This document shows positions 1 through 64,000 of a stretch of 64,000 nucleotides of DNA, piece by piece (within the stretch, counting starts at the first letter, position 1; each line of letters starts with the position of its first letter). The translations under genes were made by a program, and so were the position numbers. Origin of the DNA: Escherichia coli (GTDB taxonomy: Bacteria; Pseudomonadota; Gammaproteobacteria; Enterobacterales; Enterobacteriaceae); the NCBI RefSeq assembly GCF_050920415.1, contig NZ_CP169309.1; one strand, given 5' to 3'. The notes beneath the pieces were generated by a model. The model ran no database searches and had not been told where the DNA came from. It saw only the letters and a program-made list of their open reading frames with translations.

Positions 1-1
1 C

Positions 2-367
2 GACACGTTCAAACGGCGTATCCGGCTCATCACCAGACGCGTTGGAGGCCAGGGCATAACCCAGATTGCCGAACAGATGCGGATATACCTTCGAGGCTGG
101 AAGTCCTACTTCCGGCTGGCACAAACCCCGAAGATATTCAAAGATCTGGATTCGTGGATACGTCACCGACTCCGGGCTATCCAGCTGAAGCACTGGCGCA
201 CGGGAACGACTGTCTATAATCGCCTCCGCAGTCTCGGGGCTACCCATGAGCAGGCCGCACTTATGGCAGGAGGCGCGGGGCACTGGTGGAGACACAGCGA
301 AGCTGGGCTGAACCGTATACTTACAGTCGACTACTTTGATGCTTTAGGTTTACCTCGACTCGCATAA
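2..367 (+). CDS. Group II intron reverse transcriptase/maturase, C-terminal fragment (5' part lies outside the window)
   Basis: Frame is open from the window edge; translation ...IRGWKSYFRLAQ...LDSWIRHRLRAIQLKHW... resembles the maturase domain of group II intron-encoded proteins; GC-rich structured tail follows (368..450). Confidence 0.55.
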   Translation, partial: DTFKRRIRLITRRVGGQGITQIAEQMRIYLRGWKSYFRLAQTPKIFKDLDSWIRHRLRAIQLKHWRTGTTVYNRLRSLGATHEQAALMAGGAGHWWRHSEAGLNRILTVDYFDALGLPRLA

Positions 368-451
368 CCTCAACTTCTCGAACCGCCCGGTGCGGACCCG
401 CATGCCGGGTGGTGTGGCAGGGGCGCCGCCTTGTGCTGCCCCCTATGCCGA

Positions 452-1123
452 TCAATAAACAGGTTGAATTAACTCCGCTCCCTGGTTTTTGACATTACCT
501 ACCGCGCGCGACACAGGGTGCCAGGTGAACTGGTTTGCTGGCACACAGCCACTGGTAGCGATTTCTGAGGCTTCTTTACCGCTAATCTCTTGCCGCATCC
601 ATTCCCGCGCAGTTTCTGGCGACAGTACCAGCGGGCGGCGGTCATGAATATCTACCAGGCCCTGGTCTGCTGCTGCAGTGACAATTAAAAATCCTTCGGC
701 CTCGTCACCGCGCTCAAACGGTGTGCTACCTATCGCGGCCATAAAAACAGGTTGTCCATCAGCGCGATAGATAAAATAAGGCTGTTTTTTGTCGCCTTCT
801 TTTTTCCACTCAAACCAGCCATCGGCAAAACAGATTGCCCGACCATGTTGCCAGAGCGGTTTAAACATACGACTGGTTGCCGCAGTTTCTACGCGGGCGT
901 TAATCAGCGGCGGTTTATCCCACCATCCGGGAGCATATCCCCAGAAAACCGGATCCAGATGAAGGTGTTCATCACGTTCACTGAGCAGAAGAACTTTGGT
1001 TCCCGGCGCGACGTTGTATCTGCCAATGGGTTCGGGATCGTAGGGAATATCGCGTTCAATATCTTCCGCGAGAAGCGCAAGGTAATCTTCACGCGTTTGG
1101 GATTGGGCAAAGCGTCCACACAT
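452..1123 (-). CDS. yedK: SOS response-associated peptidase YedK (abasic-site processing)
   Basis: 223 aa ORF starting MCGRFAQ (N-terminal Cys nucleophile); recognised sequence and synteny. Confidence 0.9.
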   Translation of the reverse strand: MCGRFAQSQTREDYLALLAEDIERDIPYDPEPIGRYNVAPGTKVLLLSERDEHLHLDPVFWGYAPGWWDKPPLINARVETAATSRMFKPLWQHGRAICFADGWFEWKKEGDKKQPYFIYRADGQPVFMAAIGSTPFERGDEAEGFLIVTAAADQGLVDIHDRRPLVLSPETAREWMRQEISGKEASEIATSGCVPANQFTWHPVSRAVGNVKNQGAELIQPVY

Positions 1124-1231
1124 AGCAACCTCCTGAGATCACCCTGAAAAGAATAGGAGAGGGGGCGGGTAAAATCTATATGATACAGAGACAACGATGT
1201 TCCCGCTGTGGGACACAGCGGGAAGGAGGGA

Positions 1232-1465
1232 TTATTTCTGAATTAAATAACGAATGGTCGGCCCGTCTTGCTGAATATCCAGCACCGTATAGCCGTGATT
1301 ACGCGCATCCAGTGGAATATTATTGATCGACTGCGGACAGTCGCTCACCACTTCCAGGATCTCACCTTTTTTTAATTGCGGCATCGCCTCAAGGGTTGCA
1401 ACTGCCGGATAAGGGCAGGGTTCACCCACCATATCAAGGCGGTAATCAGGAACGATATTTTTCAT
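1232..1465 (-). CDS. yedF: TusA-like sulfurtransferase-family protein YedF
   Basis: 77 aa ORF with CPYP motif; overlaps yedE start as in E. coli. Confidence 0.85.
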   Translation of the reverse strand: MKNIVPDYRLDMVGEPCPYPAVATLEAMPQLKKGEILEVVSDCPQSINNIPLDARNHGYTVLDIQQDGPTIRYLIQK

Positions 1466-2667
1466 GCGATCTCCTTAGCTGTCTGCGGTGCCGCATGGCG
1501 GAAGAAGCGTTTTTCCCAGCCGATAATCAACATCAGCGCAGCAAACAGCAGCAAATATGTCACCAGCAGGCCACCCATCGGGCCAAAGGTTTTCAGGAGG
1601 TTGATTTTGTCCCAGTCGGTGGCCAGCGCCGGAGCGAAATCATCCCAGTAATACGCCAGAATCGTTGAGCCGATCACATTGCCCAGACCGACCCACCAGT
1701 AGTGCACCTGGCCTTCTACCGCGCGGTACATCCAGCCGGTTTCGCAGCCGCCTGCCAGCACGATGCCAAATCCAAACAGCAAACCACCAATTACCGCGTT
1801 TGGTCCTGCCCACATGATTTTGGGTTCAACGCCTAACTGTACGTAACTTAAGATCCCGATGGCACTTACCGCCATACCGATAATGATTGCTTTCGCCATG
1901 TGGGTACGTCCGGTGATCCACATATCGCGGAACGCCGAAGTAAAGCAGATTTGCGCACGTTCAATCAGTAAACCAAAGCCGACGCCAAACAGCATTGCCA
2001 GCCCCAGTTTTGGTTGGTTCATCGCCGTCAGCAGCGCCCAGCCCAGCATGCCGAAAAAGACCAGCATCCCGAGACGAAAACGACGCCGCGCCTGATCCGG
2101 TTTTTGCGTCAGCGGTGAGGCGGCAGAAACTTTCTGCATTTTCACGGGAATACGGAAGATGGGCAGCAGGGTAAAGCGCGCGCCAAACCATGAACCAATG
2201 GCAGTGGCGATGGCAAAGAACCAGGCATGCAGCGAGAACTGAGGAATGCCGGTAAAGAACGCCGCCAGGTTACAGCCCATTGCCAGACGCGCGCCAAAAC
2301 CGGCGATAATGCCGCCAATGATGGCCTGCATAATGCGGATACGGCTGCGCGGCATGCGCAGTTTGACATTGTTGGCCCACAGCGCTGCAGCAAAGCAGCC
2401 GCCAAACATACCGAGGATCATCATTCCGTCGATGCGGGTTAATGGCGATCCTTCCAGATGAATAATTTTAAAATAACCCCACTCTTCAGCATGGACGCCA
2501 AACAGCTGCAAAAGCTGACCGCCCCAACGGGTAAATTCACCCGTGACTGCCCAAAAGGTGCCAGTGATGCCAAAATAGTAAGTGGAGAGAATACCCGCCG
2601 CGATGACCGCGGGGATGGGCGCCCAGAATTTAATCAACCAGGCGTGTTTGAATTGCTGCCATGACAT
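1462..2667 (-). CDS. yedE: Inner-membrane selenium/thiosulfate transporter-family protein YedE
   Basis: 401 aa highly hydrophobic ORF; synteny with yedF. Confidence 0.9.
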   Translation of the reverse strand: MSWQQFKHAWLIKFWAPIPAVIAAGILSTYYFGITGTFWAVTGEFTRWGGQLLQLFGVHAEEWGYFKIIHLEGSPLTRIDGMMILGMFGGCFAAALWANNVKLRMPRSRIRIMQAIIGGIIAGFGARLAMGCNLAAFFTGIPQFSLHAWFFAIATAIGSWFGARFTLLPIFRIPVKMQKVSAASPLTQKPDQARRRFRLGMLVFFGMLGWALLTAMNQPKLGLAMLFGVGFGLLIERAQICFTSAFRDMWITGRTHMAKAIIIGMAVSAIGILSYVQLGVEPKIMWAGPNAVIGGLLFGFGIVLAGGCETGWMYRAVEGQVHYWWVGLGNVIGSTILAYYWDDFAPALATDWDKINLLKTFGPMGGLLVTYLLLFAALMLIIGWEKRFFRHAAPQTAKEIA

Positions 2668-2850
2668 GAATGTAGCCTCTGAACTCAGAAGGTTTGAAAC
2701 AAGAGTCGCGAATCATACATCAAACAAATTTATTTTCGGGGTAATAATTCACAAAAATAATAGTTAGATCAAATTTCTCTCTGAACCTGGAAAGGCTGGC
2801 GACATCAGGGCTTTAATGCCACAATCCTCTTTTCTTCTCATGCAGGACGA

Positions 2851-3267
2851 ATGATGAAAAAACTCGCAATTGCAGGCGCGCTCATGTTGCTGGCGGGCTG
2901 TGCCGAAGTCGAAAACTATAACAATGTCGTTAAAACCCCCGCGCCGGACTGGCTGGCGGGCTACTGGCAGACCAAAGGGCCGCAAAGTGCGCTGGTCAGT
3001 CCGGAAGCGATAGGCAGCCTGATTGTCACTAAAGAGGGCGATACCCTCGATTGCCGTCAGTGGCAGCGGGTGATTGCTGTGCCGGGTAAGTTGACATTGA
3101 TGTCTGATGATCTCACTAACGTTACCGTAAAACGTGAGCTGTACGAGGTTGAGCGTGAAGGTAACACCATTGAGTACGATGGAATGACGATGGAGCGTGT
3201 GGATCGTCCGACGGCAGAGTGTGCCGCTGCGCTGGATAAAGCGCCGTTACCGACGCCATTGCCGTAA
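2851..3267 (+). CDS. yedD: Lipoprotein YedD
   Basis: 138 aa ORF with lipoprotein signal (LLAGC). Confidence 0.8.
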   Translation: MMKKLAIAGALMLLAGCAEVENYNNVVKTPAPDWLAGYWQTKGPQSALVSPEAIGSLIVTKEGDTLDCRQWQRVIAVPGKLTLMSDDLTNVTVKRELYEVEREGNTIEYDGMTMERVDRPTAECAAALDKAPLPTPLP

Positions 3268-3300
3268 TGAAATCTCCCCGGCTTGCCGCCGGGGATGAAT

Positions 3301-4788
3301 TTAAATCACCTCTTCGATAACCCACACGCTGACGCTGCCGCCGTTGCAAAAGAAGGTCGCTTCGCCGTTTTCGTCGGTTACTACACTTTCTTGCCGGTTC
3401 CCCAGAAAATCACGCCAGGTTTTATTGCCGTAATTCTCTCCTAAATGAATGGTTTTTTCGCCATCATCTCCGTTCGACATGACCACCACGCAGCCGGGAT
3501 ATTCGTCGGTGCCACTGCGGCTAAAGGCAATGCAGTTCGGATGGTCGAAAAATAACGTCTGTACACCGTGGGCGAAACGCTGACGGGCGAGAATTAATTC
3601 ATCAAGTTGTTCGATTATTGGCATATCTATCGGATAGGTTTGCCCGTCACCACCGACATCTTCGTAATGTGCACCGTAGAGATCCGGATAGAACACCGAA
3701 GGAACGCCATTTTCCCGCAACAAAATTAGGGCGTACGCCAGCGGTTTAAACCACGGTTCGACCGGCGCTTCGAGGGCTTGCAACGGTTGGGTGTCGTGGT
3801 TGGCAACGAGGGTTACGGCGTGAAAAGGATCGGCTTCCACAAGCGTCCCAGTGAAAATCTGCGTCATGTCGTAGTCGCGTCCCATGCGCGATGCTTCATG
3901 GAATTTCATCTGCAGCGGCGCATCGAACAGCATGGTTTTGCCTTCCACCTGATCAATATACGTTTGCAGCTTATCAACTTCATGCGACCAGTATTCCGCC
4001 ACAATAAACAGCGGCTTTGGCGCAACTTCCTGTACGTGTTCGATCCACTCTTTATAAAACCACGCCGGAATATGTTTGACCGCATCAAGACGAAAACCGT
4101 CGCATTGCGTTTGTTCCATCACCCAGCGCGCCCAGTATTTAATCTCTTCCGTCACGGCATGATTGCGAAAATCGATATTCTCGCCCATCAGGTAATCGAA
4201 ATTACCGAGTTCATCATCAACCTGATCGTTCCAGCCTTCGCCGGTGTAGTCGTTAACAATTTTAAAAATGCCATCTTCATCAGGATTTTCGATATGGTCG
4301 ATACCGCTAAAACATTTGAAATCCCAGATAAACTGTGAGTATTGCCCGGCACGGGCGGGGAAGGTGTAACGCGTCCAGCCTTCGCATTCAATGATTTCTT
4401 CATCAATTTGCGTACGGTCGTCAGCATTAACGCGCTGCACGCGAATAGCTTCTTTTTCATCCGCGCCCATTTTGTGATTGACTACCACGTCCAGCAGCAC
4501 CGCAATGTCATTACGTTTCAGGGCGTCAATGGCGGCCAGCAGTTGTGCTTTATCGCCATATTTAGTAGGGATGCTGCCTTTCTGATCAAACTCGCCTAAA
4601 TCAAATAAATCATAGGAGTCGTAGCCGACCGAATACCCGCCCGATGCGCCTTTATAGGCGGGCGGCAACCAGACCATATTGATACCAATATCATTAAAAC
4701 CGTCGGCGCGCTCGGCCAGTTCAGGCCAGAGCTTACCGCCTTCCGGGTAATACCAGTGAAAACATTGTAACAGCGTGGGATTACGCAT
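3301..4788 (-). CDS. amyA: Cytoplasmic alpha-amylase
   Basis: 495 aa ORF with glycoside hydrolase family 13 motifs; no signal peptide. Confidence 0.9.
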
Positions 4789-4865
4789 TCTTCGACTCCA
4801 TTCAAGGGGAACATTAGAAGCGTAGCCGTAATCGGATTATTCGCGAGCCATCGGCTCGTTAAGAT

Positions 4866-5231
4866 TCAAAAGAGGTTATCCTGCGGAGCCAGCACAAAGC
4901 CGCCCTGATCGCCATAGGCACTTAACACCGATTTTTGCACTGATGACTGACCGACCAGTTTCGCCAGTTCATCCATCCGAATCTGCAATAACTGCTTTAC
5001 CCTGCTTTCGTTGTCGAGAATCAGGCGCAGCATCGGGCGGAGTTGCTCCTGCATCGTGGTGGACGGATCAATCTCTTCAGTCAGATGTGCAATCTCCTGC
5101 ACCGCATTCACATACGCCATTTCGCTGGCGATGAGTTCGTCCCATTGTTCTTCCGTTGCCAGGCGTAACATGAGCTGGCTTTTTTCGACGAGTTGTTGCC
5201 AGGCGAAATACAAATGCGGTGCATGGTTCAT
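4866..5231 (-). CDS. fliT: Flagellar export chaperone / FlhDC antagonist FliT
   Basis: 121 aa ORF, last gene of fliDST. Confidence 0.85.
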
Positions 5232-5641
5232 CAGACTGGGTCCTGAATCAAAGAAGGGGAGAGTAAAGACTCTTTCCAGGCATCGGCAATATTGCGCATT
5301 AATGCTTCCACTTCTTCGACTGCGGAGACATCGTTGCGTAAATTGGCTTGCAGCAAGCGCCTGACCATATAGCTATAAAGAGCAATCAAGTTTTGGGTTA
5401 GTTCGTCTTTGCTCTCTTCATCAAGACTCACCTGCAGCCCGTTCTCAATGATGTTGATCGCTTTTGACAAAGAGACGCCTTTGCCTTGCTGATTGTTGTC
5501 CTGCATAAACAGGCGCGCTCTAACCAGTGCGCTCAGCACTCCATCAAATAGCATGGTGACCAGCTGCTGCTGGCTGGCGCTCATTACGGCGCTTTCGACG
5601 CCAATTTGTGCATAGGCCTGGGTGCCTTTTGCCGCGTACAT
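5231..5641 (-). CDS. fliS: Flagellin-specific chaperone FliS
   Basis: 136 aa ORF; synteny. Confidence 0.9.
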
Positions 5642-5656
5642 AGTTTCTCCTGAAGA

Positions 5657-7072
5657 TTATTTCGAGTTGCTATTTGAGGTGTCGAACTGCTGTGTCAGAT
5701 AGCTACTGGTGGAGTTAAGCGAGTTCATTAACACATCTAATTGGGTGAACTGGGCTTTATAGCGCGTCATTAAGGTATCGATACGCTCACTGGCTGCGTT
5801 GTACTGGTCGGTCAAATTATTCAGCGTTTTGCTGACGCCATCTTTTGCGGCCTGGATTATCCCGGTGGAAGAGAGCCAACTGGTTAGGTTGCTACTAATG
5901 CCGGTGGTTACCCCTGTACTTTTACCGTCACCTATAAACATTTCACCGATGCCAGTGGCATCTTTTTTTAGCGCCGTTTGCAGTTTGTCGGTCGCGATTT
6001 CCAGCTTGCCGGTACTGGCATCGCTGGTAATGCCAATCTGTGCCAGCGTTTTATAGTTTGAACTGCTGTGAGTATTGGCGAGCAAGGTTTTAAGCTGAGT
6101 CTGGATGGTACGCAGTGTGGAGTCACCGAGTAATGCGCCATTGCTGGAGTCCTGACTCTCTGCTCCGGCATCGACAGCGGTGTATTTGGTTAAGCTGCTG
6201 AACGTATCCTGCAATGAGTTATAGGCATCCACCCACGCTTTAACCGCATTTTCAGCTTTGGATGTGTCTTTACTGATGGTCAGTGTCTGATTACCGGTGG
6301 TGACGTCATTCAGGTTGAGGGTGATATCTTCCAGCGCGTCGCTGATAGTGTTACTACTGTTTTCAATCTCAACGTTATTGACTGTCAGTTTGGCGTTTTG
6401 CGCAGTGACGCTTTCAATCATGCCATTGCTGCTATCACCCGACGTTCCGTTGTAACCCATAAAACTTTCCAGGGCGCTGTCGCCGCTGACGCTAAGATTC
6501 ATAGCGTTATCGCTGCCCGTATCGTTAGCGGTGATGGACAGACGATATTCGCCGTTTCCCACATTGATGATACTGGCGCTGACACCAGCTTTGGCGTTGT
6601 TAATGGCATCGCGAATGCCGGAAAGTGACGAGTTACCCGCGCTGATATCAATCGTGACCGGATCTTTACCGCCGCCTTGTTGGATGGTCAGTACGCTATC
6701 GCTGGTGGCGATGGCGGCTTTACTGTCTTTTTGACTATTTTTTGTTGTCAGCGTCTGTGCCTGCGCCAGTTGGCTAACGCTAATGGTGTATTTCCCGGCA
6801 ATCGCGCTGCCCGTGGTGGTGGCGCTGAAAGCCGATGAACTGCTGGTGGTTGAGGTGGCGGTAAATAAATCGGCTTTATTCAGTGCTGTGTTGGCTGTCT
6901 GGAAACTCTCTAGTGCACTTTTCAGCGTCCCGTAGGCGCTCAGTTTCGCGGTGTAAGAGCTTTGCTGTTTTGATATCGGCGTCAGGGTAGATTTTTCTGC
7001 CGCCTCCAGACTGTCAAGGATGCTGCTTAAGTCCAGCCCCGACCCAACCCCAAGCGTTGAAATACTAGCCAT
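5657..7072 (-). CDS. fliD: Flagellar filament cap protein FliD
   Basis: 471 aa ORF with conserved FliD termini. Confidence 0.9.
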   Translation of the reverse strand: MASISTLGVGSGLDLSSILDSLEAAEKSTLTPISKQQSSYTAKLSAYGTLKSALESFQTANTALNKADLFTATSTTSSSSAFSATTTGSAIAGKYTISVSQLAQAQTLTTKNSQKDSKAAIATSDSVLTIQQGGGKDPVTIDISAGNSSLSGIRDAINNAKAGVSASIINVGNGEYRLSITANDTGSDNAMNLSVSGDSALESFMGYNGTSGDSSNGMIESVTAQNAKLTVNNVEIENSSNTISDALEDITLNLNDVTTGNQTLTISKDTSKAENAVKAWVDAYNSLQDTFSSLTKYTAVDAGAESQDSSNGALLGDSTLRTIQTQLKTLLANTHSSSNYKTLAQIGITSDASTGKLEIATDKLQTALKKDATGIGEMFIGDGKSTGVTTGISSNLTSWLSSTGIIQAAKDGVSKTLNNLTDQYNAASERIDTLMTRYKAQFTQLDVLMNSLNSTSSYLTQQFDTSNSNSK

Positions 7073-7114
7073 ATAAATTCCTTAATCATGCGACGTATAG
7101 AACGAATACCGGGG

Positions 7115-7141
7115 TTATCGGCGTAAGCGGGGCAAAGTTTA
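7115..7141 (-). promoter_or_regulatory. Sigma-28 (FliA) promoter for fliDST
   Basis: Minus strand reads TAAACTTT-N11-GCCGATAA, matching consensus TAAAGTTT-N11-GCCGATAA. Confidence 0.6.
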
Positions 7142-7214
7142 CGATTTATTTTTTGGCTTAATGACACGAACAGCAACGAGGAAGGGGAGTATTTCGACCG
7201 CTAGAAAAAAATTC

Positions 7215-7241
7215 TAAAGGTTGTGAGTGACCAGACGATAA
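7215..7241 (+). promoter_or_regulatory. Sigma-28 (FliA) promoter for fliC
   Basis: TAAAGGTT-N11-GACGATAA about 75 bp upstream of fliC start. Confidence 0.6.
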
Positions 7242-7317
7242 CAGGGTTGACGGCGACGAAGCCGAAGGGTGGAAGCCCAATACTTAAACCGTAGACTTGA
7301 AAACAGGAAAATGAATC

Positions 7318-8649
7318 ATGGCACAAGTCATTAATACCAACAGCCTCTCGCTGATCACTCAGAACAACATCAACAAAAACCAGTCTGCGCTGTCGACTTC
7401 TATCGAGCGCCTCTCTTCTGGTCTGCGCATTAACAGCGCTAAAGATGACGCTGCGGGCCAGGCGATTGCTAACCGCTTCACTTCTAACATCAAAGGTCTG
7501 ACTCAGGCCGCACGTAACGCCAACGACGGTATCTCTCTGGCGCAGACCACTGAAGGCGCACTGTCTGAAATCAACAACAACTTGCAGCGTGTTCGTGAAC
7601 TGACCGTTCAGGCCACTACCGGTACTAACTCTGATTCTGACCTATCTTCAATCCAGGACGAAATCAAATCCCGTCTCGATGAAATTGACCGCGTATCCGG
7701 TCAGACTCAGTTCAACGGCGTTAATGTTCTTTCCAAAGATGGTTCAATGAAAATTCAGGTTGGTGCGAATGATGGTCAAACTATCTCCATCGATCTGAAG
7801 AAAATTGATTCTTCAACTTTGGGGCTGAATGGCTTCTCAGTTTCTAAAAACTCTCTTAATGTCAGCAATGCTATCACATCTATCCCGCAAGACGCTGGCG
7901 ATAAACCTGTTGATGTTAACTTTGGTACTACTACTGAGTCTGCAGCAATTGCAGCTAAATTGGGTGTATCCGATACGTCAAGCCTGTCGCTGCACAACAT
8001 TCTTGATAAAGATGGTAAGGCAACAGCTGATTATGTTGTTCAGTCAGGTAAAGACTTCTATGCTGCTTCTGTTGATGCCGCTTCAGGTAAAGTAACCTTA
8101 AACACCATTAATGTTACTTATGATGATTATGCGAACGGTGTTGACGATGCCAAGCAAACAGGTCAGCTGATCAAAGTTTCAGCAGATAAAGACGGCGCAG
8201 CTCAAGGTTTCGTCACACTTCAAGGCAAAAACTATTCTGCTGGTGATGCGGCAGTCATTCTTAAGAATGGAGCAACAAGTCTTGAGTTAACTGATCTGAA
8301 TTTAAGTGATGTTACTGATACTAATGGTAAGGTAACCACAACTGCGACTGAGCAATTTGAAGGTGCTTCAACTGAGGATCCGCTGGCGCTTCTGGATAAA
8401 GCTATTGCATCAGTCGACAAATTCCGGTCTTCTCTAGGTGCCGTGCAGAACCGTCTCGATTCCGCTATCACCAACCTGAACAACACCACCACCAACCTGT
8501 CTGAAGCGCAGTCCCGTATTCAGGACGCCGACTATGCGACCGAAGTGTCCAACATGTCGAAAGCGCAGATTATTCAGCAGGCAGGCAACTCCGTGCTGTC
8601 TAAAGCGAACCAGGTACCGCAGCAAGTTCTGTCACTGTTACAAGGCTAA
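7318..8649 (+). CDS. fliC: Flagellin (short 443 aa H-antigen variant)
   Basis: Conserved flagellin N- and C-terminal domains with a divergent central region; shorter than K-12 FliC. Confidence 0.95.
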   Translation: MAQVINTNSLSLITQNNINKNQSALSTSIERLSSGLRINSAKDDAAGQAIANRFTSNIKGLTQAARNANDGISLAQTTEGALSEINNNLQRVRELTVQATTGTNSDSDLSSIQDEIKSRLDEIDRVSGQTQFNGVNVLSKDGSMKIQVGANDGQTISIDLKKIDSSTLGLNGFSVSKNSLNVSNAITSIPQDAGDKPVDVNFGTTTESAAIAAKLGVSDTSSLSLHNILDKDGKATADYVVQSGKDFYAASVDAASGKVTLNTINVTYDDYANGVDDAKQTGQLIKVSADKDGAAQGFVTLQGKNYSAGDAAVILKNGATSLELTDLNLSDVTDTNGKVTTTATEQFEGASTEDPLALLDKAIASVDKFRSSLGAVQNRLDSAITNLNNTTTNLSEAQSRIQDADYATEVSNMSKAQIIQQAGNSVLSKANQVPQQVLSLLQG

Positions 8650-8666
8650 TGGCCTTAACCTGCCTG

Positions 8667-8690
8667 ACCCCGCCACCGGCGGGGTTTTTT
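8667..8690 (+). terminator. Rho-independent terminator after fliC
   Basis: GC hairpin CCCCGCC..GGCGGGG followed by a T-run. Confidence 0.6.
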
Positions 8691-8812
8691 CTGTCCGCAA
8701 TTTACTGGTAACCCCCAAATAACCCCTCATTTCACCCACTAATCGTCCGATTAAAAACCCTGCAGAAACGGATAATCATGCCGATAACTCATATAACGCA
8801 GGGCTGTTTATC

Positions 8813-9532
8813 GTGAATTCACTCTATACCGCTGAAGGTGTAATGGATAAACACTCGCTGTGGCAGCGTTATGTCCCGCTGGTGCGTCACGAAGCATTGC
8901 GCCTGCAGGTTCGACTGCCCGCGAGCGTGGAACTTGACGATCTGCTACAGGCGGGCGGCATTGGGTTACTTAATGCCGTCGAACGCTATGACGCCCTACA
9001 AGGAACGGCATTTACAACTTACGCAGTGCAGCGTATCCGTGGCGCTATGCTGGATGAACTTCGCAGCCGTGACTGGGTGCCGCGCAGCGTGCGACGCAAC
9101 GCGCGTGAAGTGGCACAGGCAATAGGGCAACTGGAGCAGGAACTTGGCCGCAACGCCACGGAAACTGAGGTAGCGGAACGTTTAGGGATCGATATTGCCG
9201 ACTATCGCCAAATGTTGCTCGACACCAATAACAGCCAGCTCTTCTCCTACGATGAGTGGCGCGAAGAGCACGGCGATAGTATCGAACTGGTTACTGATGA
9301 TCATCAGCGAGAAAACCCGCTACAACAACTGCTGGACAGTAATCTGCGCCAGCGGGTGATGGAAGCTATCGAAACGTTGCCGGAGCGCGAAAAACTGGTA
9401 TTAACCCTCTATTACCAGGAAGAGCTGAATCTCAAAGAGATTGGTGCGGTGCTGGAGGTCGGGGAATCGCGGGTCAGTCAGTTACATAGTCAGGCCATTA
9501 AACGGTTACGCACTAAACTGGGTAAGTTATAA
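8813..9532 (+). CDS. fliA: Flagellar sigma factor sigma-28
   Basis: 239 aa ORF with sigma-70 family regions 2 and 4. Confidence 0.95.
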   Translation: MNSLYTAEGVMDKHSLWQRYVPLVRHEALRLQVRLPASVELDDLLQAGGIGLLNAVERYDALQGTAFTTYAVQRIRGAMLDELRSRDWVPRSVRRNAREVAQAIGQLEQELGRNATETEVAERLGIDIADYRQMLLDTNNSQLFSYDEWREEHGDSIELVTDDHQRENPLQQLLDSNLRQRVMEAIETLPEREKLVLTLYYQEELNLKEIGAVLEVGESRVSQLHSQAIKRLRTKLGKL

Positions 9533-9577
9533 CGTCAGTAAATGCCGCACTTTAATTTTGACTACCGGGAGTTCTTA

Positions 9578-10129
9578 ATGATGGTGCAGCACCTGAAAAG
9601 ACGGCCATTAAGCCGCTATCTTAAAGACTTTAAACACAGCCAGACCCATTGCGCGCATTGCCGTAAATTACTCGATCGCATTACCCTCGTTCGCGACGGC
9701 AAAATAGTGAATAAAATCGAGATTTCCCGCCTGGACACGCTGCTTGATGAAAATGGCTGGCAAGTGGAACAAAAATCATGGGCGGCATTGTGCCGATTCT
9801 GCGGTGATTTACATTGCAAAACACAGAGTGATTTTTTCGATATTATCGGCTTTAAGCAATTTCTTTTTGAGCAAACTGAAATGAGCCCAGGTACGGTGCG
9901 TGAATATGTCGTTCGTCTGCGCCGTTTGGGTAATCATCTTCACGAGCAAAATATTTCCCTCGATCAGCTGCAGGACGGTTTCCTTGATGAAATCCTCGCC
10001 CCGTGGCTGCCCACTACCAGCACCAACAATTACCGCATTGCGTTACGGAAGTATCAACACTATCAGCGTCAAACGTGTACCGGACTTGTGCAGAAATCCA
10101 CCAGCCTGCCTGCTTCTGATATATATTAA
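9578..10129 (+). CDS. fliZ: Regulator FliZ
   Basis: Start trimmed to MMVQHLKRR to give the 183 aa length I recall for FliZ; follows fliA. Confidence 0.8.
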   Translation: MMVQHLKRRPLSRYLKDFKHSQTHCAHCRKLLDRITLVRDGKIVNKIEISRLDTLLDENGWQVEQKSWAALCRFCGDLHCKTQSDFFDIIGFKQFLFEQTEMSPGTVREYVVRLRRLGNHLHEQNISLDQLQDGFLDEILAPWLPTTSTNNYRIALRKYQHYQRQTCTGLVQKSTSLPASDIY

Positions 10130-10216
10130 ATAAGAATAAGATGTAGCGGAGTTGTTTTTGTGTTTACAAACAATGGCTCTACACTGCAAACAGACATAAC
10201 AACATTCGGGGTGAAT

Positions 10217-12108
<1,892 letters not shown>

Positions 12109-12122
12109 CTCCGGAAACGCTC

Positions 12123-12791
12123 ATGCAAGAAAGTATACAACTGGTTATTGATTCCTTGCCGTTCCTGCTGAAAGGGGCTGGGTATACGCTGCAACTCAGT
12201 ATCGGCGGCATGTTTTTTGGCTTACTGCTAGGGTTTATTCTCGCGCTGATGCGCCTGTCGCCAATCTGGCCCGTGCGCTGGCTGGCGCGTTTTTATATCT
12301 CTATTTTTCGTGGTACGCCACTCATCGCACAATTGTTTATGATCTATTACGGCTTGCCGCAGTTTGGCATCGAACTAGATCCCATTCCGTCAGCAATGAT
12401 TGGTCTGTCGCTAAACACTGCCGCCTATGCTGCCGAAACGCTGCGCGCCGCCATTTCTTCTATTGATAAAGGTCAGTGGGAAGCTGCTGCCAGTATTGGT
12501 ATGACGCCGTGGCAGACCATGCGTCGCGCGATTTTGCCACAGGCGGCGCGGGTGGCGTTGCCGCCGCTGTCGAACAGCTTTATCAGCCTGGTAAAAGATA
12601 CATCGCTGGCCGCGACAATCCAGGTGCCGGAGCTGTTCCGTCAGGCGCAGTTGATTACCTCGCGTACGCTGGAGGTGTTCACCATGTATCTGGCGGCTTC
12701 GCTCATCTACTGGATCATGGCGACAGTGTTATCGACGTTGCAGAACCATTTTGAGAATCAACTTAATCGCCAGGAGAGAGAACCAAAATGA
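12123..12791 (+). CDS. tcyL: Cystine ABC transporter permease TcyL (YecS)
   Basis: 222 aa hydrophobic ORF with ABC permease motif. Confidence 0.9.
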   Translation: MQESIQLVIDSLPFLLKGAGYTLQLSIGGMFFGLLLGFILALMRLSPIWPVRWLARFYISIFRGTPLIAQLFMIYYGLPQFGIELDPIPSAMIGLSLNTAAYAAETLRAAISSIDKGQWEAAASIGMTPWQTMRRAILPQAARVALPPLSNSFISLVKDTSLAATIQVPELFRQAQLITSRTLEVFTMYLAASLIYWIMATVLSTLQNHFENQLNRQEREPK

Positions 12792-13540
12792 GTGCCATTG
12801 AAGTTAAGAACCTGGTGAAAAAATTCCACGGTCAGACGGTGCTGCACGGTATCGACCTTGAGGTGAAGCCTGGCGAAGTAGTGGCAATTATCGGTCCGAG
12901 TGGTTCCGGCAAAACCACGTTGCTACGCAGCATAAATCTGCTGGAACAACCGGAAGTGGGAACCATCACCGTTGGCGATATCACCATTGATACTGCACGT
13001 TCATTAAGTCAGCAAAAATCGCTGATTCGCCAGTTGCGTCAGCACGTCGGGTTTGTCTTCCAGAACTTTAATTTGTTTCCGCATCGTACGGTGCTGGAAA
13101 ACATTATTGAAGGGCCGGTGATCGTCAAAGGCGAACCGAAAGAAGAGGCCACGGCGCGTGCTCGCGAGCTGTTGGCGAAAGTTGGGCTGGCAGGTAAAGA
13201 AACCAGCTATCCACGTCGTTTGTCTGGCGGTCAACAGCAGCGTGTCGCGATTGCGCGAGCGCTGGCTATGCGTCCTGAGGTGATTTTGTTTGACGAGCCA
13301 ACGTCGGCGCTGGATCCAGAGCTGGTGGGCGAAGTCCTGAACACCATCCGTCAGCTGGCGCAGGAAAAGCGCACGATGGTGATTGTGACGCACGAAATGA
13401 GCTTTGCCCGGGATGTTGCGGACCGGGCGATCTTTATGGACCAGGGGCGGATAGTCGAGCAGGGGGCCGCAAAAGCGTTATTTGCCGATCCTCAGCAGCC
13501 TCGCACTCGCCAGTTTCTCGAGAAGTTTCTGCTGCAATAA
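12788..13540 (+). CDS. tcyN: Cystine ABC transporter ATP-binding protein TcyN (YecC)
   Basis: 250 aa ORF with Walker A GPSGSGKTT and ABC signature LSGGQQQR. Confidence 0.9.
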   Translation: MSAIEVKNLVKKFHGQTVLHGIDLEVKPGEVVAIIGPSGSGKTTLLRSINLLEQPEVGTITVGDITIDTARSLSQQKSLIRQLRQHVGFVFQNFNLFPHRTVLENIIEGPVIVKGEPKEEATARARELLAKVGLAGKETSYPRRLSGGQQQRVAIARALAMRPEVILFDEPTSALDPELVGEVLNTIRQLAQEKRTMVIVTHEMSFARDVADRAIFMDQGRIVEQGAAKALFADPQQPRTRQFLEKFLLQ

Positions 13541-13769
13541 TAAGAAAAAATCAGCCCAGACGGCGCTCTTGTCGGGGCTGAACGCCATTTCAAGTGTGAT
13601 AAAAGTGCTTAATGAATCAGCCTAACTCATTAATAACATAAGAGAATGTGATGTCTTGCAAAAGTACTTTATTACCTGAATAATATAATTTATATATAAA
13701 TCTTATTTATGTGATAGTTTGAATTATCATTATAAATGATACTCACTCTCAGGGGCGTTGCGGTTTACT

Positions 13770-14492
13770 ATGCAGGATACGGATTTTTTCAGCTGGCGTC
13801 GCACGATGCTGTTGCGTTTTCAGAGGATGGAGGCCGCAGAAGAGGTCTACCATGAAATCGAGCTTCAGGCTCAGCAGCTGGAGTACGATTACTATTCGTT
13901 ATGTGTTCGCCACCCGGTACCATTCACGCGACCTAAAGTAGCTTTCTACACCAATTACCCTGAGTCGTGGGTGAGTTATTATCAGGCAAAAAACTTTCTC
14001 GCCATTGATCCTGTGCTGAACCCTGAAAACTTTAGTCAGGGCCATTTAATGTGGAATGATGACTTATTCAGCGAAGCACAGCCGTTATGGGAAGCCGCGC
14101 GCGCACACGGTTTACGCCGTGGTGTCACCCAGTATTTAATGCTGCCAAACCGGGCGCTGGGCTTTTTGTCCTTTTCCCGTTGCAGCGCGCGCGAAATACC
14201 CATTCTTAGTGATGAACTGCAATTAAAAATGCAGTTACTGGTGCGCGAAAGTCTGATGGCTCTGATGCGTTTAAATGATGAAATAGTGATGACGCCAGAG
14301 ATGAATTTCAGCAAGCGCGAAAAAGAAATTCTGAAATGGACGGCGGAAGGGAAGACATCAGCAGAGATAGCGATGATTTTGTCAATCTCTGAGAATACGG
14401 TCAATTTCCATCAGAAAAACATGCAGAAAAAAATCAATGCACCGAATAAGACCCAGGTTGCCTGTTACGCGGCCGCTACTGGCTTAATTTGA
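13770..14492 (+). CDS. sdiA: LuxR-family quorum-sensing regulator SdiA
   Basis: Start trimmed to MQDTDFFSW (240 aa); C-terminal LuxR-type HTH. Confidence 0.9.
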   Translation: MQDTDFFSWRRTMLLRFQRMEAAEEVYHEIELQAQQLEYDYYSLCVRHPVPFTRPKVAFYTNYPESWVSYYQAKNFLAIDPVLNPENFSQGHLMWNDDLFSEAQPLWEAARAHGLRRGVTQYLMLPNRALGFLSFSRCSAREIPILSDELQLKMQLLVRESLMALMRLNDEIVMTPEMNFSKREKEILKWTAEGKTSAEIAMILSISENTVNFHQKNMQKKINAPNKTQVACYAAATGLI

Positions 14493-14520
14493 TCGCTTTT
14501 CTTTCTGCGTGCCAGATGCA

Positions 14521-14555
14521 AAAACCGGCTGAAAGGCACGCTCTCAGCCGGTTTT
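14521..14555. terminator. Bidirectional terminator between sdiA and yecF
   Basis: Hairpin AACCGGCTGA..TCAGCCGGTT flanked by A-run and T-run. Confidence 0.6.
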
Positions 14556-14558
14556 ATA

Positions 14559-14783
14559 TTACTGACGGTAGGCTTGTTTAATTTGCTTAACCGTTTTGGA
14601 AAATACAGCAGCCTGGGTTTCGTCTTCGATCAGCGCAAGCTGTTTTTCCATCTTTAACATCACGCGGCCCGCGTCAGCTTGTCCCATCGCCTGCAGCATC
14701 AGCGTCAGCATCGCTTTCAGGCAGGAGACTTCATTTGCCAGTTCTTGATTATTCTCGGCAGTAGAAAAATCAGGCGTACTCAT
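14559..14783 (-). CDS. yecF: Small protein YecF
   Basis: 74 aa ORF; synteny. Confidence 0.8.
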
Positions 14784-15241
14784 TTATTTTCCTCGTCATG
14801 TTGCAATGAAAATTTGCGGTGAAAAATGTTAAGGCGGCGGAGTATACCATAAGCTTTGCTAAAAATAGCAGTGGTTGTTTTTTGAGCGTGCCGTCAACGG
14901 TGCTATTAAATGCGTTAATATAATGACCAATAAATATTTTTATCATGAATGTTTTTTGCCCGTATTGTTCGGGTTAATTAATGTTACATATTCAGCGGGC
15001 TGATTTTCATTTTTGCTGAATAAAGGTAATTTTTGTCACATTTCGTCGCAGGGCTTACTGTGAAACGATCCGGTAAGCCGTTGGTGACGGGCGTGACCAT
15101 AACTGTGGACAATCGAATTGACAAAAACGAGAGAAAAATCGAATACCCACCATTTTTAACGTTTCAAAGTTGCAATAAAAACCGCTAATATACGAATGAC
15201 TAACTATCAGTAGCGTTATCCCTATTTCTGGAGATATTCCT

Positions 15242-15898
15242 TTGATCAACGTTCTACTTGTTGATGACCACGAACTGGTGCGCGCAGGGATACGACGCAT
15301 TCTGGAAGATATAAAGGGTATAAAAGTCGTTGGTGAGGCATCGTGCGGTGAAGACGCCGTTAAGTGGTGCCGGGCAAATGCCGTTGACGTGGTGCTAATG
15401 GACATGAGTATGCCGGGCATTGGCGGTCTTGAGGCGACGCGTAAAATCGCGCGTTCCACAGCTGATGTAAAAATCATCATGCTTACGGTCCATACAGAAA
15501 ACCCTTTACCAGCGAAAGTCATGCAGGCCGGTGCTGCTGGCTACCTCAGCAAAGGCGCGGCTCCGCAGGAAGTCGTGAGTGCGATTCGTTCTGTTTATTC
15601 TGGACAGCGTTACATTGCTTCTGACATCGCTCAACAAATGGCGTTAAGCCAGATCGAACCAGAAAAAACAGAAAGCCCATTTGCCAGTTTGTCTGAACGT
15701 GAATTGCAGATTATGCTGATGATCACCAAGGGCCAGAAGGTCAATGAGATCTCAGAACAGCTCAATCTCAGTCCGAAAACGGTGAACAGCTACCGCTATC
15801 GTATGTTCAGTAAACTAAACATTCATGGCGATGTTGAGCTGACTCACCTGGCAATTCGCCATGGTCTGTGTAATGCGGAGACATTATCAAGTCAGTGA
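15242..15898 (+). CDS. uvrY: Response regulator UvrY
   Basis: 218 aa ORF with receiver domain and LuxR-type HTH. Confidence 0.95.
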
Positions 15899-17727
15899 GT
15901 GATCAGTTTGACGCAAAAGCGTTTTTAAAAACCGTAACCAGCCAGCCAGGCGTTTATCGCATGTACGATGCTGGTGGTACGGTTATCTATGTCGGCAAAG
16001 CGAAAGACCTGAAAAAACGGCTTTCCAGCTATTTCCGTAGCAACCTCGCTTCGCGCAAAACCGAAGCGCTGGTCGCCCAGATCCAGCAAATTGATGTAAC
16101 GGTTACTCATACAGAAACCGAAGCGCTGTTGCTGGAACACAACTACATCAAACTCTATCAGCCGCGTTATAACGTTTTGCTACGCGATGATAAATCTTAT
16201 CCTTTTATCTTCCTGAGTGGCGATACCCACCCGCGTCTGGCGATGCATCGTGGTGCGAAGCATGCCAAAGGTGAATATTTCGGCCCGTTCCCGAATGGCT
16301 ATGCCGTACGTGAAACACTGGCGTTACTGCAAAAGATATTCCCCATTCGCCAGTGCGAAAATAGTGTTTATCGCAATCGCTCGCGTCCGTGTCTGCAATA
16401 TCAGATAGGGCGCTGTCTGGGACCGTGCGTTGAAGGACTGGTGAGTGAAGAAGAATACGCTCAGCAGGTCGAGTATGTGCGCCTGTTTTTGTCTGGCAAA
16501 GATGATCAGGTGCTTACGCAACTCATTAGCCGTATGGAAACTGCCAGCCAGAATCTGGAGTTTGAAGAAGCGGCACGTATTCGCGACCAAATTCAGGCGG
16601 TGCGACGCGTCACCGAAAAACAGTTTGTGTCCAATACCGGCGACGACCTTGACGTTATTGGTGTGGCGTTCGATGCGGGCATGGCTTGTGTCCACGTATT
16701 GTTCATTCGTCAGGGTAAAGTGCTCGGCAGCCGCAGCTATTTCCCGAAAGTGCCGGGCGGTACGGAACTGAGCGAGGTGGTGGAAACCTTCGTAGGTCAG
16801 TTCTATTTACAAGGCAGCCAGATGCGCACCTTACCGGGTGAGATCCTGCTCGATTTTAATCTTAGCGATAAAACGCTGCTCGCCGATTCCCTTTCAGAAC
16901 TGGCGGGACGCAAGATTAATGTTCAAACCAAACCTCGCGGCGATCGGGCGCGTTATCTGAAACTCGCGCGCACCAATGCGGCGACGGCCTTAACCAGCAA
17001 ACTTTCGCAGCAATCTACCGTTCACCAGCGACTGACCGCGCTTGCCAGCGTGTTGAAATTGCCGGAAGTGAAGCGGATGGAGTGCTTTGACATCAGCCAT
17101 ACCATGGGTGAACAAACCGTCGCCTCCTGTGTGGTATTTGATGCTAACGGCCCGCTGCGTGCGGAGTATCGGCGCTATAACATTACTGGCATTACGCCGG
17201 GCGATGATTATGCGGCGATGAATCAGGTGCTGCGTCGGCGTTATGGTAAAGCCATCGACGACAGTAAGATCCCGGATGTGATCCTTATCGACGGCGGCAA
17301 AGGCCAGCTTGCACAGGCGAAAAATGTCTTCGCCGAACTGGATGTCTCATGGGATAAAAATCATCCGCTGCTACTTGGCGTTGCCAAAGGAGCAGATAGG
17401 AAGGCTGGGTTGGAAACGCTGTTCTTTGAGCCGGAAGGTGAGGGATTCAGTTTGCCGCCAGATTCTCCCGCGCTGCATGTTATCCAACATATTCGCGACG
17501 AATCACACGATCACGCGATTGGCGGGCACCGCAAAAAACGGGCGAAGGTCAAAAATACCAGTTCCCTGGAAGCCATTGAAGGCGTCGGGCCAAAACGTCG
17601 GCAAATGTTGTTGAAATATATGGGCGGTTTGCAAGGTTTACGTAACGCCAGCGTCGAGGAAATTGCAAAAGTGCCGGGTATTTCGCAAGGTCTGGCAGAA
17701 AAGATCTTCTGGTCGTTGAAACATTGA
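15895..17727 (+). CDS. uvrC: Excinuclease ABC subunit C
   Basis: 610 aa ORF with GIY-YIG N-terminus ([13 protein letters not shown]). Confidence 0.95.
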
Positions 17728-17783
17728 TGTCTCTGTAGCAACATAGGGGTAATCTTACTGACAACAGATAGTTACCCGTCATT

Positions 17784-18332
17784 ATGCAATTTAATATCCC
17801 TACGTTGCTTACACTGTTCCGTGTCATCCTTATCCCATTCTTTGTATTGGTCTTTTATCTGCCTGTCACCTGGTCGCCGTTTGCCGCCGCGCTCATTTTC
17901 TGCGTCGCGGCGGTGACTGACTGGTTCGATGGTTTTCTGGCACGCCGCTGGAACCAGAGTACCCGGTTTGGTGCTTTCCTTGACCCTGTAGCAGATAAAG
18001 TTCTCGTGGCTATCGCCATGGTGCTGGTAACCGAGCATTATCACAGCTGGTGGGTGACATTACCGGCGGCAACGATGATCGCCCGTGAAATTATTATTTC
18101 TGCGCTACGCGAATGGATGGCAGAGTTGGGTAAACGCAGTAGCGTGGCTGTCTCCTGGATTGGGAAAGTGAAAACCACTGCCCAGATGGTAGCGCTGGCC
18201 TGGCTGCTGTGGCGTCCGAACATTTGGGTTGAGTACGCCGGTATTGCACTTTTCTTTGTGGCTGCGGTACTGACTCTGTGGTCAATGTTGCAATATTTGA
18301 GCGCTGCGCGTGCAGATTTGCTTGATCAGTGA
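17784..18332 (+). CDS. pgsA: CDP-diacylglycerol--glycerol-3-phosphate 3-phosphatidyltransferase
   Basis: 182 aa membrane ORF with CDP-alcohol phosphatidyltransferase motif. Confidence 0.95.
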
Positions 18333-18483
18333 TCGTTTCGGCGCAATTTTCAGCAAACGATCAAAAGTGGTGAAAAATATCGTTGACTCATCGCGCCAGG
18401 TAAGTAGAATGCAACGCATCGAACGGCGGCACTGATTGCCAGACGATAATAAAATCAAGTGATTAACTGATTGCTTGATGAAT

Positions 18484-18559
<76 letters not shown>

Positions 18560-18612
18560 GTTTAAAAGACATCGGCTTCAGCGGATGTCCGGCTGAAAGG
18601 CCTGAAGAATTT

Positions 18613-18686
18613 GGCGCGTTAACAAAGCGGTTATGTAGCGGATTGCAAATCCGTCTAGTCCGGTTCGACTCCGGAACGCGCCTCCA
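18613..18686 (+). tRNA. cysT: tRNA-Cys (GCA)
   Basis: 74 nt GGCGCGTTAACAAAG...CGCCTCCA, anticodon GCA. Confidence 0.95.
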
Positions 18687-18698
18687 CTTTCTTCCCGA

Positions 18699-18785
18699 GC
18701 CCGGATGGTGGAATCGGTAGACACAAGGGATTTAAAATCCCTCGGCGTTCGCGCTGTGCGGGTTCAAGTCCCGCTCCGGGTACCA
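18699..18785 (+). tRNA. leuZ: tRNA-Leu (TAA)
   Basis: 87 nt GCCCGGATGGTGGAATCGG...GGGTACCA, anticodon TAA; 3' two thirds lie in the prophage att repeat. Confidence 0.95.
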
Positions 18786-18855
18786 TGGGAAAGATAAGAA
18801 TAAAATCAAAGCAATAAGCAGTGTCGTGAAACCACCTTCGGGTGGTTTTTTTGTA
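18731..18855. repeat. attL: 125-bp direct repeat (3' 55 nt of tRNA-Leu plus the tRNA-operon terminator)
   Basis: Identical to 53671..53795. Confidence 0.9.
18829..18853 (+). terminator. glyW-cysT-leuZ operon terminator
   Basis: Hairpin ACCACC-TTCG-GGTGGT followed by TTTTTTT; duplicated at 53769..53793 inside attR. Confidence 0.7.
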
Positions 18856-18868
18856 TTTGTATTTTGTT

Positions 18869-18900
18869 AAATGGCGGTAAAGTGGCGATGGTGTGGCGAT
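18869..18900 (+). repeat. Candidate arm-type integrase-binding repeats (attL arm)
   Basis: Three tandem AAAGTGGCGAT-like copies; the same motif recurs next to int at 53564..53608. Confidence 0.4.
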
Positions 18901-18990
18901 ATGCAGAAATAATGATAGTACACGTCTGTTTAAACTCTAAGGGTGAAGCAAAACTCTCCTGCAACTCATCTGCATTTCGCATATTGAACT

Positions 18991-19092
18991 AGGGCCTTGG
19001 TTAAACCAAAGTTTTTTCTGGGATCTTCCCACTCAACTTCATTTTTCCTCCTACCATCCACCAAAAGGTGTCTGCGCTACTCTATCTTTTTT
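18991..19092 (+). repeat. Diverged ~105-bp direct repeat, copy A
   Basis: About 70% identical to 19994..20105 in the same orientation (TAGGGCCTYGGTTAAAC...CCACC...AAAGG...TCTATC...TTTTTT). Confidence 0.6.
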
Positions 19093-19325
19093 AATCTGAC
19101 AACATCCTGAGAAAAAGACAAATTCGTTAGATTTACTGTCTTTCTGCTGCCTCGAATGCTGATGTCTGCAGCACTGATAATAACTCTATCTCTTTGATAT
19201 AGATCTTTTTTTTGATGAATTGCACGGCATATTATCGTGATGGCACCTTCTTGTTAAAGGTGTTGTACTCCTCATCTCGATTTTATGATGTGGGCTATGA
19301 TTGGTTAGTAATAGAGTGTATCGGT

Positions 19326-19607
19326 ATGCGATGTGGTTTATTAATGGCAATCTGCCTTTGTTTGGTATCTTTTAGTGGGTATGCAGCAACAGGAAAGTCA
19401 GATGCTCAGATCAAGAAAGAAATAATTAAAGAGTCCATTGAATCTTATCCAGGCAATTGTGCGTGTCCGTATAATCATGCAAGGAATGGTAGTAGATGTG
19501 GTGGACGCAGTGCATATAGCCGTACTGGAGGGTATGACGTGGTATGTTATGAAAGTGATGTTACCGATGAAATGATCCGGCAATGGAAGCAGGAGAATGC
19601 TGAGTAA
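19326..19607 (+). CDS. Small Cys-rich secreted protein (prophage moron, function unknown)
   Basis: Signal-peptide-like N-terminus MRCGLLMAICLCLVSFSGYAA, then a Cys-rich mature region; low-GC islet; start uncertain (ORF track begins 19212). Confidence 0.5.
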   Translation: MRCGLLMAICLCLVSFSGYAATGKSDAQIKKEIIKESIESYPGNCACPYNHARNGSRCGGRSAYSRTGGYDVVCYESDVTDEMIRQWKQENAE

Positions 19608-19680
19608 TCTCTTTTAACTGATTTGTTGTGCGAGCATAATGTGCAGTTAACGGCTCACTAGCTAGTGAGAGTTCCAAAAA

Positions 19681-19717
19681 GAAACCCCGCAGTTTTTACG
19701 CTGCGGGGTTGTTATTC
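19681..19717 (+). terminator. Hairpin terminator after the moron gene
   Basis: AACCCCGCAG-TTTTTACG-CTGCGGGGTT followed by a T-rich stretch. Confidence 0.45.
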
Positions 19718-19993
19718 ATGCCTATGAGATAGGGTGCCTTATCGGCCTTACCCTGGCAACCGATTGACGGGGAGTTGCCTCCCCGTCGCGGTTTCCTTAC
19801 TGCTTACACTGTAAGAACGCCGCAAACTCCGCTCCCCAGAAGCTCATCCGTATTTCACACAGCGAACCGTGCAGCATCCAGATGATGAGGATTACCGTCA
19901 CGCAGAACGTGATGGCCGTAAGCGATTTTTGCGACATAGCGCTTGCTCCTTTGTTGGAGAGGCGCTAACCTATCACTTGCTAGGTTGACGGGT

Positions 19994-20105
19994 TAGGGCC
20001 TCGGTTAAACAGAAATGTTTTCCGGGGCCTTTCCACATCCGGCCTTCGGGTATTCCCTCCGACCATCAGCCGAAAGGCACCCGCACGTAATCTATCGCTT
20101 TTTTG
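19994..20105 (+). repeat. Diverged ~105-bp direct repeat, copy B
   Basis: Homologous to 18991..19092; lies immediately 3' of ogr. Confidence 0.6.
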
Positions 20106-20126
20106 TTACTCCGGCAATTCTGCCTG

Positions 20127-20387
20127 TTAATTCTGAGGTAAAGGCAAACTCATCTGATTGTTTCCCCTGTGTGAAGCTGGCAGCTCATGCCACGGGATAC
20201 CTTCTGAAGAGTGAACGCCGGAGGCGTGTTTTGATGTGAATTTATGGAAAGCTTCCAGTGTTGAGAAGCATACGCCGCATTCCAGATTGTTACACTGGTA
20301 ATACTTTTGCCGCACGGTGTTTGAATCATTTTCCGGACGACTGGTGCGGATACGGGCAGATGCGCCACAAAGCGGACAACGGAACAT
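20127..20387 (-). CDS. ogr: Ogr/Delta-type zinc-finger late-gene transcriptional activator
   Basis: MFRCPLCG...YYQCNNLECGVCF four-Cys arrangement typical of P2 Ogr; start may be downstream of the ORF-track start. Confidence 0.8.
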   Translation of the reverse strand: MFRCPLCGASARIRTSRPENDSNTVRQKYYQCNNLECGVCFSTLEAFHKFTSKHASGVHSSEGIPWHELPASHRGNNQMSLPLPQN

Positions 20388-20429
20388 AGCGACCTCCCTT
20401 AACGTGGTGCTGCCGCTATTCTAAGTTGC

Positions 20430-21539
20430 TCACTCTGTTTCCGCTATCCATTCCGGGATTTTTGCTTCAAGCTCAAGCTGCGTGGTAAAGCCGCTGTTAT
20501 CAATGGTGTGCTCGGCTTTTGCAATAATCCAGTCCTGATTGTCGATGTCACTTTTGAAGCCTGTCACCGTGCCATGCATTTCGGGATAGAGTTCTGCACG
20601 TCCACGCGCCAGCGTGATGGAGAATGATGCGGCTCCGCGTTGTAGTTGCTGCCACTTTGCCGCCGCTGCGCGTCTTGCTGCCTGCTCGTTCTGATAAGTC
20701 TTGCGTAACACAAACACATTGCCTTCCGCGCCTTCCATATAATCACCTTCACGGCTGCTGCTTTTCTCCTTTTTGGGTTTTGGCGGTTTACGGCGTTTTA
20801 CGCTGACTTTTTTCTTTTTCCCGTAATTAAGATCAAGCCAGTAGGCGCGTACCCCCGTATACGCCTCGCGGTCAGCAATACGGAACTGATGGCGATCGCC
20901 GCTGCTGCGTGTAATGGCGAACGAGGGCAACGGCTGGCCCTGTGCGTTCACGCCACCACCTGGCATGATGAATAACAGATTGCCGCTTTTTACCGTGGTG
21001 ATTGCGCCCAGCATTTCCGCCATGCGCGTAAGGAAGGACATGTCGCTTTCTTCGGTCTGGTCGGCGTGGTCGATTTCAATATCCATCAGCATTTCGCTGA
21101 TTTGCGGTTTCAGGCCGTATCGGTGAGCAATTGCAGACACCACGCGTTCAACGGTCACATCATGCCAGGATACTTCGCGCTTGACGTTAAATTCATCCCG
21201 AAAATCTGCGCTTCTGGCTGAAATGGTCAGTCTGTCGGGCGGTCCTTCATGAGCAATTTCATCAACAATGTAAGTGCCTTTTTCTGTCAGCGGTTCTCCT
21301 TTCCAGCCAATGAGAACCGTCAGGCGCGCGCCCCGTGGCGGTAGCTGCAACTGACCATCTGCATCATCCAGCGTGATGGTGAGCTGGTCCGCCTCAAATC
21401 CCCGGTTGTCGGTCAGTGACAGGCTCATCAGGCGCTCTGCCACGCCTGACAGCGTTTTACCCTCCGCGAGAATATCAAAATCCGGCATTTTCACGGGGTC
21501 TGTGCCCTGACTGAGCAATTGCATGGTGGTGTCGGTCAT
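20430..21539 (-). CDS. Tail protein gpD (late control gene D family)
   Basis: About 369 aa from MTDTTMQLLS; recalled gpD family features; ORF-track N-terminal extension to 21671 judged spurious. Confidence 0.8.
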   Translation of the reverse strand: MTDTTMQLLSQGTDPVKMPDFDILAEGKTLSGVAERLMSLSLTDNRGFEADQLTITLDDADGQLQLPPRGARLTVLIGWKGEPLTEKGTYIVDEIAHEGPPDRLTISARSADFRDEFNVKREVSWHDVTVERVVSAIAHRYGLKPQISEMLMDIEIDHADQTEESDMSFLTRMAEMLGAITTVKSGNLLFIMPGGGVNAQGQPLPSFAITRSSGDRHQFRIADREAYTGVRAYWLDLNYGKKKKVSVKRRKPPKPKKEKSSSREGDYMEGAEGNVFVLRKTYQNEQAARRAAAAKWQQLQRGAASFSITLARGRAELYPEMHGTVTGFKSDIDNQDWIIAKAEHTIDNSGFTTQLELEAKIPEWIAETE

Positions 21540-21696
21540 CTGTTCCCTCCCTGTGCGGCATGGTCGCATGTGCGTGCGGAGGGGGTTACTGCTTTTTGTT
21601 GTCGCCGTGGCGGGAGAACGGCGCAGGGGTGAGATTACGCGCGTGGTGGGTGATGATTGTTGCCGAATCATTTAACGGATACAAGGGGCTGAAGCT

Positions 21697-22881
21697 ATGA
21701 GTGAAACTCGTTTTCATGGTGCCCGTGTTACGGAAAATACCGACCTGGTAACAGCGATTAACGATGTTGATTCCAGCGTTATCGGTATCGTGGCAACGGC
21801 GGATGATGCGGACGCGGAGCTGTTCCCGCTGAACAAGCCCACATTGCTGACCCGCGTCAATGACGTGCTGGGAAAATGCGGAACAACGGGGACGCTTTAT
21901 CGTGCGCTTAAGGCCATCGCAGACCAGGTGAGCACAAAGGTGATCGTCGTTCGCGTGGCTGAACACAAAGAAGAAGACGGAAAAACGCAGGATCAACTGG
22001 TTATCGGTGGTTCTGAATCTGACGGCAGCTATACGGGGATGTATGCGCTGCTTGTTGCAGAGCAGGATGAAAGCATCGGATACCGTCCGCGTATTCTGGC
22101 CGCGCCGGAGCTGGACACGGAGGCGGTGACAAAATCCTTGTGCGTGATTGCGGGTAAACTGCGCGCGTTTGTGTATGCCACATGTCATGGTTGTAACACG
22201 ATGGCTGAGGCGATTACCTACCGCCAGAAATTCAACGAACGTGAGGTGATGCTCTTATGGCCTGACTTCATCGCCTACAACCCGAAAAGTGGCAAAAACG
22301 AAACGTTCCCCGCGCCTGCTTATGCGTGCGGCCTTCGTGCGTACATTGACCATGAGCAGGGCTGGCACAAATCGCTGTCCAACGTTCCGGTTAAAAATGT
22401 GCTGGGAATGTCCAGGCATGTGTTCTGGTCGTTGCAGGCCGAAGACAGTGATGCCAACAGCCTCAACAACAAAGAAATCACGACCATTATTCGTCGCAAC
22501 GGGTTCCGCTTCTGGGGCAACCGCACACCGGAAACGAACGCCTACATCTTTGAGGTGTATACCCGAACCGCACAGGTACTGGCTGATTCAATTGCGGAAG
22601 CGCAGTTTGAAACCATCGACAGTCCACTGACGCCTGCGAACGTGAAGGATGTTATCAGTGCCATCAGGGCAAAACTGGATTCACTGGTTACTGCCGGGAA
22701 ACTGATTGGCGCGTCGTGCTGGTATGACGTGGTGGATAACAGCACCACGGATTTACGTCAGGGGCGTGTGCGTATTCGCTACAAATATACGCCTGTTCCT
22801 CCGCTGGAAGATATGGAGCTTTACCAGACGTTTACTGATGAATACTTTGATCCCGCATTTGCGGTGTTGGGAGGTGTCTGA
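21697..22881 (+). CDS. Contractile tail sheath protein (P2 FI-like)
   Basis: 394 aa with recalled FI motifs (DADAELFPLNKP, KLRAF, QGWHKSLSNV, RRNGFRFWGNRT, YTRTAQV, YKYTPVPPLE). Confidence 0.9.
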   Translation: MSETRFHGARVTENTDLVTAINDVDSSVIGIVATADDADAELFPLNKPTLLTRVNDVLGKCGTTGTLYRALKAIADQVSTKVIVVRVAEHKEEDGKTQDQLVIGGSESDGSYTGMYALLVAEQDESIGYRPRILAAPELDTEAVTKSLCVIAGKLRAFVYATCHGCNTMAEAITYRQKFNEREVMLLWPDFIAYNPKSGKNETFPAPAYACGLRAYIDHEQGWHKSLSNVPVKNVLGMSRHVFWSLQAEDSDANSLNNKEITTIIRRNGFRFWGNRTPETNAYIFEVYTRTAQVLADSIAEAQFETIDSPLTPANVKDVISAIRAKLDSLVTAGKLIGASCWYDVVDNSTTDLRQGRVRIRYKYTPVPPLEDMELYQTFTDEYFDPAFAVLGGV

Positions 22882-23393
22882 TGGCTGTACCAAAACATCT
22901 TCGCTTTTTTACGCTGTTTGTGAATGGTGAAAACGAAGTGGGTAAGGTGACGTCCGTCACTCCACCTAAACTGACGCGCAAAACTGAAAGCTATCGTGGC
23001 GGTGGCATGATGGGGGCGGTGAGTATCGACCTCGGTCTTGATGATTCTGCGCTTGATGCGAGTTTTGTCATGGGGGGCGCAGTTCGTGAGCTGTTCCTTA
23101 AATATGGCGGCACGATTGACAGCACGTTGCTGCGTTTTGCGGGTGAATACTACACCGATGCAGAAAGTGATCTGTATGAAATCGAGATGCGCGGGCGTGT
23201 GACGGAAATTGATATGGGGGAAGCCAAACAGGGCGAAGCCACATCACACACTTACGCTGTCAAAAACACCTACTACAAGCTGAGCGTTAACGATCGTCCG
23301 CTGTGGGAAATCGACCTGCTGAACCACATCTACCGGAAGGACGGCAAGGACATCGTGCCTGATCGCATCCGTTCCGCGCTTGGGCTTGGCTGA
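22881..23393 (+). CDS. Tail tube protein (P2 FII-like)
   Basis: 170 aa ORF immediately after the sheath gene with overlapping stop/start. Confidence 0.85.
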   Translation: MAVPKHLRFFTLFVNGENEVGKVTSVTPPKLTRKTESYRGGGMMGAVSIDLGLDDSALDASFVMGGAVRELFLKYGGTIDSTLLRFAGEYYTDAESDLYEIEMRGRVTEIDMGEAKQGEATSHTYAVKNTYYKLSVNDRPLWEIDLLNHIYRKDGKDIVPDRIRSALGLG

Positions 23394-23449
23394 TAAGTAA
23401 TATGCAGGCGGCGCAGTGCGTCGCCTCTGACTGAAAAAGGAGACAACTG

Positions 23450-23824
23450 ATGCAAAACATCAATACTGAAACCCGGAATAACGCCGTGGCGGATGATGTG
23501 ACGGCAGGTGAGGATATGGCTGTCGAACGTGGCGTAAAACTGGCCCGACCAATTGAGCGCGGTGGCGAAAAAATCACGTATGTGGAAATTACCGGGGCTA
23601 TTGAGCAGGCTGGATCTCTGCGTGGTCTGTCGCTGTCTGATGTGCTGAATCTGAAAGCGGATACCATGTTCACGCTGTTGCCTCGCGTGACCTCGCCACG
23701 ACTGGATGAAGTGATGATTAAAAAAATGTCGTCACGCGATTTTATTCAGTTGTGCGCTGTGGCTGTAAATTTTATGAGCGAGCCAGACTCTGGCGCGAAG
23801 AGCGTGCAGGAGACGGCAGCGTAA
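23450..23824 (+). CDS. Tail assembly chaperone gpE-like
   Basis: Position between tube and tape measure; carries a slippery heptamer near its 3' end. Confidence 0.6.
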   Translation: MQNINTETRNNAVADDVTAGEDMAVERGVKLARPIERGGEKITYVEITGAIEQAGSLRGLSLSDVLNLKADTMFTLLPRVTSPRLDEVMIKKMSSRDFIQLCAVAVNFMSEPDSGAKSVQETAA

Positions 23825-23988
23825 TCACCCTGGTGTGCTTTGAGCACATCGAAGATCTGGTGGCGGATATTGCCGCCATTTTTAACTGGTCGCCCGCCGA
23901 AATCTTCATGATGACGCCCGGCGAAGTGGTTAGCTGGCGTGAGCGGGCGGCACTTCGCAGCGGGAATGCAGACAATGAAGACTCTTGA
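23752..23988 (+). CDS. E' extension frame of the gpE+E' frameshift fusion chaperone
   Basis: -1 frame ORF overlapping the gpE 3' end and the tape-measure 5' end; analogous to P2 E/E' and lambda G/GT. Confidence 0.55.
   Translation: MRCGCKFYERARLWREERAGDGSVITLVCFEHIEDLVADIAAIFNWSPAEIFMMTPGEVVSWRERAALRSGNADNEDS
23767..23773 (+). other. Programmed -1 ribosomal frameshift site (A_AAT_TTT)
   Basis: X_XXY_YYZ heptamer in the gpE zero frame; the -1 frame stays open to 23988 (E' extension). Confidence 0.6.
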
Positions 23989-26776
23989 TATCCGGGTCGC
24001 TTTCAGCGCCGTTGACAGACTGACCCGGCCTGCCGAAAACGCCCGCCGCCTGATGGGGCAGTTTGGTGACTCCATCCAGCGAACGCAGGGGGCGATCAAA
24101 AATCTCGAGCGTCAGGCGCGTTCATTTGAGCGCGCCCGTGACGCTGTCAGTAAAGCGGATGCGAGCATCGTGAAAGCACGACGCCAGCTTAACGCCCTTA
24201 ATCAGTTACAACGCACGGGTACAGTGCTCAGCGAAAAACAACAAAAGCTGATGCAGCAGTTAAGCACCCGGCTTGAACGCCTGAATGAATCGCGCACACG
24301 GGAAATTCAGAAAATGCGGGAGCTTGGCGGAGAGCTGAAACGCCACGGCATTTCCCTGACAGGCAGCGATAACACCATCCAGCAGGCCATCAGACGCACC
24401 GAACAGTACAACAACCAGCTTGAACGCGAACGGCAGACGCTTGCGCGTGTAACGCGGGCGCGTGAGCGGTATTCGCGCGCGCAGGAAACTGCTGGAAAAC
24501 TGAAAACAGGTGGTGCGCTGGCAATTGGTGCGGCAGCGGCTGGCGGCTATGCTGCCGGGCGTTTTTTGCAGCCTGCGATCGGGTTCGGGAAAGAGATGTC
24601 CCGCGTTCAGGCACTGACGCGAATCGACCAGAACAGCCCACAGTTTAAGGCGCTGCGTGAGCAGGCGTTAAAACTTGGCTCTGAAACGCAGTTCACCGCA
24701 GGCGATGCCGCCAGTGGACAGGCATTTCTTGCAATGGCTGGCTTCACACCGCAGGCCATTCAGGCTGCGCTTCCGGGCGTGCTGAGCATGGCAACGGCTG
24801 GCGGCATGGATCTCGGCGAGACGGCGGATATTGGCTCAAATATCCTGACGCAGTTCGGCCTTTCTGCTGACCAGATGGACCGGGTTGGTGACACACTCAC
24901 CGCAGCGTTTACCCGTACCAACACTGACCTTCGCGCACTGGGCGAAACCATGAAATATGCAGGTCCGGTGGCGGGTAAGCTGGGAATATCGCTGGAGCAG
25001 GCCGCAGCGATGGCGGGCGTGCTGGCGAATATGGGTATCAGAGGGAGTGATGCCGGGACGGCAATGCGTGCCAGCCTGGCTCGTCTGGCATCACCGCCAA
25101 AGGCAGCAGCAGAGGCGCTGAAAGAGCTTGGTGTGGCAGTTTCTGACGCGAACGGCAAAATGCGCCCGATGGAGGATGTGCTGGCCGACCTTTATAAAGC
25201 CACCCGCAAATACGGGGAAGTTGACCGGGTATCCTTCTTTAAGGACATCGCCGGGGAAGAGGCTTTCACATCATTTATGGCCCTCGTTGATGCAGCGGGT
25301 GACGGGTCCTTACCCAAACTGAGAAAAGAACTTGAAGGCGCGCGCGGTGAGGCTGAACGCACAGCAAAGGTTATGGCCAACAACCTTGACGGCGATCTGA
25401 AATCACTCGGCAGTGCATGGGAAGGGTTGCGCATCCGCATTGCAGATCTGATTGACGGTCCGCTGCGTTCTGTCACGCAGTGGCTCACGCGTGTGGTATC
25501 AAAGGTGACGGCGCTGGCGCAGGCCCATCCCGCACTGACGCGCCAGCTACTGATAGCAGGCGGTGCGTTGCTGGCAATGACTGCAACGGTTGGCTCGTTG
25601 TCGCTGGCTATTGGTGTGCTTGCTGGTCCGCTGGCAAAACTGCGTCTTGGTTTTTCCCTCCTGACCGGATCAATGAATGCTGTCAGGGTCCTGCCAGCAC
25701 TATGGGGAATGGTGACGGGTTCCGTTTCTTTGCTGGGAGGTGCTATCGGGGCGCTGTTCAGTCCGGTTGGTCTTATCGTGGCTGCGCTTGCCGGAGCTGC
25801 CATTCTTATCTGGAAATATTGGGATCCCATCAGGGCATTTTTTGCCGGGGTGTTCGGCGGGATTATGGAAAGGCTGACCCCGTTGCGCGAAACCTTTGAA
25901 CGGTTTGGCCCTGTTTTTGACGTAATCGGAAGCGGGATCAGCCAGGTGTTTAACTGGTTTAAATCGCTGCTGTCACCGATGGAGTCCAGCAAGGAAACGC
26001 TGGATAAATGTACCAGTGCTGGCGAGATATTCGGTAACGTTCTTGGCGGTGCGTTACAACTTGTTCTGACACCTGCAAAAATGTTGCTGGATACGCTGGC
26101 GTGGATACTTGAAAAGCTCGGTGTGCTTCCGGATGAAGCGGAAAGGGCGCGCAAGAAAATCGAAGACGCACAGCGTGCGGCCATTCTTCAGGACAAGGTT
26201 GCCTTGCTTCAGGGGGACCTGGCGAAAATCAATCCGCCGAAGCCTGTGGAAAATGGCACCGGAGGTGATAAACCCAAAGACAACAAACCGCTCACAGACA
26301 GCAATACCGGTACGCTACGCAGACTCAGCAAGATTGCTGATAACACAGGTAAGCTGGTTGATGAGACGAAAAAACGCATTGGCCCTGGCGATATTGTCTT
26401 TAAGAACCTGCCCCGCGCACTTGCTGTTCGTGGGGAGTGGCAGGAGCGGAAGATTGCGCAGGTCAGTAAGCCTGCTTCCGCAATCAACATCACACCTGTG
26501 GTCCCGACTCCTCTGCCTCCGGCGCTGGTCCCTGTTGTTGCGGCCAGCTCCCGCCCGGTGGCGGAGGCCATACGATCGCCAGTGGCATCAGTTCCTGCAA
26601 CTTCCCGTAACCGGGAGCCTGTTGTCTCCGGATTTGGCGGTGAAATTCATGTTCATCTGCATAACGTTGTTACGCAGAATCCCCGCGAACTGGCGAAACT
26701 GGTCGGTGAAATGGTCAGGGCAGAATTGGAACGACGCGACCGTGCCGGACGTGGCAGTTTTTACGATAAAGATTGA
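23939..26776 (+). CDS. Tail tape measure protein (gpT-like)
   Basis: 945 aa with coiled-coil-rich N-terminal part and Gly/Ala-rich hydrophobic segments; position. Confidence 0.9.
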   Translation: MSGRHFAAGMQTMKTLDIRVAFSAVDRLTRPAENARRLMGQFGDSIQRTQGAIKNLERQARSFERARDAVSKADASIVKARRQLNALNQLQRTGTVLSEKQQKLMQQLSTRLERLNESRTREIQKMRELGGELKRHGISLTGSDNTIQQAIRRTEQYNNQLERERQTLARVTRARERYSRAQETAGKLKTGGALAIGAAAAGGYAAGRFLQPAIGFGKEMSRVQALTRIDQNSPQFKALREQALKLGSETQFTAGDAASGQAFLAMAGFTPQAIQAALPGVLSMATAGGMDLGETADIGSNILTQFGLSADQMDRVGDTLTAAFTRTNTDLRALGETMKYAGPVAGKLGISLEQAAAMAGVLANMGIRGSDAGTAMRASLARLASPPKAAAEALKELGVAVSDANGKMRPMEDVLADLYKATRKYGEVDRVSFFKDIAGEEAFTSFMALVDAAGDGSLPKLRKELEGARGEAERTAKVMANNLDGDLKSLGSAWEGLRIRIADLIDGPLRSVTQWLTRVVSKVTALAQAHPALTRQLLIAGGALLAMTATVGSLSLAIGVLAGPLAKLRLGFSLLTGSMNAVRVLPALWGMVTGSVSLLGGAIGALFSPVGLIVAALAGAAILIWKYWDPIRAFFAGVFGGIMERLTPLRETFERFGPVFDVIGSGISQVFNWFKSLLSPMESSKETLDKCTSAGEIFGNVLGGALQLVLTPAKMLLDTLAWILEKLGVLPDEAERARKKIEDAQRAAILQDKVALLQGDLAKINPPKPVENGTGGDKPKDNKPLTDSNTGTLRRLSKIADNTGKLVDETKKRIGPGDIVFKNLPRALAVRGEWQERKIAQVSKPASAINITPVVPTPLPPALVPVVAASSRPVAEAIRSPVASVPATSRNREPVVSGFGGEIHVHLHNVVTQNPRELAKLVGEMVRAELERRDRAGRGSFYDKD

Positions 26777-26782
26777 GGAGTC

Positions 26783-27277
26783 ATGGCCATGATGATGATC
26801 TACGGCATGTTTGTTTTTGAGCTGCGCACATTGCCGCATCAGCAGTTACAGCAAAACAAAAGCTGGCGGCATGTGAAAAATGAACGCGTTAACCGTTCAG
26901 CAAGCTGGCAGTATATCGGGGCAGGCGATGATCGCATCGTTCTTTCTGGTGTGCTTTATCCTGAAATTACAGGTGGCGAAGTATCGCTTTCGTTGCTGAC
27001 CACGCAGGCATATACAGGACGCCCCTGGCCTCTGATTGATGGTGTCGGGCAGATTTACGGCATGTATGTCCTGACCGGAACGAATACGACCCGCTCCGAG
27101 TTTGATCGCTACGGTAAGGCGAAAAAGATAGAATTTTCACTGACCCTTGAACGCTGTGATGAGGATTTGCGGGAGCGCCTGCAATCCTCATCGTTCAGCG
27201 ATATGCTGTCCGGCTTCAAAGATAAGGTCACATCATCCCTTAACAGCGCGGCCAGCTCCGTTAAAGGGCTGTTTTGA
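26783..27277 (+). CDS. Tail protein gpU-like
   Basis: 164 aa ORF directly after the tape measure. Confidence 0.75.
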   Translation: MAMMMIYGMFVFELRTLPHQQLQQNKSWRHVKNERVNRSASWQYIGAGDDRIVLSGVLYPEITGGEVSLSLLTTQAYTGRPWPLIDGVGQIYGMYVLTGTNTTRSEFDRYGKAKKIEFSLTLERCDEDLRERLQSSSFSDMLSGFKDKVTSSLNSAASSVKGLF

Positions 27278-27284
27278 TTAACGC

Positions 27285-27314
27285 AAAACCGCTAATGGTC
27301 AGATTAGCGGTTTT
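27285..27314. terminator. Bidirectional hairpin terminator between gpU and the invertase
   Basis: Perfect 11-bp stem AAACCGCTAAT/ATTAGCGGTTT with 6-nt loop, between convergent genes. Confidence 0.6.
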
Positions 27315-27903
27315 CATTTTCCTGAGTCTGCCTGGTTGTTTCTTCAGCCTGTATATCGCCTACAGGGTGATAACGATAAATCGTCGATATGCCGATGTCG
27401 TAAATGATCGCCAGTTGTTTCCTGTCATGACCGTTTTTAATCAGCCTCGCTATTTGCTCGTGTTGTTCTTTTGTCAACTTCGGGCGACGTCCGCCAATGC
27501 GCCCCCGTGCGCGCGCTGCCGCCAGCCCGGCCAGTGTACGCTCTACAATTAATTCACGTTCCATTTCGGCTAAAGCCCCCATGACGTGAAAAAAGAAACG
27601 CCCCATGGGTGTTGATGTGTCAATGCTGTCCGTCAGACTACGGAAATTAACACCTTTTTCCCGCAATTCCTCAATAAGCGTGATCAGGTGTTTCATACTT
27701 CTGCCCAGTCTGTCCAGCTTCCAGACAACCAGCGTATCTCCTTCTGATAGCGTTCTGATCAGTTTTTTCAATCCCGGTCTGGCTGATTTCGTTCCGCTGA
27801 TTTTATCTTCAAAAATCAGTTCACATCCTGCGCACTCCAGCGCGTTACGCTGCAATTCTGTATTCTGGTCATTTGTTGATACGCGGACATAGCCAATAAG
27901 CAT
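27304..27903 (-). CDS. Serine-recombinase DNA invertase (Pin/Gin/Cin/Hin family)
   Basis: 199 aa starting MLIGYVRVSTNDQNTELQ; catalytic Ser in the VRVS motif; C-terminal HTH; closely resembles e14 Pin as recalled. Confidence 0.95.
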   Translation of the reverse strand: MLIGYVRVSTNDQNTELQRNALECAGCELIFEDKISGTKSARPGLKKLIRTLSEGDTLVVWKLDRLGRSMKHLITLIEELREKGVNFRSLTDSIDTSTPMGRFFFHVMGALAEMERELIVERTLAGLAAARARGRIGGRRPKLTKEQHEQIARLIKNGHDRKQLAIIYDIGISTIYRYHPVGDIQAEETTRQTQENENR

Positions 27904-27958
27904 GATGGATCCCCTGAATAAAAACCGGGGATGATGCCAGTTAGCCGTAATCTCTGCA

Positions 27959-27984
27959 TTTTCTTAAACGTTGGTTTGGGAGAA
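27959..27984. repeat. Invertase crossover site (gix/hix-like), right-hand copy
   Basis: TTTTCTTAAACG-TT-GGTTTGGGAGAA; the 14-mer 27971..27984 is the inverted repeat of 29777..29790; encodes VGLGE. Confidence 0.6.
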
Positions 27985-28440
27985 GGTGCTCCAGCTATTG
28001 GCGTTCCGTTCTTCTGGCCGTCCGCCGCAATGCCAGATACCGTAATCGAAAGCTGGTCCGGCATGGTGTTTTTGAAGTTCAACGGCGCGAAATTCTCTGC
28101 CACTGATTACCCTGTGCTGGCGAAAGTGTTTCCTTCGCTGGTATTACCTGAAGCCCGCGGTGATTTCATTCGTATCTGGGATGATGGCCGTGGTGTTGAT
28201 AGTGGCCGTGCGTTACTTTCCGCGCAATCAGACGATTTCAAAACGCACGAGCATAAAATTTTAGGGCTAAATGGAAGTGGCAGTAATGTAGTGTTTGGCA
28301 CCGTTTCGAATGCTTCTCCATTATATACCAGCGGCGTTAGTCAGCCGGGTGGAAGTGCTTTGCCCGCTTTTCAAAACCCAGGCGGTACTGAAACGCGTCC
28401 CCGTAACATCGCATTCAACTTTTTAGTAAGGGCTAAATAA
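27985..28440 (+). CDS. Silent alternative tail-fiber C-terminal cassette (Sv'-like)
   Basis: Open frame continuing from the crossover site with no credible own start; would fuse to the fiber constant region after inversion. Confidence 0.55.
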   Translation, partial: GAPAIGVPFFWPSAAMPDTVIESWSGMVFLKFNGAKFSATDYPVLAKVFPSLVLPEARGDFIRIWDDGRGVDSGRALLSAQSDDFKTHEHKILGLNGSGSNVVFGTVSNASPLYTSGVSQPGGSALPAFQNPGGTETRPRNIAFNFLVRAK

Positions 28441-29033
28441 TGAAACCTGTTTTTGATGAAAATGGACTGGCTACAGTGCCGGGTGATATGCGTTGTTTTT
28501 ATTATGATGCAGTAACGTATGAATATACGGGCTGGTCTGATGAATATATTAATACTGGTATAAGTATGCCCGCCTGTTCCACTGGTATTGACCCTGGCGA
28601 AAACATTCCGGGAAAAGTGGCTGTATTTACAGGTAAGGGATGGAGCCATGAAGAGGACCATCGCAATGAGACTGTTTACTCAATCGAAAATGGCGCAGCT
28701 GTTACAGTGGATTATATCGGTGCCATCAAAAACGGTTATGTCACGCTTTCACCGTTAACGCCATATGATAAATGGGATGGTGAGAAATGGGTGACAGATA
28801 CTGAGGCACAACACGGTGCCGCAGTAGAAGCGGCAGAAGCACAGCGTCAGCCACTGATTGATGCTGCAATGGCTTCCATCAGTCTGATTCAGCTGAAATT
28901 ACAGGCCGGGCGGAAGCTGACGCAGGCAGAAACCACCCGGCTTAACGCCGTGCTTGATTACATTGACGCGGTGACGGCAACAGATACGAGCACCGCTCCG
29001 GATGTCATCTGGCCTGAACTGCCGGAGGCGTAG
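28440..29033 (+). CDS. Tail fiber assembly protein, alternative copy (U'/tfa')
   Basis: 197 aa with C-terminal motif TSTAPDVIWPELP shared with the convergent tfa gene. Confidence 0.8.
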   Translation: MKPVFDENGLATVPGDMRCFYYDAVTYEYTGWSDEYINTGISMPACSTGIDPGENIPGKVAVFTGKGWSHEEDHRNETVYSIENGAAVTVDYIGAIKNGYVTLSPLTPYDKWDGEKWVTDTEAQHGAAVEAAEAQRQPLIDAAMASISLIQLKLQAGRKLTQAETTRLNAVLDYIDAVTATDTSTAPDVIWPELPEA

Positions 29034-29439
29034 GCCATTCAATATCTGGAGCACTGGAGGTATCAACCAGTTCCAGTGCGTCCAGATAATCCAGCCACAA
29101 ATTATATTGCGCCAGTTCCTCACCTTTCAGACGACCAATAGCCGCTTTACCAGGCCATTGCTTGGTATTCATATATTCGTTGGACTGATTAATCAATTGC
29201 TGTTTTTTCAATTCGGCTGCGGCAATCTGTTCCTCATGTGTTGGTGGTGGAATTTCAGACCATGCAGGAAAACCATTTTCCTCAGCGATACGGATTTTTC
29301 CTTTCGGCGGTAATCCGGAAAACTCAATATACACCTGCTCATCAACTTCAACAGCATCATCTGGCCATGAATTTACATTGATGTAGTCATCCTTAAGCGC
29401 AGGATTCACAAAAATATTTAAAGATGGACTAAAAAACAC
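29005..29439 (-). CDS. Tail fiber assembly protein (gpG/Tfa-like)
   Basis: 144 aa directly downstream of the fiber gene; 3' end overlaps the alternative copy convergently. Confidence 0.8.
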   Translation of the reverse strand: MFFSPSLNIFVNPALKDDYINVNSWPDDAVEVDEQVYIEFSGLPPKGKIRIAEENGFPAWSEIPPPTHEEQIAAAELKKQQLINQSNEYMNTKQWPGKAAIGRLKGEELAQYNLWLDYLDALELVDTSSAPDIEWPTPPAVQAR

Positions 29440-29440
29440 A

Positions 29441-30922
29441 TCACCCTCCTATAGCAACATAACAGCCCGATACAGGATTTGCGGCAGTCGCTACGCTGGA
29501 AAAACCACGAAAGCCGCTTTTTGTGATTGCGGAGGCAGATAGTATTCCGGCACCCGAAGGTGTATGCCCCACGTGGCTGGCAACCATCACGTAGCACGCC
29601 GACGGAAAAGCGAAAGGGAAATTGTTTAAATATCCCGCATCATCCCCCAGACTTCCCCCAAACTGCCCCACTCCCCACTGGATAATAAGTGGTCTCCGAA
29701 CGCCAGAAATAATTAATGGAATTGCTACATACCCATTCACCAACATAGCGCCGGTTGTTGCGCCAGCCAGAGCCAATTCCCCCAAACCAAGGTAATCAAG
29801 AACTCCCTGAGTGCTGGTTTTACCAAGAATGGCACGTCCAACACTTGTCAACGCGGTTAACGCGGCACGATCTGCCCCTGTAAAATATGGGAGTTTATCT
29901 GCTGATGTAGCAAGCTCCGCCAGCGCCGTCAGGGTGGCATCCTTCGGTTGCTTACCCGCAAGCGCGTTAGTCATGGTGGTCGCAAAATTCGGGTCATTGC
30001 CCAGCGCCGCAGCCAGTTCGTTCAGCGTGTTCAGTGCATCAGGTGACGAATCTACAAGTGCGGCAATCGCGGCCATAACGAAAGCCGTGCTTGCGATCTG
30101 GGTACTATTAGTCCCCTGTGGCGCTGTTGGTGTTGTTGGCGTTCCGGTCAGTGCCGGGCTGTTTAATGGTGCTTTCTTGCTCGTTTCATCCATTACCGCC
30201 TTAACAGCTTTTGGTGTCGCTGCCAGCGTTTCAGACGTGCTGTTCGTGGCGCTACTGAGCTGAACAATCCCTTTTTGTGTAGTGGTGGCGTTCTGGGCGG
30301 TATATTTCCCGTTAGCCAGGTCATATGCAGCCTTAACCGCTTTCGGTGTTGCGGCCAGTGTTTCTGATTCACTGTTAATTGCACTGCTTAACTGAGTAAA
30401 ACCTTTTACGGTCAGCGAGGCGTCCGGGTGACGTCGTGACTGTTCGTGCTCTGATATTTTATCATCCACATATTTGCGGGTTGCCAGAACCACAGACGGG
30501 TCGATTTTCAGCGTGATGGCTTCGGTGTTCGTGACAACCAGAATCATGCGGATAGTCTGGGTGCGTCCACTGCCTTCCTGCAACTGCGGTTTGTACGTTT
30601 CCGGGCAGTTTGCCACCGCAATGAGTACACCTTCATCATCATAAAGCCCAATCTCACGGATCCAGAATCCTCCCTCGTTTTCAGGGATGATTTGCTCCGC
30701 AATAATCTGGCTCTGATTGTTAGGGTCAACACTCAGAAGATTCAGCGGTGCAATGCGTTTCTGGTTAATCAGTTTTGTTTGTGCAGGGTCTGGTGTTGGT
30801 AACACACCATTTGCATCACCAACGGCCATTTGCGTCAGATTCAGCTTACTGCCGAGCATCGTCGCGTTAGCCAGTCGTGCCGCGCCCTGATTAGTCAGAA
30901 TGGCGTAGTATTTCACTGTCAT
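29441..30922 (-). CDS. Tail fiber protein (gpH-like), currently expressed variant
   Basis: 493 aa with conserved N-terminal region and repeat-rich shaft; C-terminal ~110 aa lie inside the invertible segment. Confidence 0.85.
   Translation of the reverse strand: MTVKYYAILTNQGAARLANATMLGSKLNLTQMAVGDANGVLPTPDPAQTKLINQKRIAPLNLLSVDPNNQSQIIAEQIIPENEGGFWIREIGLYDDEGVLIAVANCPETYKPQLQEGSGRTQTIRMILVVTNTEAITLKIDPSVVLATRKYVDDKISEHEQSRRHPDASLTVKGFTQLSSAINSESETLAATPKAVKAAYDLANGKYTAQNATTTQKGIVQLSSATNSTSETLAATPKAVKAVMDETSKKAPLNSPALTGTPTTPTAPQGTNSTQIASTAFVMAAIAALVDSSPDALNTLNELAAALGNDPNFATTMTNALAGKQPKDATLTALAELATSADKLPYFTGADRAALTALTSVGRAILGKTSTQGVLDYLGLGELALAGATTGAMLVNGYVAIPLIISGVRRPLIIQWGVGQFGGSLGDDAGYLNNFPFAFPSACYVMVASHVGHTPSGAGILSASAITKSGFRGFSSVATAANPVSGCYVAIGG
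29777..29802. repeat. Invertase crossover site (gix/hix-like), left-hand copy
   Basis: TTCCCCCAAACC-AA-GGTAATCAAGAA inside the fiber gene; encodes LGLGE on the minus strand. Confidence 0.6.
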
Positions 30923-31527
30923 GCGTTTACTCTCAGATTATCAATTAAATGAATGGCCGGGGCAGGGAAATAATCCCCTTCGACAATAATGGACTCCGGG
31001 GTGTAGGGATAAACCGTCAGGGCATCGCCGTGATAGCATCCCGTACCAACGAAAATCTTTCCGTTCACACTCAGGCTGATCGCCAGCCCCGTCAGATGGC
31101 GACTTACTGGTTTTGCATCCGCAATAAGGCGCTCAAGTTCCTGATACATTTCATCGGTGATGCCCTGATCAAGTACTCCGACAACAATGCGAAATGTTCC
31201 TGGCTCCTCGTTGAGTTGCCACCACTCCTTTACTTCAATCAGGTAGCCGAGAGGCTCCACGGCTCTTCGCAGTGCGCTGATGGTCCCTTTGTGTCGGTGT
31301 ATCAGCCATGCATCACGAATCACCTGTCGCTTTGTCTCTTCCGGCCAGTTGCGATCCCAGCGGTCAACGGAAAACGCCCAGGCGAGATAAGGCAGCAGAT
31401 GCACCGGGCAGGTGTCCGGCGACCACAGCGTGTTGAGGTCTACCGGAATGTCTGTAATGCGTGTTCCGACGGCTTCGGCACAACGCATGAAATTGCTGGC
31501 TGATGGCGGTAACAGTGAATTACTCAT
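30919..31527 (-). CDS. Baseplate assembly protein gpI-like
   Basis: Start trimmed to MSNSLLPP; position between fiber and gpJ. Confidence 0.75.
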   Translation of the reverse strand: MSNSLLPPSASNFMRCAEAVGTRITDIPVDLNTLWSPDTCPVHLLPYLAWAFSVDRWDRNWPEETKRQVIRDAWLIHRHKGTISALRRAVEPLGYLIEVKEWWQLNEEPGTFRIVVGVLDQGITDEMYQELERLIADAKPVSRHLTGLAISLSVNGKIFVGTGCYHGDALTVYPYTPESIIVEGDYFPAPAIHLIDNLRVNA

Positions 31528-32416
31528 TACGCCCACCTTCGCTGATGGTGAATGACTCACAACGCGCCGCCTGTATGTCGCTGATGGCCATATTCTGTGT
31601 GGGTTCGATTATTTCCACGCGTTGCACACCGTGCACATGCAGTGCGGCAGCAATGGCGGACAACGCCACGTCCTGACCGATAAGCCCCTGTTCAGCCAGC
31701 CACTTCCTGAATGACGATTCCGCCGCGGCCAGAATAGGTTCGGATTCCGGACCGGGGTAAAAGTACAGTTTTGCATTCAGCCGCCATGTCACGATGCTGG
31801 CGCTCTGTACGGTCAGGCGGTCGGCCACCGGGCGGGTATCCTCTGCATTCAGAACGGCGCGAACGGTATTAAGCAACGCCTCCGTTGCTGTGCCGTCGCC
31901 TTCAGTGGACAGGATGGAAACCGTCACATTTGCCGGAGACGGACTGATAGCCCGCGCATCACGCACCAGACCGCTGGCGCTGCGGGCAAAATACTCGTAT
32001 GCACCTGACGGGCCAGCAACACTCAGGCCGTCGTACGCCCGTTGCGCCCGCAGTCTCAGCGAGGTGTCGCTTTCCATCACCGCGTCGGTGGTATCCGTTG
32101 CCGGAGTGATAACCAGGCGCTTTGTGTTCATATTGCCTGCGAGGTTGTCCAGGTCTGTCCCGGCGCTGTGGCTTAACATGCAGGCGCGTGCACCCTCATT
32201 GACCCGCTGGCGTAACAGCATTTCACGAAACGACATGGTTTGAGCGATAACGTTAAGGGGTTCCGATTCCAGCTCCAGCGCGGCGGAGACGGCTTCACGC
32301 TGTTCGGCAGGATAGGACGCAATCATCATGGCCTTTGTGTCAGCCAGAATTGCCTCAAAGTCAGGCTCCGCGATGATGGCGGGTTCCGGTAACTGTGAAA
32401 GGTCAACGGCGGGCAT
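31520..32416 (-). CDS. Baseplate protein gpJ-like
   Basis: 298 aa, position and size. Confidence 0.85.
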   Translation of the reverse strand: MPAVDLSQLPEPAIIAEPDFEAILADTKAMMIASYPAEQREAVSAALELESEPLNVIAQTMSFREMLLRQRVNEGARACMLSHSAGTDLDNLAGNMNTKRLVITPATDTTDAVMESDTSLRLRAQRAYDGLSVAGPSGAYEYFARSASGLVRDARAISPSPANVTVSILSTEGDGTATEALLNTVRAVLNAEDTRPVADRLTVQSASIVTWRLNAKLYFYPGPESEPILAAAESSFRKWLAEQGLIGQDVALSAIAAALHVHGVQRVEIIEPTQNMAISDIQAARCESFTISEGGRNE

Positions 32417-32419
32417 GAT

Positions 32420-32770
32420 TTACTCCCTCAGCGTGATGGTTAATTCAACATTCTGCATGGTCTGCATGACAGTGCCCGACAGCGTCACCCCGGCGCGGCC
32501 TCCCGCTTTCCAGACAACGTCGATGGCATCCAGGGCAATGCGGGGTTCCCATCGTGTCAGCGCAATCACGGCAGCACTCATGCATTGCAGACGCGTGGTG
32601 TTATTCATGGGTTCGTCAATCAAATCAGGCACAAGGCTGCCATATTCCCGTCGCATAACCCGGCTTGCCAGCGGGGTGGTCAGGATGTCCCTGGCTGACT
32701 GTTTCAGGTGCTCCATATCGTTCAGGTTTCCCGTTCCGTCCGGGTTCATTCCTGTGTAGCGGGTTGTCAC
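32420..32770 (-). CDS. Baseplate wedge protein gpW-like
   Basis: 116 aa, position and size. Confidence 0.8.
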   Translation of the reverse strand: MTTRYTGMNPDGTGNLNDMEHLKQSARDILTTPLASRVMRREYGSLVPDLIDEPMNNTTRLQCMSAAVIALTRWEPRIALDAIDVVWKAGGRAGVTLSGTVMQTMQNVELTITLRE

Positions 32771-33348
32771 TGCGGGCCTCCTGTCGAATCGCTGCCACCT
32801 TTCACGCCACCGTGTTTATGCGTATGCACGGTAATGCCGTTTGAGGTGAAATTGCCGCCGCTGTGCGTGATATTGCCGCTCATCTTTCCCCCTTTTGTGA
32901 CGTCAAGCGTCGCCGTTCTCAGAAGGTCTGTGCATTCCACGACGGGCGTGTCCAGTGTCACGCTGACGGATGCCTGTAAAGTGGCCGTTTTCATGCCGCT
33001 GGCGCTCAGTGCGCCTGCGTCCGCGTCGTAGCGGAACACCGCGCCGTCCGGCGCGCTGATCACGATTTCTTTCAGGCTTTTGCCGGGGGCCGGATTGGCA
33101 TCACTCCACAGGCTGCCAATTATCATGGCGGTTTCCGGGTTGCCGCCAATGCAGGCAATTACCACCTGTTCGCCTGGTGATGGCGGCAGCCACACATTGA
33201 AGGCTCCCGCGCGCGTGGTGTTCCAGCGCAGCCAGCCTGTTTCCAGTTCGCCGCTGCGAACGCGCACGCGCCAGGACTTCTCATCAACTTCAGAGATGAT
33301 CCCGGTGCGGATGATATTGCTCAGCAGTCGCATGAGTTCTGCGCTCAC
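32767..33348 (-). CDS. Baseplate spike/assembly protein gpV-like
   Basis: 193 aa, position upstream of gpW. Confidence 0.8.
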   Translation of the reverse strand: MSAELMRLLSNIIRTGIISEVDEKSWRVRVRSGELETGWLRWNTTRAGAFNVWLPPSPGEQVVIACIGGNPETAMIIGSLWSDANPAPGKSLKEIVISAPDGAVFRYDADAGALSASGMKTATLQASVSVTLDTPVVECTDLLRTATLDVTKGGKMSGNITHSGGNFTSNGITVHTHKHGGVKGGSDSTGGPQ

Positions 33349-33989
33349 CGTACAGCCTCCGCAATCCGGCCCAGCACCGTGTTATAAATCAGGCGTTCAT
33401 CTGCCTGACTGATGCCCAACAGCTCACGTACCGGGTAATCGGTGAAAATGCCCGGCGCAACCTGATCGCGCTCACCGAACTGATGAACGCGTGCAATACG
33501 TGCGGCCACGCCGCTGTAACCCACCGTCACACCGGAAGCATCTGCACGGGCTTTCAGGTAGCGGGCGGTGCGCAGTTTTACGAACATGGGGACGCGCTTT
33601 GTGCTGTCCTGGTTGATGCGCCGGGTGCGTATTTCCAGAAAGCGGTCGATGTCATCCCGGTAAAACGTGCGGATGCTGTTTTTATCCTCATCCCACCCGG
33701 TGATGGTTCGCCCGTATTTCCCCGTGTCGTGATGCCAGTTTTTCAGCGTGCGTGCTTCGTTATTCCAGATAAAGCGAATGCGCTCCTGTATCCTGGTTAC
33801 GCGGCGTCTGCGTGGTGTCCATGCAGTCCCGTCCGGCGCTTTCTGTGACCGGATACGTGCCTGCTGGGCGCGACGTAAATCCTGTGCCAGCTTTCTGGCG
33901 ATGTTATTGATGGCCTGCTGATTCAGGCTGTCGCGGATAGCCTCAAAGGTTTCATCCACGCGGGTGAATGCCTTATCCATCGCTTTCAC
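33345..33989 (-). CDS. Virion morphogenesis / tail completion protein (gpS position)
   Basis: 214 aa, position between gpR and gpV; longer than I recall for P2 gpS. Confidence 0.6.
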   Translation of the reverse strand: MKAMDKAFTRVDETFEAIRDSLNQQAINNIARKLAQDLRRAQQARIRSQKAPDGTAWTPRRRRVTRIQERIRFIWNNEARTLKNWHHDTGKYGRTITGWDEDKNSIRTFYRDDIDRFLEIRTRRINQDSTKRVPMFVKLRTARYLKARADASGVTVGYSGVAARIARVHQFGERDQVAPGIFTDYPVRELLGISQADERLIYNTVLGRIAEAVR

Positions 33990-34440
33990 CCCACGTCACA
34001 TCCTGGAATACATGCGACCAGTCGCCTTCGGAAGAGGGCAGACGGGGTTTTGGCTCCGGCAGGTGTTCTGCCTGCGGTGTCCCCTGACTGCTGCGCGTGA
34101 TGCGAACGCGTTCCCGCAGAGGGAGCGTAAACAGGAGATCGGCGCTGTCATCGTCATTGATAACGGCGGAGAATTTGATGTCCTGATTACGCTCCGGATT
34201 GAGCAACAATTGCGGCTGATTTTCGGATAACCACGCCAGTAGCGGCAGCGTGAGGTCGTCCAGCTCCCCGGCGTAATCCATGACAAACATCACCATCTGA
34301 TAGCGGTAAACAAACGAGGGCGTTTCTCCGGTCGTTTCAATGTTGCCGCTCTCCACGAAAATGGTGAATTTTTCCGGGTTGGCCTGACACCATCGGCATG
34401 AACGGGTCATGGCTTCACGCAGGGAATCAGTTTTCAGCAT
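33973..34440 (-). CDS. Tail completion protein gpR-like
   Basis: 155 aa, position after the lysis genes. Confidence 0.7.
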   Translation of the reverse strand: MLKTDSLREAMTRSCRWCQANPEKFTIFVESGNIETTGETPSFVYRYQMVMFVMDYAGELDDLTLPLLAWLSENQPQLLLNPERNQDIKFSAVINDDDSADLLFTLPLRERVRITRSSQGTPQAEHLPEPKPRLPSSEGDWSHVFQDVTWGESDG

Positions 34441-34717
34441 GGTTGTTGTCCTCGTTGTTCAGTCGTTGCAGCCTGCGCTGTTCCAGTAATTCAATGGCCC
34501 GTTTATCCGCGTTACAGGTTTCCAGTGCATCCAGAAGGCGGTCGCCCCATATACCGAGATTTCCCCATGTGGGAGGGTCAGGGAAGGGGGGCGGCGTTAC
34601 CGGAATGGTCAGCGTCTGCGGTATAAGCCGGACTGACGGCGCTGGCAGTGGCGCGTTCTGCGTGCCTGCGCAGCCTGTCAGTAAAACGAGCGTCAGGCAA
34701 AGCGTGGGCGCATTCAT
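34427..34717 (-). CDS. o-spanin (Rz1/LysC-like outer-membrane lipoprotein)
   Basis: Lipobox LLTGC followed by a Pro-rich mature region; starts inside the i-spanin gene in another frame. Confidence 0.6.
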   Translation of the reverse strand: MNAPTLCLTLVLLTGCAGTQNAPLPAPSVRLIPQTLTIPVTPPPFPDPPTWGNLGIWGDRLLDALETCNADKRAIELLEQRRLQRLNNEDNNHAEN

Positions 34718-34985
34718 CTTTTGCAATATCGTTGCGTAGCTGTTCACGTCTTACCTCTCCGTCCTGATTGCGTTGCTGATTTTCCACGCGGAGTTGCGCC
34801 AGCACCTGCTGCATATCCTGTACCCCGGCGCTGATGATATTCAGGGTGTCGGCGGTACTTTTCAGGGTGCTGGCCTGCGCTTCGTTTCTGGCGTTCTCCC
34901 GGCCCAGCGACCACGACAGACGCATGGATGTTCCCCATCCGGCAATCAGAAGGAAAGCGACGCCAAGCGTGGGCCAGAGCTTCAT
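34578..34985 (-). CDS. i-spanin (Rz/LysB-like)
   Basis: N-terminal TM helix (LWPTLGVAFLLIAGW) followed by charged coiled-coil-like region; start trimmed to MKLWPT. Confidence 0.6.
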   Translation of the reverse strand: MKLWPTLGVAFLLIAGWGTSMRLSWSLGRENARNEAQASTLKSTADTLNIISAGVQDMQQVLAQLRVENQQRNQDGEVRREQLRNDIAKDECAHALPDARFTDRLRRHAERATASAVSPAYTADADHSGNAAPLP

Positions 34986-35374
34986 GCCGGATAGGCTCCG
35001 TGTGGTAACTGAAAATGCGGTCCGTCTTTCAGGGTCTTCCAGTCGCCGCCCCATTCCACCGGAATATTCAGCTCCCGGCTGGCCTGTCTGAATGCTGCTG
35101 CGATTTTTTCGTACAGCGGCCATTCCCATGACACCTGGCTGCCGACATAAGCCACAACATCCACGGCATGCCCCGTAAGGTGGCGGCTGTTCATGGTCTG
35201 GCTCTTACCTGTGGCCACAAGTTGCTTCTGGCGGTAACGGCTGCGCAACCCTTCGGTGATACCAAAATCCACTTCCGAGATTTCCAGTGCCCGTCGGGTC
35301 ACTTTCACCAGATCAGGATTTACGCCCTGCAAATTCTTTTCGCTCCGGCTGCTGAATTTAAATGTGTTGCTCAT
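34982..35374 (-). CDS. Endolysin, peptidase M15 family (T5-type L-alanyl-D-glutamate peptidase-like)
   Basis: 130 aa with zinc-peptidase motif SRHLTGHAVDV; resembles recalled T5 endolysin. Confidence 0.8.
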   Translation of the reverse strand: MSNTFKFSSRSEKNLQGVNPDLVKVTRRALEISEVDFGITEGLRSRYRQKQLVATGKSQTMNSRHLTGHAVDVVAYVGSQVSWEWPLYEKIAAAFRQASRELNIPVEWGGDWKTLKDGPHFQLPHGAYPA

Positions 35375-35694
35375 TCGTCCTTCTCCTTCACCCTGCGATT
35401 AAAGGCCGCAATAACCTTGTCGCGTGCTTTCTCTGCGCCCATAAAACCGATTGATGCGCCGATAAACGTCACGGCATCTTCAGGAAACCCGAAGAAGCGC
35501 AACGACCCGGCCACGGCCATGGCAAGAACGCCGCACGCCAGCGATCCCGTTACGGTCTGAACCAGTGTTCGTCCGTCATAAAGACTCATCAGCGCGGAAA
35601 TGCTGACTGCCGCGCCTACTGCATACACCGTTGGCAGGTGGTCAAAGAGCCACGCAATAACCTGCTCTGTGATCCCTGTTTGAATGGTGCTCAC
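35371..35694 (-). CDS. Holin (putative)
   Basis: About 107 aa with hydrophobic segments and charged C-terminus, immediately upstream of the endolysin; start uncertain. Confidence 0.55.
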   Translation of the reverse strand: MSTIQTGITEQVIAWLFDHLPTVYAVGAAVSISALMSLYDGRTLVQTVTGSLACGVLAMAVAGSLRFFGFPEDAVTFIGASIGFMGAEKARDKVIAAFNRRVKEKDE

Positions 35695-35696
35695 TG

Positions 35697-35903
35697 CTAC
35701 TCCCCCCACAACTGAATCATTTCTCGTTTCTTCTTCTCCGGCTCCGGCATCTCCACGTCCTGCCCGGCGTCCAGAAATACCTGCTGACAGAGTCCGGGGT
35801 TGGCATCCAGCACCTTTTCGGTGACGCCCTGCGTCGTGCCGTAGTACCGGAAACAGAGCGAATCCACGGTGTCGCCTTCCAGTGCCTTCACTTTCATCAG
35901 CAC
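35697..35903 (-). CDS. Tail protein gpX-like (LysM-like)
   Basis: 68 aa resembling recalled P2 gpX. Confidence 0.7.
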   Translation of the reverse strand: MLMKVKALEGDTVDSLCFRYYGTTQGVTEKVLDANPGLCQQVFLDAGQDVEMPEPEKKKREMIQLWGE

Positions 35904-36400
35904 AGCTCCGCAAAGATTCGCGGGCGGCGCAGAATGTCAGAGATGGCCCAGCTCACATCGCGCCACAAATCCGATGTCTGTATATCCAGTGCGTCCGCGC
36001 GGCGGTCGCCCTTATCCGTTGTGTCCGCATCGCGGTAACGCTCCAGAATCAGGGCGCGTGTGGCGGTATAAACGGCATTGCGCCAGTGCCAGAGATTGAC
36101 GCTTTCTCCGTTAATTACGGGTGCCGGAACATCGGCCAGCGTCTGATGGCCAGCCGCCTGTTGTTCCTGCTGCCACGCTTCCAGCTCGCGGGTAACGTGT
36201 GCCACGGCCCCGGTGGCGGTATGCAGCAGGCGGGAGGTGGTCACACGGCCCGGCAGTCGTATCGCCAGACGCAGCTCACGCAGCACAATATCCGGCCAGA
36301 ATGCGCCCGCTGAAATACGGGTATCACCATCATCGGTATCGGTGATGTCGTCCTCTGCGGGTCCGGGGTTGGTTCTGGCAACCATACTCATGGGGTTCAC
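35897..36400 (-). CDS. Head completion/stabilization protein gpL-like
   Basis: 167 aa, position after terminase small subunit. Confidence 0.75.
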   Translation of the reverse strand: MNPMSMVARTNPGPAEDDITDTDDGDTRISAGAFWPDIVLRELRLAIRLPGRVTTSRLLHTATGAVAHVTRELEAWQQEQQAAGHQTLADVPAPVINGESVNLWHWRNAVYTATRALILERYRDADTTDKGDRRADALDIQTSDLWRDVSWAISDILRRPRIFAELC

Positions 36401-36492
36401 TCCTGAAAAAATCGGGCGGTGGGTGCGCGGTGTAAACGGTCACGGAGTCAAACCGGAACACCGCGCACGCCGCCCGCTGACGGGGTCAGTCG

Positions 36493-37293
36493 TTAACCGC
36501 GCTTCGCCTTCTGCGTCGCGGTGGTTTTTCGTGTTGCAGGCTTCCGCGTTGTTTTTTTACTTTTGCTGCTTTCGTCCTGCGTCTGCGGTGTGCTGGCATC
36601 TTCTGGTGCGGCTGCGGAATCAGCTTTCTTCAGGGCGCGGGAAAGGGTTGCAATCTCGCGTTTCACACCTGCGTTCGGGTTCAGGTGCATCGCTTCGCGC
36701 AGCAGCTTCAGTGATGAGGCCATGCTGTCCGCATCACTCAGGCCACGGCGGGCAAAGGCGCACGCCTTGCATAATTTGGCGCGCACTTCGTCCGGCATAT
36801 CCTGGTTGGCGACAATTTCCCAAAGTGTGTCCAGTGGTTCGATAAAGGTGGACAAATCCGCGTCGGCATCCGTCCCGGCCTGCGTCAGTACCGGGTTGCA
36901 GATTTCTTCGGTCAGTACCGTGGCAGCAGTACGGCCAAAGTTATCCGGCATGATGAGGTTGTGACGGACCACATACGCACCAATACGCAGCGCAAGCGGA
37001 AGATCGCCGCAGTCAATCGCCCACACCATCAGCGTGGCAATCACTTCGTCCTGCTGCCCGCCGTCAGCCTCCAGCGTTCCCTCAATCCAGCCGGAAAAAT
37101 CCGGCAACAACTCTTTTTTGATGGCGGCTTTCGCGCTTCTTGCCTGTACGCCCTTAAGCCGGGCCTGTGCCAGACGCAGACGATACAGCACCTCTTCATG
37201 CGCGGTACGCGCGGCGTGGTCCACGCCTTCATTCGCCCGGCCTGCGCGCTGTGCCATCACGTTCTGCCAGTGTTGCTGTGCAGGAGTAATCAT
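36493..37293 (-). CDS. Terminase endonuclease (small) subunit gpM-like
   Basis: 266 aa with basic C-terminal tail; position between capsid and gpL. Confidence 0.8.
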   Translation of the reverse strand: MITPAQQHWQNVMAQRAGRANEGVDHAARTAHEEVLYRLRLAQARLKGVQARSAKAAIKKELLPDFSGWIEGTLEADGGQQDEVIATLMVWAIDCGDLPLALRIGAYVVRHNLIMPDNFGRTAATVLTEEICNPVLTQAGTDADADLSTFIEPLDTLWEIVANQDMPDEVRAKLCKACAFARRGLSDADSMASSLKLLREAMHLNPNAGVKREIATLSRALKKADSAAAPEDASTPQTQDESSKSKKTTRKPATRKTTATQKAKRG

Positions 37294-37338
37294 TTTTTCT
37301 CTCCGTTACAGGCGGGCATGATGCCCGCCGTGAGTTGA

Positions 37339-38391
37339 TTAGCTGTCGGCGAACTTCAGGCCAGTGACCATCGCGCACTTGCCATAGTCTTCAACGACAT
37401 AAGCGTCATTGATGGACTGGTAGGTGGCGATGCGGTTGTATTCCGGTTCGTCTTTCATCAGACGACGCATTGAACCTTTCTGCCAGTAAATCGACAGGTT
37501 GTTGAACGAGGTGATCAGCATCGTTGAATCCGGGAAGAACGGCGCAAGGAACACGCCCAGCCCGCCAATGGTGCGCGATGACAGAATGAGCTGCCCGGCG
37601 AGTAATTCCGCATTGGGATTCTGGCCGCTGATGCTGTTCAGCACGGGCAGACGCAGCGAGTTAAACAGGTTGCGCCCCATAATCACCACGAGGTCGTCAG
37701 CTTCCTTGTGCCATTCATCCAGCAGGGATGAGCGCGCGTCCTGTACCAGTGCATCAGCGTTCGCATACTTACCCGCGTGCGCCACGGTGTTGTCCATGTT
37801 ACGGGAGGTCAGCGTCACGTCATTCATAACGCGTTCGCTGGCGTCGGTTCTGATGTGCTCCAGCCAGCCCACGTTAACGTCCTGAAGCAACTTGTTGGTG
37901 CTGAAGTTAGACTCATCCGCGTGAGACGTGCCGTTGAAACCGATCATGATGCGGTCAAGTGCCACCTGTCGGGCAATCTGTGCGCTGATGCGGGACTGAA
38001 AATCAGGGTGTGCCGCCCAGGCATCAAGCTGCGGATATGAAATAAACGTGTCGTAGTTCACCTGTTCGCACTGGTATTTGCGGTTTTTCAGATCAACCAC
38101 GTTATTCGGGTTACGGCGTTTTGTGCCGTCATAACTGGTATTCGTGCGCGCAATCGGCCCGGTGGTATCCGGGAGGATTTTTTCGCCTTTCTGGTCGGTC
38201 ACGCCGATCACGTTAATTCTTTTTGTAAATTCGGTGCTTTCCTTTGAGGCGTTTTCAAAACGCTGCTGTACCGAGGGTTCCACGGTAAATCGCGATACCA
38301 GTGCGGAAACCGGGATATTGTTAAGCGACGCCTGCTGCGCCATATAGCAACCCAGCTTGTTGCGGGTAATATCTGACATCACCAGATTCAT
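37339..38391 (-). CDS. Major capsid protein gpN-like
   Basis: 350 aa, position and size. Confidence 0.9.
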   Translation of the reverse strand: MNLVMSDITRNKLGCYMAQQASLNNIPVSALVSRFTVEPSVQQRFENASKESTEFTKRINVIGVTDQKGEKILPDTTGPIARTNTSYDGTKRRNPNNVVDLKNRKYQCEQVNYDTFISYPQLDAWAAHPDFQSRISAQIARQVALDRIMIGFNGTSHADESNFSTNKLLQDVNVGWLEHIRTDASERVMNDVTLTSRNMDNTVAHAGKYANADALVQDARSSLLDEWHKEADDLVVIMGRNLFNSLRLPVLNSISGQNPNAELLAGQLILSSRTIGGLGVFLAPFFPDSTMLITSFNNLSIYWQKGSMRRLMKDEPEYNRIATYQSINDAYVVEDYGKCAMVTGLKFADS

Positions 38392-38414
38392 AAAAAATTT
38401 GCTCCTTTGTCTTA

Positions 38415-39284
38415 TCAGAAGTCAGCCAGCTGGTCGGAGGCTGCGCCCGTTGCGGTGAACCGGTTCTGCGGATCGCCGTCCTGCGTGCGCAGTTTTTCCT
38501 TCAGTGCTGCCAGCTCTGTGGTCAGTGAAGTGATTTTCTGGCTGTCCTGCTGATGGCGGGTTTCCAGTGCATTAAAACGGTCGATAATGTCGGCCTGTGA
38601 CGTTGCGACGCCTTCCACCGCTTCCTGAATGCGGGAGAAACTGGCGTCATCCGCTTTGCGGCCACGGCCAATAATCCCCATTACGCGGTTAAACCACTGG
38701 GTGCCTTCTTCCTGGCGTTGTTCTGCCATTTCGATGATTTCAGACTCGATGGCTTCGGAGATAAGCGGTGCTTCACCCTGGACACTGTTGAACGTCATCA
38801 CCGCCTGACGTTGCTGTGCCGTGAATTTCAGGCGCTCAGTGCCCAGGCTTGCCGGGGTGTCGGTCATCGCCAGCCCGACCAGATAGGCGCGCCCGTTAAC
38901 GGAGAACTGCGGGTGCAGTTCGATACTGGAATAGATTTTCTTGCCGTCAGCGACAAGCTGCTTCATGCGCTCGGTCGGTTCGATTTCTGCATACAGCGCA
39001 GTACGTCCGGCCAGCGGGCCTTCCGTAATATCTTCCGTACTCAGCGCGGTGACATCGCCCATTGCGGAAAATTCGCTTGACGGGCATGGCGAGAGATAGT
39101 GCTCAACGTTCACGCGGGCAGCGTAAACATCCGGGTTGAAGTTCTCGGCGGCTTCACGCAGATGTACCGGACTGATTTCGCGGCCATCAACAGTTGATCC
39201 GGAGACAGCCACGCGAAACTTTTTGCGGGATGTCTTTTTTTCATTAGCCATAGTTTTTGCCCCTCTGACTGGTTCTTCAGTCAT
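38415..39284 (-). CDS. Capsid scaffolding protein gpO-like
   Basis: 289 aa, position upstream of capsid gene. Confidence 0.85.
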   Translation of the reverse strand: MTEEPVRGAKTMANEKKTSRKKFRVAVSGSTVDGREISPVHLREAAENFNPDVYAARVNVEHYLSPCPSSEFSAMGDVTALSTEDITEGPLAGRTALYAEIEPTERMKQLVADGKKIYSSIELHPQFSVNGRAYLVGLAMTDTPASLGTERLKFTAQQRQAVMTFNSVQGEAPLISEAIESEIIEMAEQRQEEGTQWFNRVMGIIGRGRKADDASFSRIQEAVEGVATSQADIIDRFNALETRHQQDSQKITSLTTELAALKEKLRTQDGDPQNRFTATGAASDQLADF

Positions 39285-39405
39285 GATGGCAAAGCGTAAC
39301 AGGCTGATACAAAGGGCTTTTGTTGTAAGAAAACGGCCAGAACAGGGGGTTAAGGAGAACGGTTTCGCGCGCGGGTAATCTTCCTGTAATTACTCAGGGG
39401 GAGCA

Positions 39406-41157
39406 ATGATTCAGGACGCTTTTGTGCGCCAGCGTGCGCGGCAACTTTACTGGCAGGGTTATCCGCCCGCAGAAATATCACGTCTGATGGGAATAAACCC
39501 GAACACGATTTATGCGTGGAAAAAACGCGACCAGTGGGATGAAACGCCACCCGTGCAGCGTGTCACGCAGTCCATCGATGCGCGCCTCATCCAGCTCACT
39601 GAAAAACAGAATAAAACAGGTGGTGACTTCAAGGAAATAGACCTGCTGACCCGGCAGCTTAAAAAACTGCATGATGGCCAGCCGGATGCGACGGCCACAG
39701 GAAAGAAAGGCCGGGCGAAAAAGCTTAAAAATCATTTCACGCCGGAACAGATTGCCGCACTGCGGGAAAAAATCATCAGCAGGCTGGAGTGGCATCAGCG
39801 GGGCTGGTTTGACTCCCTGACCCTTTGCAGGGAAGCAGGGATACGTAACAGGATGATCCTGAAATCCCGACAGATTGGGGCGACCTGGTATTTTGCACAG
39901 GAAGCGCTGCTGATGGCGCTGCGTGACGATGTGGCGCAACCTTACCAGCGTAACCAGATTTTTTTGTCTGCGTCGCGTCGTCAGGCGTTCCAGTTTAAAA
40001 GCATTATTCAGAAGGCCGCGGCTGAAGTTGATGTGGAGTTGAAAGGGGGCGATAAAATCATCCTCTCCAACGGCGCAGAGCTGCATTTTCTCGGCACTTC
40101 TGCTGCGTCGGCACAGTCCTATACGGGCAATTTTTATTTTGATGAATTTTTCTGGGTCAGTCGCTTTGCTGAACTGCGCAAGGTGGCTGGCGCTATGGCA
40201 ACCCTCAGCGGACTGCGGCGCACCTACTTCTCCACGCCATCCACCGAAACGCACGAGGCATACGCCTACTGGAACGGCGACCGCTGGAACGAGAAAAAGG
40301 CCACGCATAAACGCCAGCGTTTTTCTGTGGACTGGAAAACGCTGCATAACGGGCTTATCTGCCCTGACCGGACGTGGCGGCAAATTGTCACGCTGGAAGA
40401 TGTGGTTAATCACGGCTGGAAACACACCGATATCGACGAAATTCGTGATGAAAACACCGAAGACGAGTTCCTCAATCTCTATATGTGTGAGTTTGTCCGC
40501 GAAGGGGAATCGGCATTTAACCTGAATATCCTGATTGGCTGCGGTGTTGACGGATACGACGACTGGAAAGACTGGAAACCTTTTGCTCCCCGCCCGATGG
40601 GGAATCGTCCGGTATGGATTGGGTATGACGCAAACGGCAGCAGTGGCAACGGCGACAGCGGCGCTGTGTCCGTGGTGGTTCCTCCGTCTGTTCCTGGTGG
40701 CCGTTTTCGAACGGTGGAGACGCGACGCGCTCAGGGGCTGGAGTTTGAAGAACAGGCCAGAGTCATTGAAGAGTTCACGTGTCGCTACAACGTGGAACAC
40801 ATCGGCATTGATGTGACGGGCGGGAACGGGGAGGCTGTTTATCAGATAGTGAAACGGTTTTTCCCTGCCGCTATTCCGTACACCTTCACGCTGTCATCAA
40901 AACGGTCGCTGGTACTGAAAATGCTGCAAATAATGCGTGCCGGGCGGTGGGAATACGATCGCGCCGAACGCGAGCTGGTCGCGGCCTTTAACGCCGTGCG
41001 TAAGGTGAAAACACCGGGCGGCTTTATCACTTACGAAACGGACCGCGCGAGGGGGATCAGCCACGGCGACCTTGCGTGGGCAACCATGCTTGCTGTCATT
41101 AACGAACCAATTGGCGGCGAAGGAGAAAACGAGCGTTTCACGGTTATGGAGTTCTGA
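39406..41157 (+). CDS. Terminase ATPase (large) subunit gpP-like
   Basis: 583 aa, divergent from gpO as in P2. Confidence 0.9.
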   Translation: MIQDAFVRQRARQLYWQGYPPAEISRLMGINPNTIYAWKKRDQWDETPPVQRVTQSIDARLIQLTEKQNKTGGDFKEIDLLTRQLKKLHDGQPDATATGKKGRAKKLKNHFTPEQIAALREKIISRLEWHQRGWFDSLTLCREAGIRNRMILKSRQIGATWYFAQEALLMALRDDVAQPYQRNQIFLSASRRQAFQFKSIIQKAAAEVDVELKGGDKIILSNGAELHFLGTSAASAQSYTGNFYFDEFFWVSRFAELRKVAGAMATLSGLRRTYFSTPSTETHEAYAYWNGDRWNEKKATHKRQRFSVDWKTLHNGLICPDRTWRQIVTLEDVVNHGWKHTDIDEIRDENTEDEFLNLYMCEFVREGESAFNLNILIGCGVDGYDDWKDWKPFAPRPMGNRPVWIGYDANGSSGNGDSGAVSVVVPPSVPGGRFRTVETRRAQGLEFEEQARVIEEFTCRYNVEHIGIDVTGGNGEAVYQIVKRFFPAAIPYTFTLSSKRSLVLKMLQIMRAGRWEYDRAERELVAAFNAVRKVKTPGGFITYETDRARGISHGDLAWATMLAVINEPIGGEGENERFTVMEF

Positions 41158-42203
41158 TGAGCAGAAAAAATAAAAAAGTGCGCATGAGTTCACGCATTGA
41201 TCTCGCTGATGCGCTCAGGAAAGAATCATCGCTCAGTGCATTCACATTTGATGGTCCTTATCGCCTGACCGGGCATGACCTGCTGGACAATATGTACTGT
41301 GCTGATAACGGGCGGTGGTATGAAACCCCGGTGGACTGGTACGGTCTGGCAAGAGCCGCCCGGCAAACGTCCTGGCATCAGTCTGCGCTTTACTTTAAGC
41401 GCAATGTATTGCTCGGTTGCTACATCCCGCACCCGCTGCTTTCCCGGCAGGATTTCTCGGCGCTGGCGCTGGACTGGTTTGTGTTCGGTAACGCATTCCT
41501 TGAGCTTCGAAGCAATATGCTCGGCGAACCGCTTAAATTACGGCACGCCCTGGCGAAATACATGCGACGCGGAAGCGATCTTGAATCATGGTGGTATGTG
41601 CAGGATGGCAAGGATGCGTTTCAGTTTCGCCCAGGCAAAGTGTGCCACCTGATGAATCCGGACATTAACCAGGAAATCTACGGCATGCCGGAATATCTCG
41701 GCGCATTACTCTCGGCCAGCCTGTCTCATTCGGCGGACATGTTCAGAAAACTGTATTACGACAACGGATCCCACGCCGGGTGCATCATCTACATCGGTGC
41801 AGCGCAGGTAAACCGCGAAAGCATGGACTCCCTGAAAGAAACGCTACAGGGTGCGCGTGGTGGTGGTGCGTTTAAAAACGTGCTCATTCATGCGCCCAAC
41901 GGGGGCAAAGAGGGGGTGCAAATTTTGCCGTTCCAGCAGATCACCGCAAAGGATGAGTTCATGAATGTTAAGGCGGCATCCCGTGATGATGTGCTGGCTG
42001 CGCACCGCGTTCCGCCGCAACTGATGGGGGCGATGCCGGGTGAAAAAAGTGCGTTTGGTGATGTGGAGAAGGCCGCGCGGGTTTACGCAATTAACGAGCT
42101 GATGCCCGTCATGGAGGCCATGAAGCATATCAATGACTGGCTTGGCGAAGAGGTGCTCCGCTTTAACCCTTACGCACTGCTGGACACCCAGCCCACATCC
42201 TGA
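41157..42203 (+). CDS. Portal protein gpQ-like
   Basis: 348 aa directly after the terminase gene. Confidence 0.9.
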   Translation: MSRKNKKVRMSSRIDLADALRKESSLSAFTFDGPYRLTGHDLLDNMYCADNGRWYETPVDWYGLARAARQTSWHQSALYFKRNVLLGCYIPHPLLSRQDFSALALDWFVFGNAFLELRSNMLGEPLKLRHALAKYMRRGSDLESWWYVQDGKDAFQFRPGKVCHLMNPDINQEIYGMPEYLGALLSASLSHSADMFRKLYYDNGSHAGCIIYIGAAQVNRESMDSLKETLQGARGGGAFKNVLIHAPNGGKEGVQILPFQQITAKDEFMNVKAASRDDVLAAHRVPPQLMGAMPGEKSAFGDVEKAARVYAINELMPVMEAMKHINDWLGEEVLRFNPYALLDTQPTS

Positions 42204-42656
42204 CGCGCTTCGCTTGTCTGCTGCTTCGCCGGGGCATAAAAAATTTATGCCCCGACTCTCCAGCTCCTGTATCAGTCAGATAATTTCACGACGCCTTCCA
42301 GTTTATCGCCACTATCGACAGTCAGACTCTTACGCAATCCCACTGCGCTGACTGCATGTTCTCGCCGCCTCAGTGCGATTTTGACGGCCTTATCTGCCAC
42401 CCCGTCAAATCAAAAGCCCTCACGTCTTTTTCACGCTCAGCGTGAGAAATACAGCCATTCTGTTGTGTCGCTGCGACATCGTTCAGGGGATGCTATTTAC
42501 CCCCTGAAACGCGGGCTGTTCCCCCGTCACCTGCGCGTAGAAAAAGCGCGTTTTTTTGTGCACGCACGGATCCTTGACGGATCCAGCCGCCACGCGGGCC
42601 GGAAGGGCAAAAAGTCGTTCAAAAAAATTGTGCAAATTTGTGCACTATTGTGCATT

Positions 42657-42686
42657 GAAATAAACGCCCTGGAAGAGGGCGTTTTG
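42657..42686 (-). terminator. Terminator at the end of the cargo operon
   Basis: Hairpin AACGCCCTCTTCCAGGGCGTT followed by a T-rich tail on the minus strand. Confidence 0.5.
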
Positions 42687-42694
42687 GCTCATTT

Positions 42695-42955
42695 CTATAG
42701 CTTTGATGCAGGCTGGGCTAGATGTAAGGGTTGGACATACCAGCCTTTTGATAACCAACTCTCTGCAACATCTTTACTCCTTGTTATTGCTGGTATTCCG
42801 ATGCCGTTATTTACATGCATCCATGCTACTGGCTCTGCTTCCAGCGATGCCAGTGCAATTTCATAAGCACGGCGTTCAATATTGTCTCGAACGTCCAGGC
42901 TGCCGATGCGCTCTTTGATTTCTTTAATCAGTTCTTTGTCGGTGAACGTTGTCAT
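42695..42955 (-). CDS. Hypothetical small protein (cargo operon gene 8)
   Basis: 86 aa ORF, last gene of the minus-strand operon; no recognised family. Confidence 0.45.
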   Translation of the reverse strand: MTTFTDKELIKEIKERIGSLDVRDNIERRAYEIALASLEAEPVAWMHVNNGIGIPAITRSKDVAESWLSKGWYVQPLHLAQPASKL

Positions 42956-42965
42956 GTGTTAGTCC

Positions 42966-43229
42966 TTATCCTGCTGTGCTTTCAACTGATGAGGGGAACA
43001 AAATCTTTTCATCAAATCCGGCATTCATATCATGGACAGCAACACACCAATCCATCGACGAACGATTATCAAGAGCCTCCATGATTTCATCCATGCGGCG
43101 TAGGTCATACAGGTAAATGTTTTTATCGCCAATGGTGTAAAAACCAATTTTTTTCGGTGATGGACAGCGATCAAGAACGTCCTGTAATTCGTTCAACCAT
43201 GCCTGTTCTTTTTTTGTCAACGTTGCCAT
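42966..43229 (-). CDS. Hypothetical small protein (cargo operon gene 7)
   Basis: About 87 aa from MATLTKKEQ; no recognised family. Confidence 0.45.
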   Translation of the reverse strand: MATLTKKEQAWLNELQDVLDRCPSPKKIGFYTIGDKNIYLYDLRRMDEIMEALDNRSSMDWCVAVHDMNAGFDEKILFPSSVESTAG

Positions 43230-43230
43230 A

Positions 43231-43449
43231 TCAGTTTTCCTTATACGGATTAATTTTATTGTGCAATGTGTTGAACGACGCCCATACCACGTCGTTATAC
43301 AATTCAATAACTGGCTCAATTATTTTCCCGATTGCCCAGATAAAAATTAGCGGGGATATCGGTATCATCAACACGATAAACAGAATGAGAAACAGAAATT
43401 CTATTGCTCTACTCTTTCGCGGATAGTTTTTCCTGAATAGTGTAGGCAC
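43231..43449 (-). CDS. Small single-pass membrane protein (cargo operon gene 6)
   Basis: 72 aa with one strongly hydrophobic helix (FLFLILFIVLMIPISPLIFIWAIG). Confidence 0.45.
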   Translation of the reverse strand: MPTLFRKNYPRKSRAIEFLFLILFIVLMIPISPLIFIWAIGKIIEPVIELYNDVVWASFNTLHNKINPYKEN

Positions 43450-43450
43450 C

Positions 43451-43645
43451 TCACTCTCCTTTAATGCGAAAGTGGTTTTTCCAGCGGTTTTGCGCCGCGC
43501 TGGGCTTTTTGCAAAAACCGCAATCCATCATCCCGTAATATTTCATCAACCCCATTCGTCGGTTGCTGAGTCTCACCCACTGCCATACGCCTGGATCGTT
43601 TCTGCGAACTAACAGAATCTTTGCTTTACGGTTGTTGGTTGCCAT
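43451..43645 (-). CDS. Hypothetical small basic protein (cargo operon gene 5)
   Basis: About 64 aa from MATNNRK; Cys/His-containing; start uncertain. Confidence 0.35.
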   Translation of the reverse strand: MATNNRKAKILLVRRNDPGVWQWVRLSNRRMGLMKYYGMMDCGFCKKPSAAQNRWKNHFRIKGE

Positions 43646-43961
43646 ATCCCCCTCCCTTGATACCAATATTTACAACATGGCAAGCCTCTTTGAGCACCCA
43701 GTCAACAGCGTCTTTCCATGCTCCGGTTTCGGCTGGCGGATTCTCACGCTTTACCAGTTCATAGAAACGTACTGCTCTAACCAGTCCATCTGACGGTTTT
43801 GCCTGTAGTGCAGCCTGAGCTATGCGGTATGCCTGGAGTATACGGGCGTCGTTGATATCCATTCCGAACGGAATTTCTGATGATTGTGATTCTGCATCTT
43901 CAAGCCTGGCAATTTCTTTACGTAAGAAGTATTTCAACTCTTGTTTTTGTTTTCTGTTCAT
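43626..43961 (-). CDS. Hypothetical protein (cargo operon gene 4)
   Basis: 111 aa ORF, no recognised family. Confidence 0.45.
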
Positions 43962-44290
43962 GCGTTTTTTCCCTTTTTGTCTGTCACTTCTCTCCTGATA
44001 ATTTCATTGCACAAATCCACGCACTCATTGCAGATGTAAACAGACGGTCCAGCAATCACCTTTGTGACTTCGTACTGGGATTTATTGCAGAAGCTGCAAT
44101 AAATCGTCTCCTCACCTGAAGTCCATGTTTTGCTGGTTTCGCCAGACATCAGTTGTTTGAGGTCTTTTTCACGACGAAGAACTATCTGGCCACATTCAGC
44201 TATTTTTTGGATGTTGACATTTTCTTCTTTCGCCAGCGCTTCCATCCGCTCAATCAGTCGCTGCGCTTTTTCTCTGTCAATGTGTTGCAT
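43958..44290 (-). CDS. Small protein with C-terminal ClpX-type C4 zinc-finger domain
   Basis: C-terminus [38 protein letters not shown] closely matches the recalled N-terminal zinc-binding domain of ClpX. Confidence 0.7.
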
Positions 44291-44353
44291 TGTGTCCCCC
44301 TTGTTTATGCTCCCGGGTTAAAGTCATCAGGGCGGATGCGCCCTGATGTTGTG

Positions 44354-44665
44354 TTATTCGGGAAATAACGCCCGGATATTTCCGGCCATCTGACTGGTTA
44401 TCTGTGCGGCTGATACTGGCTGTGACGCGGGGCGTTCTGTCCTGGGTTGTGTCACTGATAACGCCTCATCATCAGCCCATGCAGCCAGTCGGTAAGCCTC
44501 TGCCGGATTCATTTTCAGTAGTGCCAGCCCGGCCAGAAAAGCCACGCGTTGACCACTTTTGCGGGCTTCTGGTGTAAGGCTGTCCAGCCAGGCGCATGCT
44601 TCGCCTTCGTTCTTGACGGCGGCGGGCTTCAGATAGAAACTTATCCGTCTGGTTGGTGTCGTCAT
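44354..44665 (-). CDS. ParR-like DNA-binding adaptor
   Basis: About 103 aa from MTTPTRRISFYLKP...LDSLTPEARK...AFLAGLAL...ALFPE; resembles recalled plasmid R1 ParR. Confidence 0.65.
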   Translation of the reverse strand: MTTPTRRISFYLKPAAVKNEGEACAWLDSLTPEARKSGQRVAFLAGLALLKMNPAEAYRLAAWADDEALSVTQPRTERPASQPVSAAQITSQMAGNIRALFPE

Positions 44666-44669
44666 TGGC

Positions 44670-45629
44670 TTACTCCTTGTCCATTGCGTACAGCCCATTA
44701 ACCAGAGCAAACTGTGGCACCCCGTCCGCGATGAAAGTCGCATTAACTCCGCAGGCTTCGCGGATAGCGGGTGCCACAATCTCCGCCCCGCCACCGACAA
44801 CCATCACCCGCCCGTAACCCGAAAAACCCGCCAGCGCGCGGATCACGCGTTGTTTCAGTGTTTCTTCCTTTTCACGAATAACCGCCATCAGGCTGGCGTA
44901 ATGCGCGTCATTGTGGATGTGCTGGCGCAGCCAGGCTTCATCATGGCGATGTTCAATAATGGTATTGGCGATGTGGTGACTGGTGCGCATACCGTTAGTG
45001 GCCATCACCGACAGCACGGCATCGGCCATCAGTGAAACACCTACGTGTGGATCGCAAAACACCTGGCTGATACCTGCCAGTTGTCCCTGAACCTTTGCCA
45101 CATCCAGCGTGGTTCCGCCCAAATCCACAATCAGCAGGGATTCAAACGGACTCATGTCAGCCAGTGCCTTAAAGCCTGCCGGAATGGATTCAGGCATAAC
45201 CCGCACGTTACGGATAGTGAATGCCTCACCGTTCTGGTACTCCACCGGGCGCATAACGTTCGCTTTTTTGCGGTTGATGTTGGCCATGTCCGGCTGTGCG
45301 TTTGTGTCGAAATACTCGCTCAGTGGCAGGGTGACAACCACATCCACCTCCTGTGGCGTGATGCCTGATTTGACCAGCGCGTGATGAATGGCAATGACAT
45401 TCACATCGCTGTATTGGTATTGCGTGTCGGTCGTCTGGACAAAGCGATCGCTGACCGGATCAAAACCATAGCGCACGCCATCAAGCATGTAGTTCGCGGG
45501 CTGCGTGCCACCGAACGGCGCAGACCATTCCGACTTGAAGCTGTTCGGGCTGATGGCGTTGCGGCGTTCGCCGTTCTCAGTCCATGCCAGCTTGATGTTG
45601 GTGGAGCCGTCGTCGATACAAATTTTCAT
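44670..45629 (-). CDS. ParM/StbA-like actin-fold ATPase
   Basis: 319 aa; N-terminus MKICIDDGSTNIKLAW...ISPNSFK and ...YSDVNVIAIHHAL... closely resemble recalled plasmid R1 ParM. Confidence 0.85.
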   Translation of the reverse strand: MKICIDDGSTNIKLAWTENGERRNAISPNSFKSEWSAPFGGTQPANYMLDGVRYGFDPVSDRFVQTTDTQYQYSDVNVIAIHHALVKSGITPQEVDVVVTLPLSEYFDTNAQPDMANINRKKANVMRPVEYQNGEAFTIRNVRVMPESIPAGFKALADMSPFESLLIVDLGGTTLDVAKVQGQLAGISQVFCDPHVGVSLMADAVLSVMATNGMRTSHHIANTIIEHRHDEAWLRQHIHNDAHYASLMAVIREKEETLKQRVIRALAGFSGYGRVMVVGGGAEIVAPAIREACGVNATFIADGVPQFALVNGLYAMDKE

Positions 45630-45660
45630 GTCGCTTTTCCTTATGTTGATTAATTAATCG

Positions 45661-45756
45661 TTTACGGGATTCTGAAATCCCGTTTTTGCCTGCTTTGTGC
45701 GCGCTTCATATATCACTGCGCGTTTTTTGCTCATTTACGGGATTCGTGAGTCCCGT
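45661..45756. promoter_or_regulatory. Two 20-bp palindromes upstream of parM (candidate parC-like centromere/operator)
   Basis: ACGGGATTCTGAAATCCCGT (45664..45683) and ACGGGATTCGTGAGTCCCGT (45737..45756), each preceded by TTT; the second overlaps the last codons of gene A. Confidence 0.5.
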
Positions 45757-48528
45757 TTCTGTCTGTTTTTTGTTTCCGCTGGTCAGGCCACCCCGCAGCA
45801 GGTCTGCTTTGCGGCTGGCGCGTTCAGTGGTTTCACTGATTCTCTGTGCGTGCTCTGCGTCGCGGATGGCGCGCAGCATGTCAGAAAGCACAGTAACGGG
45901 TGTTTTCATGGTGTTCTGGTCCTGCTGAAGTGTGGATGCCAGGCGTGCGGCGGCTTCAGGGTCTGATGCCCCCAGCTGTGCCAGATAGCTGGCGACCGGG
46001 TTATGGCGGATCTCCGTGCTGCTTACGCCATGATTACGGCTCAGGCGCTGCCAGAGCTGCGTGATTCGGCTGTCCGGGCGGGTATCCGGTTTGCGTACAA
46101 TTTCAAATCCCTGCGGTGCAATGATGCTGCCGTCAACGTACAGACTGCCGCCCCGTAACAGGTGCTGCATCTGTTGTTCACCGATATGCAGGCCGAGAGA
46201 TTCAGCAGACTCCCGCCATTCTTTAGCGAGTAATTCGTGGTTATCAGGCAAAGGCCGCTGCTGTTTGCGGCTCTGTGTCCAGCTCTGCATTTCATCACTG
46301 CTGTTTTTTGCCTGTTTGTCACGAAGCGAACGCATCAGCGCCCGGCGTTCGTGCCGTTTCAGTGAGCGCATCCATTCGTTCACTTCAACGCCGTCAGGGA
46401 GCTGCGGCCACGGTGCTGGCCGTTCTTCCGGCTGTTCTGTCCCGTTGTTGTCCGTTTCCTGTGCACGGGGACAGTTATTGCCACGAGTCCAAGGGGCGGC
46501 AGGGCCGCCCTGAAGGTCAAAACCATTTTCGTGGGCGTTGTCTCCCGGTTCTGGTTTACGTCTTACCAGCTTCCAGTTATCCGGATGCGTGCACACACGG
46601 GAGGATTCCCCGATGAGTGGTGACCAGATCCCGTAAATCTGTACGCTCTGTTCGCCGTAATCGTTCAGCTCATCTGCGAGGTCGTAGGCGGTGCGAATCA
46701 GGTAGTCCTTGCGTGGAACAAGCACGCCACCCTGTTTTTCAATGTAGGTGGCAAAACACCCGGCATCGGCGGCAGCGAGTACCGCATCCATTGCATCATC
46801 TTTCAGCCGTTGCGGGCCTTCCGGATTGCGTGCCATCTGGCTGGCAAGGCGGCGCAGTTCACGCCACACCTGACGGGAGGGGATGCCAAAGAACTGGAAC
46901 TGACGGACCCGGTGAAGGCGCGCCCAGCCGATGGCGCGCTCCACGCTCTCGGCCATTGATTTTCCGGTTTCGTGGTCAACGCGTGGCTTGCCCGTTTTCG
47001 GGTCGATGCCATCCACGGCGCGGCTGTCCAGGTTCTTTCCGATGTAGGTGGCGATGTAGCTGGTTGGTGTGCCTTTTGAGCCGTCGACATACTCCGCCTT
47101 AAAACGCGGAGTTATGTCATCGCCCAGCTCGTGGCGGTCCTCCTGAATGGCAATATCGCAGACGTGGGACACGATGGTTTCAATCTCGTCCGGATGTGCA
47201 AAGACCATCATATGCCAGTGCACAGTGCCGTCATGGTGAGGCTCCACCGTGCGGATGCCATACCAGCGCAGGCCGTCGCGGTTCAGTTTTTTGCGGACCG
47301 CCGCAAAAAACGTGTTAACCAGGTAATCGCTGGAGTCGCGCATGGTGGCCCCGTTCCATTTGGGGTTCGGATGACCGTTCTCCGTTGTTGCGTGGTATTT
47401 TGACGGGCAGGTGACGGTCAGAAACACCGCTCTGTCGCCACGGGCTTCGGCCAGAAGTTCCAGTCCCTTCATGGTGGCCATCATTTCTGCCTTACGGTGA
47501 ACCGGGTTACTTACTCCCGCGTAATACACCGTCTCGAGATCAATCGTGAACCCGTCTTCATTTTCCAGCATGAAACTTTTCAGGAAATCGCGTGTTTTCT
47601 CGCGCTGTGCGCGAAACTCGCTTAACGCGTCCTGGCTCAGATAGGGGGATGTTTTTCTGGAAACCAGACAGGCGGCGCGGAGTTGTTCTTCCCGCCACTC
47701 ACAACGTAACAGCCACAGTTTGCGTTTCCACCATTCCGCACAGGTCAAGCGAAGGATTGCGCCCGGCAGCAGCTCCGTGTCCGGTTCGTTCCTCCGGTCT
47801 TTGTCTGTTGTCAGTGCGTCATAATGTGGAGGCATGGCGTGCAGGTGTAACGCCATGCGGGCCAGCATCTGATAAGCCTTCAGGGTTACATCCATGGTCA
47901 GCTCGCCATCAGTCGCGCCAAAGCCATCGCAGAGTTTTTCGAAGGTGCTGCTGAACATCGCCGCCGTCATGGTGGCCAGCGTCTGTATCTGGTGTTTGTT
48001 GAGCTGCGGCAGGTAAAGCAAATCGTCCAGGCGTTCGCGTCCGGCAAGGGAGCGATAACCCGGTGTCAGCCAGCGGTGGTCGGTGCGGTCCAGACGTTCG
48101 AATATTTTGCGCAGGGTTCCGCACGCGTAGCGTTCAGCCTGCCAGCTCTTTTTGCCTTTCCGGCGATCGGCTTCCTGTTTTTTGCGCAGGAAGGAGAGGT
48201 GGCGAATAAGCGGATCGCGCAGATAGGACGGCAGCAGGCGCAGCGAGGCCATGGCTTCATCCACCGCGCCACGTGCCTGTTTTCTGGCGTCTCCTGCCAG
48301 TGTGATGGTTTTGTCCTGTTTTTCCTGTGCGTCCAGGCTTTTATTAATCAGGTTGCCCAGCGGCGTGGCGGAGAACGCCGCATCAGCCATTTCCTGGCGG
48401 CGCTCGTTCTCTGCCCGGTAGGCATCCAGCCAGGAGGAAAGCGCGGATTCAGGAGCGGGGATCCCCGTTCCTTCACGCCCCACTGCGTGGCGCGGTTGTT
48501 GCCAGTCCCTGATGTACTCTGCCGTCAT
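45706..48528 (-). CDS. Replication initiation endonuclease (P2 gpA-like, rolling-circle)
   Basis: 940 aa at the canonical position downstream of the early operon; longer than the ~760 aa I recall for P2 A. Confidence 0.8.
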   Translation of the reverse strand: MTAEYIRDWQQPRHAVGREGTGIPAPESALSSWLDAYRAENERRQEMADAAFSATPLGNLINKSLDAQEKQDKTITLAGDARKQARGAVDEAMASLRLLPSYLRDPLIRHLSFLRKKQEADRRKGKKSWQAERYACGTLRKIFERLDRTDHRWLTPGYRSLAGRERLDDLLYLPQLNKHQIQTLATMTAAMFSSTFEKLCDGFGATDGELTMDVTLKAYQMLARMALHLHAMPPHYDALTTDKDRRNEPDTELLPGAILRLTCAEWWKRKLWLLRCEWREEQLRAACLVSRKTSPYLSQDALSEFRAQREKTRDFLKSFMLENEDGFTIDLETVYYAGVSNPVHRKAEMMATMKGLELLAEARGDRAVFLTVTCPSKYHATTENGHPNPKWNGATMRDSSDYLVNTFFAAVRKKLNRDGLRWYGIRTVEPHHDGTVHWHMMVFAHPDEIETIVSHVCDIAIQEDRHELGDDITPRFKAEYVDGSKGTPTSYIATYIGKNLDSRAVDGIDPKTGKPRVDHETGKSMAESVERAIGWARLHRVRQFQFFGIPSRQVWRELRRLASQMARNPEGPQRLKDDAMDAVLAAADAGCFATYIEKQGGVLVPRKDYLIRTAYDLADELNDYGEQSVQIYGIWSPLIGESSRVCTHPDNWKLVRRKPEPGDNAHENGFDLQGGPAAPWTRGNNCPRAQETDNNGTEQPEERPAPWPQLPDGVEVNEWMRSLKRHERRALMRSLRDKQAKNSSDEMQSWTQSRKQQRPLPDNHELLAKEWRESAESLGLHIGEQQMQHLLRGGSLYVDGSIIAPQGFEIVRKPDTRPDSRITQLWQRLSRNHGVSSTEIRHNPVASYLAQLGASDPEAAARLASTLQQDQNTMKTPVTVLSDMLRAIRDAEHAQRISETTERASRKADLLRGGLTSGNKKQTETGLTNPVNEQKTRSDI

Positions 48529-48534
48529 AGTGAT

Positions 48535-48900
48535 TTACTTCGTCATGCCATTCAGGGTGTCGCGGCAGACTGTAGCCAGCCGCTGAATTTCCAGCACGGT
48601 GTCTTCTGTGTCGGCATGGCGATGTGTGATGCGGATGCTGTCGGCAATCACATCGACGATTGCAGAGGATGGGCGCTGGTAAATGCCAATAACGGACGGG
48701 GTGCCACCTTCAATGCGGTAAAGCCTGTAATTTCCCTCGTGGCTGTCAATCATGTAGCGACCATCAATAACAATCTTTCCGTCAGCGAGCTGCGGTACAG
48801 GCAGGGATTTCAGGTACATGTCATAACGATCACGCACGCGAGCGGCAAGATCACGTTCTGTGTTGAGCAGGTATTCAAGAAAGTCGTTGGCGAGAATCAT
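48535..48900 (-). CDS. Hypothetical early protein (gpB position)
   Basis: 121 aa ORF immediately upstream of A. Confidence 0.45.
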   Translation of the reverse strand: MILANDFLEYLLNTERDLAARVRDRYDMYLKSLPVPQLADGKIVIDGRYMIDSHEGNYRLYRIEGGTPSVIGIYQRPSSAIVDVIADSIRITHRHADTEDTVLEIQRLATVCRDTLNGMTK

Positions 48901-49041
48901 TGCGGCAATCCTCTTGTTACAGATGTGCGAAGGCCTCCCGCCGCAAGGTGCAGGAAAGGCCCGGAACAGGAATTAATGGAGTTTGTTTTGCAGCCGGATG
49001 AGCTGCTGAAGCCCGACGTGGTTTCCGGCAGTTGGAGGTGC

Positions 49042-49287
49042 TCATGCTCTGATTTCCCTCAGTAGCTGGTTGAACATCTGGGTTAGTGGGTTGCTACACC
49101 CAAACGGCATCGGGTTTACCTGATAGGAAAAGCGACCGCCTGTTTTGCGCTCTTTTCTTATGACTGAACCGCTGCGCCAGAGACGGCGTAGCTCCGCATT
49201 AATGGTTGTGGTTGGTGTATTCAGTGCTGCGGCGATTTCTCCACCGCTACAACCCGGATTGGCAGCGATGTAGTCCAGAATGGTCAT
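49042..49287 (-). CDS. Small winged-helix-like DNA-binding protein
   Basis: 81 aa; GGEIAAALNTPTTTINAELRRL resembles an HTH. Confidence 0.45.
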   Translation of the reverse strand: MTILDYIAANPGCSGGEIAAALNTPTTTINAELRRLWRSGSVIRKERKTGGRFSYQVNPMPFGCSNPLTQMFNQLLREIRA

Positions 49288-49538
49288 CTGCGTGACTCCT
49301 GTACCTGTCTGATAAGATTCACCTGCACCACGTTGGTGGCGCAGAAGTAAGTGCCGTCAGTGAGATAGATGTGATGTGCATCCTTTTCTGAACGGTGTTT
49401 GTCGATTGTGGTAATCAGGCGTTCGTCAACTTCGTATTCACGTCCTCTGGAGGTGAAACGAACGACAGGAAAATGCTTAATTGCCATTACGCCTCCTTGG
49501 CGTGTGCGAATACCTCCGCGAATGCGGATTGTTTTCAC
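49284..49538 (-). CDS. Hypothetical early protein
   Basis: ORF in early operon; start uncertain. Confidence 0.35.
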   Translation of the reverse strand: MKTIRIRGGIRTRQGGVMAIKHFPVVRFTSRGREYEVDERLITTIDKHRSEKDAHHIYLTDGTYFCATNVVQVNLIRQVQESRR

Positions 49539-49683
49539 ATTTTCTTATTTAACCTGGGGTCTTATTTGCGCGGTTATTCTTCAGTGAAAAAGCGTTCAAT
49601 CTTTTTTACTGAATTAATAATTCGCATAATCCCAATGGCGCAGACCACCGAAATAATCAGAACAAGCCATGAGATAAATATAC

Positions 49684-49929
49684 TCATGCGATATTTCCCA
49701 GCTTATACGGTTCAATATGTTCCCCGCATTCTGCGGCACAGATCAGCTCGGAAAGTTCGTTAAGTGCATCCAGATCATCAGCGTAAAAAGCCACGTCATA
49801 CAGACTTCGGATTGCTCTGGTCAATGAGTCACGGGCCGCACGTTCAGCATGAGTGCCTGATGCACTTAAGCGAAAATAAAAACGCTCAAGTGCTTTGTTA
49901 ATGAGAGTTTTATATTCTTTGCCCATCAC
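49684..49929 (-). CDS. Hypothetical early protein
   Basis: 81 aa ORF in early operon. Confidence 0.4.
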   Translation of the reverse strand: MMGKEYKTLINKALERFYFRLSASGTHAERAARDSLTRAIRSLYDVAFYADDLDALNELSELICAAECGEHIEPYKLGNIA

Positions 49930-49964
49930 AACGCCCTTTAATCTGCTTTCTGTATTTCAGCTTC

Positions 49965-50228
49965 TTAATCCATACAAATAATTTCGATATAGGGTTCATC
50001 GCCATTAACCTGGCGTGCCTTTTCAGCTTCGCTAATGATTTCTCGTACGGTCTGGTACGGAAGTTCCACAAGCAGTCGCGTGCCGTTCAGATAAACGTAA
50101 GTGGCTTCGTCGGCTCCGTTTTTACCCGCCGGAGTCACTCCGTCAATAGCGGATGCACGTAATAACAGTTCACCGCGAAAATCAATAAAACGGATAAATA
50201 CACCTTGTGCATGGTCTTTGGTCATAAA
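49965..50228 (-). CDS. Hypothetical early protein
   Basis: About 87 aa from MTKDHAQG; ORF-track extension overlaps the upstream gene. Confidence 0.4.
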   Translation of the reverse strand, partial: FMTKDHAQGVFIRFIDFRGELLLRASAIDGVTPAGKNGADEATYVYLNGTRLLVELPYQTVREIISEAEKARQVNGDEPYIEIICMD

Positions 50229-50235
50229 GCACCTG

Positions 50236-50586
50236 TTATAAATCAGCCTGTTTAATAAAACTTTGCCTGCGAAGCAGACGATCAACCGTGCGAAGTGCTT
50301 CGTATAATGTGAAATCCTGCCCGAACTGATTGTCGCCACAGCTCAATGCAAAAATGCGGTTTCCGGTAAACGGATTGCGTGGGCATTTGTGGACCACGAT
50401 TCCAGCTTTCTCAATCAGCCAGGCATGCTCGCCGATTTGTTTTACAGCGTGGCCATCCGGTGTTGCGTGCGTCTCGTTCAGGTTATAGCGACTGTTACTA
50501 CGTGATGCACTGGTAGTGACGTGGTGTACATGGCGTTCTACGCCATTACGAAATTTGGAGTATGGATTATTAGCGTTTTTTTTCAT
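50236..50586 (-). CDS. Hypothetical early protein
   Basis: 116 aa ORF in early operon. Confidence 0.4.
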   Translation of the reverse strand: MKKNANNPYSKFRNGVERHVHHVTTSASRSNSRYNLNETHATPDGHAVKQIGEHAWLIEKAGIVVHKCPRNPFTGNRIFALSCGDNQFGQDFTLYEALRTVDRLLRRQSFIKQADL

Positions 50587-50607
50587 GATGGTGCTCTGTT
50601 CATTGTT

Positions 50608-50811
50608 TTAGCTGTTAGCCAAAGCGTCTTTTAACATCGCCACAAGGTTTACTTCAGGCTTTTCCATTTTGGCGCGTTTGGGGCGGATAATAATTCGACC
50701 GTCAGCCAACATCTTTTTGCATGTATTAAGAGGGATACCTGTTATCTCTGCATATTTCTGCAGGGATACATAGGGGGCATTCACATTGATATTGATGGTT
50801 ATACCTGACAT
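50608..50811 (-). CDS. Small HTH DNA-binding protein (excisionase/CII-like candidate)
   Basis: 67 aa; VSLQKYAEITGIPLNTCKKML resembles an HTH; second gene of the early operon. Confidence 0.55.
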   Translation of the reverse strand: MSGITININVNAPYVSLQKYAEITGIPLNTCKKMLADGRIIIRPKRAKMEKPEVNLVAMLKDALANS

Positions 50812-50827
50812 CCCACTAGCCTCCTGA

Positions 50828-51034
50828 TCAGGAAGATTTGTTTTGTTCTTTCTGGGTTAGCTCTAGGCCGCGAAGGAAGATCATGCGCGCCATGTTAGAG
50901 GATGAGCGTTGTTCTTTAGCTGCCATTTCATCAATGACGGCTCGCTCCTCGAGGGACAGCCGAAGTGCCAGTCTTGGACCTGTGGCGGTGTTACGCGGAA
51001 TGCGTGATCTGGTATCGTGAAGAACTTGTTTCAT
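50828..51034 (-). CDS. Cro/Cox-position ribbon-helix-helix repressor
   Basis: 68 aa; LRLSLEERAVIDEMA is RHH-like; first gene of the early operon, divergent from cI. Confidence 0.6.
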   Translation of the reverse strand: MKQVLHDTRSRIPRNTATGPRLALRLSLEERAVIDEMAAKEQRSSSNMARMIFLRGLELTQKEQNKSS

Positions 51035-51094
51035 AGTGGTATATTGTGATCATCTAATAGCTCGTGAAATCATTTTGGTATCAAAAAAGATACC
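51009..51094. promoter_or_regulatory. Genetic-switch region with GGTATC operator half-sites
   Basis: GGTAT at 51011, 51038 and palindrome GGTATC-AAAAAA-GATACC at 51077..51094; AT-rich divergent promoter region. Confidence 0.4.
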
Positions 51095-51109
51095 TGTCAA
51101 GGTTTTTGT

Positions 51110-51514
51110 ATGAAAAATGATATTGGTCAGCGGTTGCGTGAGGAAAGGGAAAGATTGGGACTTAGTCAAGTTGCCATGAGCGACATTGGTGGAGTCAAAA
51201 AGCTAACTCAGCTTAGATATGAGAAAGGAGATAGCTTTCCTGATGCTGCGTATTTGGCAGCGCTGTCTCGTTTTGGCCTTGATGTTCAGTATGTTGTGTT
51301 GGGAATTCACTCACCTGAAACTTATAACGATGATGAGCAGGAGTTGATTACTCGCTTTCGAGCAGCTTCGTTAGATGTGAAAAACGCGGTGATTGGGGCT
51401 TTAAAAGGTGCGATCAGTGAAAAGGAAACTCAGCCATCAGGACGTGAGTTAAATATTTCTGGTGGTAATAACCGTATTGCTGGTCGTGACTATAACGAAA
51501 CTAAGGGTAGGTGA
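51110..51514 (+). CDS. Immunity repressor CI (XRE-family HTH)
   Basis: 134 aa; LREERERLGLSQVAMSDIGGVKKLTQLRYEKGDSFP is a typical XRE HTH; transcribed toward int. Confidence 0.8.
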   Translation: MKNDIGQRLREERERLGLSQVAMSDIGGVKKLTQLRYEKGDSFPDAAYLAALSRFGLDVQYVVLGIHSPETYNDDEQELITRFRAASLDVKNAVIGALKGAISEKETQPSGRELNISGGNNRIAGRDYNETKGR

Positions 51515-51529
51515 TAGTAGGGAGGTGAC

Positions 51530-52180
51530 ATGGCCGTCAACTCAAACGGTTCAAACAATCGCGTTGCTGGGCGTGATTTTCACGAAAAGAATATTCAGAT
51601 AGAGCGATATGATGGTTCTCATACCGTCAATATCGCAATCCCTTCGAATAATGATGATGACGATCGCCCTTTGCTTAAGGCTCAGCGTAAGGAGCTAAAT
51701 AGTTTGGTTGCTGCTATTGCAGAAGCTAGCAATACTGAAGCGTTTATTATTTGGCAAAAAGTACATGCTGAGATTGGTGTAGCTGGTATTGATGATATGA
51801 CAGTAAATCAATATAAAACAGCGGAGAGTTTTCTGCATGCAATGCTTGAGCGATGTAAAGATCATGATGCCTGTAAGGCTCTTGTAAGTTTATTACTACG
51901 TAACAGTGAAGACTGTGGACTTCGACAAAAACTTCTGCGGTATTGCCATATCAATTTCGGTACAGGACGTTTAAACGATCTTACTCGTTCTCAGTTACAG
52001 TCTGCATTGTCGTGGTTAGAGCAACAATCGGCATCAAGCCACACAGAGAGTTCGACCTTACCAGAAGTCCGACTTCGTGCTTCAGAATTAATCCGACTTT
52101 ATCCAAAAGAAATAATATTCTTTATCTGCGTAGGGGGTTTGGTAGGCGGTGTCATTTCTAGGGTGCTTTTTAATTTGTAA
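51530..52180 (+). CDS. Tail-anchored membrane protein of unknown function (immunity-region moron)
   Basis: 216 aa with good RBS (GGAGG) and a single C-terminal TM helix; N-terminus repeats a motif from the CI C-terminus. Confidence 0.55.
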   Translation: MAVNSNGSNNRVAGRDFHEKNIQIERYDGSHTVNIAIPSNNDDDDRPLLKAQRKELNSLVAAIAEASNTEAFIIWQKVHAEIGVAGIDDMTVNQYKTAESFLHAMLERCKDHDACKALVSLLLRNSEDCGLRQKLLRYCHINFGTGRLNDLTRSQLQSALSWLEQQSASSHTESSTLPEVRLRASELIRLYPKEIIFFICVGGLVGGVISRVLFNL

Positions 52181-52209
52181 TCTTACTTGAGCTAAATTGA
52201 GGTAATGAT

Positions 52210-52557
52210 ATGAAAGTAAAAAAGGTTCAACTATTAGTTACTTTTTTATCTATGTTTTCTTTTTCCGCCGTCGCAATGCCTTTTAAAACTATTGAACGTG
52301 AGAGTTTCAATGGGGTATGGCCATTTAATACTGATGAGGTTCAATTACAGTGTCTTGATGGTAATCCTTATGTGATGAATTTTGACGATAATAAGTTATA
52401 TGCACTTACAGGTTTGGCTCGAATAAAAGGTAAAACATTTGGTGCGTTACCGTTAGATAACAATAATCCATTTTGGCTAGATAATGATGCCGCCCCAGGG
52501 TTAAAAAAGAGTCTGGGGGATGTCACTAAGGCTGCATTTGATTTATGTGATAAGTAA
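52210..52557 (+). CDS. Secreted protein of unknown function (immunity-region moron)
   Basis: 115 aa with signal peptide MKVKKVQLLVTFLSMFSFSAVA; low-GC gene. Confidence 0.55.
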   Translation: MKVKKVQLLVTFLSMFSFSAVAMPFKTIERESFNGVWPFNTDEVQLQCLDGNPYVMNFDDNKLYALTGLARIKGKTFGALPLDNNNPFWLDNDAAPGLKKSLGDVTKAAFDLCDK

Positions 52558-52562
52558 CTAAA

Positions 52563-53564
52563 ATGTCGGTTCGTAAGATTCCATCAGGTAAATGGCTTTG
52601 CGAATGTTATCCCTACGGGGCATCGGGAAAACGCATTCGTAAACAGTTTGCGACAAAAAGTGAGGCGCTCTCTTATGAGCGCCGTTTAATGAATAGTAGA
52701 GTTGGAGACGAGTTTCAAGATGGTTCTGGTCCTCGTCTTTCTGAGTTGATTGCTCGTTGGTTTGAGATGTACGGTAAAACCTTGTCCTCTGGTGCAGAGC
52801 GCAAAGTCAAACTTGAGGCGATTTGTTCCAGGCTGGGAGATCCATTTGCTTCTCAGTTTGACAAAAATATGTTTGCTACTTATCGGGAAAGAAGGCTATC
52901 AGGAGAATGGAATCCCAAGGGGAAGAAAAAACTTAGTGAAGCAACCGTTAATCGCGAGCAGTCATATCTACATGCTGTTTTTGCCGAACTGAAGCGCCTT
53001 GGGGAGTGGTCTGGTGAAAACCCCCTGACTGGTATTCGCAAGTTTCGTGAGGAAGAAAAGGAACTGGCGTTTCTGTATGTAGATGAGATTGAACGCCTTC
53101 TGATTGCGTGTGATGAGTCACGGAATAAAGATTTGGGGGTTGTTGTCCGTATTGGGCTTGCGACTGGTGCTCGGTGGAGTGAAGCAGAAGGATTAAAGCA
53201 ATCTCAAGTACTGCCCGGTCGAATCACATTTGTTAAAACTAAAGGAAAGAAGAACCGCACTGTACCGATTTCACCTCAATTGCAGGCTATGCTTCCTAAA
53301 AAACGAGGAGCGCTATTTTCACCATGTTATGAGGCTTTTGACGCTGCAATTAAGAGAGCGAAGATCGAGCTTCCTGATGGGCAATTAACTCATGTGCTAC
53401 GTCACACGTTTGCCAGTCATTTTATGATGCGGGGCGGAAATATTCTTGTGTTGCAAAAAATACTGGGGCATAGCGATATAAAAATGACTATGCGTTATGC
53501 GCATTTTGCTCCAGGTCATTTAGAGGCTGCTGTTGAATTGAACCCTTTTGACAATAGAGGGTAA
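52563..53564 (+). CDS. int: Tyrosine integrase (P2 Int-like)
   Basis: 333 aa with catalytic box HVLRHTFASHFMMRGGNILVLQKILGHSDIKMTMRYAHF; adjacent to attR. Confidence 0.9.
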   Translation: MSVRKIPSGKWLCECYPYGASGKRIRKQFATKSEALSYERRLMNSRVGDEFQDGSGPRLSELIARWFEMYGKTLSSGAERKVKLEAICSRLGDPFASQFDKNMFATYRERRLSGEWNPKGKKKLSEATVNREQSYLHAVFAELKRLGEWSGENPLTGIRKFREEEKELAFLYVDEIERLLIACDESRNKDLGVVVRIGLATGARWSEAEGLKQSQVLPGRITFVKTKGKKNRTVPISPQLQAMLPKKRGALFSPCYEAFDAAIKRAKIELPDGQLTHVLRHTFASHFMMRGGNILVLQKILGHSDIKMTMRYAHFAPGHLEAAVELNPFDNRG

Positions 53565-53608
53565 AAAGTGGCGATAAAAAGTGACAATAGATTCAAATGG
53601 CGTTGTAT
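53564..53608 (+). repeat. Candidate arm-type integrase-binding repeats (attR arm)
   Basis: AAAAGTGGCGATA, AAAAGTGACAATA and CAAATGGCGTTGTA; same motif family as 18869..18900. Confidence 0.4.
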
Positions 53609-53670
53609 AGAGCCATTTTCAAAGTTAATAAAATCATAAGGTTATGATTTATAAATGGTGGTTGATAGTT

Positions 53671-53795
53671 TTTAAAATCCCTCGGCGTTCGCGCTGTGCG
53701 GGTTCAAGTCCCGCTCCGGGTACCATGGGAAAGATAAGAATAAAATCAAAGCAATAAGCAGTGTCGTGAAACCACCTTCGGGTGGTTTTTTTGTA
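53671..53795. repeat. attR: 125-bp direct repeat (partial tRNA-Leu 3' end plus terminator)
   Basis: Identical to 18731..18855. Confidence 0.9.
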
Positions 53796-53920
53796 CCTGC
53801 AACTTGTCGTTACACCCTCCTTAATTTTTAATCACCGGCAAAGCCACTCAAAAAGTATCTCTGATACGGACCGACATGTAAGATAGGTGTTGGCGAGTTG
53901 AGATCCACAAGGAAAAGCGT

Positions 53921-54586
53921 ATGAAAACGGGACCGTTAAACGAAAGTGAGTTGGAATGGCTGGACGATATTCTGACCAAATACAACACTGACCACGCCAT
54001 TCTTGATGTGGCGGAGCTGGACGGTTTATTGACGGCGGTGTTGAGTTCTCCGCAAGAGATTGAACCGGCACAGTGGCTGGTTGCCGTATGGGGTGGGGCT
54101 GACTATGTGCCACGCTGGGCGTCAGAGAAAGAGATGACGCGCTTTATGAACCTGGCTTTTCAGCATATGGCCGATACCGCAGAGCGTCTGAACGAATTCC
54201 CGGAGCAGTTTGAGCCGTTATTCGGCTTGCGAGAAGTCGATGGCAGCGAGCTGACGATTGTTGAGGAGTGGTGCTTTGGCTATATGCGGGGCGTGGCACT
54301 TTCTGACTGGTCAACGTTGCCCGATTCGTTAAAACCGGCGCTGGAGGCGATTGCGCTGCACGGTACTGAGGAAAACTTCGAGCGGGTAGAGAAGATGTCG
54401 CCAGAAGCGTTTGAAGAGAGCGTAGATGCCATTCGACTGGCGGCGCTTGATTTACATGCATACTGGATGGCGCATCCGCAGGAAAAAGCTGTTCAGCAAC
54501 CGATCAAAGCAGAAGAGAAACCGGGTCGTAACGATCCTTGTCCGTGCGGCAGTGGTAAGAAATTTAAGCAGTGCTGCCTGCATTAA
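53921..54586 (+). CDS. yecA: SEC-C motif protein YecA
   Basis: 221 aa; C-terminal [13 protein letters not shown]. Confidence 0.9.
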
Positions 54587-54635
54587 GAGGTCAAATTGGG
54601 TGTCAGCGTTAATTCTGGCACCCAATAAGATCTAA

Positions 54636-55847
54636 TCATCCCACTTCTGGTAACAAGCCTGCCGCAATCAAAAATTGCACGCCAATCACAGCAATACCAC
54701 AGAGAAACACCACCACCAGCGCTGGACGACCACCTTTCACCCGGTAACCCGCCTGAGGATTGTGCTTTCTGCTTTGCCAGGTCAACAGCGAAGGGATAAT
54801 CAATGCCAGTACCGCCAGCGCCACACCGGCGTAACCCAGCGCCATTACAAATCCTCGTGGATAAAACAGTGCAAACGCTAACGGCGGCAGAAAGGTAATT
54901 GCACCAGTTTGCAATCGTCCACCAACGGTATTTGAACGCTGAAACAAATCTGCCAGATAATCAAATAAACCTAACGCAACGCCGAGGAATGACGTGGCGA
55001 GGGCTAAATCAGCAAATAAATGCACCGCCAGCTCAACATGCGGAGAGGCCACCATTTCGCGTAACGCCTGTAACAGCCCGTTTAATCCGGCATGATTAGC
55101 CAGCAATCCCATAAAGGTTGTTGAATCAATGCTGCCAAGCGTCGCCAGCTGCCAGAAAATATATGCCACCAGGGGGATCGCACTACCGGTTATAAACACC
55201 CAGCGTAGCTTACGAATATTGCCATCCATATAACTGACAATGCTCGGCACGCTACCGTGAAAACCAAACGACGTAAAAATCACTGGGATTGCAGACAGTG
55301 CCAGCCCCTGTTGCAACGGCAGGGTTAAAAGATTCACCTTATGAATATGCGGAAGTAGCAGTACCAGCATCACCACCAGAAAAATAATTTTGGCGCTGAA
55401 CAGAAAACGGTTAAATAAATCGACCAGCGAAGTTCCGACACAAACCACGCCACCGGCAACAAAAGTGAACAACAGCACGCCAGCGGTTGCCGACATTGAA
55501 ATACCTGTCCAGTCGCTGATGCTGGAAGCCAACAATTCACCAGCACCACTGATGTATGCCGCAGTCAGAGCATACATTAAGAACATCATACTGAAGCCCG
55601 TCAGCCACTGACCGTAGCGTCCCAGATAGCGTTTTGCCAGCGTGCCCAGACCGGTATCTGCCGGGACATGCTGGTACACCTCCAGTAGTAATAGCGCCGT
55701 GTAGCACATCAACGCCCAAAGCCCAATCAACAAGATTAACGTGACGCTAAAACCAACACCTGCCGCAGCCAGCGGCATTGCCAGCATGCCTGCGCCAATT
55801 GTGGTTCCCGCCACGATAAAAACACTTCCCAGAGTTCTGTTTTTCAC
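54636..55847 (-). CDS. tyrP: Tyrosine-specific transport protein
   Basis: 403 aa polytopic membrane ORF; synteny. Confidence 0.95.
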
Positions 55848-56036
55848 GCTTTCTTCTGTCCTGACGATCTTTATGAGTGATATCTGCGGCGCAGGTTAAG
55901 GCATAACGGCGGATTCGTCAAACCGGCGTTACATATGGTGTAAATATAAATGTACAATAAAATGCGTTCAGTCCTGCGCTGGCGCAAAGTCTTGGTAAGC
56001 GGCAATCGCTACGCTAGCCTTTTTTGAGGAGGAACG

Positions 56037-56276
56037 ATGGACTCTATTCACGGTCATGAAGTGTTAAATATGATGATTGAATCAGGCGAGCAATATACGC
56101 ATGCCAGTCTGGAAGCAGCGATTAAAGCGCGTTTTGGTGAACAGGCACATTTTCACACCTGCTCGGCAGAAGGGATGACAGCGGGAGAGCTGGTAGCGTT
56201 TCTGGCAGCAAAAGGCAAATTTATACCTTCGGAAGACGGTTTTTCAACCGATCAGAGTAAGATTTGCCGTCACTGA
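56037..56276 (+). CDS. yecH: Small protein YecH
   Basis: 79 aa ORF; synteny. Confidence 0.8.
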   Translation: MDSIHGHEVLNMMIESGEQYTHASLEAAIKARFGEQAHFHTCSAEGMTAGELVAFLAAKGKFIPSEDGFSTDQSKICRH

Positions 56277-56313
56277 TTTGAAACGGCGGCAGTAAACCTG
56301 CCGCCGGAGAACA

Positions 56314-56811
56314 TTAGTTTTGTGTGTCGAGGGTGGAGAGTTCTTTGTCGATAAAATACAAACCTTCGCCGCTTTTGCCTGCCAGGCTTAATTTATCAAT
56401 AATCGATTTGAACAGCTTCTCTTCTTCATGCTGCTCAGAAACATACCATTGCAGGAAATTAAATGTTGGGTAGTCCTGATTGGTCATTGCAGCATGAGCC
56501 AGTTCGTTAATTTTCTGCGTGATTAATTGTTCGTGTTTATAGGTTTCCTGGAATAATTCATCAAGTGAAGAATATTCAGCAAACGGAGATTCAACGGTAT
56601 TAATACGCGGTAAGTTGCCGGTATCAGTCAGATAATCAAACAGACGCTGCATATGCGTCATCTCTTCCTGGGCGTGACGGCGCAGGAACGCGGCAGCACC
56701 TTCGAAGGTATGATAGCTGCACCAGGCGCTCATTTGCTGATAAAGCAGTGAAGAGTACAGTTCCAGGTTCATCTGCTCATTAAGTTTTTCAATCATTTCT
56801 GGTTTCAGCAT
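56314..56811 (-). CDS. ftnA: Ferritin FtnA
   Basis: Start trimmed to [13 protein letters not shown] (165 aa); ferritin-like four-helix bundle. Confidence 0.9.
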
Positions 56812-56982
56812 GATAGTGCTCCACAAAGGTTATATTTGTTGCAGTGGCGTCACTATAATTTGTTATTTTATTATTTGCAAAAGGTAAAATATAAACTTCA
56901 TTTATTAAAAATACGAATGGGAATAAAACGCATTACTGATATTTATTTAATCAGCGAAGATCCCCCTCGCTGATTAAAACAT

Positions 56983-57306
56983 TTAGAGAAAGACAGGGAA
57001 GGCGGAATGATGGCACTGATATGACAAAGTGAATTCCGTATTCAAACATAAGGAACCCGCAAAGAGGCTACAGTTGCCTACTGGCTGACCAAAGGGGATA
57101 GCGTGGGTATAGCCTTCCTGCTGGCATGCGCGATCGGCGATCCCGCGACTGATATAACGATCGGTACGGGCATGCTGCAAAAAAGCCTGATCATAAACCA
57201 ACCGAACAATACCTGTTGCCGCGTCAACTTCGCCCACATGAGCCTGGCGAGTAACTGTGCACCCCGCCAGCGTTATTAATGAAAGAGTCAGAATCAGAAG
57301 TCTCAT
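56983..57306 (-). CDS. yecR: Lipoprotein YecR
   Basis: 107 aa with lipobox LTLAGC; synteny. Confidence 0.75.
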   Translation of the reverse strand: MRLLILTLSLITLAGCTVTRQAHVGEVDAATGIVRLVYDQAFLQHARTDRYISRGIADRACQQEGYTHAIPFGQPVGNCSLFAGSLCLNTEFTLSYQCHHSAFPVFL

Positions 57307-57568
57307 GGTCCAGCCAGAAGAGTAAAAGAAAGCAGTATTTTACGCGTTACAGCGCTGCGACAATGGCCGGAAAAGACGCCTGGCAGGCGCTATTTCTCGC
57401 CATCTGTATGTGTCAGAAATGGGGGGGCTGCTTTTTGATTATCATTTTTATAACATTAAAGGGGTATTTATGTGATTTGCATCACATAAAGATTGATTTT
57501 TGTGATGATTGTCATATTATAAGTGCAAAGACAATAACACCTGCATAACAAATAGTCGGAGTGCCGCG

Positions 57569-57655
57569 ATGAAACTGCGCAAGATCCTGAAAAGTATGTT
57601 CAATAACTATTGCAAGACGTTCAAAGACGTACCGCCAGGGAATATGTTCCGATAA
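57569..57655 (+). CDS. azuC: Small protein AzuC (28 aa)
   Basis: ATG...TAA encoding MKLRKILKSMFNNYCKTFKDVPPGNMFR; synteny between yecR and yecJ. Confidence 0.75.
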   Translation: MKLRKILKSMFNNYCKTFKDVPPGNMFR

Positions 57656-57769
57656 CAAAAAACCTGCTCCGGCAGGTTTTTTTGTGTCCTGATGACGGTG
57701 GTTGTGACTATCGCTGAAGAAGTGAAGCCGCTACTATAACGGCTTTCAAAATGCTATCAGGAGTTTACG

Positions 57770-58021
57770 ATGTCCCAGCCGCTGAATGCCGATCAGGAAC
57801 TGGTTTCTGACGTGGTTGCTTGCCAGTTGGTTATCAAACAAATTCTGGATGTTCTCGATGTGATCGCACCCGTTGAAGTTCGCGAAAAAATGTCCAGCCA
57901 GCTGAAGAATATCGACTTTACTCACCATCCCGCCGCCGCAGACCCGGTCACCATGCGGGCAATCCAAAAAGCTATCGCGCTGATTGACCTCAAGTTTACC
58001 CCACAAGGCGAATCCCATTAA
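57770..58021 (+). CDS. yecJ: Small protein YecJ
   Basis: 83 aa ORF; synteny. Confidence 0.8.
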
Positions 58022-58098
58022 AAAACCGCTGCTTCAAAAAGATGAGGCAGCGGTTTCTCAAAAACTTCATCGGCGCAATGCATTAGCGCCGATGATGA

Positions 58099-58602
58099 TC
58101 AATGCAGCTGATGCGACACGACATTCAGAACATGTTGGTCGGTCTGCACAGGGCACATACCAGCAAGTTTCGCACTGCGCACTTCATCAAGAATGGTTTG
58201 CAGCAACAGGCCATCATGCTGCTGCTCTTTTTCCAGATCGCGCAGGAAATTGACGGTTGAATCATCATTCAGTTCTTTAGCTTCATCGGCTAACTGTGCC
58301 AGCGTGCTTGAACGTTGCTCGTATTCTTCCATCGTTTTTTGGAAAAGTTCTTCCAGTGAGTTCAGTTTTTCACCGGGAACATCAATGGCTTTAACGATGG
58401 GAGTAGCGCCGACACTCTTCATAAAGTTAAACATGCGCATCATTTGGGTCACGTTACTCTGTGCCTGGGCGCGAAGGAAAGTGGCGGTGCCGTTCAGACT
58501 CTGTTCAGAACACCAGTTACTCAGGTGAAGGTAGAGATTGGATGCGTAAAACTCGCGGTTCATTTGAGAGTTGAGTTTGAGAAGCATTCCAGCGGTTGCC
58601 AT
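58099..58602 (-). CDS. ftnB: Ferritin-like protein FtnB
   Basis: 167 aa ferritin-like ORF. Confidence 0.85.
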
Positions 58603-59398
58603 ACCTAATATCCTTATATCCAGAAGTGGAGAGGTGCAAGATAAATCAAAACACCATAATTACTGTTTGCAGAATAATTCCTTTCTGCCGGTCCGAAATG
58701 TGATCGTGGAGTCAATTCTGACGATGATCTGAAATAAGAATAACGTCTGAACGGGTATAAGAAAATGCTTAAATCATCAAGTTTATATATTTTTACATTT
58801 CATTGATGAAATCAATGTAACTGCAATGAATTTTAATGATGATGCTTTTTGTATCTTGTTGATATTAATAGGGGGATTTGAATTCATGATGAAGCAATGA
58901 TTTTTTAAAACGTTTTTTCATTTTTGCGATAAGGCTCTCAGTATACGTGTTCTGTTAATTAATGAGCACGGTGATAATTAATGGCGAAATGAATGACGCT
59001 CATTTTCCACATCTTTGAATTGCGGTTATTACACCATTTCAAAAGCTCAACGCCAGGTAATGTGGCCAATTGACTGGTTAAAAAGAAGACGTTCCGTATG
59101 AGTACAAAACACAACAAGGATTTCCAGGCTAATCTTATGGATTAATCTGCTGTGTACTCGATGATTTGTCTGACAAATAAGCCTTTCTCTATGTCTTTTC
59201 CCGCTAAATTTATGCACGTTCTCACTGTAATTCTGCGATGTGATATTGCTCTCCTATGGAGAATTAATTTCTCGCTAAAACTATGTCAACACAGTTACTT
59301 ATCTTTTAGTTAAAAGGTAATGCTTTGTTTTCCGATTAAATTAACGAGAGTTATTCGTTTTTGCCCTACACAAAACGACACTAAAGCTGGAGAGAACC

Positions 59399-60388
59399 AT
59401 GCACAAATTTACTAAAGCCCTGGCAGCCATTGGTCTGGCAGCCGTTATGTCACAATCCGCTATGGCGGAGAACCTGAAGCTCGGTTTCCTGGTGAAGCAA
59501 CCGGAAGAGCCGTGGTTCCAGACCGAATGGAAGTTTGCCGATAAAGCCGGGAAGGATTTAGGGTTTGAAGTTATTAAGATTGCCGTGCCGGATGGCGAAA
59601 AAACATTGAACGCGATCGACAGCCTGGCTGCCAGTGGCGCGAAAGGTTTCGTTATTTGTACTCCGGACCCGAAACTCGGCTCTGCCATCGTGGCGAAAGC
59701 GCGTGGCTACGATATGAAAGTCATTGCCGTGGATGACCAGTTTGTTAACGCCAAAGGCAAGCCAATGGATACCGTTCCGCTGGTGATGATGGCAGCGACC
59801 AAAATTGGCGAACGTCAGGGCCAGGAACTGTATAAAGAGATGCAGAAACGTGGCTGGGATGTCAAAGAAAGCGCGGTGATGGCGATTACCGCCAACGAAC
59901 TGGATACGGCTCGTCGCCGTACTACGGGTTCTATGGATGCGCTGAAAGCTGCAGGATTCCCGGAAAAACAAATTTATCAGGTACCTACCAAATCTAACGA
60001 CATCCCGGGGGCATTTGACGCTGCCAACTCAATGCTGGTTCAACATCCGGAAGTTAAACATTGGCTGATCGTCGGTATGAACGACAGCACCGTGCTGGGC
60101 GGCGTACGCGCGACGGAAGGTCAGGGCTTTAAAGCGGCCGATATTATCGGTATCGGTATTAACGGTGTGGATGCGGTGAGCGAACTGTCTAAGGCACAGG
60201 CAACCGGCTTCTACGGATCACTGCTGCCAAGCCCGGATGTACATGGTTATAAGTCCAGCGAAATGCTTTACAACTGGGTCGCAAAAGGTGTCGAACCGAC
60301 CAAATTCACCGAAGTTACCGACGTGGTGCTGATCACGCGTGACAACTTTAAAGAAGAACTGGAGAAAAAAGGTTTAGGCGGTAAGTAA
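59399..60388 (+). CDS. araF: L-arabinose-binding periplasmic protein
   Basis: 329 aa with signal peptide; synteny with araG and araH. Confidence 0.95.
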   Translation: MHKFTKALAAIGLAAVMSQSAMAENLKLGFLVKQPEEPWFQTEWKFADKAGKDLGFEVIKIAVPDGEKTLNAIDSLAASGAKGFVICTPDPKLGSAIVAKARGYDMKVIAVDDQFVNAKGKPMDTVPLVMMAATKIGERQGQELYKEMQKRGWDVKESAVMAITANELDTARRRTTGSMDALKAAGFPEKQIYQVPTKSNDIPGAFDAANSMLVQHPEVKHWLIVGMNDSTVLGGVRATEGQGFKAADIIGIGINGVDAVSELSKAQATGFYGSLLPSPDVHGYKSSEMLYNWVAKGVEPTKFTEVTDVVLITRDNFKEELEKKGLGGK

Positions 60389-60457
60389 TCTGCCGAAAAA
60401 ATTCCCCTCTGCATGATGCAGAGGGGGTGTGAACGACCAGTGATTCACGGAGACGTT

Positions 60458-61972
60458 ATGCAACAGTCTACCCCGTATCTCTCATTTCGCGGCATCGGTA
60501 AAACGTTTCCCGGCGTTAAGGCGCTGACGGATATTAGTTTTGACTGCTATGCCGGTCAGGTTCATGCGTTGATGGGTGAAAATGGCGCAGGAAAATCAAC
60601 TCTCTTAAAAATCCTCAGCGGCAACTATGCGCCAACCACGGGTTCTGTAGTGATTAATGGGCAGGAAATGTCCTTTTCCGACACAACCGCAGCACTTAAC
60701 GCGGGTGTGGCGATTATTTATCAGGAACTGCATCTCGTGCCGGAAATGACCGTCGCGGAAAACATCTATCTCGGCCAGCTTCCTCATAAAGGCGGCATTG
60801 TGAATCGCTCATTGCTGAATTATGAGGCGGGTTTACAACTTAAGCATCTTGGTATGGATATTGACCCGGACACGCCGCTGAAATATCTCTCCATTGGTCA
60901 GTGGCAGATGGTTGAAATTGCCAAAGCGCTGGCGCGTAACGCCAAAATTATCGCCTTTGATGAGCCAACCAGCTCCCTCTCTGCCCGTGAAATCGACAAT
61001 CTTTTCCGCGTTATTCGTGAACTGCGAAAAGAGGGGCGGGTGATCTTATACGTTTCTCACCGTATGGAAGAAATATTTGCCCTCAGCGATGCCATCACCG
61101 TCTTTAAAGATGGGCGTTATGTCAAAACCTTTACTGATATGCAGCAGGTTGACCACGACGCCCTGGTGCAGGCGATGGTCGGGCGCGACATCGGAGATAT
61201 CTACGGTTGGCAACCGCGTAGTTATGGCGAGGAGCGGCTGCGTCTTGATGCTGTGAAAGCACCAGGCGTGCGTACGCCAATAAGTCTGGCGGTTCGCAGT
61301 GGAGAAATTGTCGGTCTGTTTGGTCTGGTCGGGGCAGGGCGTAGCGAATTAATGAAAGGCATGTTTGGCGGTACGCAAATCACCGCCGGTCAGGTTTATA
61401 TCGACCAACGGCCGATTGATATTCGTAAACCGAGCCACGCTATTGCCGCAGGCATGATGCTCTGCCCGGAAGATCGCAAAGCGGAAGGCATTATTCCTGT
61501 GCACTCCGTTCGCGACAATATCAACATCAGTGCCAGACGCAAACATGTGCTCGGCGGTTGTGTAATCAACAACGGTTGGGAAGAAAACAATGCCGATCAC
61601 CACATTCGTTCGCTCAACATCAAAACGCCGGGCGCAGAGCAACTGATCATGAATCTTTCAGGCGGAAATCAGCAAAAAGCCATTCTGGGCCGCTGGTTAT
61701 CGGAAGAGATGAAGGTCATTTTGCTGGATGAACCTACGCGCGGCATTGATGTTGGTGCTAAGCATGAAATTTACAACGTGATTTATGCGCTGGCAGCGCA
61801 GGGCGTGGCGGTGCTGTTTGCCTCCAGCGACTTACCTGAAGTCCTCGGCGTTGCCGACCGGATTGTGGTGATGCGCGAAGGCGAAATCGCCGGTGAATTG
61901 TTACACGAGCAGGCAGATGAGCGTCAGGCATTAAGCCTTGCAATGCCTAAAGTCAGCCAGGCAGTTGCCTGA
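60458..61972 (+). CDS. araG: L-arabinose ABC transporter ATP-binding protein
   Basis: Start trimmed to [10 protein letters not shown] (504 aa); two ABC domains. Confidence 0.95.
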
Positions 61973-61983
61973 GTAAGGAGAGT

Positions 61984-64000
<2,017 letters not shown>

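Follow-up and report, generated by a model that had tools for sequence, protein, structure and literature searches.

Bacterial group II introns are credited in reviews with three target specificities: homing sites, terminators and attC sites (PMC4424553). Class C introns such as B.h.I1, GsI-IIC and O.i.I1 insert after intrinsic terminators (Robart et al. 2007, as cited in PMC4424553 and PMC7306698). The group IIC-attC introns, S.ma.I2 and its relatives, form a separate set (Quiroga, Centron, Leon and Roy, as cited in PMC4424553 and PMC3001079). Other group II introns home into the transposase genes of IS elements, as E.c.I4 does in IS629 and IS911 and RmInt1 in ISRm2011-2 (PMC3522654, PMC4075523). 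IStrons, for example CdISt1, combine a group I intron with an IS605 or IS607 element (PMC4227781, bioRxiv 10.1101/2023.11.20.567912). An older survey of Enterobacteriales recorded class C introns in Dickeya and Sodalis only (PMC3522654). Here, we describe a class C intron of Escherichia coli that lies in the right end (RE) of an IS200/IS605-family element beside yedK. The target niche is unusual and possibly undescribed; we found no description of class C (IIC) or other group II introns in IS605/TnpB right ends in the searchable literature.

The DNA analysed is a window of 64,000 nucleotides (64 kb) from E. coli MFDS1022581. Its first 452 nt are the 3' quarter, in sense orientation, of a group II intron that is complete in the source genome, where it measures 1,832 nt, matches the window at 100% and carries an ltrA gene annotated by RefSeq. 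A first-pass annotation, made from the window sequence, had recognised a group II intron at the window start, and the maturase domain, the upstream domains I-IV (D1-D4) and the covarying domains V and VI (D5/D6) confirm it. It had also called the intron a remnant, which does not hold: the element is full-length and is cut by the window edge. We set the intron ends by comparing the empty with the occupied site. The 5' terminus, GUGCG, is at position 6621 of the source-genome locus (L001), 1,380 nt upstream of the window, and the 3' terminus, ...GCCGAU, is at window position 452; both agree with the canonical GUGYG and AY ends. Extending the sequence upstream, as the first-pass annotation had advised, revealed a reverse transcriptase domain (RVT_1) and the D1-D4 part of the ribozyme, and allowed the class and the exon junctions to be fixed. 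Rfam RF02001 (group-II-D1D4-3) matches domains I-IV with 103.6 bits against a gathering score of 32, and RF01998 (D1D4-1) with 46.8 bits against 35; these matches cover L001 6702-6971, past the 5' terminus of the intron, ahead of the ORF and outside the window. We consider it highly probable (about 0.9) that the whole element is a full-length, apparently functional class C group II intron in an IS200/IS605 right end. As an object the intron is ordinary, an annotated ltrA in a standard class C ribozyme.

The 3' part of ltrA, the gene of the intron-encoded protein (IEP), occupies window positions 1-367 on the plus strand. Frame 2 is open from base 2, the last 121 codons span 2-364 and the stop codon is at 365-367. 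The translation comprises the thumb/X (maturase) region together with the DNA-binding region at the C-terminus, and the Pfam model GIIM (group II intron maturase-specific domain) matches the 121 residues with E=2.3e-19, in line with the earlier reading of this C-terminus as a maturase. The full protein, WP_000186915.1, is uninterrupted at 456 aa, the same length as its Polaromonas homologue. It contains the YADD motif within RYADDCNVY and scores 419.8 bits with TIGR04416, for which the cut-off is 300. RVT_1 (residues 112-316) and GIIM (336-409) are the only domains in the 456 aa; we found no HNH/En endonuclease domain, and the C-terminus extends 47 aa past GIIM. By similarity ranking, as distinct from a formal phylogeny, the best solved homologue is the GsI-IIC RT (PDB 6AR1; end-to-end alignment, 433 bits), followed by 7UIM (313 bits) and 5HHJ (267 bits), which we take to be IIC proteins, their PDB names being silent on class, while a T.el4h-type IIB protein reaches 149 bits and LtrA (IIA) 134 bits.

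Between the ORF stop and domain V lies a linker, CCUCAACUUCUC (368-379, plus strand), which Polaromonas, Burkholderia and Pseudomonas relatives keep as ACCTCAACTTCTC. It probably represents either the IV/V junction or the 3' side of the stem of domain IV. Domain V (380-416, plus strand) was delimited by RNAalifold and pair counts on 15 relatives, and the same hairpin appears in the minimum free energy (MFE) fold. It consists of a 10-bp lower helix, a 2-nt bulge (AU, 402-403), a 3-bp upper helix and a 4-nt loop, with CGC (384-386) at the position of the catalytic triad. Its helix has 13 pairs, 99% paired across the relatives and five of them with compensatory changes. The domain VI helix (415-450, plus strand), composed of consensus helices 2 and 3, shows compensatory changes in nine of 13 pairs. 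In group II introns, an unpaired A in domain VI serves as the branch point. Here A445 (plus strand), seven nucleotides before the last intron base, is unpaired in the consensus and invariant in 15/15 relatives (...CUAY...), and is presumably the branch point of the lariat.

Taken as a whole, the G+C-rich stretch at 368-452 forms two conserved hairpins, with 95.9% of alignment cells paired and compensatory changes in 14 of 26 pairs among the 15 related introns. None of 500 shuffles reached this covariation score, and slid controls were 43-50% paired. The proposal that the GC-rich stretch represents domains V/VI is thus upheld by covariation. The fold of 368-446 as a single sequence is not significant (z = -1.38), and Rfam RF00029 (D5/D6) found no match in the window even at E<=10, nor in the whole element; for these two reasons the claim rests on comparative evidence. 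The covariance-model search that had been recommended for the domain V hairpin therefore returned a false negative in the window. Since RF00029 misses the D5/D6 of an intron that is present, a negative covariance-model search is no proof of absence and should not be taken as such.

The 3' splice site falls between U452, the last intron base, and C453, the first base of the 3' exon (plus strand). With a slash for each junction, the empty allele reads ...GGATGT/CAAC... and the occupied one ...GGATGT/GTGCG...GCCGAT/CAAT.... When the 1,832-nt intron is aligned to the window by BLAST, the match likewise stops at 452, one base beyond the end at 451 that had been given before. The 3' terminus, ...CUAUGCCGAU, is conserved in distant relatives, and GCCGAT is also conserved in S. 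meliloti and others. An end at ...CCCCCUAU (446), with GCCGATCAA as the IS terminus, was considered and rejected, as the empty allele places GCCGAT inside the insertion. The next three bases, CAA (453-455, plus strand), are both the start of the 3' exon and the last 3 nt of the IS200/IS605 right end; copies at different loci share CAA and then diverge, and unrelated flanking DNA starts at 456. The gene yedK (SOS-response-associated peptidase; 452-1123, minus strand), placed by the ORF list, the RefSeq annotation and alignment with K-12, is convergent with the intron. Its TGA stop codon is the reverse complement of 452-454 and spans the intron/exon junction; the IS terminus abuts this stop codon.

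The layout of the site is ...hairpin-AGGAUGU/intron/CAA, with the insertion 7 nt past the hairpin foot and the IS end 3 nt further on. Without the intron, the allele runs hairpin-AGGATGTCAA/C. No T-run follows the hairpin, and the site is neither a terminator-type target nor an integron attC. This departure concerns the target and not the structure of the intron. The host element encodes a TnpA (Y1 HUH transposase; NF033573, 142.6 bits) and a truncated TnpB of 272 aa (NF040570, 224 bits), and similar hairpins occur near both of its ends (about L001 5283-5302 and 6594-6613). It belongs to the IS200/IS605 family, in which TnpB is optional and subterminal hairpins stand in for inverted repeats, and the hairpin before the intron is its RE hairpin, not a terminator. 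A promoter scan found no sigma-70-like promoter in the IS/intron region, and transcription into the intron is uncertain because the adjoining tnpB is truncated.

The intron belongs to class C. The GsI-IIC RT is its closest solved relative, it lacks an endonuclease domain, its ribozyme is small (376 + 85 nt of non-ORF RNA, about 460 nt), it is inserted 7 nt past a DNA hairpin and its EBS1 pairs with the exon. The foot of the stem CCACG/CGTGG lies 7 nt before the insertion site, the commonest spacing in a set of 92 insertions associated with hairpins. These make up 92 of 122 distinct insertions that share a 19-nt 5' motif, and they lie 2-14 nt (mode 7) past a G+C-rich stem, as against 36/610 in the random-position control. 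The figures come from an explicit G+C-stem search with such controls; an earlier hairpin statistic (45-nt MFE, last paired base) was dropped as misleading, because A-tracts pair with T-runs. EBS1, ACAUC (L001 6799-6803), pairs with GAUGU of the 5' exon and covaries with the 5' exon across about 20 independent copies. The 3' exon begins with C in 11 of the 12 copies listed.

The first-pass annotation had placed yedL at the matching position of K-12, correctly, with yedN' and intG' following there, and had taken its replacement for a strain-specific mobile-element insertion. The replacement of yedL is widespread: in about 1,095 of the 5,426 complete E. coli genomes, emrE-ybcL-ybcM and an IS200/IS605 element take its place, with the same IS beside yedK and no intron. 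It is the intron insertion that is strain-specific, being present at the IS-yedK junction in the source genome alone among these 5,426, and its target is the right end of the IS rather than the yedL/yedK locus itself. The roughly 1,100 genomes thus serve as natural empty-site controls. At least 80% of a 460-nt query was found in just two complete E. coli genomes. In the second copy (Z1323) the ORF is disrupted; this other E. coli locus shows the same hairpin/intron junction, and over 409 nt its upstream IS sequence is 91% identical. Some 1,380 E. coli genomes carry, between ygiV and parC, a 3' piece of this intron family that is 228 nt long and 93% identical, and whose D5 has changes that are not compensated. 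The piece is absent from K-12 MG1655, which has mqsRA-ygiS there instead.

These data make the intron a presence/absence polymorphism at the IS-yedK junction. The insertion may be recent and the intron still active, although the source genome holds a single copy and no donor copy; neither a second copy nor a further homing site was found in the 64-kb window. The data demonstrate the anatomy, boundaries and class of the intron, its EBS1-IBS1 pairing, the polymorphism and the recurrent position in diverged IS605 elements. That the intron splices, how it moves and its activity today are inferred, and the precise presence or absence of 1,832 nt at one and the same junction is an indirect pointer to splicing and retromobility.

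The same position is occupied in other bacteria. A Polaromonas copy has the same junction; its intron is 78.9% identical to that of E. coli, while the two IS elements have no detectable nucleotide similarity and the C-termini of their TnpB proteins are clearly diverged. The junction recurs on 42 contigs from metagenomes, beside some 20 distinct hairpins with compensated stems. Upstream sequence of 1 kb or more is available on 28 of the contigs; 11 of these encode a TnpB homologue, and five TnpA too. The scan demanded GGATGT in the exon, and these counts accordingly describe the recurrence of hairpin and TnpB, not their frequency among class C introns. The junction ...CCGAU/CAA is found in nine further independent complete copies; in two others listed, ...CCGAU is followed by CAC in one and by a second intron in the other. 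CAA gives way to unrelated DNA in 9/10 complete copies that abut ordinary flank. In a D1 tree, a quick neighbour-joining (NJ) tree of a biased sample, 20 of the 23 RE-type copies fall in one cluster with EBS1 ACAUC or ACGUC and no terminator-type copy inside. The shared position of these relatives in diverged TnpB elements suggests that a sublineage of class C has specialised on the right ends of IS605 elements.

Several other explanations of the locus were considered. The window displays 452 nt only, and 3' remnants of this kind do exist, as the ygiV-parC piece shows; it is nevertheless very improbable that the element is a degenerate fragment, a maturase C-terminus and D5/D6 left by decay, given the contiguous 1,832 nt, the intact 456-aa ORF, the strong D1-D4 matches and the canonical 5' end. 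A reverse transcriptase of another kind (retron, DRT/Abi or group II intron-like RT), followed by a G+C-rich tail through coincidence, is hardly credible. The protein does give weak sub-threshold matches to retron and DRT models, but these are far under the cut-offs, the TIGR04416 score is above its own, and all ribozyme domains are present. The recurrence in IS elements might also reflect co-inheritance with TnpB rather than homing, if IS and intron had reached yedK as one composite. An intron inside the IS boundaries would be carried along when the IS or its island moved, and the related IS upstream of both E. coli copies would suit such a history. The intron is inserted between the RE hairpin and its cleavage site, which, judging from the biochemistry of IS608, should impede TnpA-driven transposition of the composite. 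In addition, the 1,095 genomes have the identical IS-yedK junction minus exactly 1,832 nt, introns that are 79% identical in Polaromonas and E. coli reside in IS elements with no detectable similarity at the nucleotide level, the one junction is shared by about 20 hairpin sequences, and EBS1 is complementary to the exon. We regard the composite as improbable.

An ordinary terminator-seeking class C intron could instead have landed by chance at a terminator-like RE hairpin, with no IS605-specific lineage involved. Class C introns recognise structure above sequence (PMC4424553, PMC7306698), T-runs are present in 80 of the 92 hairpin-associated flanks, and a few RE-type flanks occur outside the main cluster of the D1 tree. 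A scan that left the exon unconstrained yielded one match of its own with an IS-RE-type flank (L117), besides L001, L003 and L007. However, the EBS1 loop, ACAUC or ACGUC, fits GAUGU, whereas that of the terminator-type relatives is A-rich. The clustering of RE-type copies apart from terminator-type ones, and a junction at the identical nucleotide in very different IS elements, also speak against a chance landing, which we judge unlikely.

For this intron the following route may be proposed. It would be co-transcribed with read-through RNA from tnpB and the RE, and the IEP would bind the intron and promote splicing to yield a lariat ribonucleoprotein (RNP). The predicted ligated exons would read GGAUGU/CAAUAAAC. 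The RNP would then read the DNA stem-loop, the 5-nt IBS1 (GAUGU, with EBS1 ACAUC) and the first base of the 3' exon, and reverse-splice into the recognised strand. Because the IEP has no endonuclease domain, cDNA synthesis would be primed by the nascent strand at the replication fork. A broader proposal, which we hold tentatively and at somewhat less than even odds, is that the sublineage switched its target to the IS200/IS605 RE hairpin, always at hairpin-AGGAUGU/CAA, with the guide RNA restored by splicing and the IS immobilised. In TnpB elements the insertion point is 3 nt upstream of the joint between omega-RNA scaffold and guide. If the proposal is true, an occupied element would regain its guide RNA only once the intron is spliced, and the RE hairpin would be split from the TnpA cleavage site, immobilising the IS. 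The site would then be a third IIC target type, and group II introns would have their own version of the intron/guide-RNA conflict of IStrons. The repeated occupation of IS605 right ends at one exact nucleotide, across diverged TnpB elements, points to a specificity beyond the three in the reviews, for a structure plus 5 nt. Its object is a different mobile element that is likewise single-strand-active, at the place where TnpB guide RNAs arise, and it bears on the interplay of TnpB/omega-RNA elements with retroelements.

In comparison with known systems, the intron resembles the terminator-type IIC introns most closely. Its IEP, nearest to the GsI-IIC RT, lacks an En domain, and its ribozyme is compact. 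Terminator-type copies share the 5' consensus GUGCGCCCAGCAUGGGCGC, D5 has CGC at the triad position, the insertion is ~7 nt past a DNA stem-loop, and EBS1/IBS1 is short, with a putative single-base contact to the 3' exon. It differs from them in that an IS200/IS605 RE hairpin followed by AGGAUGU takes the place of a U-run, EBS1 is ACAUC instead of A-rich, and the site is in a presumably transcribed non-coding region (the tnpB 3' end and RE), not behind a terminator. As in the IIC-attC introns, a class C sublineage appears to have moved from terminators to a structured, single-strand-active motif of another mobile system; theirs is the bottom-strand hairpin of integron attC, and the two belong to different clades with different IBS1. 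Like IStrons, the locus joins a self-splicing intron to a TnpA/TnpB element of the IS200/IS605 family, with possible interplay between splicing and guide RNA. In IStrons, a group I ribozyme is fused at the left end of the transposon and the chimera moves by DNA transposition. Here the ribozyme is of group II, no group I family was matched in the region by Rfam, and an autonomous retroelement near the right end would move by reverse splicing and reverse transcription. Like E.c.I4 and RmInt1, the intron uses an IS element as a safe, multi-copy homing site. Those introns are of other classes and depend on long sequence-specific sites (EBS1, EBS2 and protein contacts) in coding sequence, whereas the target here is a hairpin plus 5 nt in the non-coding end of an IS.

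The open reading frame at the window start is the tail of a complete intron-encoded protein (IEP). Frame 2 of the window translation runs without interruption from base 2 to the stop codon at 365-367, and the 121 C-terminal residues that it encodes give a match to Pfam GIIM, the maturase-specific domain of group II introns (E=2.3e-19), as the first-pass annotation had described; an 85-nt G+C-rich segment lies directly 3' of the stop codon. Window bases 1-460 match a single complete genome at 100%, that of E. coli MFDS1022581 (NZ_CP169399.1), and the source locus L001 comprises the window start with 8 kb on each side, so that L001 coordinates are window coordinates plus 8000. In L001, the ORF forms the 3' part of ltrA, an annotated gene of 1,371 nt (WP_000186915.1, 456 aa). 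Against NCBIfam TIGR04416 (group II intron RT/maturase, cut-off 300), the whole protein reaches 419.8 bits, and it carries the RT active-site motif YADD, Pfam GIIM at residues 336-409, and RVT_1 at 112-316, the RT domain that had been proposed as an upstream check. A Pfam domain search of the 456-aa IEP found no endonuclease (En) domain. Between GUGCG at L001 6621 and the ltrA start codon, the Rfam models group-II-D1D4-3 (103.6 bits) and group-II-D1D4-1 (46.8 bits) both match well above their gathering scores. The window holds intron positions 1381-1832 according to BLAST of the element against it. The element is thus a whole intron, not the remnant that had been supposed, and is a regular class C member already annotated as ltrA by RefSeq.

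The first-pass annotation also tentatively placed domains V and VI in the G+C-rich stretch and suggested a covariance-model search, which detects D1-D4 upstream but not D5/D6. Rfam gave no match in the first 5 kb of the window at E<=1 and no group II match for bases 340-480 (a 141-nt query) at E<=10; its D5/D6 model, RF00029, is silent on this bona fide D5/D6. Covariation among relatives nevertheless supports the placement. With the intron 5' consensus as a DNA pattern, 100,044 species genomes were scanned, and 15 distinct D5-D6 segments were extracted from the relatives gathered. RNAalifold predicts two hairpins for these 15 segments, with standard pairs in 95.9% of cells and changes on both sides in 14 of 26 pairs. 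The observed covariation score was reached in 0 of 500 shuffles, and sliding the partners by 1-3 columns lowers pairing to 43-50%; the extraction pattern fixed D5 at eight bases on its 5' side and nine on its 3' side, so the evidence is carried by the inner pairs only. Domain V (380-416) is built of two helices, a lower one of 10 bp and an upper one of 3 bp, with a 2-nt bulge and a 4-nt loop, and CGC at 384-386 occupies the catalytic-triad position. CGC in place of AGC is typical of IIC introns, as in the Oceanobacillus IIC structure. Domain VI (415-450) contains an unpaired, invariant A445, 7 nt before the last intron base, where a branch point would usually lie. A single-sequence fold returns the identical D5 hairpin, yet without significance alone.

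Class assignment follows from the protein, the size of the RNA and the insertion site. The closest solved protein to the IEP is the Geobacillus GsI-IIC RT (433 bits, aligned over residues 48-455), followed by 7UIM (313 bits) and 5HHJ (267 bits), both of which we take to be IIC proteins, a class that is not given in their PDB names. Scores fall to 149 bits for a IIB protein and to 134 bits for LtrA (IIA). The non-coding RNA of the intron amounts to only 376 + 85 nt. The hallmark of class C introns is insertion directly after a stem-loop (PMC4424553, PMC7306698, PMC3522654). Introns with a common 19-nt 5' motif gave 122 distinct 5' flanks, many of them from the one heavily colonised genome of Candidatus Burkholderia verschuerenii. 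In 92 of the flanks, a perfect stem, G+C-rich and 5 bp or longer, ends 2-14 nt before the insertion site (mode 7 nt), as compared with 36 of 610 random positions in the same loci. A T-run follows the stem in 80 of the 92, which identifies these as intrinsic terminators. For the intron studied here, the distance from the end of the stem CCACG/CGTGG to the site is exactly 7 nt. Its EBS1 loop, located by Rfam alignment and pattern, is ACAUC (L001 6799-6803) and pairs with the last five exon bases, GAUGU. Loop and exon covary across about 20 independent copies (for example ACAAAA/UUUUGU, ACGAAA/UUUCGU, AUCG/CGAU and GCCCA/UGGGC), which confirms the 5' boundary and shows that the site is recognised through base pairing. 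In the leaf-nodule symbiont Ca. Burkholderia verschuerenii UZHbot4 (L018-L075), more than 55 contigs break off some 100-125 nt inside the same class C intron, and the terminator that precedes it differs from contig to contig, a massive proliferation that left the assembly fragmented.

The stem-loop before the present intron belongs to an insertion sequence. Directly upstream lie divergent tnpA (NF033573, 142.6 bits) and tnpB (NF040570, 224 bits; L001 5762-6580). The latter encodes only 272 aa matching two separated stretches of the 389-position TnpB profile, indicating an internal deletion. A sub-threshold RAGATH-18 match at its 3' end (L001 6507-6550; 29.5 bits, gathering score 44.9) coincides with the place where a TnpB guide-RNA scaffold would be expected. 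The pre-intron hairpin resembles one near the other end of the IS, as expected for the IS200/IS605 family. Intron copies at different loci share only CAA 3' of the intron and then diverge; therefore, the right end of the IS is ...hairpin-AGGATGTCAA, and the intron separates its last 3 nt, CAA, from the preceding T. The right-end cleavage site of IS608, TCAA, is reportedly found 10 nt past the foot of the hairpin, and the geometry here is identical. The boundaries were fixed with an empty-site query joining 300 nt upstream and 300 nt downstream of the intron, which finds full-length matches in 1,095 of 5,426 complete E. coli genomes. The empty junction in XH990 (L006) reads ...CCACGTCCTTCAGGGCGTGGAGGATGT|CAACAAACAGG and the occupied one in the source genome ...GGATGT|GTGCG......CCCCCTATGCCGAT|CAATAAACAGG, so the insertion is exactly 1,832 nt, from 5' GUGCG to ...GCCGAU 3', with its last base at window 452. 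A 3' end at ...CUAU (446) is rejected by this comparison, and the further GCCGAU is kept even in distant relatives, as far as Sinorhizobium meliloti (IEP 63% identical).

The same junction recurs elsewhere, and we hold with moderate confidence that the intron belongs to a class C sublineage with the IS605-type right end (RE) as its homing site. It is found in E. coli Z1323 next to traG, in a decayed copy (97.9% identical), and on Polaromonas JS666 plasmid 2, where the IEP is 81% identical. The Polaromonas and E. coli introns are 78.9% identical across all 1,832 nt, whereas the 1.1 kb upstream (tnpB/RE) have no detectable nucleotide similarity and the TnpB C-termini are clearly homologous yet diverged. 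On the same plasmid (L007 2957-4368), a second class C intron, about 70-80% identical, directly follows the GCCGAU of the first; its EBS1, AUCG, pairs with CGAU, and it apparently uses domain VI of the first as its stem-loop in a tandem intron-after-intron arrangement. A pattern joining GGATGT to the intron 5' end, which thereby fixes the exon hexamer, matched 42 metagenome contigs. Their flanks differ in the hairpin, of which about 20 versions of GGAATCC-stem-CTTCAGG-stem-AGGATGT occur, the stems being compensated. Upstream sequence of 1 kb or more is available for 28 of the contigs; 11 of these carry a TnpB homologue there (23-53% identity), in 5 cases together with TnpA on the other strand. 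Solitary palindromes and no IS genes are seen on other contigs. In L130, L132, L134, L138, L147, L160, L164 and L168, a palindrome that is long and perfect (ACATCCTCCACG...CGTGGAGGATGT) precedes the intron, and neither tnpA nor tnpB lies within 1.5-2.5 kb on these contigs; in L139, L158 and L169, the hairpin before the intron is similar on its 5' side to the E. coli IS left end. Such copies may occupy solo or miniature IS605-derived hairpin elements. Twelve copies with distinct flanks were compared at the 3' junction; one lies at a contig edge and one (Polaromonas) abuts the second intron, and the remaining ten have CAA (9/10) or CAC (1/10). A crude NJ tree of the first 376 nt, with biased sampling, groups 20 of the 23 RE-type introns in a single cluster that has EBS1 ACAUC/ACGUC or similar and no terminator-type intron inside. 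An exon-unconstrained scan gave only one RE-type match of its own (locus L117) besides the already known copies in L001, L003 and L007.

In the source chromosome, yedK (452-1123, minus strand) has its 3' end directly after the G+C-rich stretch and is followed by yedF, yedE, yedD and amyA. Its stop codon (complement of 452-454) derives from the TCA(A) at the right end of the IS, and the T of this codon is the last intron base after insertion. Since the intron regenerates the T, yedK is unaltered by it. YedK has 223 aa here (...PVY*) and in intron-less IS carriers (XH990, ...PVC*), and 222 aa in K-12 (...PV*). The K-12 order is yedK, yedL, yedN', intG', fliE, which bears out the statement that yedL occupies this position there; in the source and about 1,095 other genomes it is yedK, IS200/IS605, ybcM, ybcL, emrE, fliE. 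The notion of a strain-specific insertion accordingly holds for the intron, which is here only in the source genome, but not for the common replacement of yedL. Between fliE and the IS (L001 2526-4386), emrE, ybcL (frameshifted in the source strain) and ybcM replace yedL-yedN'-intG' in about 20% of complete E. coli. In K-12 these three genes lie in the DLP12 prophage region. At least 80% of the 460-nt query is present in only 2 of 5,426 complete E. coli genomes, and a further 1,380 or so of the 5,426 carry a 228-nt 3' remnant with the same CAA between ygiV and parC. In 'DH5alpha' (NZ_CP026085.1; L002 4001-4237), this remnant corresponds to window 228-455, is 93% identical and has non-compensated D5 changes; it looks like the relic of an old IS-plus-intron insertion. 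MG1655 has no ygiV-parC remnant and carries mqsR-mqsA-ygiS there. Further along the window, in the stretch 7318-8460 (L001 15318-16460), fliC is present in the RefSeq annotation only as an N-terminal piece of 123 nt (7318-7440), which an IS2 (IS3-family) transposase gene follows directly, so flagellin appears interrupted in the source strain.

For an element whose anatomy, boundaries, EBS1-IBS1 complementarity, hairpin context and precise polymorphism are shown here, the steps of mobility were inferred from the established class C pathway (PMC4424553). Read-through transcription across the tnpB 3' end and RE would be followed by splicing, aided by the IEP, to a lariat RNP. The RNP would recognise the DNA stem-loop with IBS1 and IBS3 and reverse-splice into the recognised strand. 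Because the IEP has no En domain, cDNA synthesis would be primed by the nascent strand at a replication fork. More speculatively, since the site is 3 nt from the TnpB scaffold-guide joint, splicing could be needed to restore a functional TnpB guide RNA, and insertion should split the RE hairpin from its cleavage site.

Reviews give terminators and attC as class C targets (PMC4424553), and a neighbourhood survey found that class C introns only slightly prefer mobile elements (PMC7306698). A survey of Enterobacteriales reported them in Dickeya and Sodalis only (PMC3522654). The literature searched yielded no account of class C introns inserted at right ends of IS605 elements. The element itself is of a known kind, and its target specialisation on IS605 right ends is a possible new aspect.

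Follow-up and report, generated by a model that had tools for sequence, protein, structure and literature searches.

The flagellin gene fliC found in a 64,000-nucleotide stretch of Escherichia coli DNA (the whole of which is referred to here as the window) raises two connected questions, namely which H type it encodes and whether it lies in an intact locus behind promoters that the flagellar sigma factor would recognize. A first-pass annotation of the sequence had described it as a short flagellin variant with intact sigma-28 promoters and with an H serotype different from that of K-12. These proposals were followed up by comparison with complete E. coli genomes, with published typing oligonucleotides and with known flagellin structures.

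The fliC gene and its neighborhood

The plus-strand reading frame at 7318-8649 extends from an ATG start to a TAA stop over 443 codons with zero internal stops, and a Shine-Dalgarno motif (AGGA) can be read approximately 8 nt upstream of the ATG. Both the coordinates and the length of 443 aa given by the first-pass annotation proved exact. Pfam analysis identified the Flagellin_N domain (PF00669) at residues 5-140 of the product (E 1.2e-46; bit score 158.7, cut-off 26.6) and the Flagellin_C domain (PF00700) at residues 357-441 (E 7.9e-32; bit score 109.9, cut-off 23). The presence of both terminal domains and the location of the gene between fliDST and fliAZ identify the product as a bacterial flagellin (FliC/FljB). 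The features of the locus used below are the following:

4866-5231, minus strand: fliT, fliDST operon (from the annotation of the collinear region of E. coli R32_14_1F)
5231-5641, minus strand: fliS, fliDST operon (from the annotation of collinear R32_14_1F; fliS and fliT show 98-99% nucleotide identity to K-12)
5657-7072, minus strand: fliD, filament cap, 471 aa (Pfam FliD_N, Flagellin_IN and FliD_C)
7318-8649, plus strand: fliC, flagellin assigned to the H25 alleles, 1332 bp including the stop, 443 aa (from the open reading frame, Pfam and identity to H25 genes)
7843-8376 (codons 176-353), plus strand: hypervariable, predicted surface-exposed center of H-antigen specificity, 25.8% identical to K-12 H48
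8813-9532, plus strand: fliA, sigma-28, 239 aa, 164 bp downstream of fliC (Pfam Sigma70 r2, r3 and r4; 100% amino acid identity to K-12)

The gene order, amyA-fliT-fliS-fliD on the minus strand followed by fliC-fliA-fliZ-tcyJ-dcyD-tcyL-tcyN on the plus strand, is that of the canonical E. coli flagellar region III. The region is collinear with K-12 and with R32_14_1F, and its orientation is reversed relative to MG1655. Divergence from K-12 was found to be confined to fliC (63% nucleotide identity), fliD (73%) and the intergenic region between them (83%), whereas the flanking fliT, fliS, fliA and fliZ genes are 97-99% identical. The hypervariable block thus does not consist of fliC alone, as fliD and the intergenic region diverge together with it; the FliD protein is 80% identical to K-12 FliD (468 aa).

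The fliC gene of E. coli R32_14_1F (isolated from a goat in Nebraska; protein WP_000079779.1) is 100% identical at the nucleotide level. Over positions 452-18855 (18.4 kb) the two genomes share 99.0% identity with 184 mismatches, and the window therefore represents a different strain that carries exactly the same fliC allele. The FliD proteins of the two strains differ by one residue (N192K) despite the identical fliC genes, and seven to eight residues separate the window FliD from that of other H25 strains.

Both margins of this shared segment are occupied by mobile elements. Similarity to R32_14_1F begins only at position 452, beside yedK, and an insQ/TnpB gene is present there in place of the 3' end of a group II intron that fills positions 1-451 of the window. 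The frame-2 translation of 2-364 matches the Pfam GIIM maturase domain (E 1.7e-19), and an Rfam scan at gathering thresholds reported no group II intron RNA domains at 1-451. At the other margin, an insertion of approximately 34.8 kb relative to R32_14_1F (18856-53670) lies between the two copies of a perfect 125-bp direct repeat (18731-18855 and 53671-53795), which begins inside a tRNA-Leu gene (18699-18785). Identity to Escherichia phage 520873 (P2 family, Xuanwuvirus-like) amounts to 98.8% in its capsid, terminase and portal block (37339-42203). The insertion is a P2-family prophage at leuZ, and its integrase is located as follows:

52563-53564: tyrosine integrase of the insertion

Sigma-28 promoters and expression of fliC

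In the enterobacterial flagellar hierarchy, FlhDC activates the class 2 genes including fliA. The export of FlgM upon completion of the hook-basal body leaves sigma-28 free to transcribe fliC and fliDST, with FliS serving as the chaperone of FliC and FliD as the filament cap. As FliA is 100% identical to its K-12 counterpart, the K-12 sigma-28 consensus can be applied to the window. This consensus has been defined as TAAAGTTT-n11-GCCGATAA, and the eight sigma-28 promoters that are well characterised in K-12 include those of fliC and fliD (PMC2859248). The pattern TAAAGTTT-N11-GCCGATAA was searched on both strands of the 64 kb with up to three mismatches allowed, which yielded exactly two matches:

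7115-7141, minus strand: putative PfliD (fliDST) sigma-28 promoter, TAAACTTT-N11-GCCGATAA, one mismatch (15/16 positions), directed toward fliD
7215-7241, plus strand: putative PfliC sigma-28 class 3 promoter, TAAAGGTT-N11-GACGATAA, two mismatches (14/16 positions), directed toward fliC

For 64 kb of uniform base composition and both strands, 0.0015 matches would be expected by chance with at most one mismatch and 0.034 with at most two. Both sites are located inside the 245-bp divergent intergenic region (7073-7317) in the correct orientation, and their boxes align column for column with those of the K-12 fliC and fliD promoters. The -35 and -10 boxes of K-12 PfliC are identical to those in the window, and the 11-nt spacer is equal in length but different in sequence. 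K-12 PfliD shares the -35 box but carries ACCGATAA at -10, where the window has the perfect consensus GCCGATAA; its 11-nt spacer also differs in sequence. The A-tract in front of the fliC -35 box is kept in the window; immediately upstream of this tract, at approximately 7204, a 19-bp segment of K-12 (ACAAAAAATGGCTGTTTTT) is missing. Four other H25 genomes showed zero to four intergenic differences each, none of which falls inside a promoter box.

The earlier statement that the divergent fliC and fliD promoters are close to the sigma-28 consensus was thereby borne out in mismatch count and in position, and the description of the sigma-28 promoters as intact is supported at the sequence level. 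A scan with the sigma-70 consensus found no sigma-70-like site in the fliD-fliC intergenic region, which is consistent with pure class 3 control. By homology with K-12, both promoters are predicted to depend on FliA, which would read PfliC and, in the opposite direction, the PfliD promoter driving fliDST.

A gene of this kind could be intact and nevertheless silent, if defects elsewhere in the flagellar regulon had rendered the strain non-motile (H-). Many carriers of fliC-H25 are indeed non-motile, as exemplified by O177:H25, for which motility was recorded in two of seven strains in Table 4 of the published survey (PMC4441469). In addition, the window does not include flhDC, the flg genes or the other fli genes; the flhDC region lies beyond its end because the prophage insertion displaces it. 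The tar and motA sigma-28 promoters, which would be expected from the layout of R32_14_1F, were likewise absent from the 64-kb window because the prophage pushes their region past the window end. On the other hand, fliT, fliS, fliD, fliC, fliA and fliZ all have their full length and neither class 3 promoter is disrupted, and silencing was therefore regarded as unlikely. Intact promoters and an intact locus do not by themselves prove motility. As to the identity of the gene, a silent fliC would be compatible with the assignment to H25 that is set out below.

Assignment of the fliC allele to H25

The H type, to which the first-pass annotation had given no name, was assigned on the basis of serotyped genomes and of published gene lengths and oligonucleotides. 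Beutin et al. 2015 give fliC-H25 as 1332 bp and 443 aa in O2, O100, O145, O165, O172 and O177:H25 strains (PMC4441469), and the reading frame in the window has exactly this length. The description of the protein as short consequently holds only in comparison with the 498 aa of K-12 FliC, as 443 aa is the usual length for H25. Other E. coli flagellins reach 548 aa (H6), 585 aa (H7) and 580 aa (H28) according to structures and papers. Six published H25 oligonucleotides, comprising the primers and probes of the generic and of the H25[O145] assay, all have exact matches in the window:

7825-7948, plus strand: fliC-H25[O145] subtype PCR target, exact matches at 7825-7850, 7862-7889 and 7923-7948 (oligonucleotides from PMC4441469)
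7993-8073, plus strand: generic fliC-H25 real-time PCR target, exact matches at 7993-8015, 8020-8048 and 8053-8073 (oligonucleotides from PMC4441469, Table 2)

The H25[O145] oligonucleotides fall at gene positions 508-533, 545-572 and 606-631, which are the positions listed in the original publication (PMC4441469).

In a megablast comparison with 5426 complete E. coli genomes, 146 matched the fliC gene over 80% or more of its length, in every case with 95-100% identity, and in the remaining approximately 4370 genomes the match was limited to the conserved fliC ends. As the center is matched only in these 146 genomes and at 95-100% identity, the sequences constitute a discrete allele family. 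Two serotyped genomes, the O145:H25 strain CFSAN004176 (NZ_CP014583) and the O165:H25 strain 2012C-4227 (CP013029) (serotypes from PMC5567499), carry fliC genes with 98.9% and 98.8% nucleotide identity to the window allele, respectively. For CFSAN004176, this corresponds to 15 nucleotide substitutions, and its protein is 99.1% identical with four substitutions. The H type was named H25 because the published length is reproduced, all primers and probes match exactly and the identity to serotyped genomes amounts to 98.8-98.9%. The gene is almost certainly a chromosomal fliC of type H25, belonging to the H25[O145]-type sub-cluster and equipped with sigma-28 promoters, and none of the observations speaks against this assignment.

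The same exact protein (WP_000079779.1) is already public in NCBI, UniRef and ENA and is represented by 90 contigs. Known H25[O145]-type alleles, such as LN555738 from the O145:H25 strain CB12641 and the gene for WP_000079778.1 (the FliC of both CFSAN004176 and MS 115-1), share the length of 1332 bp and 443 aa, the locus and the exact oligonucleotide sites. The four residues that distinguish the window protein from that of CFSAN004176 are N265D, G282D, S321G and E323A (window residue first), all of them central, and eight residues separate it from WP_000079777.1 of AR Bank #0349. All but one of these differences concern the surface-exposed center, which could be taken to indicate that the gene encodes an H antigen similar to H25 but new or different from it in serology. 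Differences of four to eight residues, however, were also reported among strains whose H25 type had all been established by serology or by PCR. According to the survey (PMC4441469), zero to eight residues separate the H25 alleles found in different serogroups, an O2:H25 variant differs from O145:H25 by four residues, and the O145:H25 alleles share 98% identity with AY250007, the sequence of the H25 type strain (HW26). The exact generic and H25[O145] oligonucleotide sites and the identity of at least 98.3% to H25 genes also argue against a distinct antigen, which was considered very improbable.

Comparison with K-12 MG1655 (fliC of type H48, b1923) illustrates how the H25 allele is built. The two genes occupy the same genomic position between the same neighbors, and their products are 93.7% identical over residues 1-175 and 94.4% over residues 354-443, which comprise the D0/D1 ends. 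Identity drops to 25.8% over residues 176-353, and the K-12 protein (498 aa) is 55 aa longer. Both the divergence of the central domain and the difference in H serotype from K-12 that the first-pass annotation had proposed are in line with this alignment, in which the center fails to match K-12 fliC as an H48 gene would. The same annotation had named a central region matching K-12 H48 as the result that would overturn its proposal; the alignment was run and showed only the 25.8% identity. A K-12-like H48 flagellin shortened by a central deletion, as the ends of approximately 94% identity and the 55 missing residues might suggest, was ruled out by this alignment as next to impossible, since the low identity spans the entire center in a way that a simple deletion does not fit and the full length of the gene matches H25 alleles at 98-100% nucleotide identity.

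On the basis of homology with K-12, the helical regions conserved at the N and C termini (D0/D1) of the 443-aa protein would build the filament core, and the divergent center, approximately residues 176-353, would be displayed on the filament surface and define the H25 antigen; filament assembly and H25 seroreactivity are both predicted in this manner. An AlphaFold model (mean pLDDT 71.5; D0 and residues 319-343 are of low confidence) contains long terminal helices and a beta-rich center between the D0/D1 helices, in which residues 180-320 reach pLDDT values of approximately 70-89. The best Foldseek matches in the PDB were enterobacterial flagellins (E 1e-27 to 1e-29), with a D3-deleted Salmonella FliC at the top; the high rmsd of 22-33 A is due to domain orientation. 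The D0/D1 sequence matches the solved filaments of E. coli K-12 (8cxm), EHEC H7 (7sn4), EPEC H6 (7sn7/7sqj) and Salmonella FliC (1ucu, 9iwq) with E values of approximately 1e-136 to 1e-139. The central 178 aa alone gave zero matches to PDB sequences in a phmmer search at E <= 0.01, and no solved structure was found for the outer domain of H25. With the center as query, a word-indexed search for homologues yielded three fragmentary matches, and an exhaustive search among 1.84 billion representative proteins returned 30 relatives with 34-59% identity in the center, several of them frameshifted or partial. These 30 sequences served only as a shallow alignment for the modelling, and such scarcity is typical for the hypervariable outer domains of flagellins.

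The 3' untranslated region and implications of the allele

Downstream of the fliC stop codon, a terminator scan detected a GC-rich hairpin followed by a T run:

8666-8691, plus strand: predicted fliC intrinsic terminator, 9-bp stem (seven GC pairs) and T run, RNA fold -20.3 kcal/mol

This hairpin, at which the fliC transcript would end, is identical to the terminator hairpin of fliC/FliX in K-12. The 3' UTR that leads to it (8650-8691) differs from K-12 in that 156 nt including both REP palindromes are missing, and only approximately 20 nt and the terminator remain. The missing 156 nt constitute most of the K-12 sigma-28-dependent sRNA FliX (b4827, 195 nt), whose active form of approximately 100 nt, FliX-S, includes a REP element (PMC10578931). 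An Rfam scan at gathering thresholds reported no family in the fliC region and three tRNAs elsewhere in the window. The short junction was present in at least 787 of the 5426 complete E. coli genomes, and the short 3' UTR is therefore a common polymorphism.

Earlier work has already described this family of H25 alleles, including its length, the variation within the type and the PCR targets, as well as the sigma-28 promoters. The relevance of the allele lies mainly in strain typing, as its sub-cluster is common to EHEC O145:H25, O165:H25 and O177:H25. Irrespective of its O group, a strain with the window allele would score positive in the 'O145-specific' fliC-H25 PCR, a point of practical use in molecular serotyping. 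Positivity in the H25[O145] PCR had already been noted for O2, O100, O165, O172 and O177 by the authors of the survey (PMC4441469). The sole point of this analysis that could feed a research question is that the fliC 3' UTR naturally lacks the body of the FliX sRNA. It is possible, although this reading of the genome sequences is put forward tentatively, that a substantial minority of E. coli may naturally lack the negative feedback that FliX exerts on flagellin and on the S10 ribosomal-protein operon.

What the first reader, a model, noticed from the sequence alone, without database searches (positions are those of the whole stretch)
18731..53795. P2-family prophage integrated at tRNA-Leu with intact-looking att sites
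Perfect 125-bp direct repeats duplicate the 3' 55 nt of the tRNA plus the operon terminator, so the tRNA is reconstituted at attL. Integrase is adjacent to attR, and AAAGTGGCGAT-like arm-type repeats occur on both sides (18869..18900, 53564..53608). All modules needed for a functional phage appear present with no obvious frameshifts, so the element is probably inducible.
Basis: partly seen in the sequence, partly recalled or inferred. Interest (0 to 1): 0.45.

Follow-up and report, generated by a model that had tools for sequence, protein, structure and literature searches.

The report
Intact P88-like prophage in leuZ
This is an ordinary, apparently complete P2-family prophage (P88-like, genus Xuanwuvirus) inserted in the E. 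coli leuZ tRNA gene; the same integration module sits at this spot in about 9% of complete E. coli genomes.

Summary
Perfect 125-bp direct repeats (18731-18855 and 53671-53795) bracket a 34.9-kb element between glyW-cysT-leuZ and yecA. Removing the element restores a K-12-like empty site.

The element is a Peduoviridae prophage of genus Xuanwuvirus. It is about 95% identical to phage P88 over 79% of its length, with P2 gene order. Every structural, lysis, packaging and replication gene matches P88 full length, with no internal stops and no more than three gapped alignment positions.

It differs from P88 in the integrase (39% aa), the immunity genes, the tail-fibre tips and the cargo genes. The integrase/att module matches phage 520873 and 504 of 5,426 complete E. 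coli genomes.

The repeat begins in the anticodon loop. The proposed arm-type repeats are real: the exact 11-mer occurs only twice in 64 kb, both times in the att arms. Similar motifs recur beside related integrases.

Two corrections apply. The "terminator" part of the repeat is the 67-nt 3'ETS-leuZ sponge sRNA, so the lysogen carries two copies. "Probably inducible" is not supported: the repressor has only a helix-turn-helix domain, no LexA box is present, and the "derepression" gene of relatives is reduced to a 40-nt stub.

Verdict: a well-described, ordinary prophage of low interest.

The parts
18699..18785 (+). leuZ, tRNA-Leu(UAA), intact. Its 3' 55 nt lie inside the left att repeat.
   Evidence: ARAGORN, Rfam, identical to K-12 leuZ
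18731..18855 (+). Left att identity block (B-O-P' junction), 125 bp. It starts at the first base of the anticodon loop.
18786..18852 (+). 3'ETS-leuZ sponge sRNA plus operon terminator, copy 1. This copy now ends the glyW-cysT-leuZ operon.
   Evidence: K-12 annotation b4759, 67 nt directly after leuZ; sequence identity
18869..18900 (+). P' arm: three tandem 10-11-bp repeats, AAATGGCGGT / AAAGTGGCGAT / GGTGTGGCGAT. Inferred to be arm-type Int binding sites.
   Evidence: similar GAGTGGCGATGAAATGGCGATG in the P' arm of the attP of related integrases, L074 and L060
19326..19607 (+). Small cargo protein with a signal-peptide-like N-terminus (phrog_27544), function unknown.
19797..19937 (-). Hok/Gef-family (MokW-like) toxin gene, 100% identical to the P88 copy.
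20127..20387 (-). ogr/Delta-like zinc-finger late-gene activator.
20430..21539 (-). gpD (late control D / tail protein).
   Evidence: 98.6% to P88 over the full length, no stops
21697..27277 (+). Tail operon: sheath FI, tube FII, E/E', tape measure T, U.
   Evidence: Full-length matches to P88, no stops; tail tube TIGR01611 above its cutoff
27304..27903 (-). Hin/Gin-type serine DNA invertase, 199 aa.
   Evidence: phrog_125, E=5e-99
27968..29793 (.). Invertible host-range segment bounded by 29-nt inverted repeats (27968-27996 and 29765-29793). It carries an alternative fibre tip (27931-28440) with its chaperone (28440-29033), and the currently expressed chaperone (29005-29439).
29441..30922 (-). 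Tail fibre H, 493 aa, currently fused in frame to one of the two tips.
30919..34440 (-). Baseplate and tail genes I, J, W, V, S, R.
   Evidence: Full-length matches to P88, no stops
34578..35694 (-). Lysis cassette: holin, M15 endolysin, LysB (DUF2570).
35697..39251 (-). X, head completion L, small terminase M, major capsid N (P2 family), scaffold O.
   Evidence: TIGR01551 scores 254 bits against a cutoff of 219.65
39406..42203 (+). Large terminase P and portal Q.
42204..42690 (.). Non-coding region next to the portal gene, conserved with P88. Inferred to hold the cos site, which was not identified.
   Evidence: 83-89% to P88 here; the P2 cos sequence is absent
42695..43666 (-). Four small cargo genes (phrog_5117, 1714, 1832, 1380) in the variable spot next to the portal gene. 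This roughly 1-kb cassette is about 94% identical to lambdoid Stx phages.
43626..48900 (-). Two small genes, partition protein, ParM, 940-aa replication endonuclease, and a 121-aa gene.
   Evidence: 95-100% to P88 over the full length
48973..49012 (-). 40-nt 3' stub of the 'derepression protein' gene. Relative to P88, genes 10-13 and most of gene 14 are deleted.
49042..50586 (-). Small early-operon genes. These include the phrog_3800 gene (49968-50225), which a nonsense codon at 49965-49967 shortens by 8 codons.
50608..51034 (-). Cox-like excisionase/repressor (67 aa) and Arc-like repressor (68 aa), at the start of the early operon.
   Evidence: phrog_575 and phrog_3431
51110..51514 (+). C-type immunity repressor, 134 aa, helix-turn-helix only.
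51530..52557 (+). Two cargo genes between C and int: a 216-aa protein with a hydrophobic C-terminal stretch (phrog_5825 / PF27202) and a 115-aa DUF2511 protein with a signal-peptide-like N-terminus.
52563..53564 (+). Tyrosine integrase, 333 aa (Int_N plus Phage_integrase domains).
53565..53604 (+). P arm: AAAGTGGCGAT / AAAGTGACAAT / AAATGGCGTT, starting right after the int stop codon. Inferred to be arm-type Int sites.
53632..53650 (.). Palindrome AATCATAAGGTTATGATTT about 20 bp left of the core. It is conserved in 70-77% identical integrase modules and in mEp390 attP. It may bind an accessory factor (IHF-like); this is an inference.
53671..53795 (+). Right att identity block (P-O-B' junction): an orphan 3' half of leuZ plus 3'ETS-leuZ copy 2 (53726-53792).

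Best explanation
The interval is a complete-looking temperate phage genome of the family Peduoviridae (P2-like), genus Xuanwuvirus (P88-like). It is integrated into leuZ, the last gene of the E. coli glyW-cysT-leuZ tRNA operon. Shown: the boundaries, the site, the gene content and the integrity of the genes. Inferred mechanism: the phage tyrosine integrase (52563-53564) recombined a phage attP with the bacterial site, with strand exchange in or next to the 7-nt anticodon loop (TTTAAAA). The attP would have run: arm repeats, palindrome, core, then the 3' half of leuZ, 3'ETS-leuZ and terminator, then a second set of arm repeats. Because the phage carries everything downstream of the crossover, the tRNA, the 3'ETS-leuZ sponge sRNA and the operon terminator are rebuilt at the left junction. 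The displaced bacterial copy is left as an orphan after int at the right junction. Lysogeny would be maintained by a short helix-turn-helix C repressor transcribed with two cargo genes and int. This operon faces a divergent early operon that starts with Arc-like and Cox-like genes. Excision would need Int plus the Cox-like protein. An invertase flips a 1.8-kb segment to switch between two tail-fibre tips. The prophage is probably viable, but by sequence it is P2-type, with no evident SOS link, rather than 186- or lambda-type.
For: Repeats and tRNA are confirmed. Deleting 18856-53795 gives one collinear 97.5% alignment to the K-12 uvrC-pgsA-glyW-cysT-leuZ-yecA-tyrP region. The element matches phages P88, P884B11 and 520873 at 94-96% nucleotide identity over 80-87% of the query in each of two half-genome searches. 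By my own blastn on the whole prophage, 79% of it aligns to P88 at 95.3% identity, giving about 75% intergenomic similarity, and about 82% to 520873. All P88 structural, lysis, packaging, replication and partition proteins match full length, with no internal stops and no more than three gapped alignment positions. The P2-family capsid, portal and tail-tube models score above their curated cutoffs. The integrase has the expected domains. The same C-cargo-int-attR-yecA junction is present in 504 of 5,426 complete E. coli genomes, and the left junction in 325. Integrases 70-77% identical (six distinct loci, L038-L051) sit next to the same tRNA-Leu(UAA) anticodon-loop sequence in other hosts; the 82% relative, L036, has too little downstream sequence to tell. 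TGGCG-type tandem motifs follow the int stop codon in several relatives down to 55% identity, though other relatives have variant or no such motifs. Three unrelated elements (mEp390, an O145 restriction-modification island, 705R4) have identity blocks that start at exactly the same base.
Against: No experiment was possible. The cos site could not be located; the P2 cos sequence is absent. One small early gene (phrog_3800) has lost its last 8 codons. A deletion removed five accessory genes, including the 'derepression protein' gene. No sequenced free virion genome in the phage collection carries this integrase together with the circular attP junction; only the prophage-derived record 520873 carries the integrase. 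The crossover position is inferred from where the identity starts, not demonstrated.
Confidence: 0.88

Rival explanations
1. One reading: the prophage is inducible, that is, DNA damage (mitomycin C) triggers excision and particle production.
For: The gene set is complete. The relative P88 was recovered from mitomycin C-treated cultures of its lysogen (PMC5285337).
Against: P88 has a different immunity region and integrase; no match was found for its C or Cox proteins, and its integrase is 39% identical. The repressor here is 134 aa with only a helix-turn-helix domain and no S24 peptidase. No LexA box exists in the window; the only CTGT-N8-ACAG lies inside the replication gene, and the best 20-mer match is 12 of 20. 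The 'derepression protein' gene of P88 and E5 is reduced to a 40-nt out-of-frame stub. By established knowledge, P2 itself has a repressor that RecA does not inactivate and is not inducible. 186 is inducible only through the LexA-controlled Tum, and no counterpart was seen here. Tum itself was never used as a query.
Confidence: 0.2
2. Despite looking intact, the element is a fixed, non-viable (cryptic) prophage kept for its cargo: Hok, the C-linked membrane protein, DUF2511 and the ParM module.
For: There is a nonsense codon in one early gene, and accessory early genes are deleted. Degraded remnants of the same phage type occupy this site in O145 strains. No free-phage record carries this integrase.
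Against: All known essential functions are full length at 95-100% amino-acid identity to a phage that forms plaques. Both att copies are identical and the arm repeats are intact. The truncated gene is also flagged as frameshifted in another lysogen, E5, which is compatible with dispensability but does not show it.
Confidence: 0.15

Closest known systems
Escherichia phage P88 (Xuanwuvirus P88, Peduoviridae; NC_026014)
   Same: Same gene order. About 95% nucleotide identity over 79% of the prophage. All virion, lysis, replication and ParM/partition proteins are 95-100% identical, apart from three 63-78% outliers (gpI, the constant part of H, and gpE).
   Different: The integrase is only 39% identical. 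P88 uses another site; a 14-bp attP core was reported (PMC5285337). The immunity genes differ: P88 has a 93-aa C and a 141-aa Cox. The fibre tips and cargo differ. P88 keeps the ead-like, lipoprotein and 'derepression' genes that are deleted here.
Escherichia phage 520873 (Xuanwuvirus xv520873; NC_049344, a prophage-derived record)
   Same: Same integrase, C, Arc-like and Cox-like genes and the same leuZ/yecA junction. About 82% intergenomic similarity.
   Different: That record carries an IS100 in the sheath gene and several split genes. Its cargo next to the portal gene and its fibre tips differ.
Phage P2 (Peduovirus)
   Same: Overall architecture: att-int-C facing cox and the early operon, then Q-P facing O-N-M-L and so on, with FI-FII-E-T-U-D-ogr next to att. 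It has a P2-family capsid, an Ogr-type activator, and variable cargo spots next to Q and next to att. The P2 map itself is from established knowledge.
   Different: Nucleotide similarity is confined to the tail-fibre region, about 6% of the query. P2 has no tRNA target and no invertible fibre segment. This element has a larger replication protein and a ParM module.
Lambdoid phage mEp390 and other leuZ-targeting elements
   Same: Their identity blocks start at the same anticodon-loop base and run to the same terminator. The mEp390 attP also carries a leuZ half plus a 3'ETS-like segment.
   Different: The mEp390 integrase is only 21% identical and lies on the other side of attP. Its leuZ/3'ETS copy is 88.5% identical, with compensatory T-stem changes and a changed terminator loop.

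Membership tests
Peduoviridae (P2-like phages) | P2-family major capsid protein, with portal and tail-tube orthologues | tested here: met
   TIGR01551 scores 254 bits (cutoff 219.65), TIGR01540 scores 217 (cutoff 166), TIGR01611 scores 116.9 (cutoff 102.75)
Peduoviridae (P2-like phages) | P2 gene order, with Q-P divergent from O-N-M-L, the FI-FII-E-T-U-D-ogr block next to att, and int-C facing cox | tested here: met
   ORF map and collinear matches to P88; ogr/Delta-like and Cox-like hits
Genus Xuanwuvirus | At least 70% nucleotide similarity over the genome to a member. The ICTV genus threshold is from established knowledge. | tested here: met
   About 75% to P88 and about 82% to 520873, a one-sided blastn estimate
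Species Xuanwuvirus P88 or xv520873 | At least 95% nucleotide similarity over the genome | tested here: not met
   75% and 82%; no complete E. coli genome holds a near-identical copy of 42200-51100, the best being 95% coverage at 96.4%
tRNA-integrating tyrosine-recombinase element, anticodon-loop class | Tyrosine recombinase adjacent to att | tested here: met
   Int_N plus Phage_integrase domains; phrog_1, E=1e-76; the ORF ends 106 bp from the repeat
tRNA-integrating tyrosine-recombinase element, anticodon-loop class | The identity block starts in the anticodon loop and restores the tRNA 3' part | tested here: met
   The repeat starts at 18731 and the anticodon is at 18733-18735; several other elements share the same start base
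tRNA-integrating tyrosine-recombinase element, anticodon-loop class | Int binds the arm repeats, and strand exchange occurs in the loop | not testable with these tools
   Only comparative conservation of the TGGCG repeats is available
SOS-inducible prophage (lambda CI type) | Repressor with an S24 self-cleavage domain | tested here: not met
   Pfam, NCBIfam and PHROGs find only helix-turn-helix domains in the 134-aa C
SOS-inducible prophage (186 Tum type) | LexA-box-controlled antirepressor gene | tested here: not met
   No LexA box. No Tum-like gene was recognised in the annotations and family hits obtained, but Tum was never used as a query. The 'derepression' gene is a stub.
Functional (viable) prophage | All essential genes intact | tested here: met
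   No internal stops and no more than three gapped positions in matches to the P88 essential genes; the short fibre chaperone matches homologues end to end
Functional (viable) prophage | Excision and particle formation | not testable with these tools
   Needs the strain

The most novel reading that the evidence does not exclude
The att site is more than a landing pad. This phage lineage, and independently the lambdoid mEp390, carries a full copy of the 3'ETS-leuZ sponge sRNA in attP. 3'ETS-leuZ titrates RyhB and RybB (bioRxiv 10.1101/2021.04.25.441314). After integration the lysogen has two copies. The orphan copy lies at the 3' end of the C-cargo-int operon, with no terminator-like site detected on the + strand between int and it. 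The repressor promoter could therefore drive extra sponge and shift the host's iron-stress and envelope-stress sRNA thresholds, and a phage copy that has diverged would rewrite the host sponge on integration. Nothing here shows that the orphan copy is expressed or processed.
Probability: 0.1. Interest if true: 0.45.

Novelty: new member of a known kind. Interest (0 to 1): 0.12.

Why it matters
The main value is for annotation. The work gives exact prophage boundaries and identifies the element as a Xuanwuvirus mosaic. It assigns the integration module to a leuZ anticodon-loop class that is very common in E. coli. It also warns that an intact gene set does not imply SOS inducibility in P2-type phages.

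A secondary point is that leuZ is a shared hotspot used by several unrelated integrases. Every element that lands there must bring its own copy of a regulatory sponge sRNA. This offers a simple natural system for asking whether prophage att sites alter host sRNA dosage.

Tried and rejected
- **P2 cos site.** I searched for the P2 cos sequence with up to 3 mismatches and found nothing. The cos site is therefore only inferred to lie next to the portal gene.
- **Rfam.** A gathering-threshold search of 17000-56000 found only the three tRNAs. No Sok, 3'ETS or phage RNA families matched.
- **PADLOC.** A scan of ten immunity, integration and cargo proteins found no defence-system match beyond weak helix-turn-helix hits. 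I did not pursue a defence-island reading. The two ParM-side cargo genes and hok were not scanned.
- **LexA boxes.** Strict and relaxed searches found none.
- **Free-phage attP.** A synthetic attP junction searched against 50,697 phage records matched only the prophage-derived record 520873 on the int side. No sequenced virion confirms excision for this integrase.
- **The 216-aa cargo protein.** Pfam found nothing significant and NCBIfam gave a weak Flk-like match (58 bits, cutoff 353). A large-database search showed only a widespread family of hypothetical or membrane proteins (PF27202). I rejected calling it Flk.
- **P-arm resemblance to leuZ.** I considered that the P-arm sequence ATGGTGG..TAG was a relic of the 5' half of leuZ. 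Relatives do not share it, so I treat it as chance.
- **Literature.** Full-text searches found leuZ named as an integration site for an O145:H28 element (PMC7067040). No paper linked 3'ETS-leuZ to a prophage att site.

Full report
**Observation**

The window has three adjacent tRNA genes: Gly(GCC) at 18484-18559, Cys(GCA) at 18613-18686 and Leu(UAA) at 18699-18785. A direct repeat links 18731 to 53671. By direct comparison it is exact for 125 bp, at 18731-18855 and 53671-53795. It extends no further on either side and occurs nowhere else in the window. It covers the last 55 nt of tRNA-Leu, beginning at the first base of the anticodon loop, plus 70 nt downstream.

**Site**

The flanks are E. 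coli uvrC-pgsA-glyW-cysT-leuZ on the left and yecA-tyrP on the right. Removing 18856-53795 gives a single collinear alignment (97.5%) to the empty K-12 site.

K-12 annotates the 67 nt directly after leuZ as the small RNA 3'ETS-leuZ. This is an RNase E-processed sponge for RyhB and RybB (bioRxiv 10.1101/2021.04.25.441314). It is present twice, at 18786-18852 and 53726-53792.

In K-12 and in three other lysogens the right-hand copy ends GTG|CCTGC rather than GTA|CCTGC. The usual identity block is thus 124 bp, and the window has an extra matching base at 53795.

**Identity of the element**

Megablast against 50,697 phage records finds P88, P884B11, 520873, 500465-2 and Citrobacter phage Shae_phiSM. 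Identity is 94-96% over 80-87% of the query in each of two half-genome searches. All taxonomically assigned hits are Peduoviridae, genus Xuanwuvirus. P2 itself matches only in the fibre region.

My blastn estimate of intergenomic similarity is about 75% to P88 and about 82% to 520873. That means the same genus but a different species.

The capsid, portal and tail-tube proteins pass the curated NCBIfam cutoffs, including the P2-family capsid model. The gene order is that of P2.

**Integrity**

I translated all 53 annotated P88 genes and searched them against the window.

- Every virion, lysis, packaging, replication and partition protein matches from first to last residue in one segment.
- Most are 95-100% identical. 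The exceptions are gpI, the constant part of H, and gpE, at 63-78%.
- A second pass looked for stop codons inside the matches. It found none in these genes.
- That pass found two exceptions. One is a 47-codon P88 ORF in the non-coding region next to the portal gene, which is probably not a gene.
- The other is a small early gene (phrog_3800, unknown function). A nonsense codon at 49965-49967 removes its last 8 codons. The same gene is flagged as frameshifted in another lysogen.

The parts that differ from P88 are also whole.

- The integrase, C, Arc-like and Cox-like genes have the same lengths as in 520873 and, except for the Arc-like gene which is not annotated there, in strain E5.
- The invertase is full length.
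- The 144-aa fibre chaperone matches homologues end to end.
- A 1.8-kb invertible segment, bounded by 29-nt inverted repeats, carries a second fibre tip and chaperone.

**Att arms**

The exact 11-mer AAAGTGGCGAT occurs only twice in 64 kb. One copy is 24 bp right of the left repeat. The other is immediately after the int stop codon. Each sits in a run of three related 10-12-bp units.

I fetched 80 loci encoding relatives of the integrase and read the DNA after the stop codon.

- Relatives at 70-77% identity (six distinct loci, L038-L051) lie next to the same tRNA-Leu(UAA) anticodon-loop sequence in other hosts. The 82% relative, L036, has too little downstream sequence to tell.
- Relatives at 55-57% identity lie next to other tRNA genes or to a sequence I read as the ssrA 3' end.
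- Tandem TGGCG-type motifs follow the int stop in several of these, such as L036, L038-L040, L054, L062, L081 and L082, although the surrounding DNA has diverged. Others have variant motifs (TGGCAG, TGTCGC) or none.
- Two loci that read as attP (L060, L074) have ATGGCGATGAAATGGCGATG just after the terminator, as in the window's left arm.

This conservation supports the arm-site reading. Binding itself was not tested.

A palindrome, AATCATAAnnTTATGATTT, about 20 bp left of the core is also conserved. It also appears in mEp390.

**Crossover position**

Several elements with unrelated arms have identity blocks that begin at the same base. These are this phage, lambdoid mEp390 (integrase 21% identical), a restriction-modification island in O145 strains, and 705R4. 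This argues that strand exchange happens at the anticodon-loop end. It also argues that the rest of the block exists to rebuild the tRNA, the sRNA and the terminator. This is an inference.

**Frequency**

The right junction (C, two cargo genes, int, att, yecA) is present at 80% coverage or more in 504 of 5,426 complete E. coli genomes. The left junction is present in 325. Some of these are remnants.

No genome holds a near-identical copy of the early and cargo region; the best is 95% coverage at 96.4%. This prophage is therefore a new mosaic of known modules.

**Inducibility**

Nothing in the sequence links this prophage to the SOS response.

- The repressor has only a helix-turn-helix domain.
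- There is no LexA box.
- A deletion relative to P88 removed genes 10-13 and all but the last 40 nt of the 'derepression protein' gene. That name is an annotation only; PHROGs lists the family as unknown.
- P88 was obtained from mitomycin C-treated cultures (PMC5285337). However, it has a different immunity region and also lacks a LexA box.

I therefore rate SOS induction at about 0.2 and viability at about 0.6-0.7.

**Verdict**

The finding is a correct and careful description of an ordinary object. It is a new member of a well-known kind and scores low for interest. The only mildly unusual point is that the att site contains a complete regulatory sRNA, which integration duplicates.

Noticed in passing
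window 18786-18852 and 53726-53792: The part of the att repeat beyond the tRNA is the 67-nt 3'ETS-leuZ sponge sRNA, so the lysogen has two copies. The second lies after int, with no terminator-like site found between them on the + strand. No paper in the library links this sRNA to a prophage att site.
   Followed up: partly
window 51465-51514 and 51530-51590: The C-terminal tail of the repressor (GGNNRIAGRDYNE) and the N-terminus of the next protein (GSNNRVAGRDFHE) share a peptide motif. The DNA encoding it differs at synonymous positions, which suggests selection on the peptide in both proteins. Its meaning is unknown.
   Followed up: partly
window 51530-52557: Two cargo genes sit inside the repressor-integrase operon. 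One is a 216-aa protein with a hydrophobic C-terminal stretch, from a family widespread in Enterobacterales (PF27202, phrog_5825, weak Flk-like match). The other is a 115-aa DUF2511 protein with a signal-peptide-like N-terminus.
   Followed up: partly
window 48973-49012: A 40-nt out-of-frame stub of the 'derepression protein' gene marks a deletion of five accessory early genes relative to P88.
   Followed up: yes
window 49965-49967: A nonsense codon shortens a small early gene (phrog_3800, function unknown) by 8 codons. The same gene is annotated as frameshifted in the E5 prophage.
   Followed up: yes
window 27304-29793: This is a Hin/Gin-type invertase with a 1.8-kb invertible segment offering two tail-fibre tips and two chaperones. 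No phage in the collection has this whole host-range module.
   Followed up: partly
window 42829-43793: A roughly 1-kb cassette of small genes next to the portal gene is about 94% identical to lambdoid Stx2 phages (Ea22/EaA neighbourhood). This is an example of exchange between P2-like and lambdoid phages.
   Followed up: no
window 44354-45629: A ParM and partition-protein pair, a plasmid-type segregation module, lies next to the replication gene, as in P88. It is 95-100% identical to the P88 copy.
   Followed up: no
L001 23713; L006 2499-2619; L007 3001-3124; L027 after the repeat: leuZ is a shared hotspot. A restriction-modification island, lambdoid mEp390, 705R4 and a further element integrated in tandem all start their identity block at the same anticodon-loop base, each with different arm repeats. 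The mEp390 attP copy has compensatory T-stem changes and a changed terminator loop.
   Followed up: partly
window 53795: A is found where K-12 and three other lysogens have G. This one base makes the repeat 125 bp rather than 124 bp. It could be a host polymorphism or a trace of the recombination event.
   Followed up: partly
window 19797-19937: A Hok/Gef-family toxin gene lies near the left end, but no Sok or other antisense RNA family reached the Rfam threshold.
   Followed up: partly

Follow-up and report, generated by a model that had tools for sequence, protein, structure and literature searches.

An apparently intact hok/sok-type unit and a decayed copy flank a gene for a Cys-rich protein at the ogr-side end of a P2-like prophage of Escherichia coli

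The DNA analysed here is a single stretch of 64,000 nucleotides from Escherichia coli (NZ_CP169309.1), referred to in its whole length as the window. Near uvrC, pgsA and a cluster of tRNA genes, an islet lies between an att repeat and an ogr-type gene. It holds two diverged repeat copies, a gene for a small Cys-rich protein, and a short toxin ORF. The features of the islet and its surroundings are listed below in window coordinates.

15895-17727: uvrC
17784-18332: pgsA
18484-18785: genes for tRNA-Gly, tRNA-Cys and tRNA-Leu
18731-18855, plus strand: att repeat at the ogr-side junction, consisting of the 3' part of tRNA-Leu(taa) and its terminator
18856-18925, no strand assigned: ogr-side att arm with two direct GTGGCGAT motifs, at 18882-18889 and 18893-18900
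18926-19105, minus strand: decayed hok/sok unit (copy 1), assigned from homology to copy 2, pair loss, weak folds and divergence
19106-19325, plus strand: upstream region of the Cys-rich gene, part of the cassette
19326-19607, plus strand: gene for a Cys-rich protein of 93 aa (ORF; RefSeq WP_001303543.1, hypothetical protein)
19676-20082, minus strand: predicted full-length hok mRNA, with repeat copy 2 as its 5' leader
19683-19710, no strand assigned: terminator hairpin, G+C-rich and followed by a T run, scoring on both strands
19797-19937, minus strand: hok toxin ORF of 46 aa, MSQKSLTAITFCVTVILIIWMLHGSLCEIRMSFWGAEFAAFLQCKQ (Pfam PF01848, PHROG 251, RefSeq)
19943-20033, plus strand: candidate sok-like antisense gene, with a -35 element TTGCTC (19943-19948), 17 nt, and a -10 element TAACCT (19966-19971)
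19973-20038, minus strand: mok-like upstream ORF of 21 codons, with a conserved ATG (20038)
20089-20117, minus strand: candidate hok promoter read from the sequence (TTGCCG, 17 nt, TAGATT), 6 nt upstream of 20082
20127-20387, minus strand: ogr-type late transcription activator (RefSeq annotation), the first conserved P2-like gene past the islet
20430-21671, minus strand: gpD-type gene
52563-53564: integrase ORF of 333 aa, identified by its position

Identity with the core chromosome of E. coli, followed through more than 5,400 complete E. coli genomes, ends at 18854-18856. The final 26 nt before this junction have one further occurrence, at 53769-53794, and both junctions are identical over at least 18770-18855. 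Read directly, the att duplication spans ~18731-18855 and ~53670-53794, and its left limit at ~18731 falls inside tRNA-Leu. Because the att repeat is found at both junctions, together with the integrase ORF and the ogr-type and gpD-type genes, the islet is part of a ~35-kb P2-like prophage, in which ogr bounds it on one side and the att repeat on the other. Phage P2 has only ~100 nt from the stop codon of ogr (24254) to the attP core (24356), so the ~1.27 kb found here between att and ogr constitute extra DNA. A previous sequence-only reading of this region had already proposed about 1.3 kb of extra DNA in place of the short spacer of P2, and its description of a low GC content holds as well, with 40.0% in 18856-19660 compared with 52.7% in the remaining prophage. 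The arm next to the att core deserves separate mention. Eleven matches to GTGGCGAT are present in the window compared with 2.8 expected, one of them just after int at 53568, and a Salmonella prophage at the same integration site has AAAGTGGCGATAGTGGCGGCGAT at the position equivalent to that of the GTGGCGAT motifs. The P-arm site of P2 Int lies at a similar distance from its core. These motifs are likely candidates for Int arm-type sites.

The two diverged direct repeats that had been described as flanking the gene are genuinely homologous. A repeat search matched 18990-19032 with 19994-20036 at 79% identity, and the gapped local alignment of 19092-18990 with 20104-19994 reached a score of 55, far above the 18.3 ± 2.2 of shuffled sequences (maximum 27, n=500). 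Over the leader, copies 1 and 2 share ~75% identity without any long exact stretch, and both are read on the minus strand. The homology also extends beyond the repeats as first described. On one side it reaches into a promoter remnant, to ~19105. On the other side, past a gap of 126 nt, a second homologous block (18989-18926 against 19867-19800) gave a score reached by none of 1000 shuffles. The repeats are very probably the regulatory leader of a hok/sok-type unit (copy 2) and a decayed second copy (copy 1).

The minus-strand ORF of 46 aa, which the sequence-only reading had overlooked together with the strand from which the repeats have to be read, matches Pfam PF01848 (HOK_GEF) over residues 7-44 (E 4.3e-7) and PHROG 251 ("MokW-like host killing"; E 2.5e-23). 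It also matches NCBIfam HokA (E 6e-9) at 35.8 bits, under the curated cut-off of 89, and RefSeq labels the same ORF a "Hok/Gef family protein" in other strains. On the hok strand, 19927-20082 matches Rfam RF01794 ("sok antitoxin") with 47.3 bits (E 1.3e-8), below the gathering score of 59; the match covers the full model, whose position 1 aligns to 20082. The predicted hok mRNA has a tac-like element at its 5' end, GGGTGCCTTTCGGC (20082-20069), and an fbi-like element towards its 3' end, GGCCGATAAGGCACCC (19747-19732). Folding of the RNA from 20085 to 19715 gave a minimum free energy of -159.9 kcal/mol compared with -125.6 ± 5.4 for shuffled sequences (z -6.4). The minimum-energy fold closes the 5' end on the 3' end, with GGGUGCCUUUCGGC from 20082 (20082-20068) paired to GGCCGAUAAGGCACCC at 19747-19732. 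Such a 5'-3' fold-back between tac and fbi is a defining feature of hok mRNAs (PMC9841398). The folded hok mRNA is ~370 nt long and the full predicted mRNA ~400 nt. Copy 2 thereby presents itself as the probable 5' leader of an intact-looking hok/sok-type type I toxin-antitoxin unit at ~20117-19676 on the minus strand. Behind its candidate promoter, this ogr-proximal unit has a highly conserved leader of ~145 nt, the short mok-like frame and the hok ORF, and it ends with the 3' element predicted to pair with the 5' end and with a terminator. A consensus promoter scan flagged neither the hok nor the sok candidate promoter. The hairpin at 19683-19710, noticed earlier as a terminator downstream of the Cys-rich gene, was recovered, and it is predicted to act as a bidirectional intrinsic terminator, serving the Cys-rich gene and, from the opposite direction, the hok mRNA. 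Matches of the terminator region to the Rfam models BSnc120 and ClpQY_promoter scored far under the gathering scores and were dismissed as chance.

We aligned 47 distinct full-length loci of this type of unit; a scan of IMG/VR with a 17-nt leader motif gave more than 120 loci. The first ~100 nt of the leader are nearly invariant across the 47 units, even where the Hok peptide differs. In the RNAalifold consensus, the 5'-3' stem is kept in 45-47 of the 47 loci, with G-C/G-U changes only and none that is compensatory. Because of these changes and the strong conservation of the leader, covariation proves nothing for the stem or the leader helices. On the opposite strand, 19960-20045 folds into a strong hairpin followed by a U run (fold z -3.5), and both candidate sok hexamers are invariant in the 47 loci, as is the hairpin. 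The hairpin and the hexamers upstream of it might represent a sok gene, with a tentatively assigned promoter. The candidate sok-like RNA of ~55 nt (~19978-20033) would end in the hairpin GGGCCUCGG...CCGGGGCC followed by UUU.

Copy 2 shares the hydrophobic N-terminal half of its peptide with hok/sok (parB) of plasmid R1 and with the chromosomal and prophage hok/gef systems of E. coli (PF01848; RF01794). The C-terminal ...SLCEIR...AAF..., the long structured leader and the 5'-3' fold-back are likewise those of hok/gef systems. As in R1-type hok/sok, the mRNA is ~400 nt long and the upstream ORF begins in the region covered by the antisense RNA, here a candidate. Copy 2 departs from the curated hok families in its Rfam and NCBIfam scores, which lie below the thresholds, and from the R1 type in its mok-like ORF, which with its 21 codons ends 35 nt before the hok ATG and does not overlap hok. 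Among the 47 relatives, the corresponding ORF has 78 codons and overlaps hok in seven, and it has 10-29 codons in the others. A mok frame that overlaps hok, or runs as far as the hok Shine-Dalgarno sequence, is absent from the copy 2 unit. For R1 it has been reported that mok must be translated at least as far as the Shine-Dalgarno sequence of hok (PMC9841398). Because mok is truncated here, the intact-looking unit may be attenuated, or regulated or coupled differently from that of R1.

Units of the copy 2 type are widespread. They adjoin ogr in prophages integrated at ihfA and at copA, occur with 94-96% nucleotide identity in the P2-like phages P88, Chuche, P884B11 and 500465-2 and in Citrobacter phage Shae_phiSM, and are found at ~83% identity in many Stx-converting phages. 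Copy 2 does not differ substantially from the "MokW-like host killing" genes of P88, Chuche, Xuanwuvirus P884B11 and 500465-2, from the hok of Stx phages, or from PHROG 251, and in the P2-like phages this gene has the same position near ogr and the tail genes as in our window. The system of copy 2 is already known, being a hok/sok unit annotated in RefSeq and in phage genomes. Neither copy 1 nor the Cys-rich cassette had a counterpart in the phage collection. This distribution bears on the earlier suggestion that the repeats stem from a duplicated att arm, which would supply sites for the binding of Int, IHF or Cox. Copy 1 does begin only ~70 nt from the att core, as that idea would have it, but copy 2 lies 1.1 kb from the core, and units of its type also lie at the ends of prophages that use other integrases and att sites (ihfA, copA). 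Since free phage genomes and the lambdoid Stx phages have such units too, copy 2 is not att-arm sequence. The plausible arm-type motif, GTGGCGAT at 18882-18900, moreover lies outside the repeats and recurs by int and, as AAAGTGGCGATAGTGGCGGCGAT, in Salmonella. We reject the att-arm suggestion, to which we concede next to no probability, and continue with the repeats as hok/sok sequences.

Copy 1 has suffered several kinds of damage. Its promoter remnant (~19105-19079) reads TTGTCA-12-TAGAGT, compared with TTGCCG-17-TAGATT in copy 2, so that the spacer measures 12 instead of 17 nt. The leader remnant (19092-18990) directly abuts a hok remnant (18989-18926) that corresponds to the C-terminal half of hok, frameshifted and with a 4-nt gap (SSICEMQMS... 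against GSLCEIRMS... in copy 2). The 126 nt that copy 1 lacks, 19868-19993 in copy 2, include the candidate sok promoter, the Shine-Dalgarno sequence and ATG of hok, and its first ~23 codons, and the same deletion is present in all three islet variants compared. Of the 26 leader pairs in the family consensus, 15 remain in copy 1 and 11 are lost, whereas copy 2 keeps 26 of 26, a score to be read with the fact that the consensus structure was derived from a family that includes copy 2-type units. The folds of copy 1 are no better than those of shuffled sequences on either strand (z -0.66 and -1.08), and an Rfam search of copy 1 alone (301-nt search, E ≤ 10) gave no match. It is also the most diverged segment of the islet, with 84-86% identity compared with 93-97% for the upstream spacer and the Cys-rich CDS and 98% for the hok CDS, and its faster divergence is supported statistically (Fisher p 1.5e-5). 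Its GC content of 40.6% is near that of the cassette; intact hok units have 53.4%. Because of the deletion, the frameshift, the loss of pairs, the null folds, the missing Rfam match and the fastest divergence, copy 1 is a pseudogene of a hok/sok unit and not a functional RNA.

One could suppose instead that copy 1 serves as a non-coding element, for example as an orphan Sok-like or decoy RNA in cross-talk with copy 2 or with the Sok/hok of an incoming phage. Leader-only remnants do recur, at two other loci (L010 and L038) and in the third unit of a Salmonella array (Rfam sok score 48.4), and the stretch of copy 1 homologous to the Sok terminator region is kept at 79%. Such an RNA would, however, have to do without the candidate sok promoter, which was part of the missing 126 nt, and the hok-type promoter has a 12-nt spacer. 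The null folds, the loss of 11 of 26 pairs, the absence of an Rfam match and the fastest divergence within the islet also speak against a function, which we judge very improbable. The two other options that the sequence-only reading had offered for the repeats are each partly right. A structured RNA fits copy 2, as the leader of the hok mRNA with a candidate sok inside it, and fails for copy 1, whose folds equal those of shuffles. A remnant fits copy 1, the decayed hok/sok unit.

We searched for a close intact relative of the copy 1 pseudogene. With blastn at its 'distant' setting, the only match among 5426 E. coli genomes was the islet itself, present in 645 of them, and the plasmid collection yielded two records, both of the same islet. 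All nine matches to the copy-1-type motif in IMG/VR had the same two-copy arrangement. Among the GTDB species representatives, 13 exact 17-mer matches were found, where by our estimate a few tens would be expected by chance; 12 of them were in unrelated phyla, and the remaining one, in a 'Citrobacter' MAG, agrees with the window over the ~540 nt read. In each comparison with another hok unit, copy 1 reached 68-77% identity, so that no parent could be named. It might have originated either by decay in situ or by import of an already diverged, AT-rich paralogue. Degenerate hok loci have been documented in the chromosome of E. coli (PMC2887945, citing Pedersen & Gerdes 1999), and they were inactivated by deletion and point decay as copy 1 was. 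In contrast to those loci, copy 1 lies inside a prophage, beside an att arm, and is far more AT-rich than intact units.

The gene between the two units had been described as a low-GC gene for a small Cys-rich protein, and this description stands, with an ORF of 93 aa, 260 homologues at E ≤ 1e-3 and four invariant cysteines. The homologues come from E. coli, Salmonella, Oxalobacter, Pseudomonas and many metagenomes, and the family is spread widely through the Proteobacteria. In an alignment of 45 sequences, a variable hydrophobic N-terminus is followed by a conserved domain of ~70 aa with invariant C45, C47, C58 and C74 and the motif SYPGxCxCPYN..RNGSxCGxRSAYSRxGG. The pattern of conservation clearly indicates a real protein under purifying selection, and the N-terminal hydrophobic segment suggests that it is exported. 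No plus-strand promoter for the gene was found in a consensus promoter scan. The protein matches PHROG 27544, whose function is unassigned, over its full length (E 1.5e-59). The members of this family (UniProt A0A2A7LZ07 and Q6D6B3, 'exported protein') have the same motif and four invariant cysteines. Homologues occur in Enterobacterales, Pseudomonas and Oxalobacter, and some of them are automatically named DUF3761 or 'hemolysin'. Neither the protein nor any of the 45 homologues matched a Pfam family, DUF3761 included, at E ≤ 0.001; a lone weak match to Sclerostin was rejected. No model of NCBIfam or PADLOC matched the protein, the PDB sequences contained nothing below E 0.3, and a Foldseek search of AFDB50 returned uncharacterised family members only.

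Other prophages combine the same segments differently. At the copA site (locus L007), the Cys-rich gene and its upstream region adjoin the att arm without copy 1, the homology beginning from about window position 19125, and a gene for serine acetyltransferase lies between the Cys-rich gene and hok. The same uvrC-pgsA-tRNA site is occupied in Salmonella enterica by a P2-like prophage that has, in order, the att arm, a Cys-rich homologue of 109 aa, a leader-only hok unit, two intact hok units and ogr. The leader-only unit breaks off 21 nt past its ATG, where the 3' end of the Cys-rich gene joins it. The Rfam sok scores of the three Salmonella units (locus L130) are 48.4, 64.4 and 38.4, of which 64.4 exceeds the gathering score of 59. 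Because the segments are separable at the copA site and stand in an array in Salmonella, tandem hok arrays with an inserted cassette are recurrent at the att-ogr junction, and the window has one such array, of one intact-looking unit and one fossil.

These arrangements also bear on the possibility that the repeats have no role of their own and are scars or recombination substrates, left when the Cys-rich cassette entered hok units or became trapped between them. The cassette is indeed separable from both units, occurring at the copA site without copy 1, and the fusion of its 3' end to a truncated hok unit in Salmonella implies that cassette insertion into hok arrays has occurred. The two copies in the window, however, share only ~75% identity and no long exact stretch, which fits neither a recent duplication nor a target-site duplication; in many phages copy 2 occurs alone and complete, and the junctions in E. 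coli and Salmonella differ. We regard this possibility as rather unlikely, and it is compatible with the main explanation instead of opposed to it. What looks like "bracketing" reflects a cassette lying within a tandem hok array and not the scars of an insertion.

Taken as a whole, the islet is very probably a prophage hok/sok-type unit with its pseudogene, between which lies a moron of no assigned family function. In the working that we propose, tandem hok/sok-type units, each read on the minus strand, form the basis of the accessory DNA that the ~35-kb prophage carries at its ogr-side end. If the intact-looking unit behaves like hok/sok of plasmid R1, its stable hok mRNA would be folded back and translationally silent until slow trimming of its 3' end opened it. 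The unstable Sok RNA would then pair with the opened leader, and the hok mRNA would be destroyed. A toxic Hok, trimming of the mRNA from its 3' end and cutting of the duplex by RNase III are features of hok/sok described in PMC9841398. If transcription of sok stopped, through loss of the element or a shut-off of transcription in infection, Hok would presumably be made and the inner membrane depolarised. The att-proximal unit (19105-18926) is the fossil of another hok unit, without plausible function, and the AT-rich cassette with the gene for the Cys-rich, presumably exported protein sits between both units. It is because of this position of the cassette that the units appear as diverged direct repeats "bracketing" the gene.

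The finding carries little weight as a discovery, since the apparently unexplained repeats, or new RNA, turn out to be a known hok/sok unit and a pseudogene. It has some value for annotation, as three parts of the islet lack an annotation so far, namely the fossil, the candidate gene for the sok-like RNA and the short mok-like frame. For P2-like prophages, it shows the att-ogr junction to be a site of stacked hok units and cassette insertion. In a bolder view, which we hold to be distinctly improbable, the Cys-rich protein might be a periplasmic effector of the prophage, acting in lysogenic conversion or superinfection exclusion, and the tandem hok arrays might be a landing pad that captures cassettes. 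In this view, too, most P2-type hok units function although their mok is truncated and does not overlap hok, which would make them a variant of the R1 paradigm in their regulation.

The attachment-site duplication, read directly from the sequence, spans about 125 nt (window 18731-18855 = 53670-53794). It covers the ~55 nt at the 3' end of tRNA-Leu(taa) together with the terminator hairpin of this gene, so that phage integration restores the tRNA gene. A short motif lies on both sides of the prophage:

18882-18900, tandem pair of GTGGCGAT, ogr side, 27-45 nt from the att core
53568-53575, single copy of GTGGCGAT, int side, immediately past the int stop codon

The motif occurs 11 times in the window against 2.8 expected, and a Salmonella prophage integrated at the same site (L130) carries AAAGTGGCGATAGTGGCGGCGAT in the equivalent position (L130 4920-4950). 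The GTGGCGAT and AAAGTGGCGATAGTGGCGGCGAT copies are probably arm-type sites for Int.

Most P2-type hok units differ from that of plasmid R1 in the reading frame upstream of hok. The feature in question, also examined in an alignment of 47 distinct full-length P2-type hok units, is located in the window as follows:

19973-20038, minus strand, mok-like ORF

At only 7 of the 47 loci does this ORF, with 78 codons, overlap hok; at the others it is shortened to 10-29 codons and stops 13-68 nt upstream of the hok ATG, despite which the Hok peptide is conserved. In R1, translation of mok as far as the hok Shine-Dalgarno sequence has been reported as required (PMC9841398), whereas the P2-type units mostly have a short, non-overlapping mok-like ORF. 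Two IMG/VR contigs hold remnants with a near-invariant leader followed by unrelated sequence from the hok start codon or shortly beyond:

L010 13906-14279, leader-only hok remnant
L038 4502-4875, leader-only hok remnant

Other P2-like prophages have an additional gene between ogr and D (gpD):

L002 3969-5471, gene for a PIN-domain protein
L003 4387-5526, gene for a YecA-family protein

In the window, ogr (20127-20387) directly adjoins D (20430-21671) with no gene between them. The ogr-D interval is a second variable slot near the islet with hok and the Cys-rich gene. The closest genome, strain 2011C-4251 (NZ_CP027388.1, 99.6%), has an IS3-family element inserted inside the 1.6-kb query region, and the 'AL1L pseudoknot' that RefSeq annotates in the same region is presumably the IS3 frameshift signal.

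In Pseudomonas sp. EpS/L25 (L128 5001-5981), a homologue of the Cys-rich protein adjoins a gene with a Phage_P4_cII domain, among small unannotated ORFs and nuclease genes. Because of this neighbourhood, there are hints that the Cys-rich family is tied to mobile elements beyond Enterobacterales as well. The Salmonella enterica prophage L130 (GCA_042149745.1) has three tandem hok/sok-type units beside ogr (5300-6530). The att-proximal unit retains its promoter and leader but breaks off 21 nt past its ATG, where it is fused to the Cys-rich gene at that gene's stop codon. The two lie on opposite strands, and any RNA made from this unit would therefore read antisense across the Cys-rich gene.

Follow-up and report, generated by a model that had tools for sequence, protein, structure and literature searches.

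The window (the whole stretch of 64,000 nucleotides analysed here) contains a leuZ-integrated prophage at approximately 18856-53795. The 3' half of the tRNA-Leu(taa) gene is contained in a direct repeat of 125 bp (18731-18855 and 53671-53795), which confirms integration at leuZ. Gene identities were assigned by using PHROGs and NCBIfam profiles, and ogr was assigned from its translation and Pfam. The features around the tail module are as follows.

20127..20387, minus strand: ogr, late-gene activator (86 amino acids; Pfam Ogr_Delta PF04606, E = 8e-14)
20430..21539, minus strand: gpD, tail/baseplate hub of the late control D family (369 amino acids; phrog_52, E = 1e-166)
21540..21696: D/FI spacer of 157 bp, with D and FI divergent
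21697..22881, plus strand: FI, tail sheath (phrog_23, E = 1.5e-126; 46% identical to P2 FI)
22881..23393, plus strand: FII, tail tube (TIGR01611, 116.9 bits against a cut-off of 102.75)
23450..23824, plus strand: E, tail assembly chaperone (phrog_103)
to 23988, plus strand: E', the -1 frame extension of E (-1 frame open to 23988)
23939..26776, plus strand: T, tape measure protein (TIGR01760, E = 1e-87)
26783..27277, plus strand: U, tail protein (phrog_76, E = 8e-75)
27285..27314: terminator-like hairpin with a 12-bp stem (AAAACCGCTAAT/ATTAGCGGTTTT) that folds on both strands
27304..27903, minus strand: serine DNA invertase (phrog_125, E = 5e-99), adjoining the inverted module but outside it
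27969..29792: invertible tail-fibre segment with crossover-like sites CGTTGGTTTGGGAGAA and CCTTGGTTTGGGGGAA and tail-fibre/assembly ORFs within

The order of the FI, FII, E, T, U and D homologues is that of the contractile-tail module of Peduoviridae (P2-like) phages, as judged by PHROG and NCBIfam matches and by tblastn onto P2 (33-49% identity). The start of D at 21539 follows a Shine-Dalgarno sequence, GGGAGGG, and is backed by alignment to D proteins of four other genera and of P2; the 369-amino-acid frame is unbroken in relatives. Within E, a candidate slippery heptamer (A_AAT_TTT, 23767-23773) lies in the correct phase for a predicted -1 frameshift into E', and in relatives the matching place carries a GpE family protein in the RefSeq annotation. 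The ogr gene lies 42 nucleotides downstream of D on the same strand, encodes a zinc finger of the form CX2CX24CX4C and is 98-100% identical in P88, PhiSM and E. coli prophages. An overlapping 72-amino-acid ORF (20150-20368) was also considered as ogr, and was rejected on the basis of translation and Pfam in favor of the frame at 20127-20387. An Rfam scan of the 18-30 kb region returned three tRNAs and nothing else.

FI, FII, E/E', T and U (21697-27277) are on the plus strand, and D-ogr (21539-20127) and the genes from O through H are on the minus strand. When proteins of the window were mapped onto P2, the genes J, I, FI, FII, E, T, U, D and ogr were all found on one strand of that phage, and the FI-U block is therefore inverted relative to P2. 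Within the prophage, FI-U is the only part that is flipped. ORF strands and P2 mapping thus agree with the original prediction that the sheath-to-gpU module is inverted with respect to both P2 and the remaining late region. That prediction also held that D diverges from FI, which is correct, across 156 bp, which is not: the spacer measures 157 bp. At the other end of the module, U converges with the invertase across a bidirectional hairpin, as had been described. This structure has predicted folding energies of -15.7 and -16.9 kcal/mol on the two strands, is common to both genes and includes the stop codon of the invertase.

P2 (Peduovirus) carries the same genes in the same internal order in its F operon (FI-FII-E/E'-T-U-D, then ogr), with 33-49% amino acid identity. 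P2 and the window also share the adjacency of D and ogr, an Ogr-type activator and a dyad of the TGT-N12-ACA type upstream of FI, and the offset from dyad to hexamer at P2 pF is within 1 bp of that in the window. In P2, however, the U and D genes overlap, and the whole set forms a single operon that runs in one direction from pF. The window does not keep the P2 synteny, in which FI-U adjoins D-ogr and the head, lysis and baseplate operons and shares their direction. In the window, FI-U is flipped, D diverges from FI, and a separate promoter is needed for D.

By ICTV convention, a phage belongs to a genus when it has approximately 70% or more nucleotide similarity, calculated as coverage times identity, to the type phage. 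P88 matches the window prophage with 79.0% coverage and 95.4% identity, which gives 75% similarity, and the value for PhiSM is 72%. The Xuanwuvirus architecture, including the inverted FI-U block and the adjoining invertase, is also present, and the window prophage is a typical Xuanwuvirus (P88-like) member. P88 is an inducible phage, and plaque formation has been reported for both P88 and PhiSM (PMC5285337, PMC6456863).

P88 and other Xuanwuvirus phages (P884B11, the Citrobacter phage Shae_phiSM, 520873, 500465-2, 503458, PhiR44_2 and Chuche) are identical to the window in the order and strands of ogr-D, FI-FII-E-T-U and the invertase. The region from ogr-D across FI through U and the invertase forms a single collinear megablast block (92-96% identity) in P88, P884B11, Shae_phiSM, 520873 and 500465-2; the match runs from ogr through U only in PhiR44_2 and Chuche, and from within D through the invertase in 503458. 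These phages differ from the window prophage in the content of the tail-fibre and invertible segment, in the cargo of the immunity and early regions, and in the cargo at the attachment ends. The integration site also varies: the window prophage is at leuZ, and relatives are also found elsewhere, for example beside ihfA in strain M1/5.

The same inverted module and divergent D/FI spacer are found in four further ICTV genera, represented by Novemvirus phiT5282H, Reipivirus ST16-OXA48phi5.4, Reginaelenavirus 3LV2017 and Senquatrovirus SEN4, and in Serratia phage KSP20, whose record shows the D/FI junction and inverted FI-T and stops in T. Their D proteins are 64-78% identical to that of the window. 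Unlike the window prophage, these phages have no invertase, and carry other cargo or none between U and the tail-fibre genes. Many deposited, ICTV-classified phage genomes already show the inverted layout. Our literature search found no paper that explicitly discusses the FI-U inversion, and the P88 paper is silent on orientation.

The D/FI junction is intact (at least 95% identity) in 1355 of the 5426 complete E. coli genomes, and the junction of U with the invertase is found in 619. The layout, carried by roughly one in four complete E. coli genomes, is of little weight as a discovery. These counts also bear on whether the 5.7-kb block was flipped by a contig-joining or scaffolding error, which the original prediction had listed among its explanations. 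Nothing beyond the departure from P2 order speaks for such an error. The D/FI junction is unbroken in 1355 complete genomes, which excludes an assembly artefact, and the layout recurs in 43 species-level genomes and in phages whose genomes were sequenced independently. We regard the chance of an artefact as negligible.

The serine invertase abutting the U end of the block raises a different possibility, namely that the tail module is a large invertible segment that is, or was recently, flipped by this Pin/Gin-type enzyme. However, the only crossover-like sites are at 27969-27984 and 29777-29792, around the tail-fibre segment, and none bracket the junctions near 21.6 and 27.3 kb, in keeping with the earlier statement that the junctions lack crossover-like inverted repeats. 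A search for a third crossover site yielded one extra match, a three-mismatch sequence in FII that is within chance expectation. Nor were other inverted repeats found to bracket the module: the nearest pair (I17, 21398-21416 and 27914-27932; 19 nucleotides, 79% complementarity), located inside D and upstream of the invertase, is at chance level.

Moreover, the orientation is fixed in every relative examined. Among the 1379 E. coli genomes with any match, 1355 span the same D/FI junction and the remainder are partial matches, and orientation is identical in all 49 inverted genomes and loci of the analysis, which comprise the window, the phage records and the loci of the scan; both orientations among near-identical genomes were not found in either set. 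The module is inverted without an invertase in Novemvirus, Reipivirus, Reginaelenavirus, Senquatrovirus and an O111 prophage (L003). Among 43 inverted loci, a close invertase homologue lies beside U in only six, and a seventh has only a 36% match. Conversely, two standard-order loci (L147 and L159) carry an invertase upstream of FI. Site-specific inversion by the neighboring enzyme, as the original prediction had wondered, is thus exceedingly improbable, and the tail-fibre invertase is unrelated to the orientation of the module.

Phylogenetic depth was assessed by an alignment-based scan with one genome per species. All 43 loci whose D protein is at least 61% identical to that of the window have the inverted layout, and all 37 loci with D at most 54% identical have the P2 order. 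The outgroups Burkholderia KS5 and Mannheimia 1152AP have the standard order. In neighbor-joining trees, the split between inverted and standard loci was recovered in 200 of 200 bootstraps for D, FI and U and in 168 of 200 for FII. The unanimous support for D, FI and U indicates one ancient inversion. A search of viral contigs with D as query gave 80 loci at 99-100% identity, a number that reflects abundance and not phylogenetic depth.

Rearrangements of late-module gene order do occur elsewhere in P2-like phages, for example in Smp131 (PMC3931495), and separate lineages might have inverted the block recurrently with no single event. Yet the arrangement matches the sequence clade perfectly, at 200/200 bootstraps for the three genes, and the architecture of the spacer is homologous and alignable throughout the clade, which makes recurrent inversion very unlikely. 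Two explanations offered by the original prediction, a lineage-specific arrangement and an ancient inversion, both hold and are really one reading, the former descending from the latter: the inverted set forms one clade, and the arrangement is native in all close and moderately distant relatives, P88 and PhiSM included. Close relatives with the same native orientation and an established D promoter had been set beforehand as a means of refutation; close relatives do natively share the orientation, and the D promoter is a prediction. The departure from P2 synteny is a characteristic of the clade, not an anomaly, and in these prophages it should not be flagged as misassembly or invertase activity. 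It also provides a clean marker that distinguishes a large enterobacterial P2-like clade from the P2, 186 and Fels-2 types. No breakpoint footprints of the original inversion are left.

The D/FI spacer has the following predicted elements.

21600..21617: dyad TGT-N12-AGA, a putative Ogr-binding site (centre 21608.5)
21560..21565, minus strand: predicted P_D -10-like hexamer, GACCAT, with TGn before it and its start 43.5 bp from the dyad centre
21652..21657, plus strand: predicted P_F -10-like hexamer, GATGAT, with its start 43.5 bp from the dyad centre

The dyad lies within TTGTTGT-N12-AGAAC (21596-21619), which occurs only twice in the window, in the D/FI spacer and in the O/P spacer (39320-39343); the motif was first spotted in the window itself, so this count is no independent test. 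The consensus dyad of Ogr/Delta late promoters is TGT-N12-ACA (PMC3931495), from which the right half-site in the window, AGA, has one mismatch. Relatives have either TGT-N12-ACA or TGT-N12-AGA at the aligned position, and the prophage itself encodes a cognate zinc-finger activator of the Ogr/Delta type. From the hexamers, transcription is predicted to start near 21553 leftward (P_D) and near 21664 rightward (P_F).

This geometry is conserved. Among 49 distinct spacers from about 40 species, in which blocks and spacing are conserved, the dyad is accompanied on the FI side by nAnnAT at +43.5 in 42; of these 42, 31 carry nAnnAT on the D side as well, at exactly -43.5. The spacers are phylogenetically related, and the counts therefore overstate independent support. 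Seven Novemvirus-type spacers have GATCCT, a weaker -10, on the D side. Standard-order relatives have the hexamer at the same offset on the FI side only, and none beyond the P_F dyad.

The predicted geometry corresponds to the design of the P2 pP/pO promoter pair, whose dyad centre (3071.5) falls exactly midway between the annotated starts of pP and pO, 3016 and 3127. In both P2 pP/pO and the D/FI spacer, one central dyad is flanked by -10-like hexamers about 43.5 bp to each side and by starts about 55.5 bp to each side, about 110 bp apart; the P2 starts are annotated from experiment, whereas those of the window are predicted. The two pairs differ in their targets: P2 pP/pO drive the terminase/portal and head operons, and the window pair would drive D-ogr and the tail operon. 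Within the window, the O/P spacer carries the same TTGTTGT-N12-AGAAC element. On the basis of these sequence features, we infer that the D/FI spacer is a mirror-symmetric bidirectional late promoter, active in both directions in an Ogr-dependent manner, so that D-ogr would have a late transcript of its own.

Alternatively, the inversion could be ancient and native, but D-ogr might be served by an independent constitutive or early promoter that does not share the P_F dyad, with the conserved D-side block serving otherwise. With a generic sigma-70 scan, the spacer yielded no promoter and hits in the region were not above chance; a blank result is nevertheless expected for promoters that depend on an activator and have no -35 element. 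The predicted P_D leader is very short (12-14 nucleotides), and the conserved block CAYGCGCGCGCG has no assigned function. In contrast, D is a structural late protein transcribed from pF in P2, most spacers have a -10-like hexamer mirror-placed at exactly -43.5, standard-order relatives lack one there, and the spacing agrees with P2 pP/pO. We therefore consider an independent D promoter unlikely, though it is the most serious competitor among those weighed. A hairpin that might sequester the Shine-Dalgarno sequence in the D leader was unconvincing (z = -1.8) and lies mostly upstream of the predicted start.

Overall, we are confident that a single ancient inversion of FI-U with its late promoter was inherited by the window prophage, and the spacer now probably serves as a bidirectional late promoter. 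The analysis establishes the layout, its distribution, its single origin and the conserved geometry of the spacer, whereas promoter activities, transcription starts and dependence on Ogr are predicted. FI-FII-E/E'-T-U and the late promoter underwent one inversion in the distant ancestor of a large clade of Enterobacterales P2-like phages, to which Xuanwuvirus/P88, Novemvirus, Reipivirus, Reginaelenavirus, Senquatrovirus and KSP20 belong. The event cut D-ogr off from the F operon and, at the same time, left the putative Ogr-binding site of P_F, with its dyad symmetry, some 70 bp away from the start of D. That single site (centre 21608.5) could then activate P_F rightward, for transcription of FI to U ending at the hairpin at 27285-27314, and P_D leftward, for D and then ogr, each predicted start being about 55 bp from the dyad centre, as in the pP/pO design of P2.

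We also somewhat favor a broader proposal, that a second bidirectional late promoter dependent on Ogr arose when the inversion put the palindromic P_F site to new use, and that inversion and promoter together are a shared derived character of an unnamed subfamily-level clade of Peduoviridae comprising at least five ICTV genera. If so, D and ogr would have a short late transcript to themselves and would no longer be expressed at the end of an operon of 6.6 kb, an arrangement that would form a tight positive-feedback loop for Ogr. The conserved mirror-symmetric spacer gives a concrete prediction for the expression of D and ogr after their separation from the F operon. It is also an example of how an operon fragment can gain regulation following an inversion when the activator site is palindromic.

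"Moron position 2" of P2 has its counterpart in the convergent gap that separates U from the tail-fibre genes, filled here by the tail-fibre invertase. The segment at 27969-29792 resembles Din-family segments (Mu G/Gin, P1 C/Cin and e14 P/Pin) in having a serine invertase, inverted crossover-like sites, alternative tail-fibre C-termini and assembly genes. This system acts on the tail-fibre segment alone, and the FI-U block is outside its sites.

In the tail module of this P2-like prophage, the genes FI to U run opposite to D and ogr, which encode gpD, a late control D family protein, and the late-gene activator.

20127-20387, minus strand: ogr, 86-aa ATG ORF (CX2CX24CX4C motif; Pfam Ogr_Delta, E=8e-14)
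20430-21539, minus strand: D (phrog_52 in PHROGs)
21540-21696: D/FI spacer, 157 bp
21697-22881, plus strand: FI, sheath (phrog_23)
22881-23393, plus strand: FII, tube (TIGR01611 in NCBIfam)
23450-23824, plus strand: E (phrog_103)
23939-26776, plus strand: T, tape measure (TIGR01760)
26783-27277, plus strand: U (phrog_76)
27285-27314: hairpin between U and the invertase, 12-bp stem, foldable on both strands, including the invertase stop codon
27304-27903, minus strand: DNA invertase, 199-aa ORF (phrog_125)

Beyond the invertase, the ORF map places the tail-fibre, baseplate, lysis and head genes through O on the minus strand. The full P2 annotation has FI-FII-E/E'-T-U-D-ogr on the same strand as O to G, and every window protein mapped on P2 by tblastn falls on that single strand. 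Therefore, the FI-U block is inverted relative to P2, and within the prophage the flip is limited to this block, as originally noted. D is indeed divergent from FI, and U convergent with the invertase over a bidirectional hairpin; the spacer, previously given as 156 bp, measures 157 bp, because D starts at 21539, preceded by the Shine-Dalgarno sequence GGGAGGG. A 72-aa ORF overlapping ogr was rejected in favor of the 86-aa ORF on the basis of the motif and the Pfam match. A terminator-like hairpin with a T-run (23858-23878, plus strand), within the E' region immediately 5' of T, may be an attenuator inside the tail operon.

Such a layout could be an assembly artefact, but this explanation is excluded: of 5426 complete E. 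coli genomes, 1355 carry an intact D|FI junction (query 21100-22200; coverage at least 80%, identity almost always 95% or more). For the U|invertase junction the figure is 619, and in many other genomes the match ends at the end of U. Among the latter is an O111 prophage in which a serine O-acetyltransferase gene separates U from the tail-fibre assembly gene; its block is still inverted. In two RefSeq E. coli prophages (L003, 2626-3426; L172, 5834-6631), the PGAP entry for D is a 266-aa "VgrG/Pvc8 family" protein accompanied by a spurious pseudogene; the full 369-aa frame is intact there and 98-99% identical to the window D. The start site seems to be systematically mis-annotated, which masks the compact D|FI spacer.

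The prophage is a member of Xuanwuvirus (P88-like), and its architecture is standard for that lineage. When 20000-29500 was compared with GenBank phages by megablast, collinear single matches of 92-96% identity covered ogr-D|FI...U|invertase in P88, P884B11, Citrobacter phage Shae_phiSM, 520873 and 500465-2; matches to PhiR44_2 and Chuche cover only ogr through U, and that to 503458 runs from inside D through the invertase. P88 covers 79% of the whole 34.9-kb prophage at 95.4% identity, and nucleotide-level alignment to P2 only 4%. P88 and PhiSM are annotated with the same strands as the window, so close relatives natively show this orientation. Because P88 is inducible and lytic-capable (PMC5285337) and PhiSM is temperate, spontaneously released and plaque-forming (PMC6456863), the layout is functional. 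P2 has the same tail module and the same regulator; the window differs by one flipped operon fragment. No paper discussing the inversion was found in the literature searched, yet numerous annotated genomes in public databases display it openly. What remains novel is the inversion's use as a clade marker and a predicted bidirectional promoter serving D-ogr (P_D) and FI-U (P_F).

The inversion extends well beyond this group. A sensitive blastn search with the junction found divergent D|FI at ~70% identity in phiT5282H, ST16-OXA48phi5.4, KSP20 and others.

Phages annotated with the inverted layout and without the invertase
Enterobacter phage phiT5282H (Novemvirus)
Klebsiella phage ST16-OXA48phi5.4 (Reipivirus)
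Serratia phage KSP20 (D|FI junction with FI-T; the record ends in T)
Klebsiella phage 3LV2017 (Reginaelenavirus)
Salmonella phage SEN4 (Senquatrovirus)

We aligned D proteins, and then mapped window proteins on 80 loci kept from a scan of one genome per bacterial species. In all 43 loci with D identity to the window D of 61% or more (one of them a remnant with only U left), FI to U lie opposite the D strand; P2 order holds in all 37 loci where D identity is 54% or less. Inverted loci occur in Citrobacter, Trabulsiella, Edwardsiella, Serratia, Enterobacter, Pantoea, Erwinia, Kosakonia, Brenneria, Klebsiella, Raoultella, Yokenella, Providencia, Hafnia, Photorhabdus, Xenorhabdus, Yersinia, Morganella and others. 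In neighbor-joining trees, D, FI and U each recover the inverted/standard bipartition in 200/200 bootstraps, and FII does so in 168/200. The more distant P2-like Burkholderia KS5 and Mannheimia 1152AP have P2 order; since these outgroups fall on the standard side, the inverted genomes are a single clade. One ancient inversion, inherited by every inverted genome, would be the simplest history, in agreement with the proposal of an ancient, lineage-specific arrangement. In the Providencia rettgeri RB151 remnant (L132), U is on the opposite strand ~1.3 kb from D, and FI to T were apparently deleted.

The D|FI spacer has a conserved, promoter-like architecture. Among 38 distinct aligned spacers, four blocks and their spacing are conserved, and the intervening sequence has diverged.

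Block 1: D start and Shine-Dalgarno sequence
Block 2: CAYGCGCGCGCG, alternating GC, at 21558-21580 in the window and aligned positions in relatives' loci L092-L131, between the dyad and the D-side hexamer; cross-genus
Block 3: TTGTTGT-N12-A(C/G)AAC, containing the dyad
Block 4: GAtTAT-type hexamer ~35 nt upstream of the FI start
21652-21657, plus strand: FI-side hexamer (predicted P_F), GATGAT
21565-21560, minus strand: D-side hexamer (predicted P_D), GACCAT

The window dyad, a putative Ogr-binding site (TGT-N12-AGA), lies at 21600-21617 (center 21608.5), and the extended motif (TTGTTGT-N12-AGAAC) occurs just twice in 64 kb, here and in the O|P spacer (39320-39343). Further spacers, not anchorable on the FI start codon, brought the total used for counts to 49. 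On the FI side, 42 of these 49 distinct, but related and hence non-independent, sequences have an nAnnAT hexamer whose start lies exactly 43.5 bp from the dyad center; 31 of the 42 have a second, oppositely oriented nAnnAT at exactly 43.5 bp on the D side, often preceded by TGn. Spacers without an exact D-side hexamer mostly have GATCCT or a 1-bp shift. As a control, standard-order relatives carry the dyad and CACCAT or GAACAT at +43.5 upstream of FI, with no comparable hexamer on the far side of the dyad.

P2 late promoters have a TGT-N12-ACA dyad and require Ogr (PMC3931495). Since D is the last gene of the P2 pF operon and the inversion cuts this link, D-ogr needs its own promoter. In P2, pP and pO share one activator site, whose dyad center (3071.5) is the exact midpoint of the annotated starts 3016 and 3127, and thus each start is 55.5 bp from the center. 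Applied to the window, this rule predicts starts at ~21553 (P_D) and ~21664 (P_F). Most likely, a single Ogr site would drive both promoters, as for pP/pO; the FI-U transcript would terminate at the hairpin at 27285-27314, and the late D-ogr transcript would be short. This model is weakened by the AGA half-site in the window, by the predicted D leader of only 12-14 nt and by the relatedness of the spacers compared.

The O|P spacer has a similar CGCGCGCG run between its dyad and the P-side hexamer. In this region (39252-39405), the predicted pO start would fall within the longest O ORF (start 39284); P88 O is annotated as starting 33 nt further downstream (equivalent to 39251), a better fit to the dyad geometry. 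S and V (33345-33989 and 32767-33348) overlap with zero gap; in P2, the two are separated by orf30, a terminator and pV. A separate pV may be lacking in this lineage, with a single long operon running from pO through the head, lysis, baseplate and fibre genes.

Given its adjacency, the invertase had been suspected of involvement in the module's orientation. However, the sole crossover-typical inverted repeat in the window pairs 27968-27996 with 29765-29793, a pattern search found the crossover core only at 27969-27984 and 29777-29792, and these sites flank alternative tail-fibre C-termini and assembly genes. Moreover, a close homologue lies beside U in just 6 of 43 inverted loci (a seventh has only a 36% match), and two standard-order loci have an invertase upstream of FI. 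These observations argue against such involvement; the invertase is accordingly a switch of tail fibres. It fills the variable slot between tail-fibre genes and sheath operon called "moron position 2" in P2-like phages (PMC3573123), which in the inverted clade lies between G and U, not G and FI. The D-ogr gap appears to be another variable slot of the inverted clade. In some relatives it holds cargo: a PIN-domain protein in L003 (898-2400) and, on the opposite strand, a 384-aa hypothetical protein in L172 (4549-5703). The distance of ~2.4 kb between ogr and the D start in Providencia loci L117, L130 and L132 points to an insertion in these as well.

The prophage is bounded by an exact 125-bp direct repeat (att; 18731-18855 and 53671-53795) spanning the 3' half of tRNA-Leu(taa) (leuZ), in a Gly-Cys-Leu tRNA cluster, and the downstream terminator. 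Of the 5426 complete E. coli genomes, 594 share this leuZ junction. The integrase gene (52563-53564) is at the prophage end distant from the intact tRNA. Near attL, directly downstream of ogr, is a 46-aa Hok/Gef-type toxin ORF (19797-19937, minus strand), which carries a Hok/Gef annotation in P88 and in RefSeq E. coli genomes; no Sok-like RNA was found by Rfam at the gathering threshold. Between attL and this ORF, a low-GC cargo ORF (19212-19607, plus strand; hypothetical in RefSeq relatives) appears to specify a small protein that is rich in cysteine and has a signal-peptide-like segment, MRCGLLMAICLCLVSFSGYAA...
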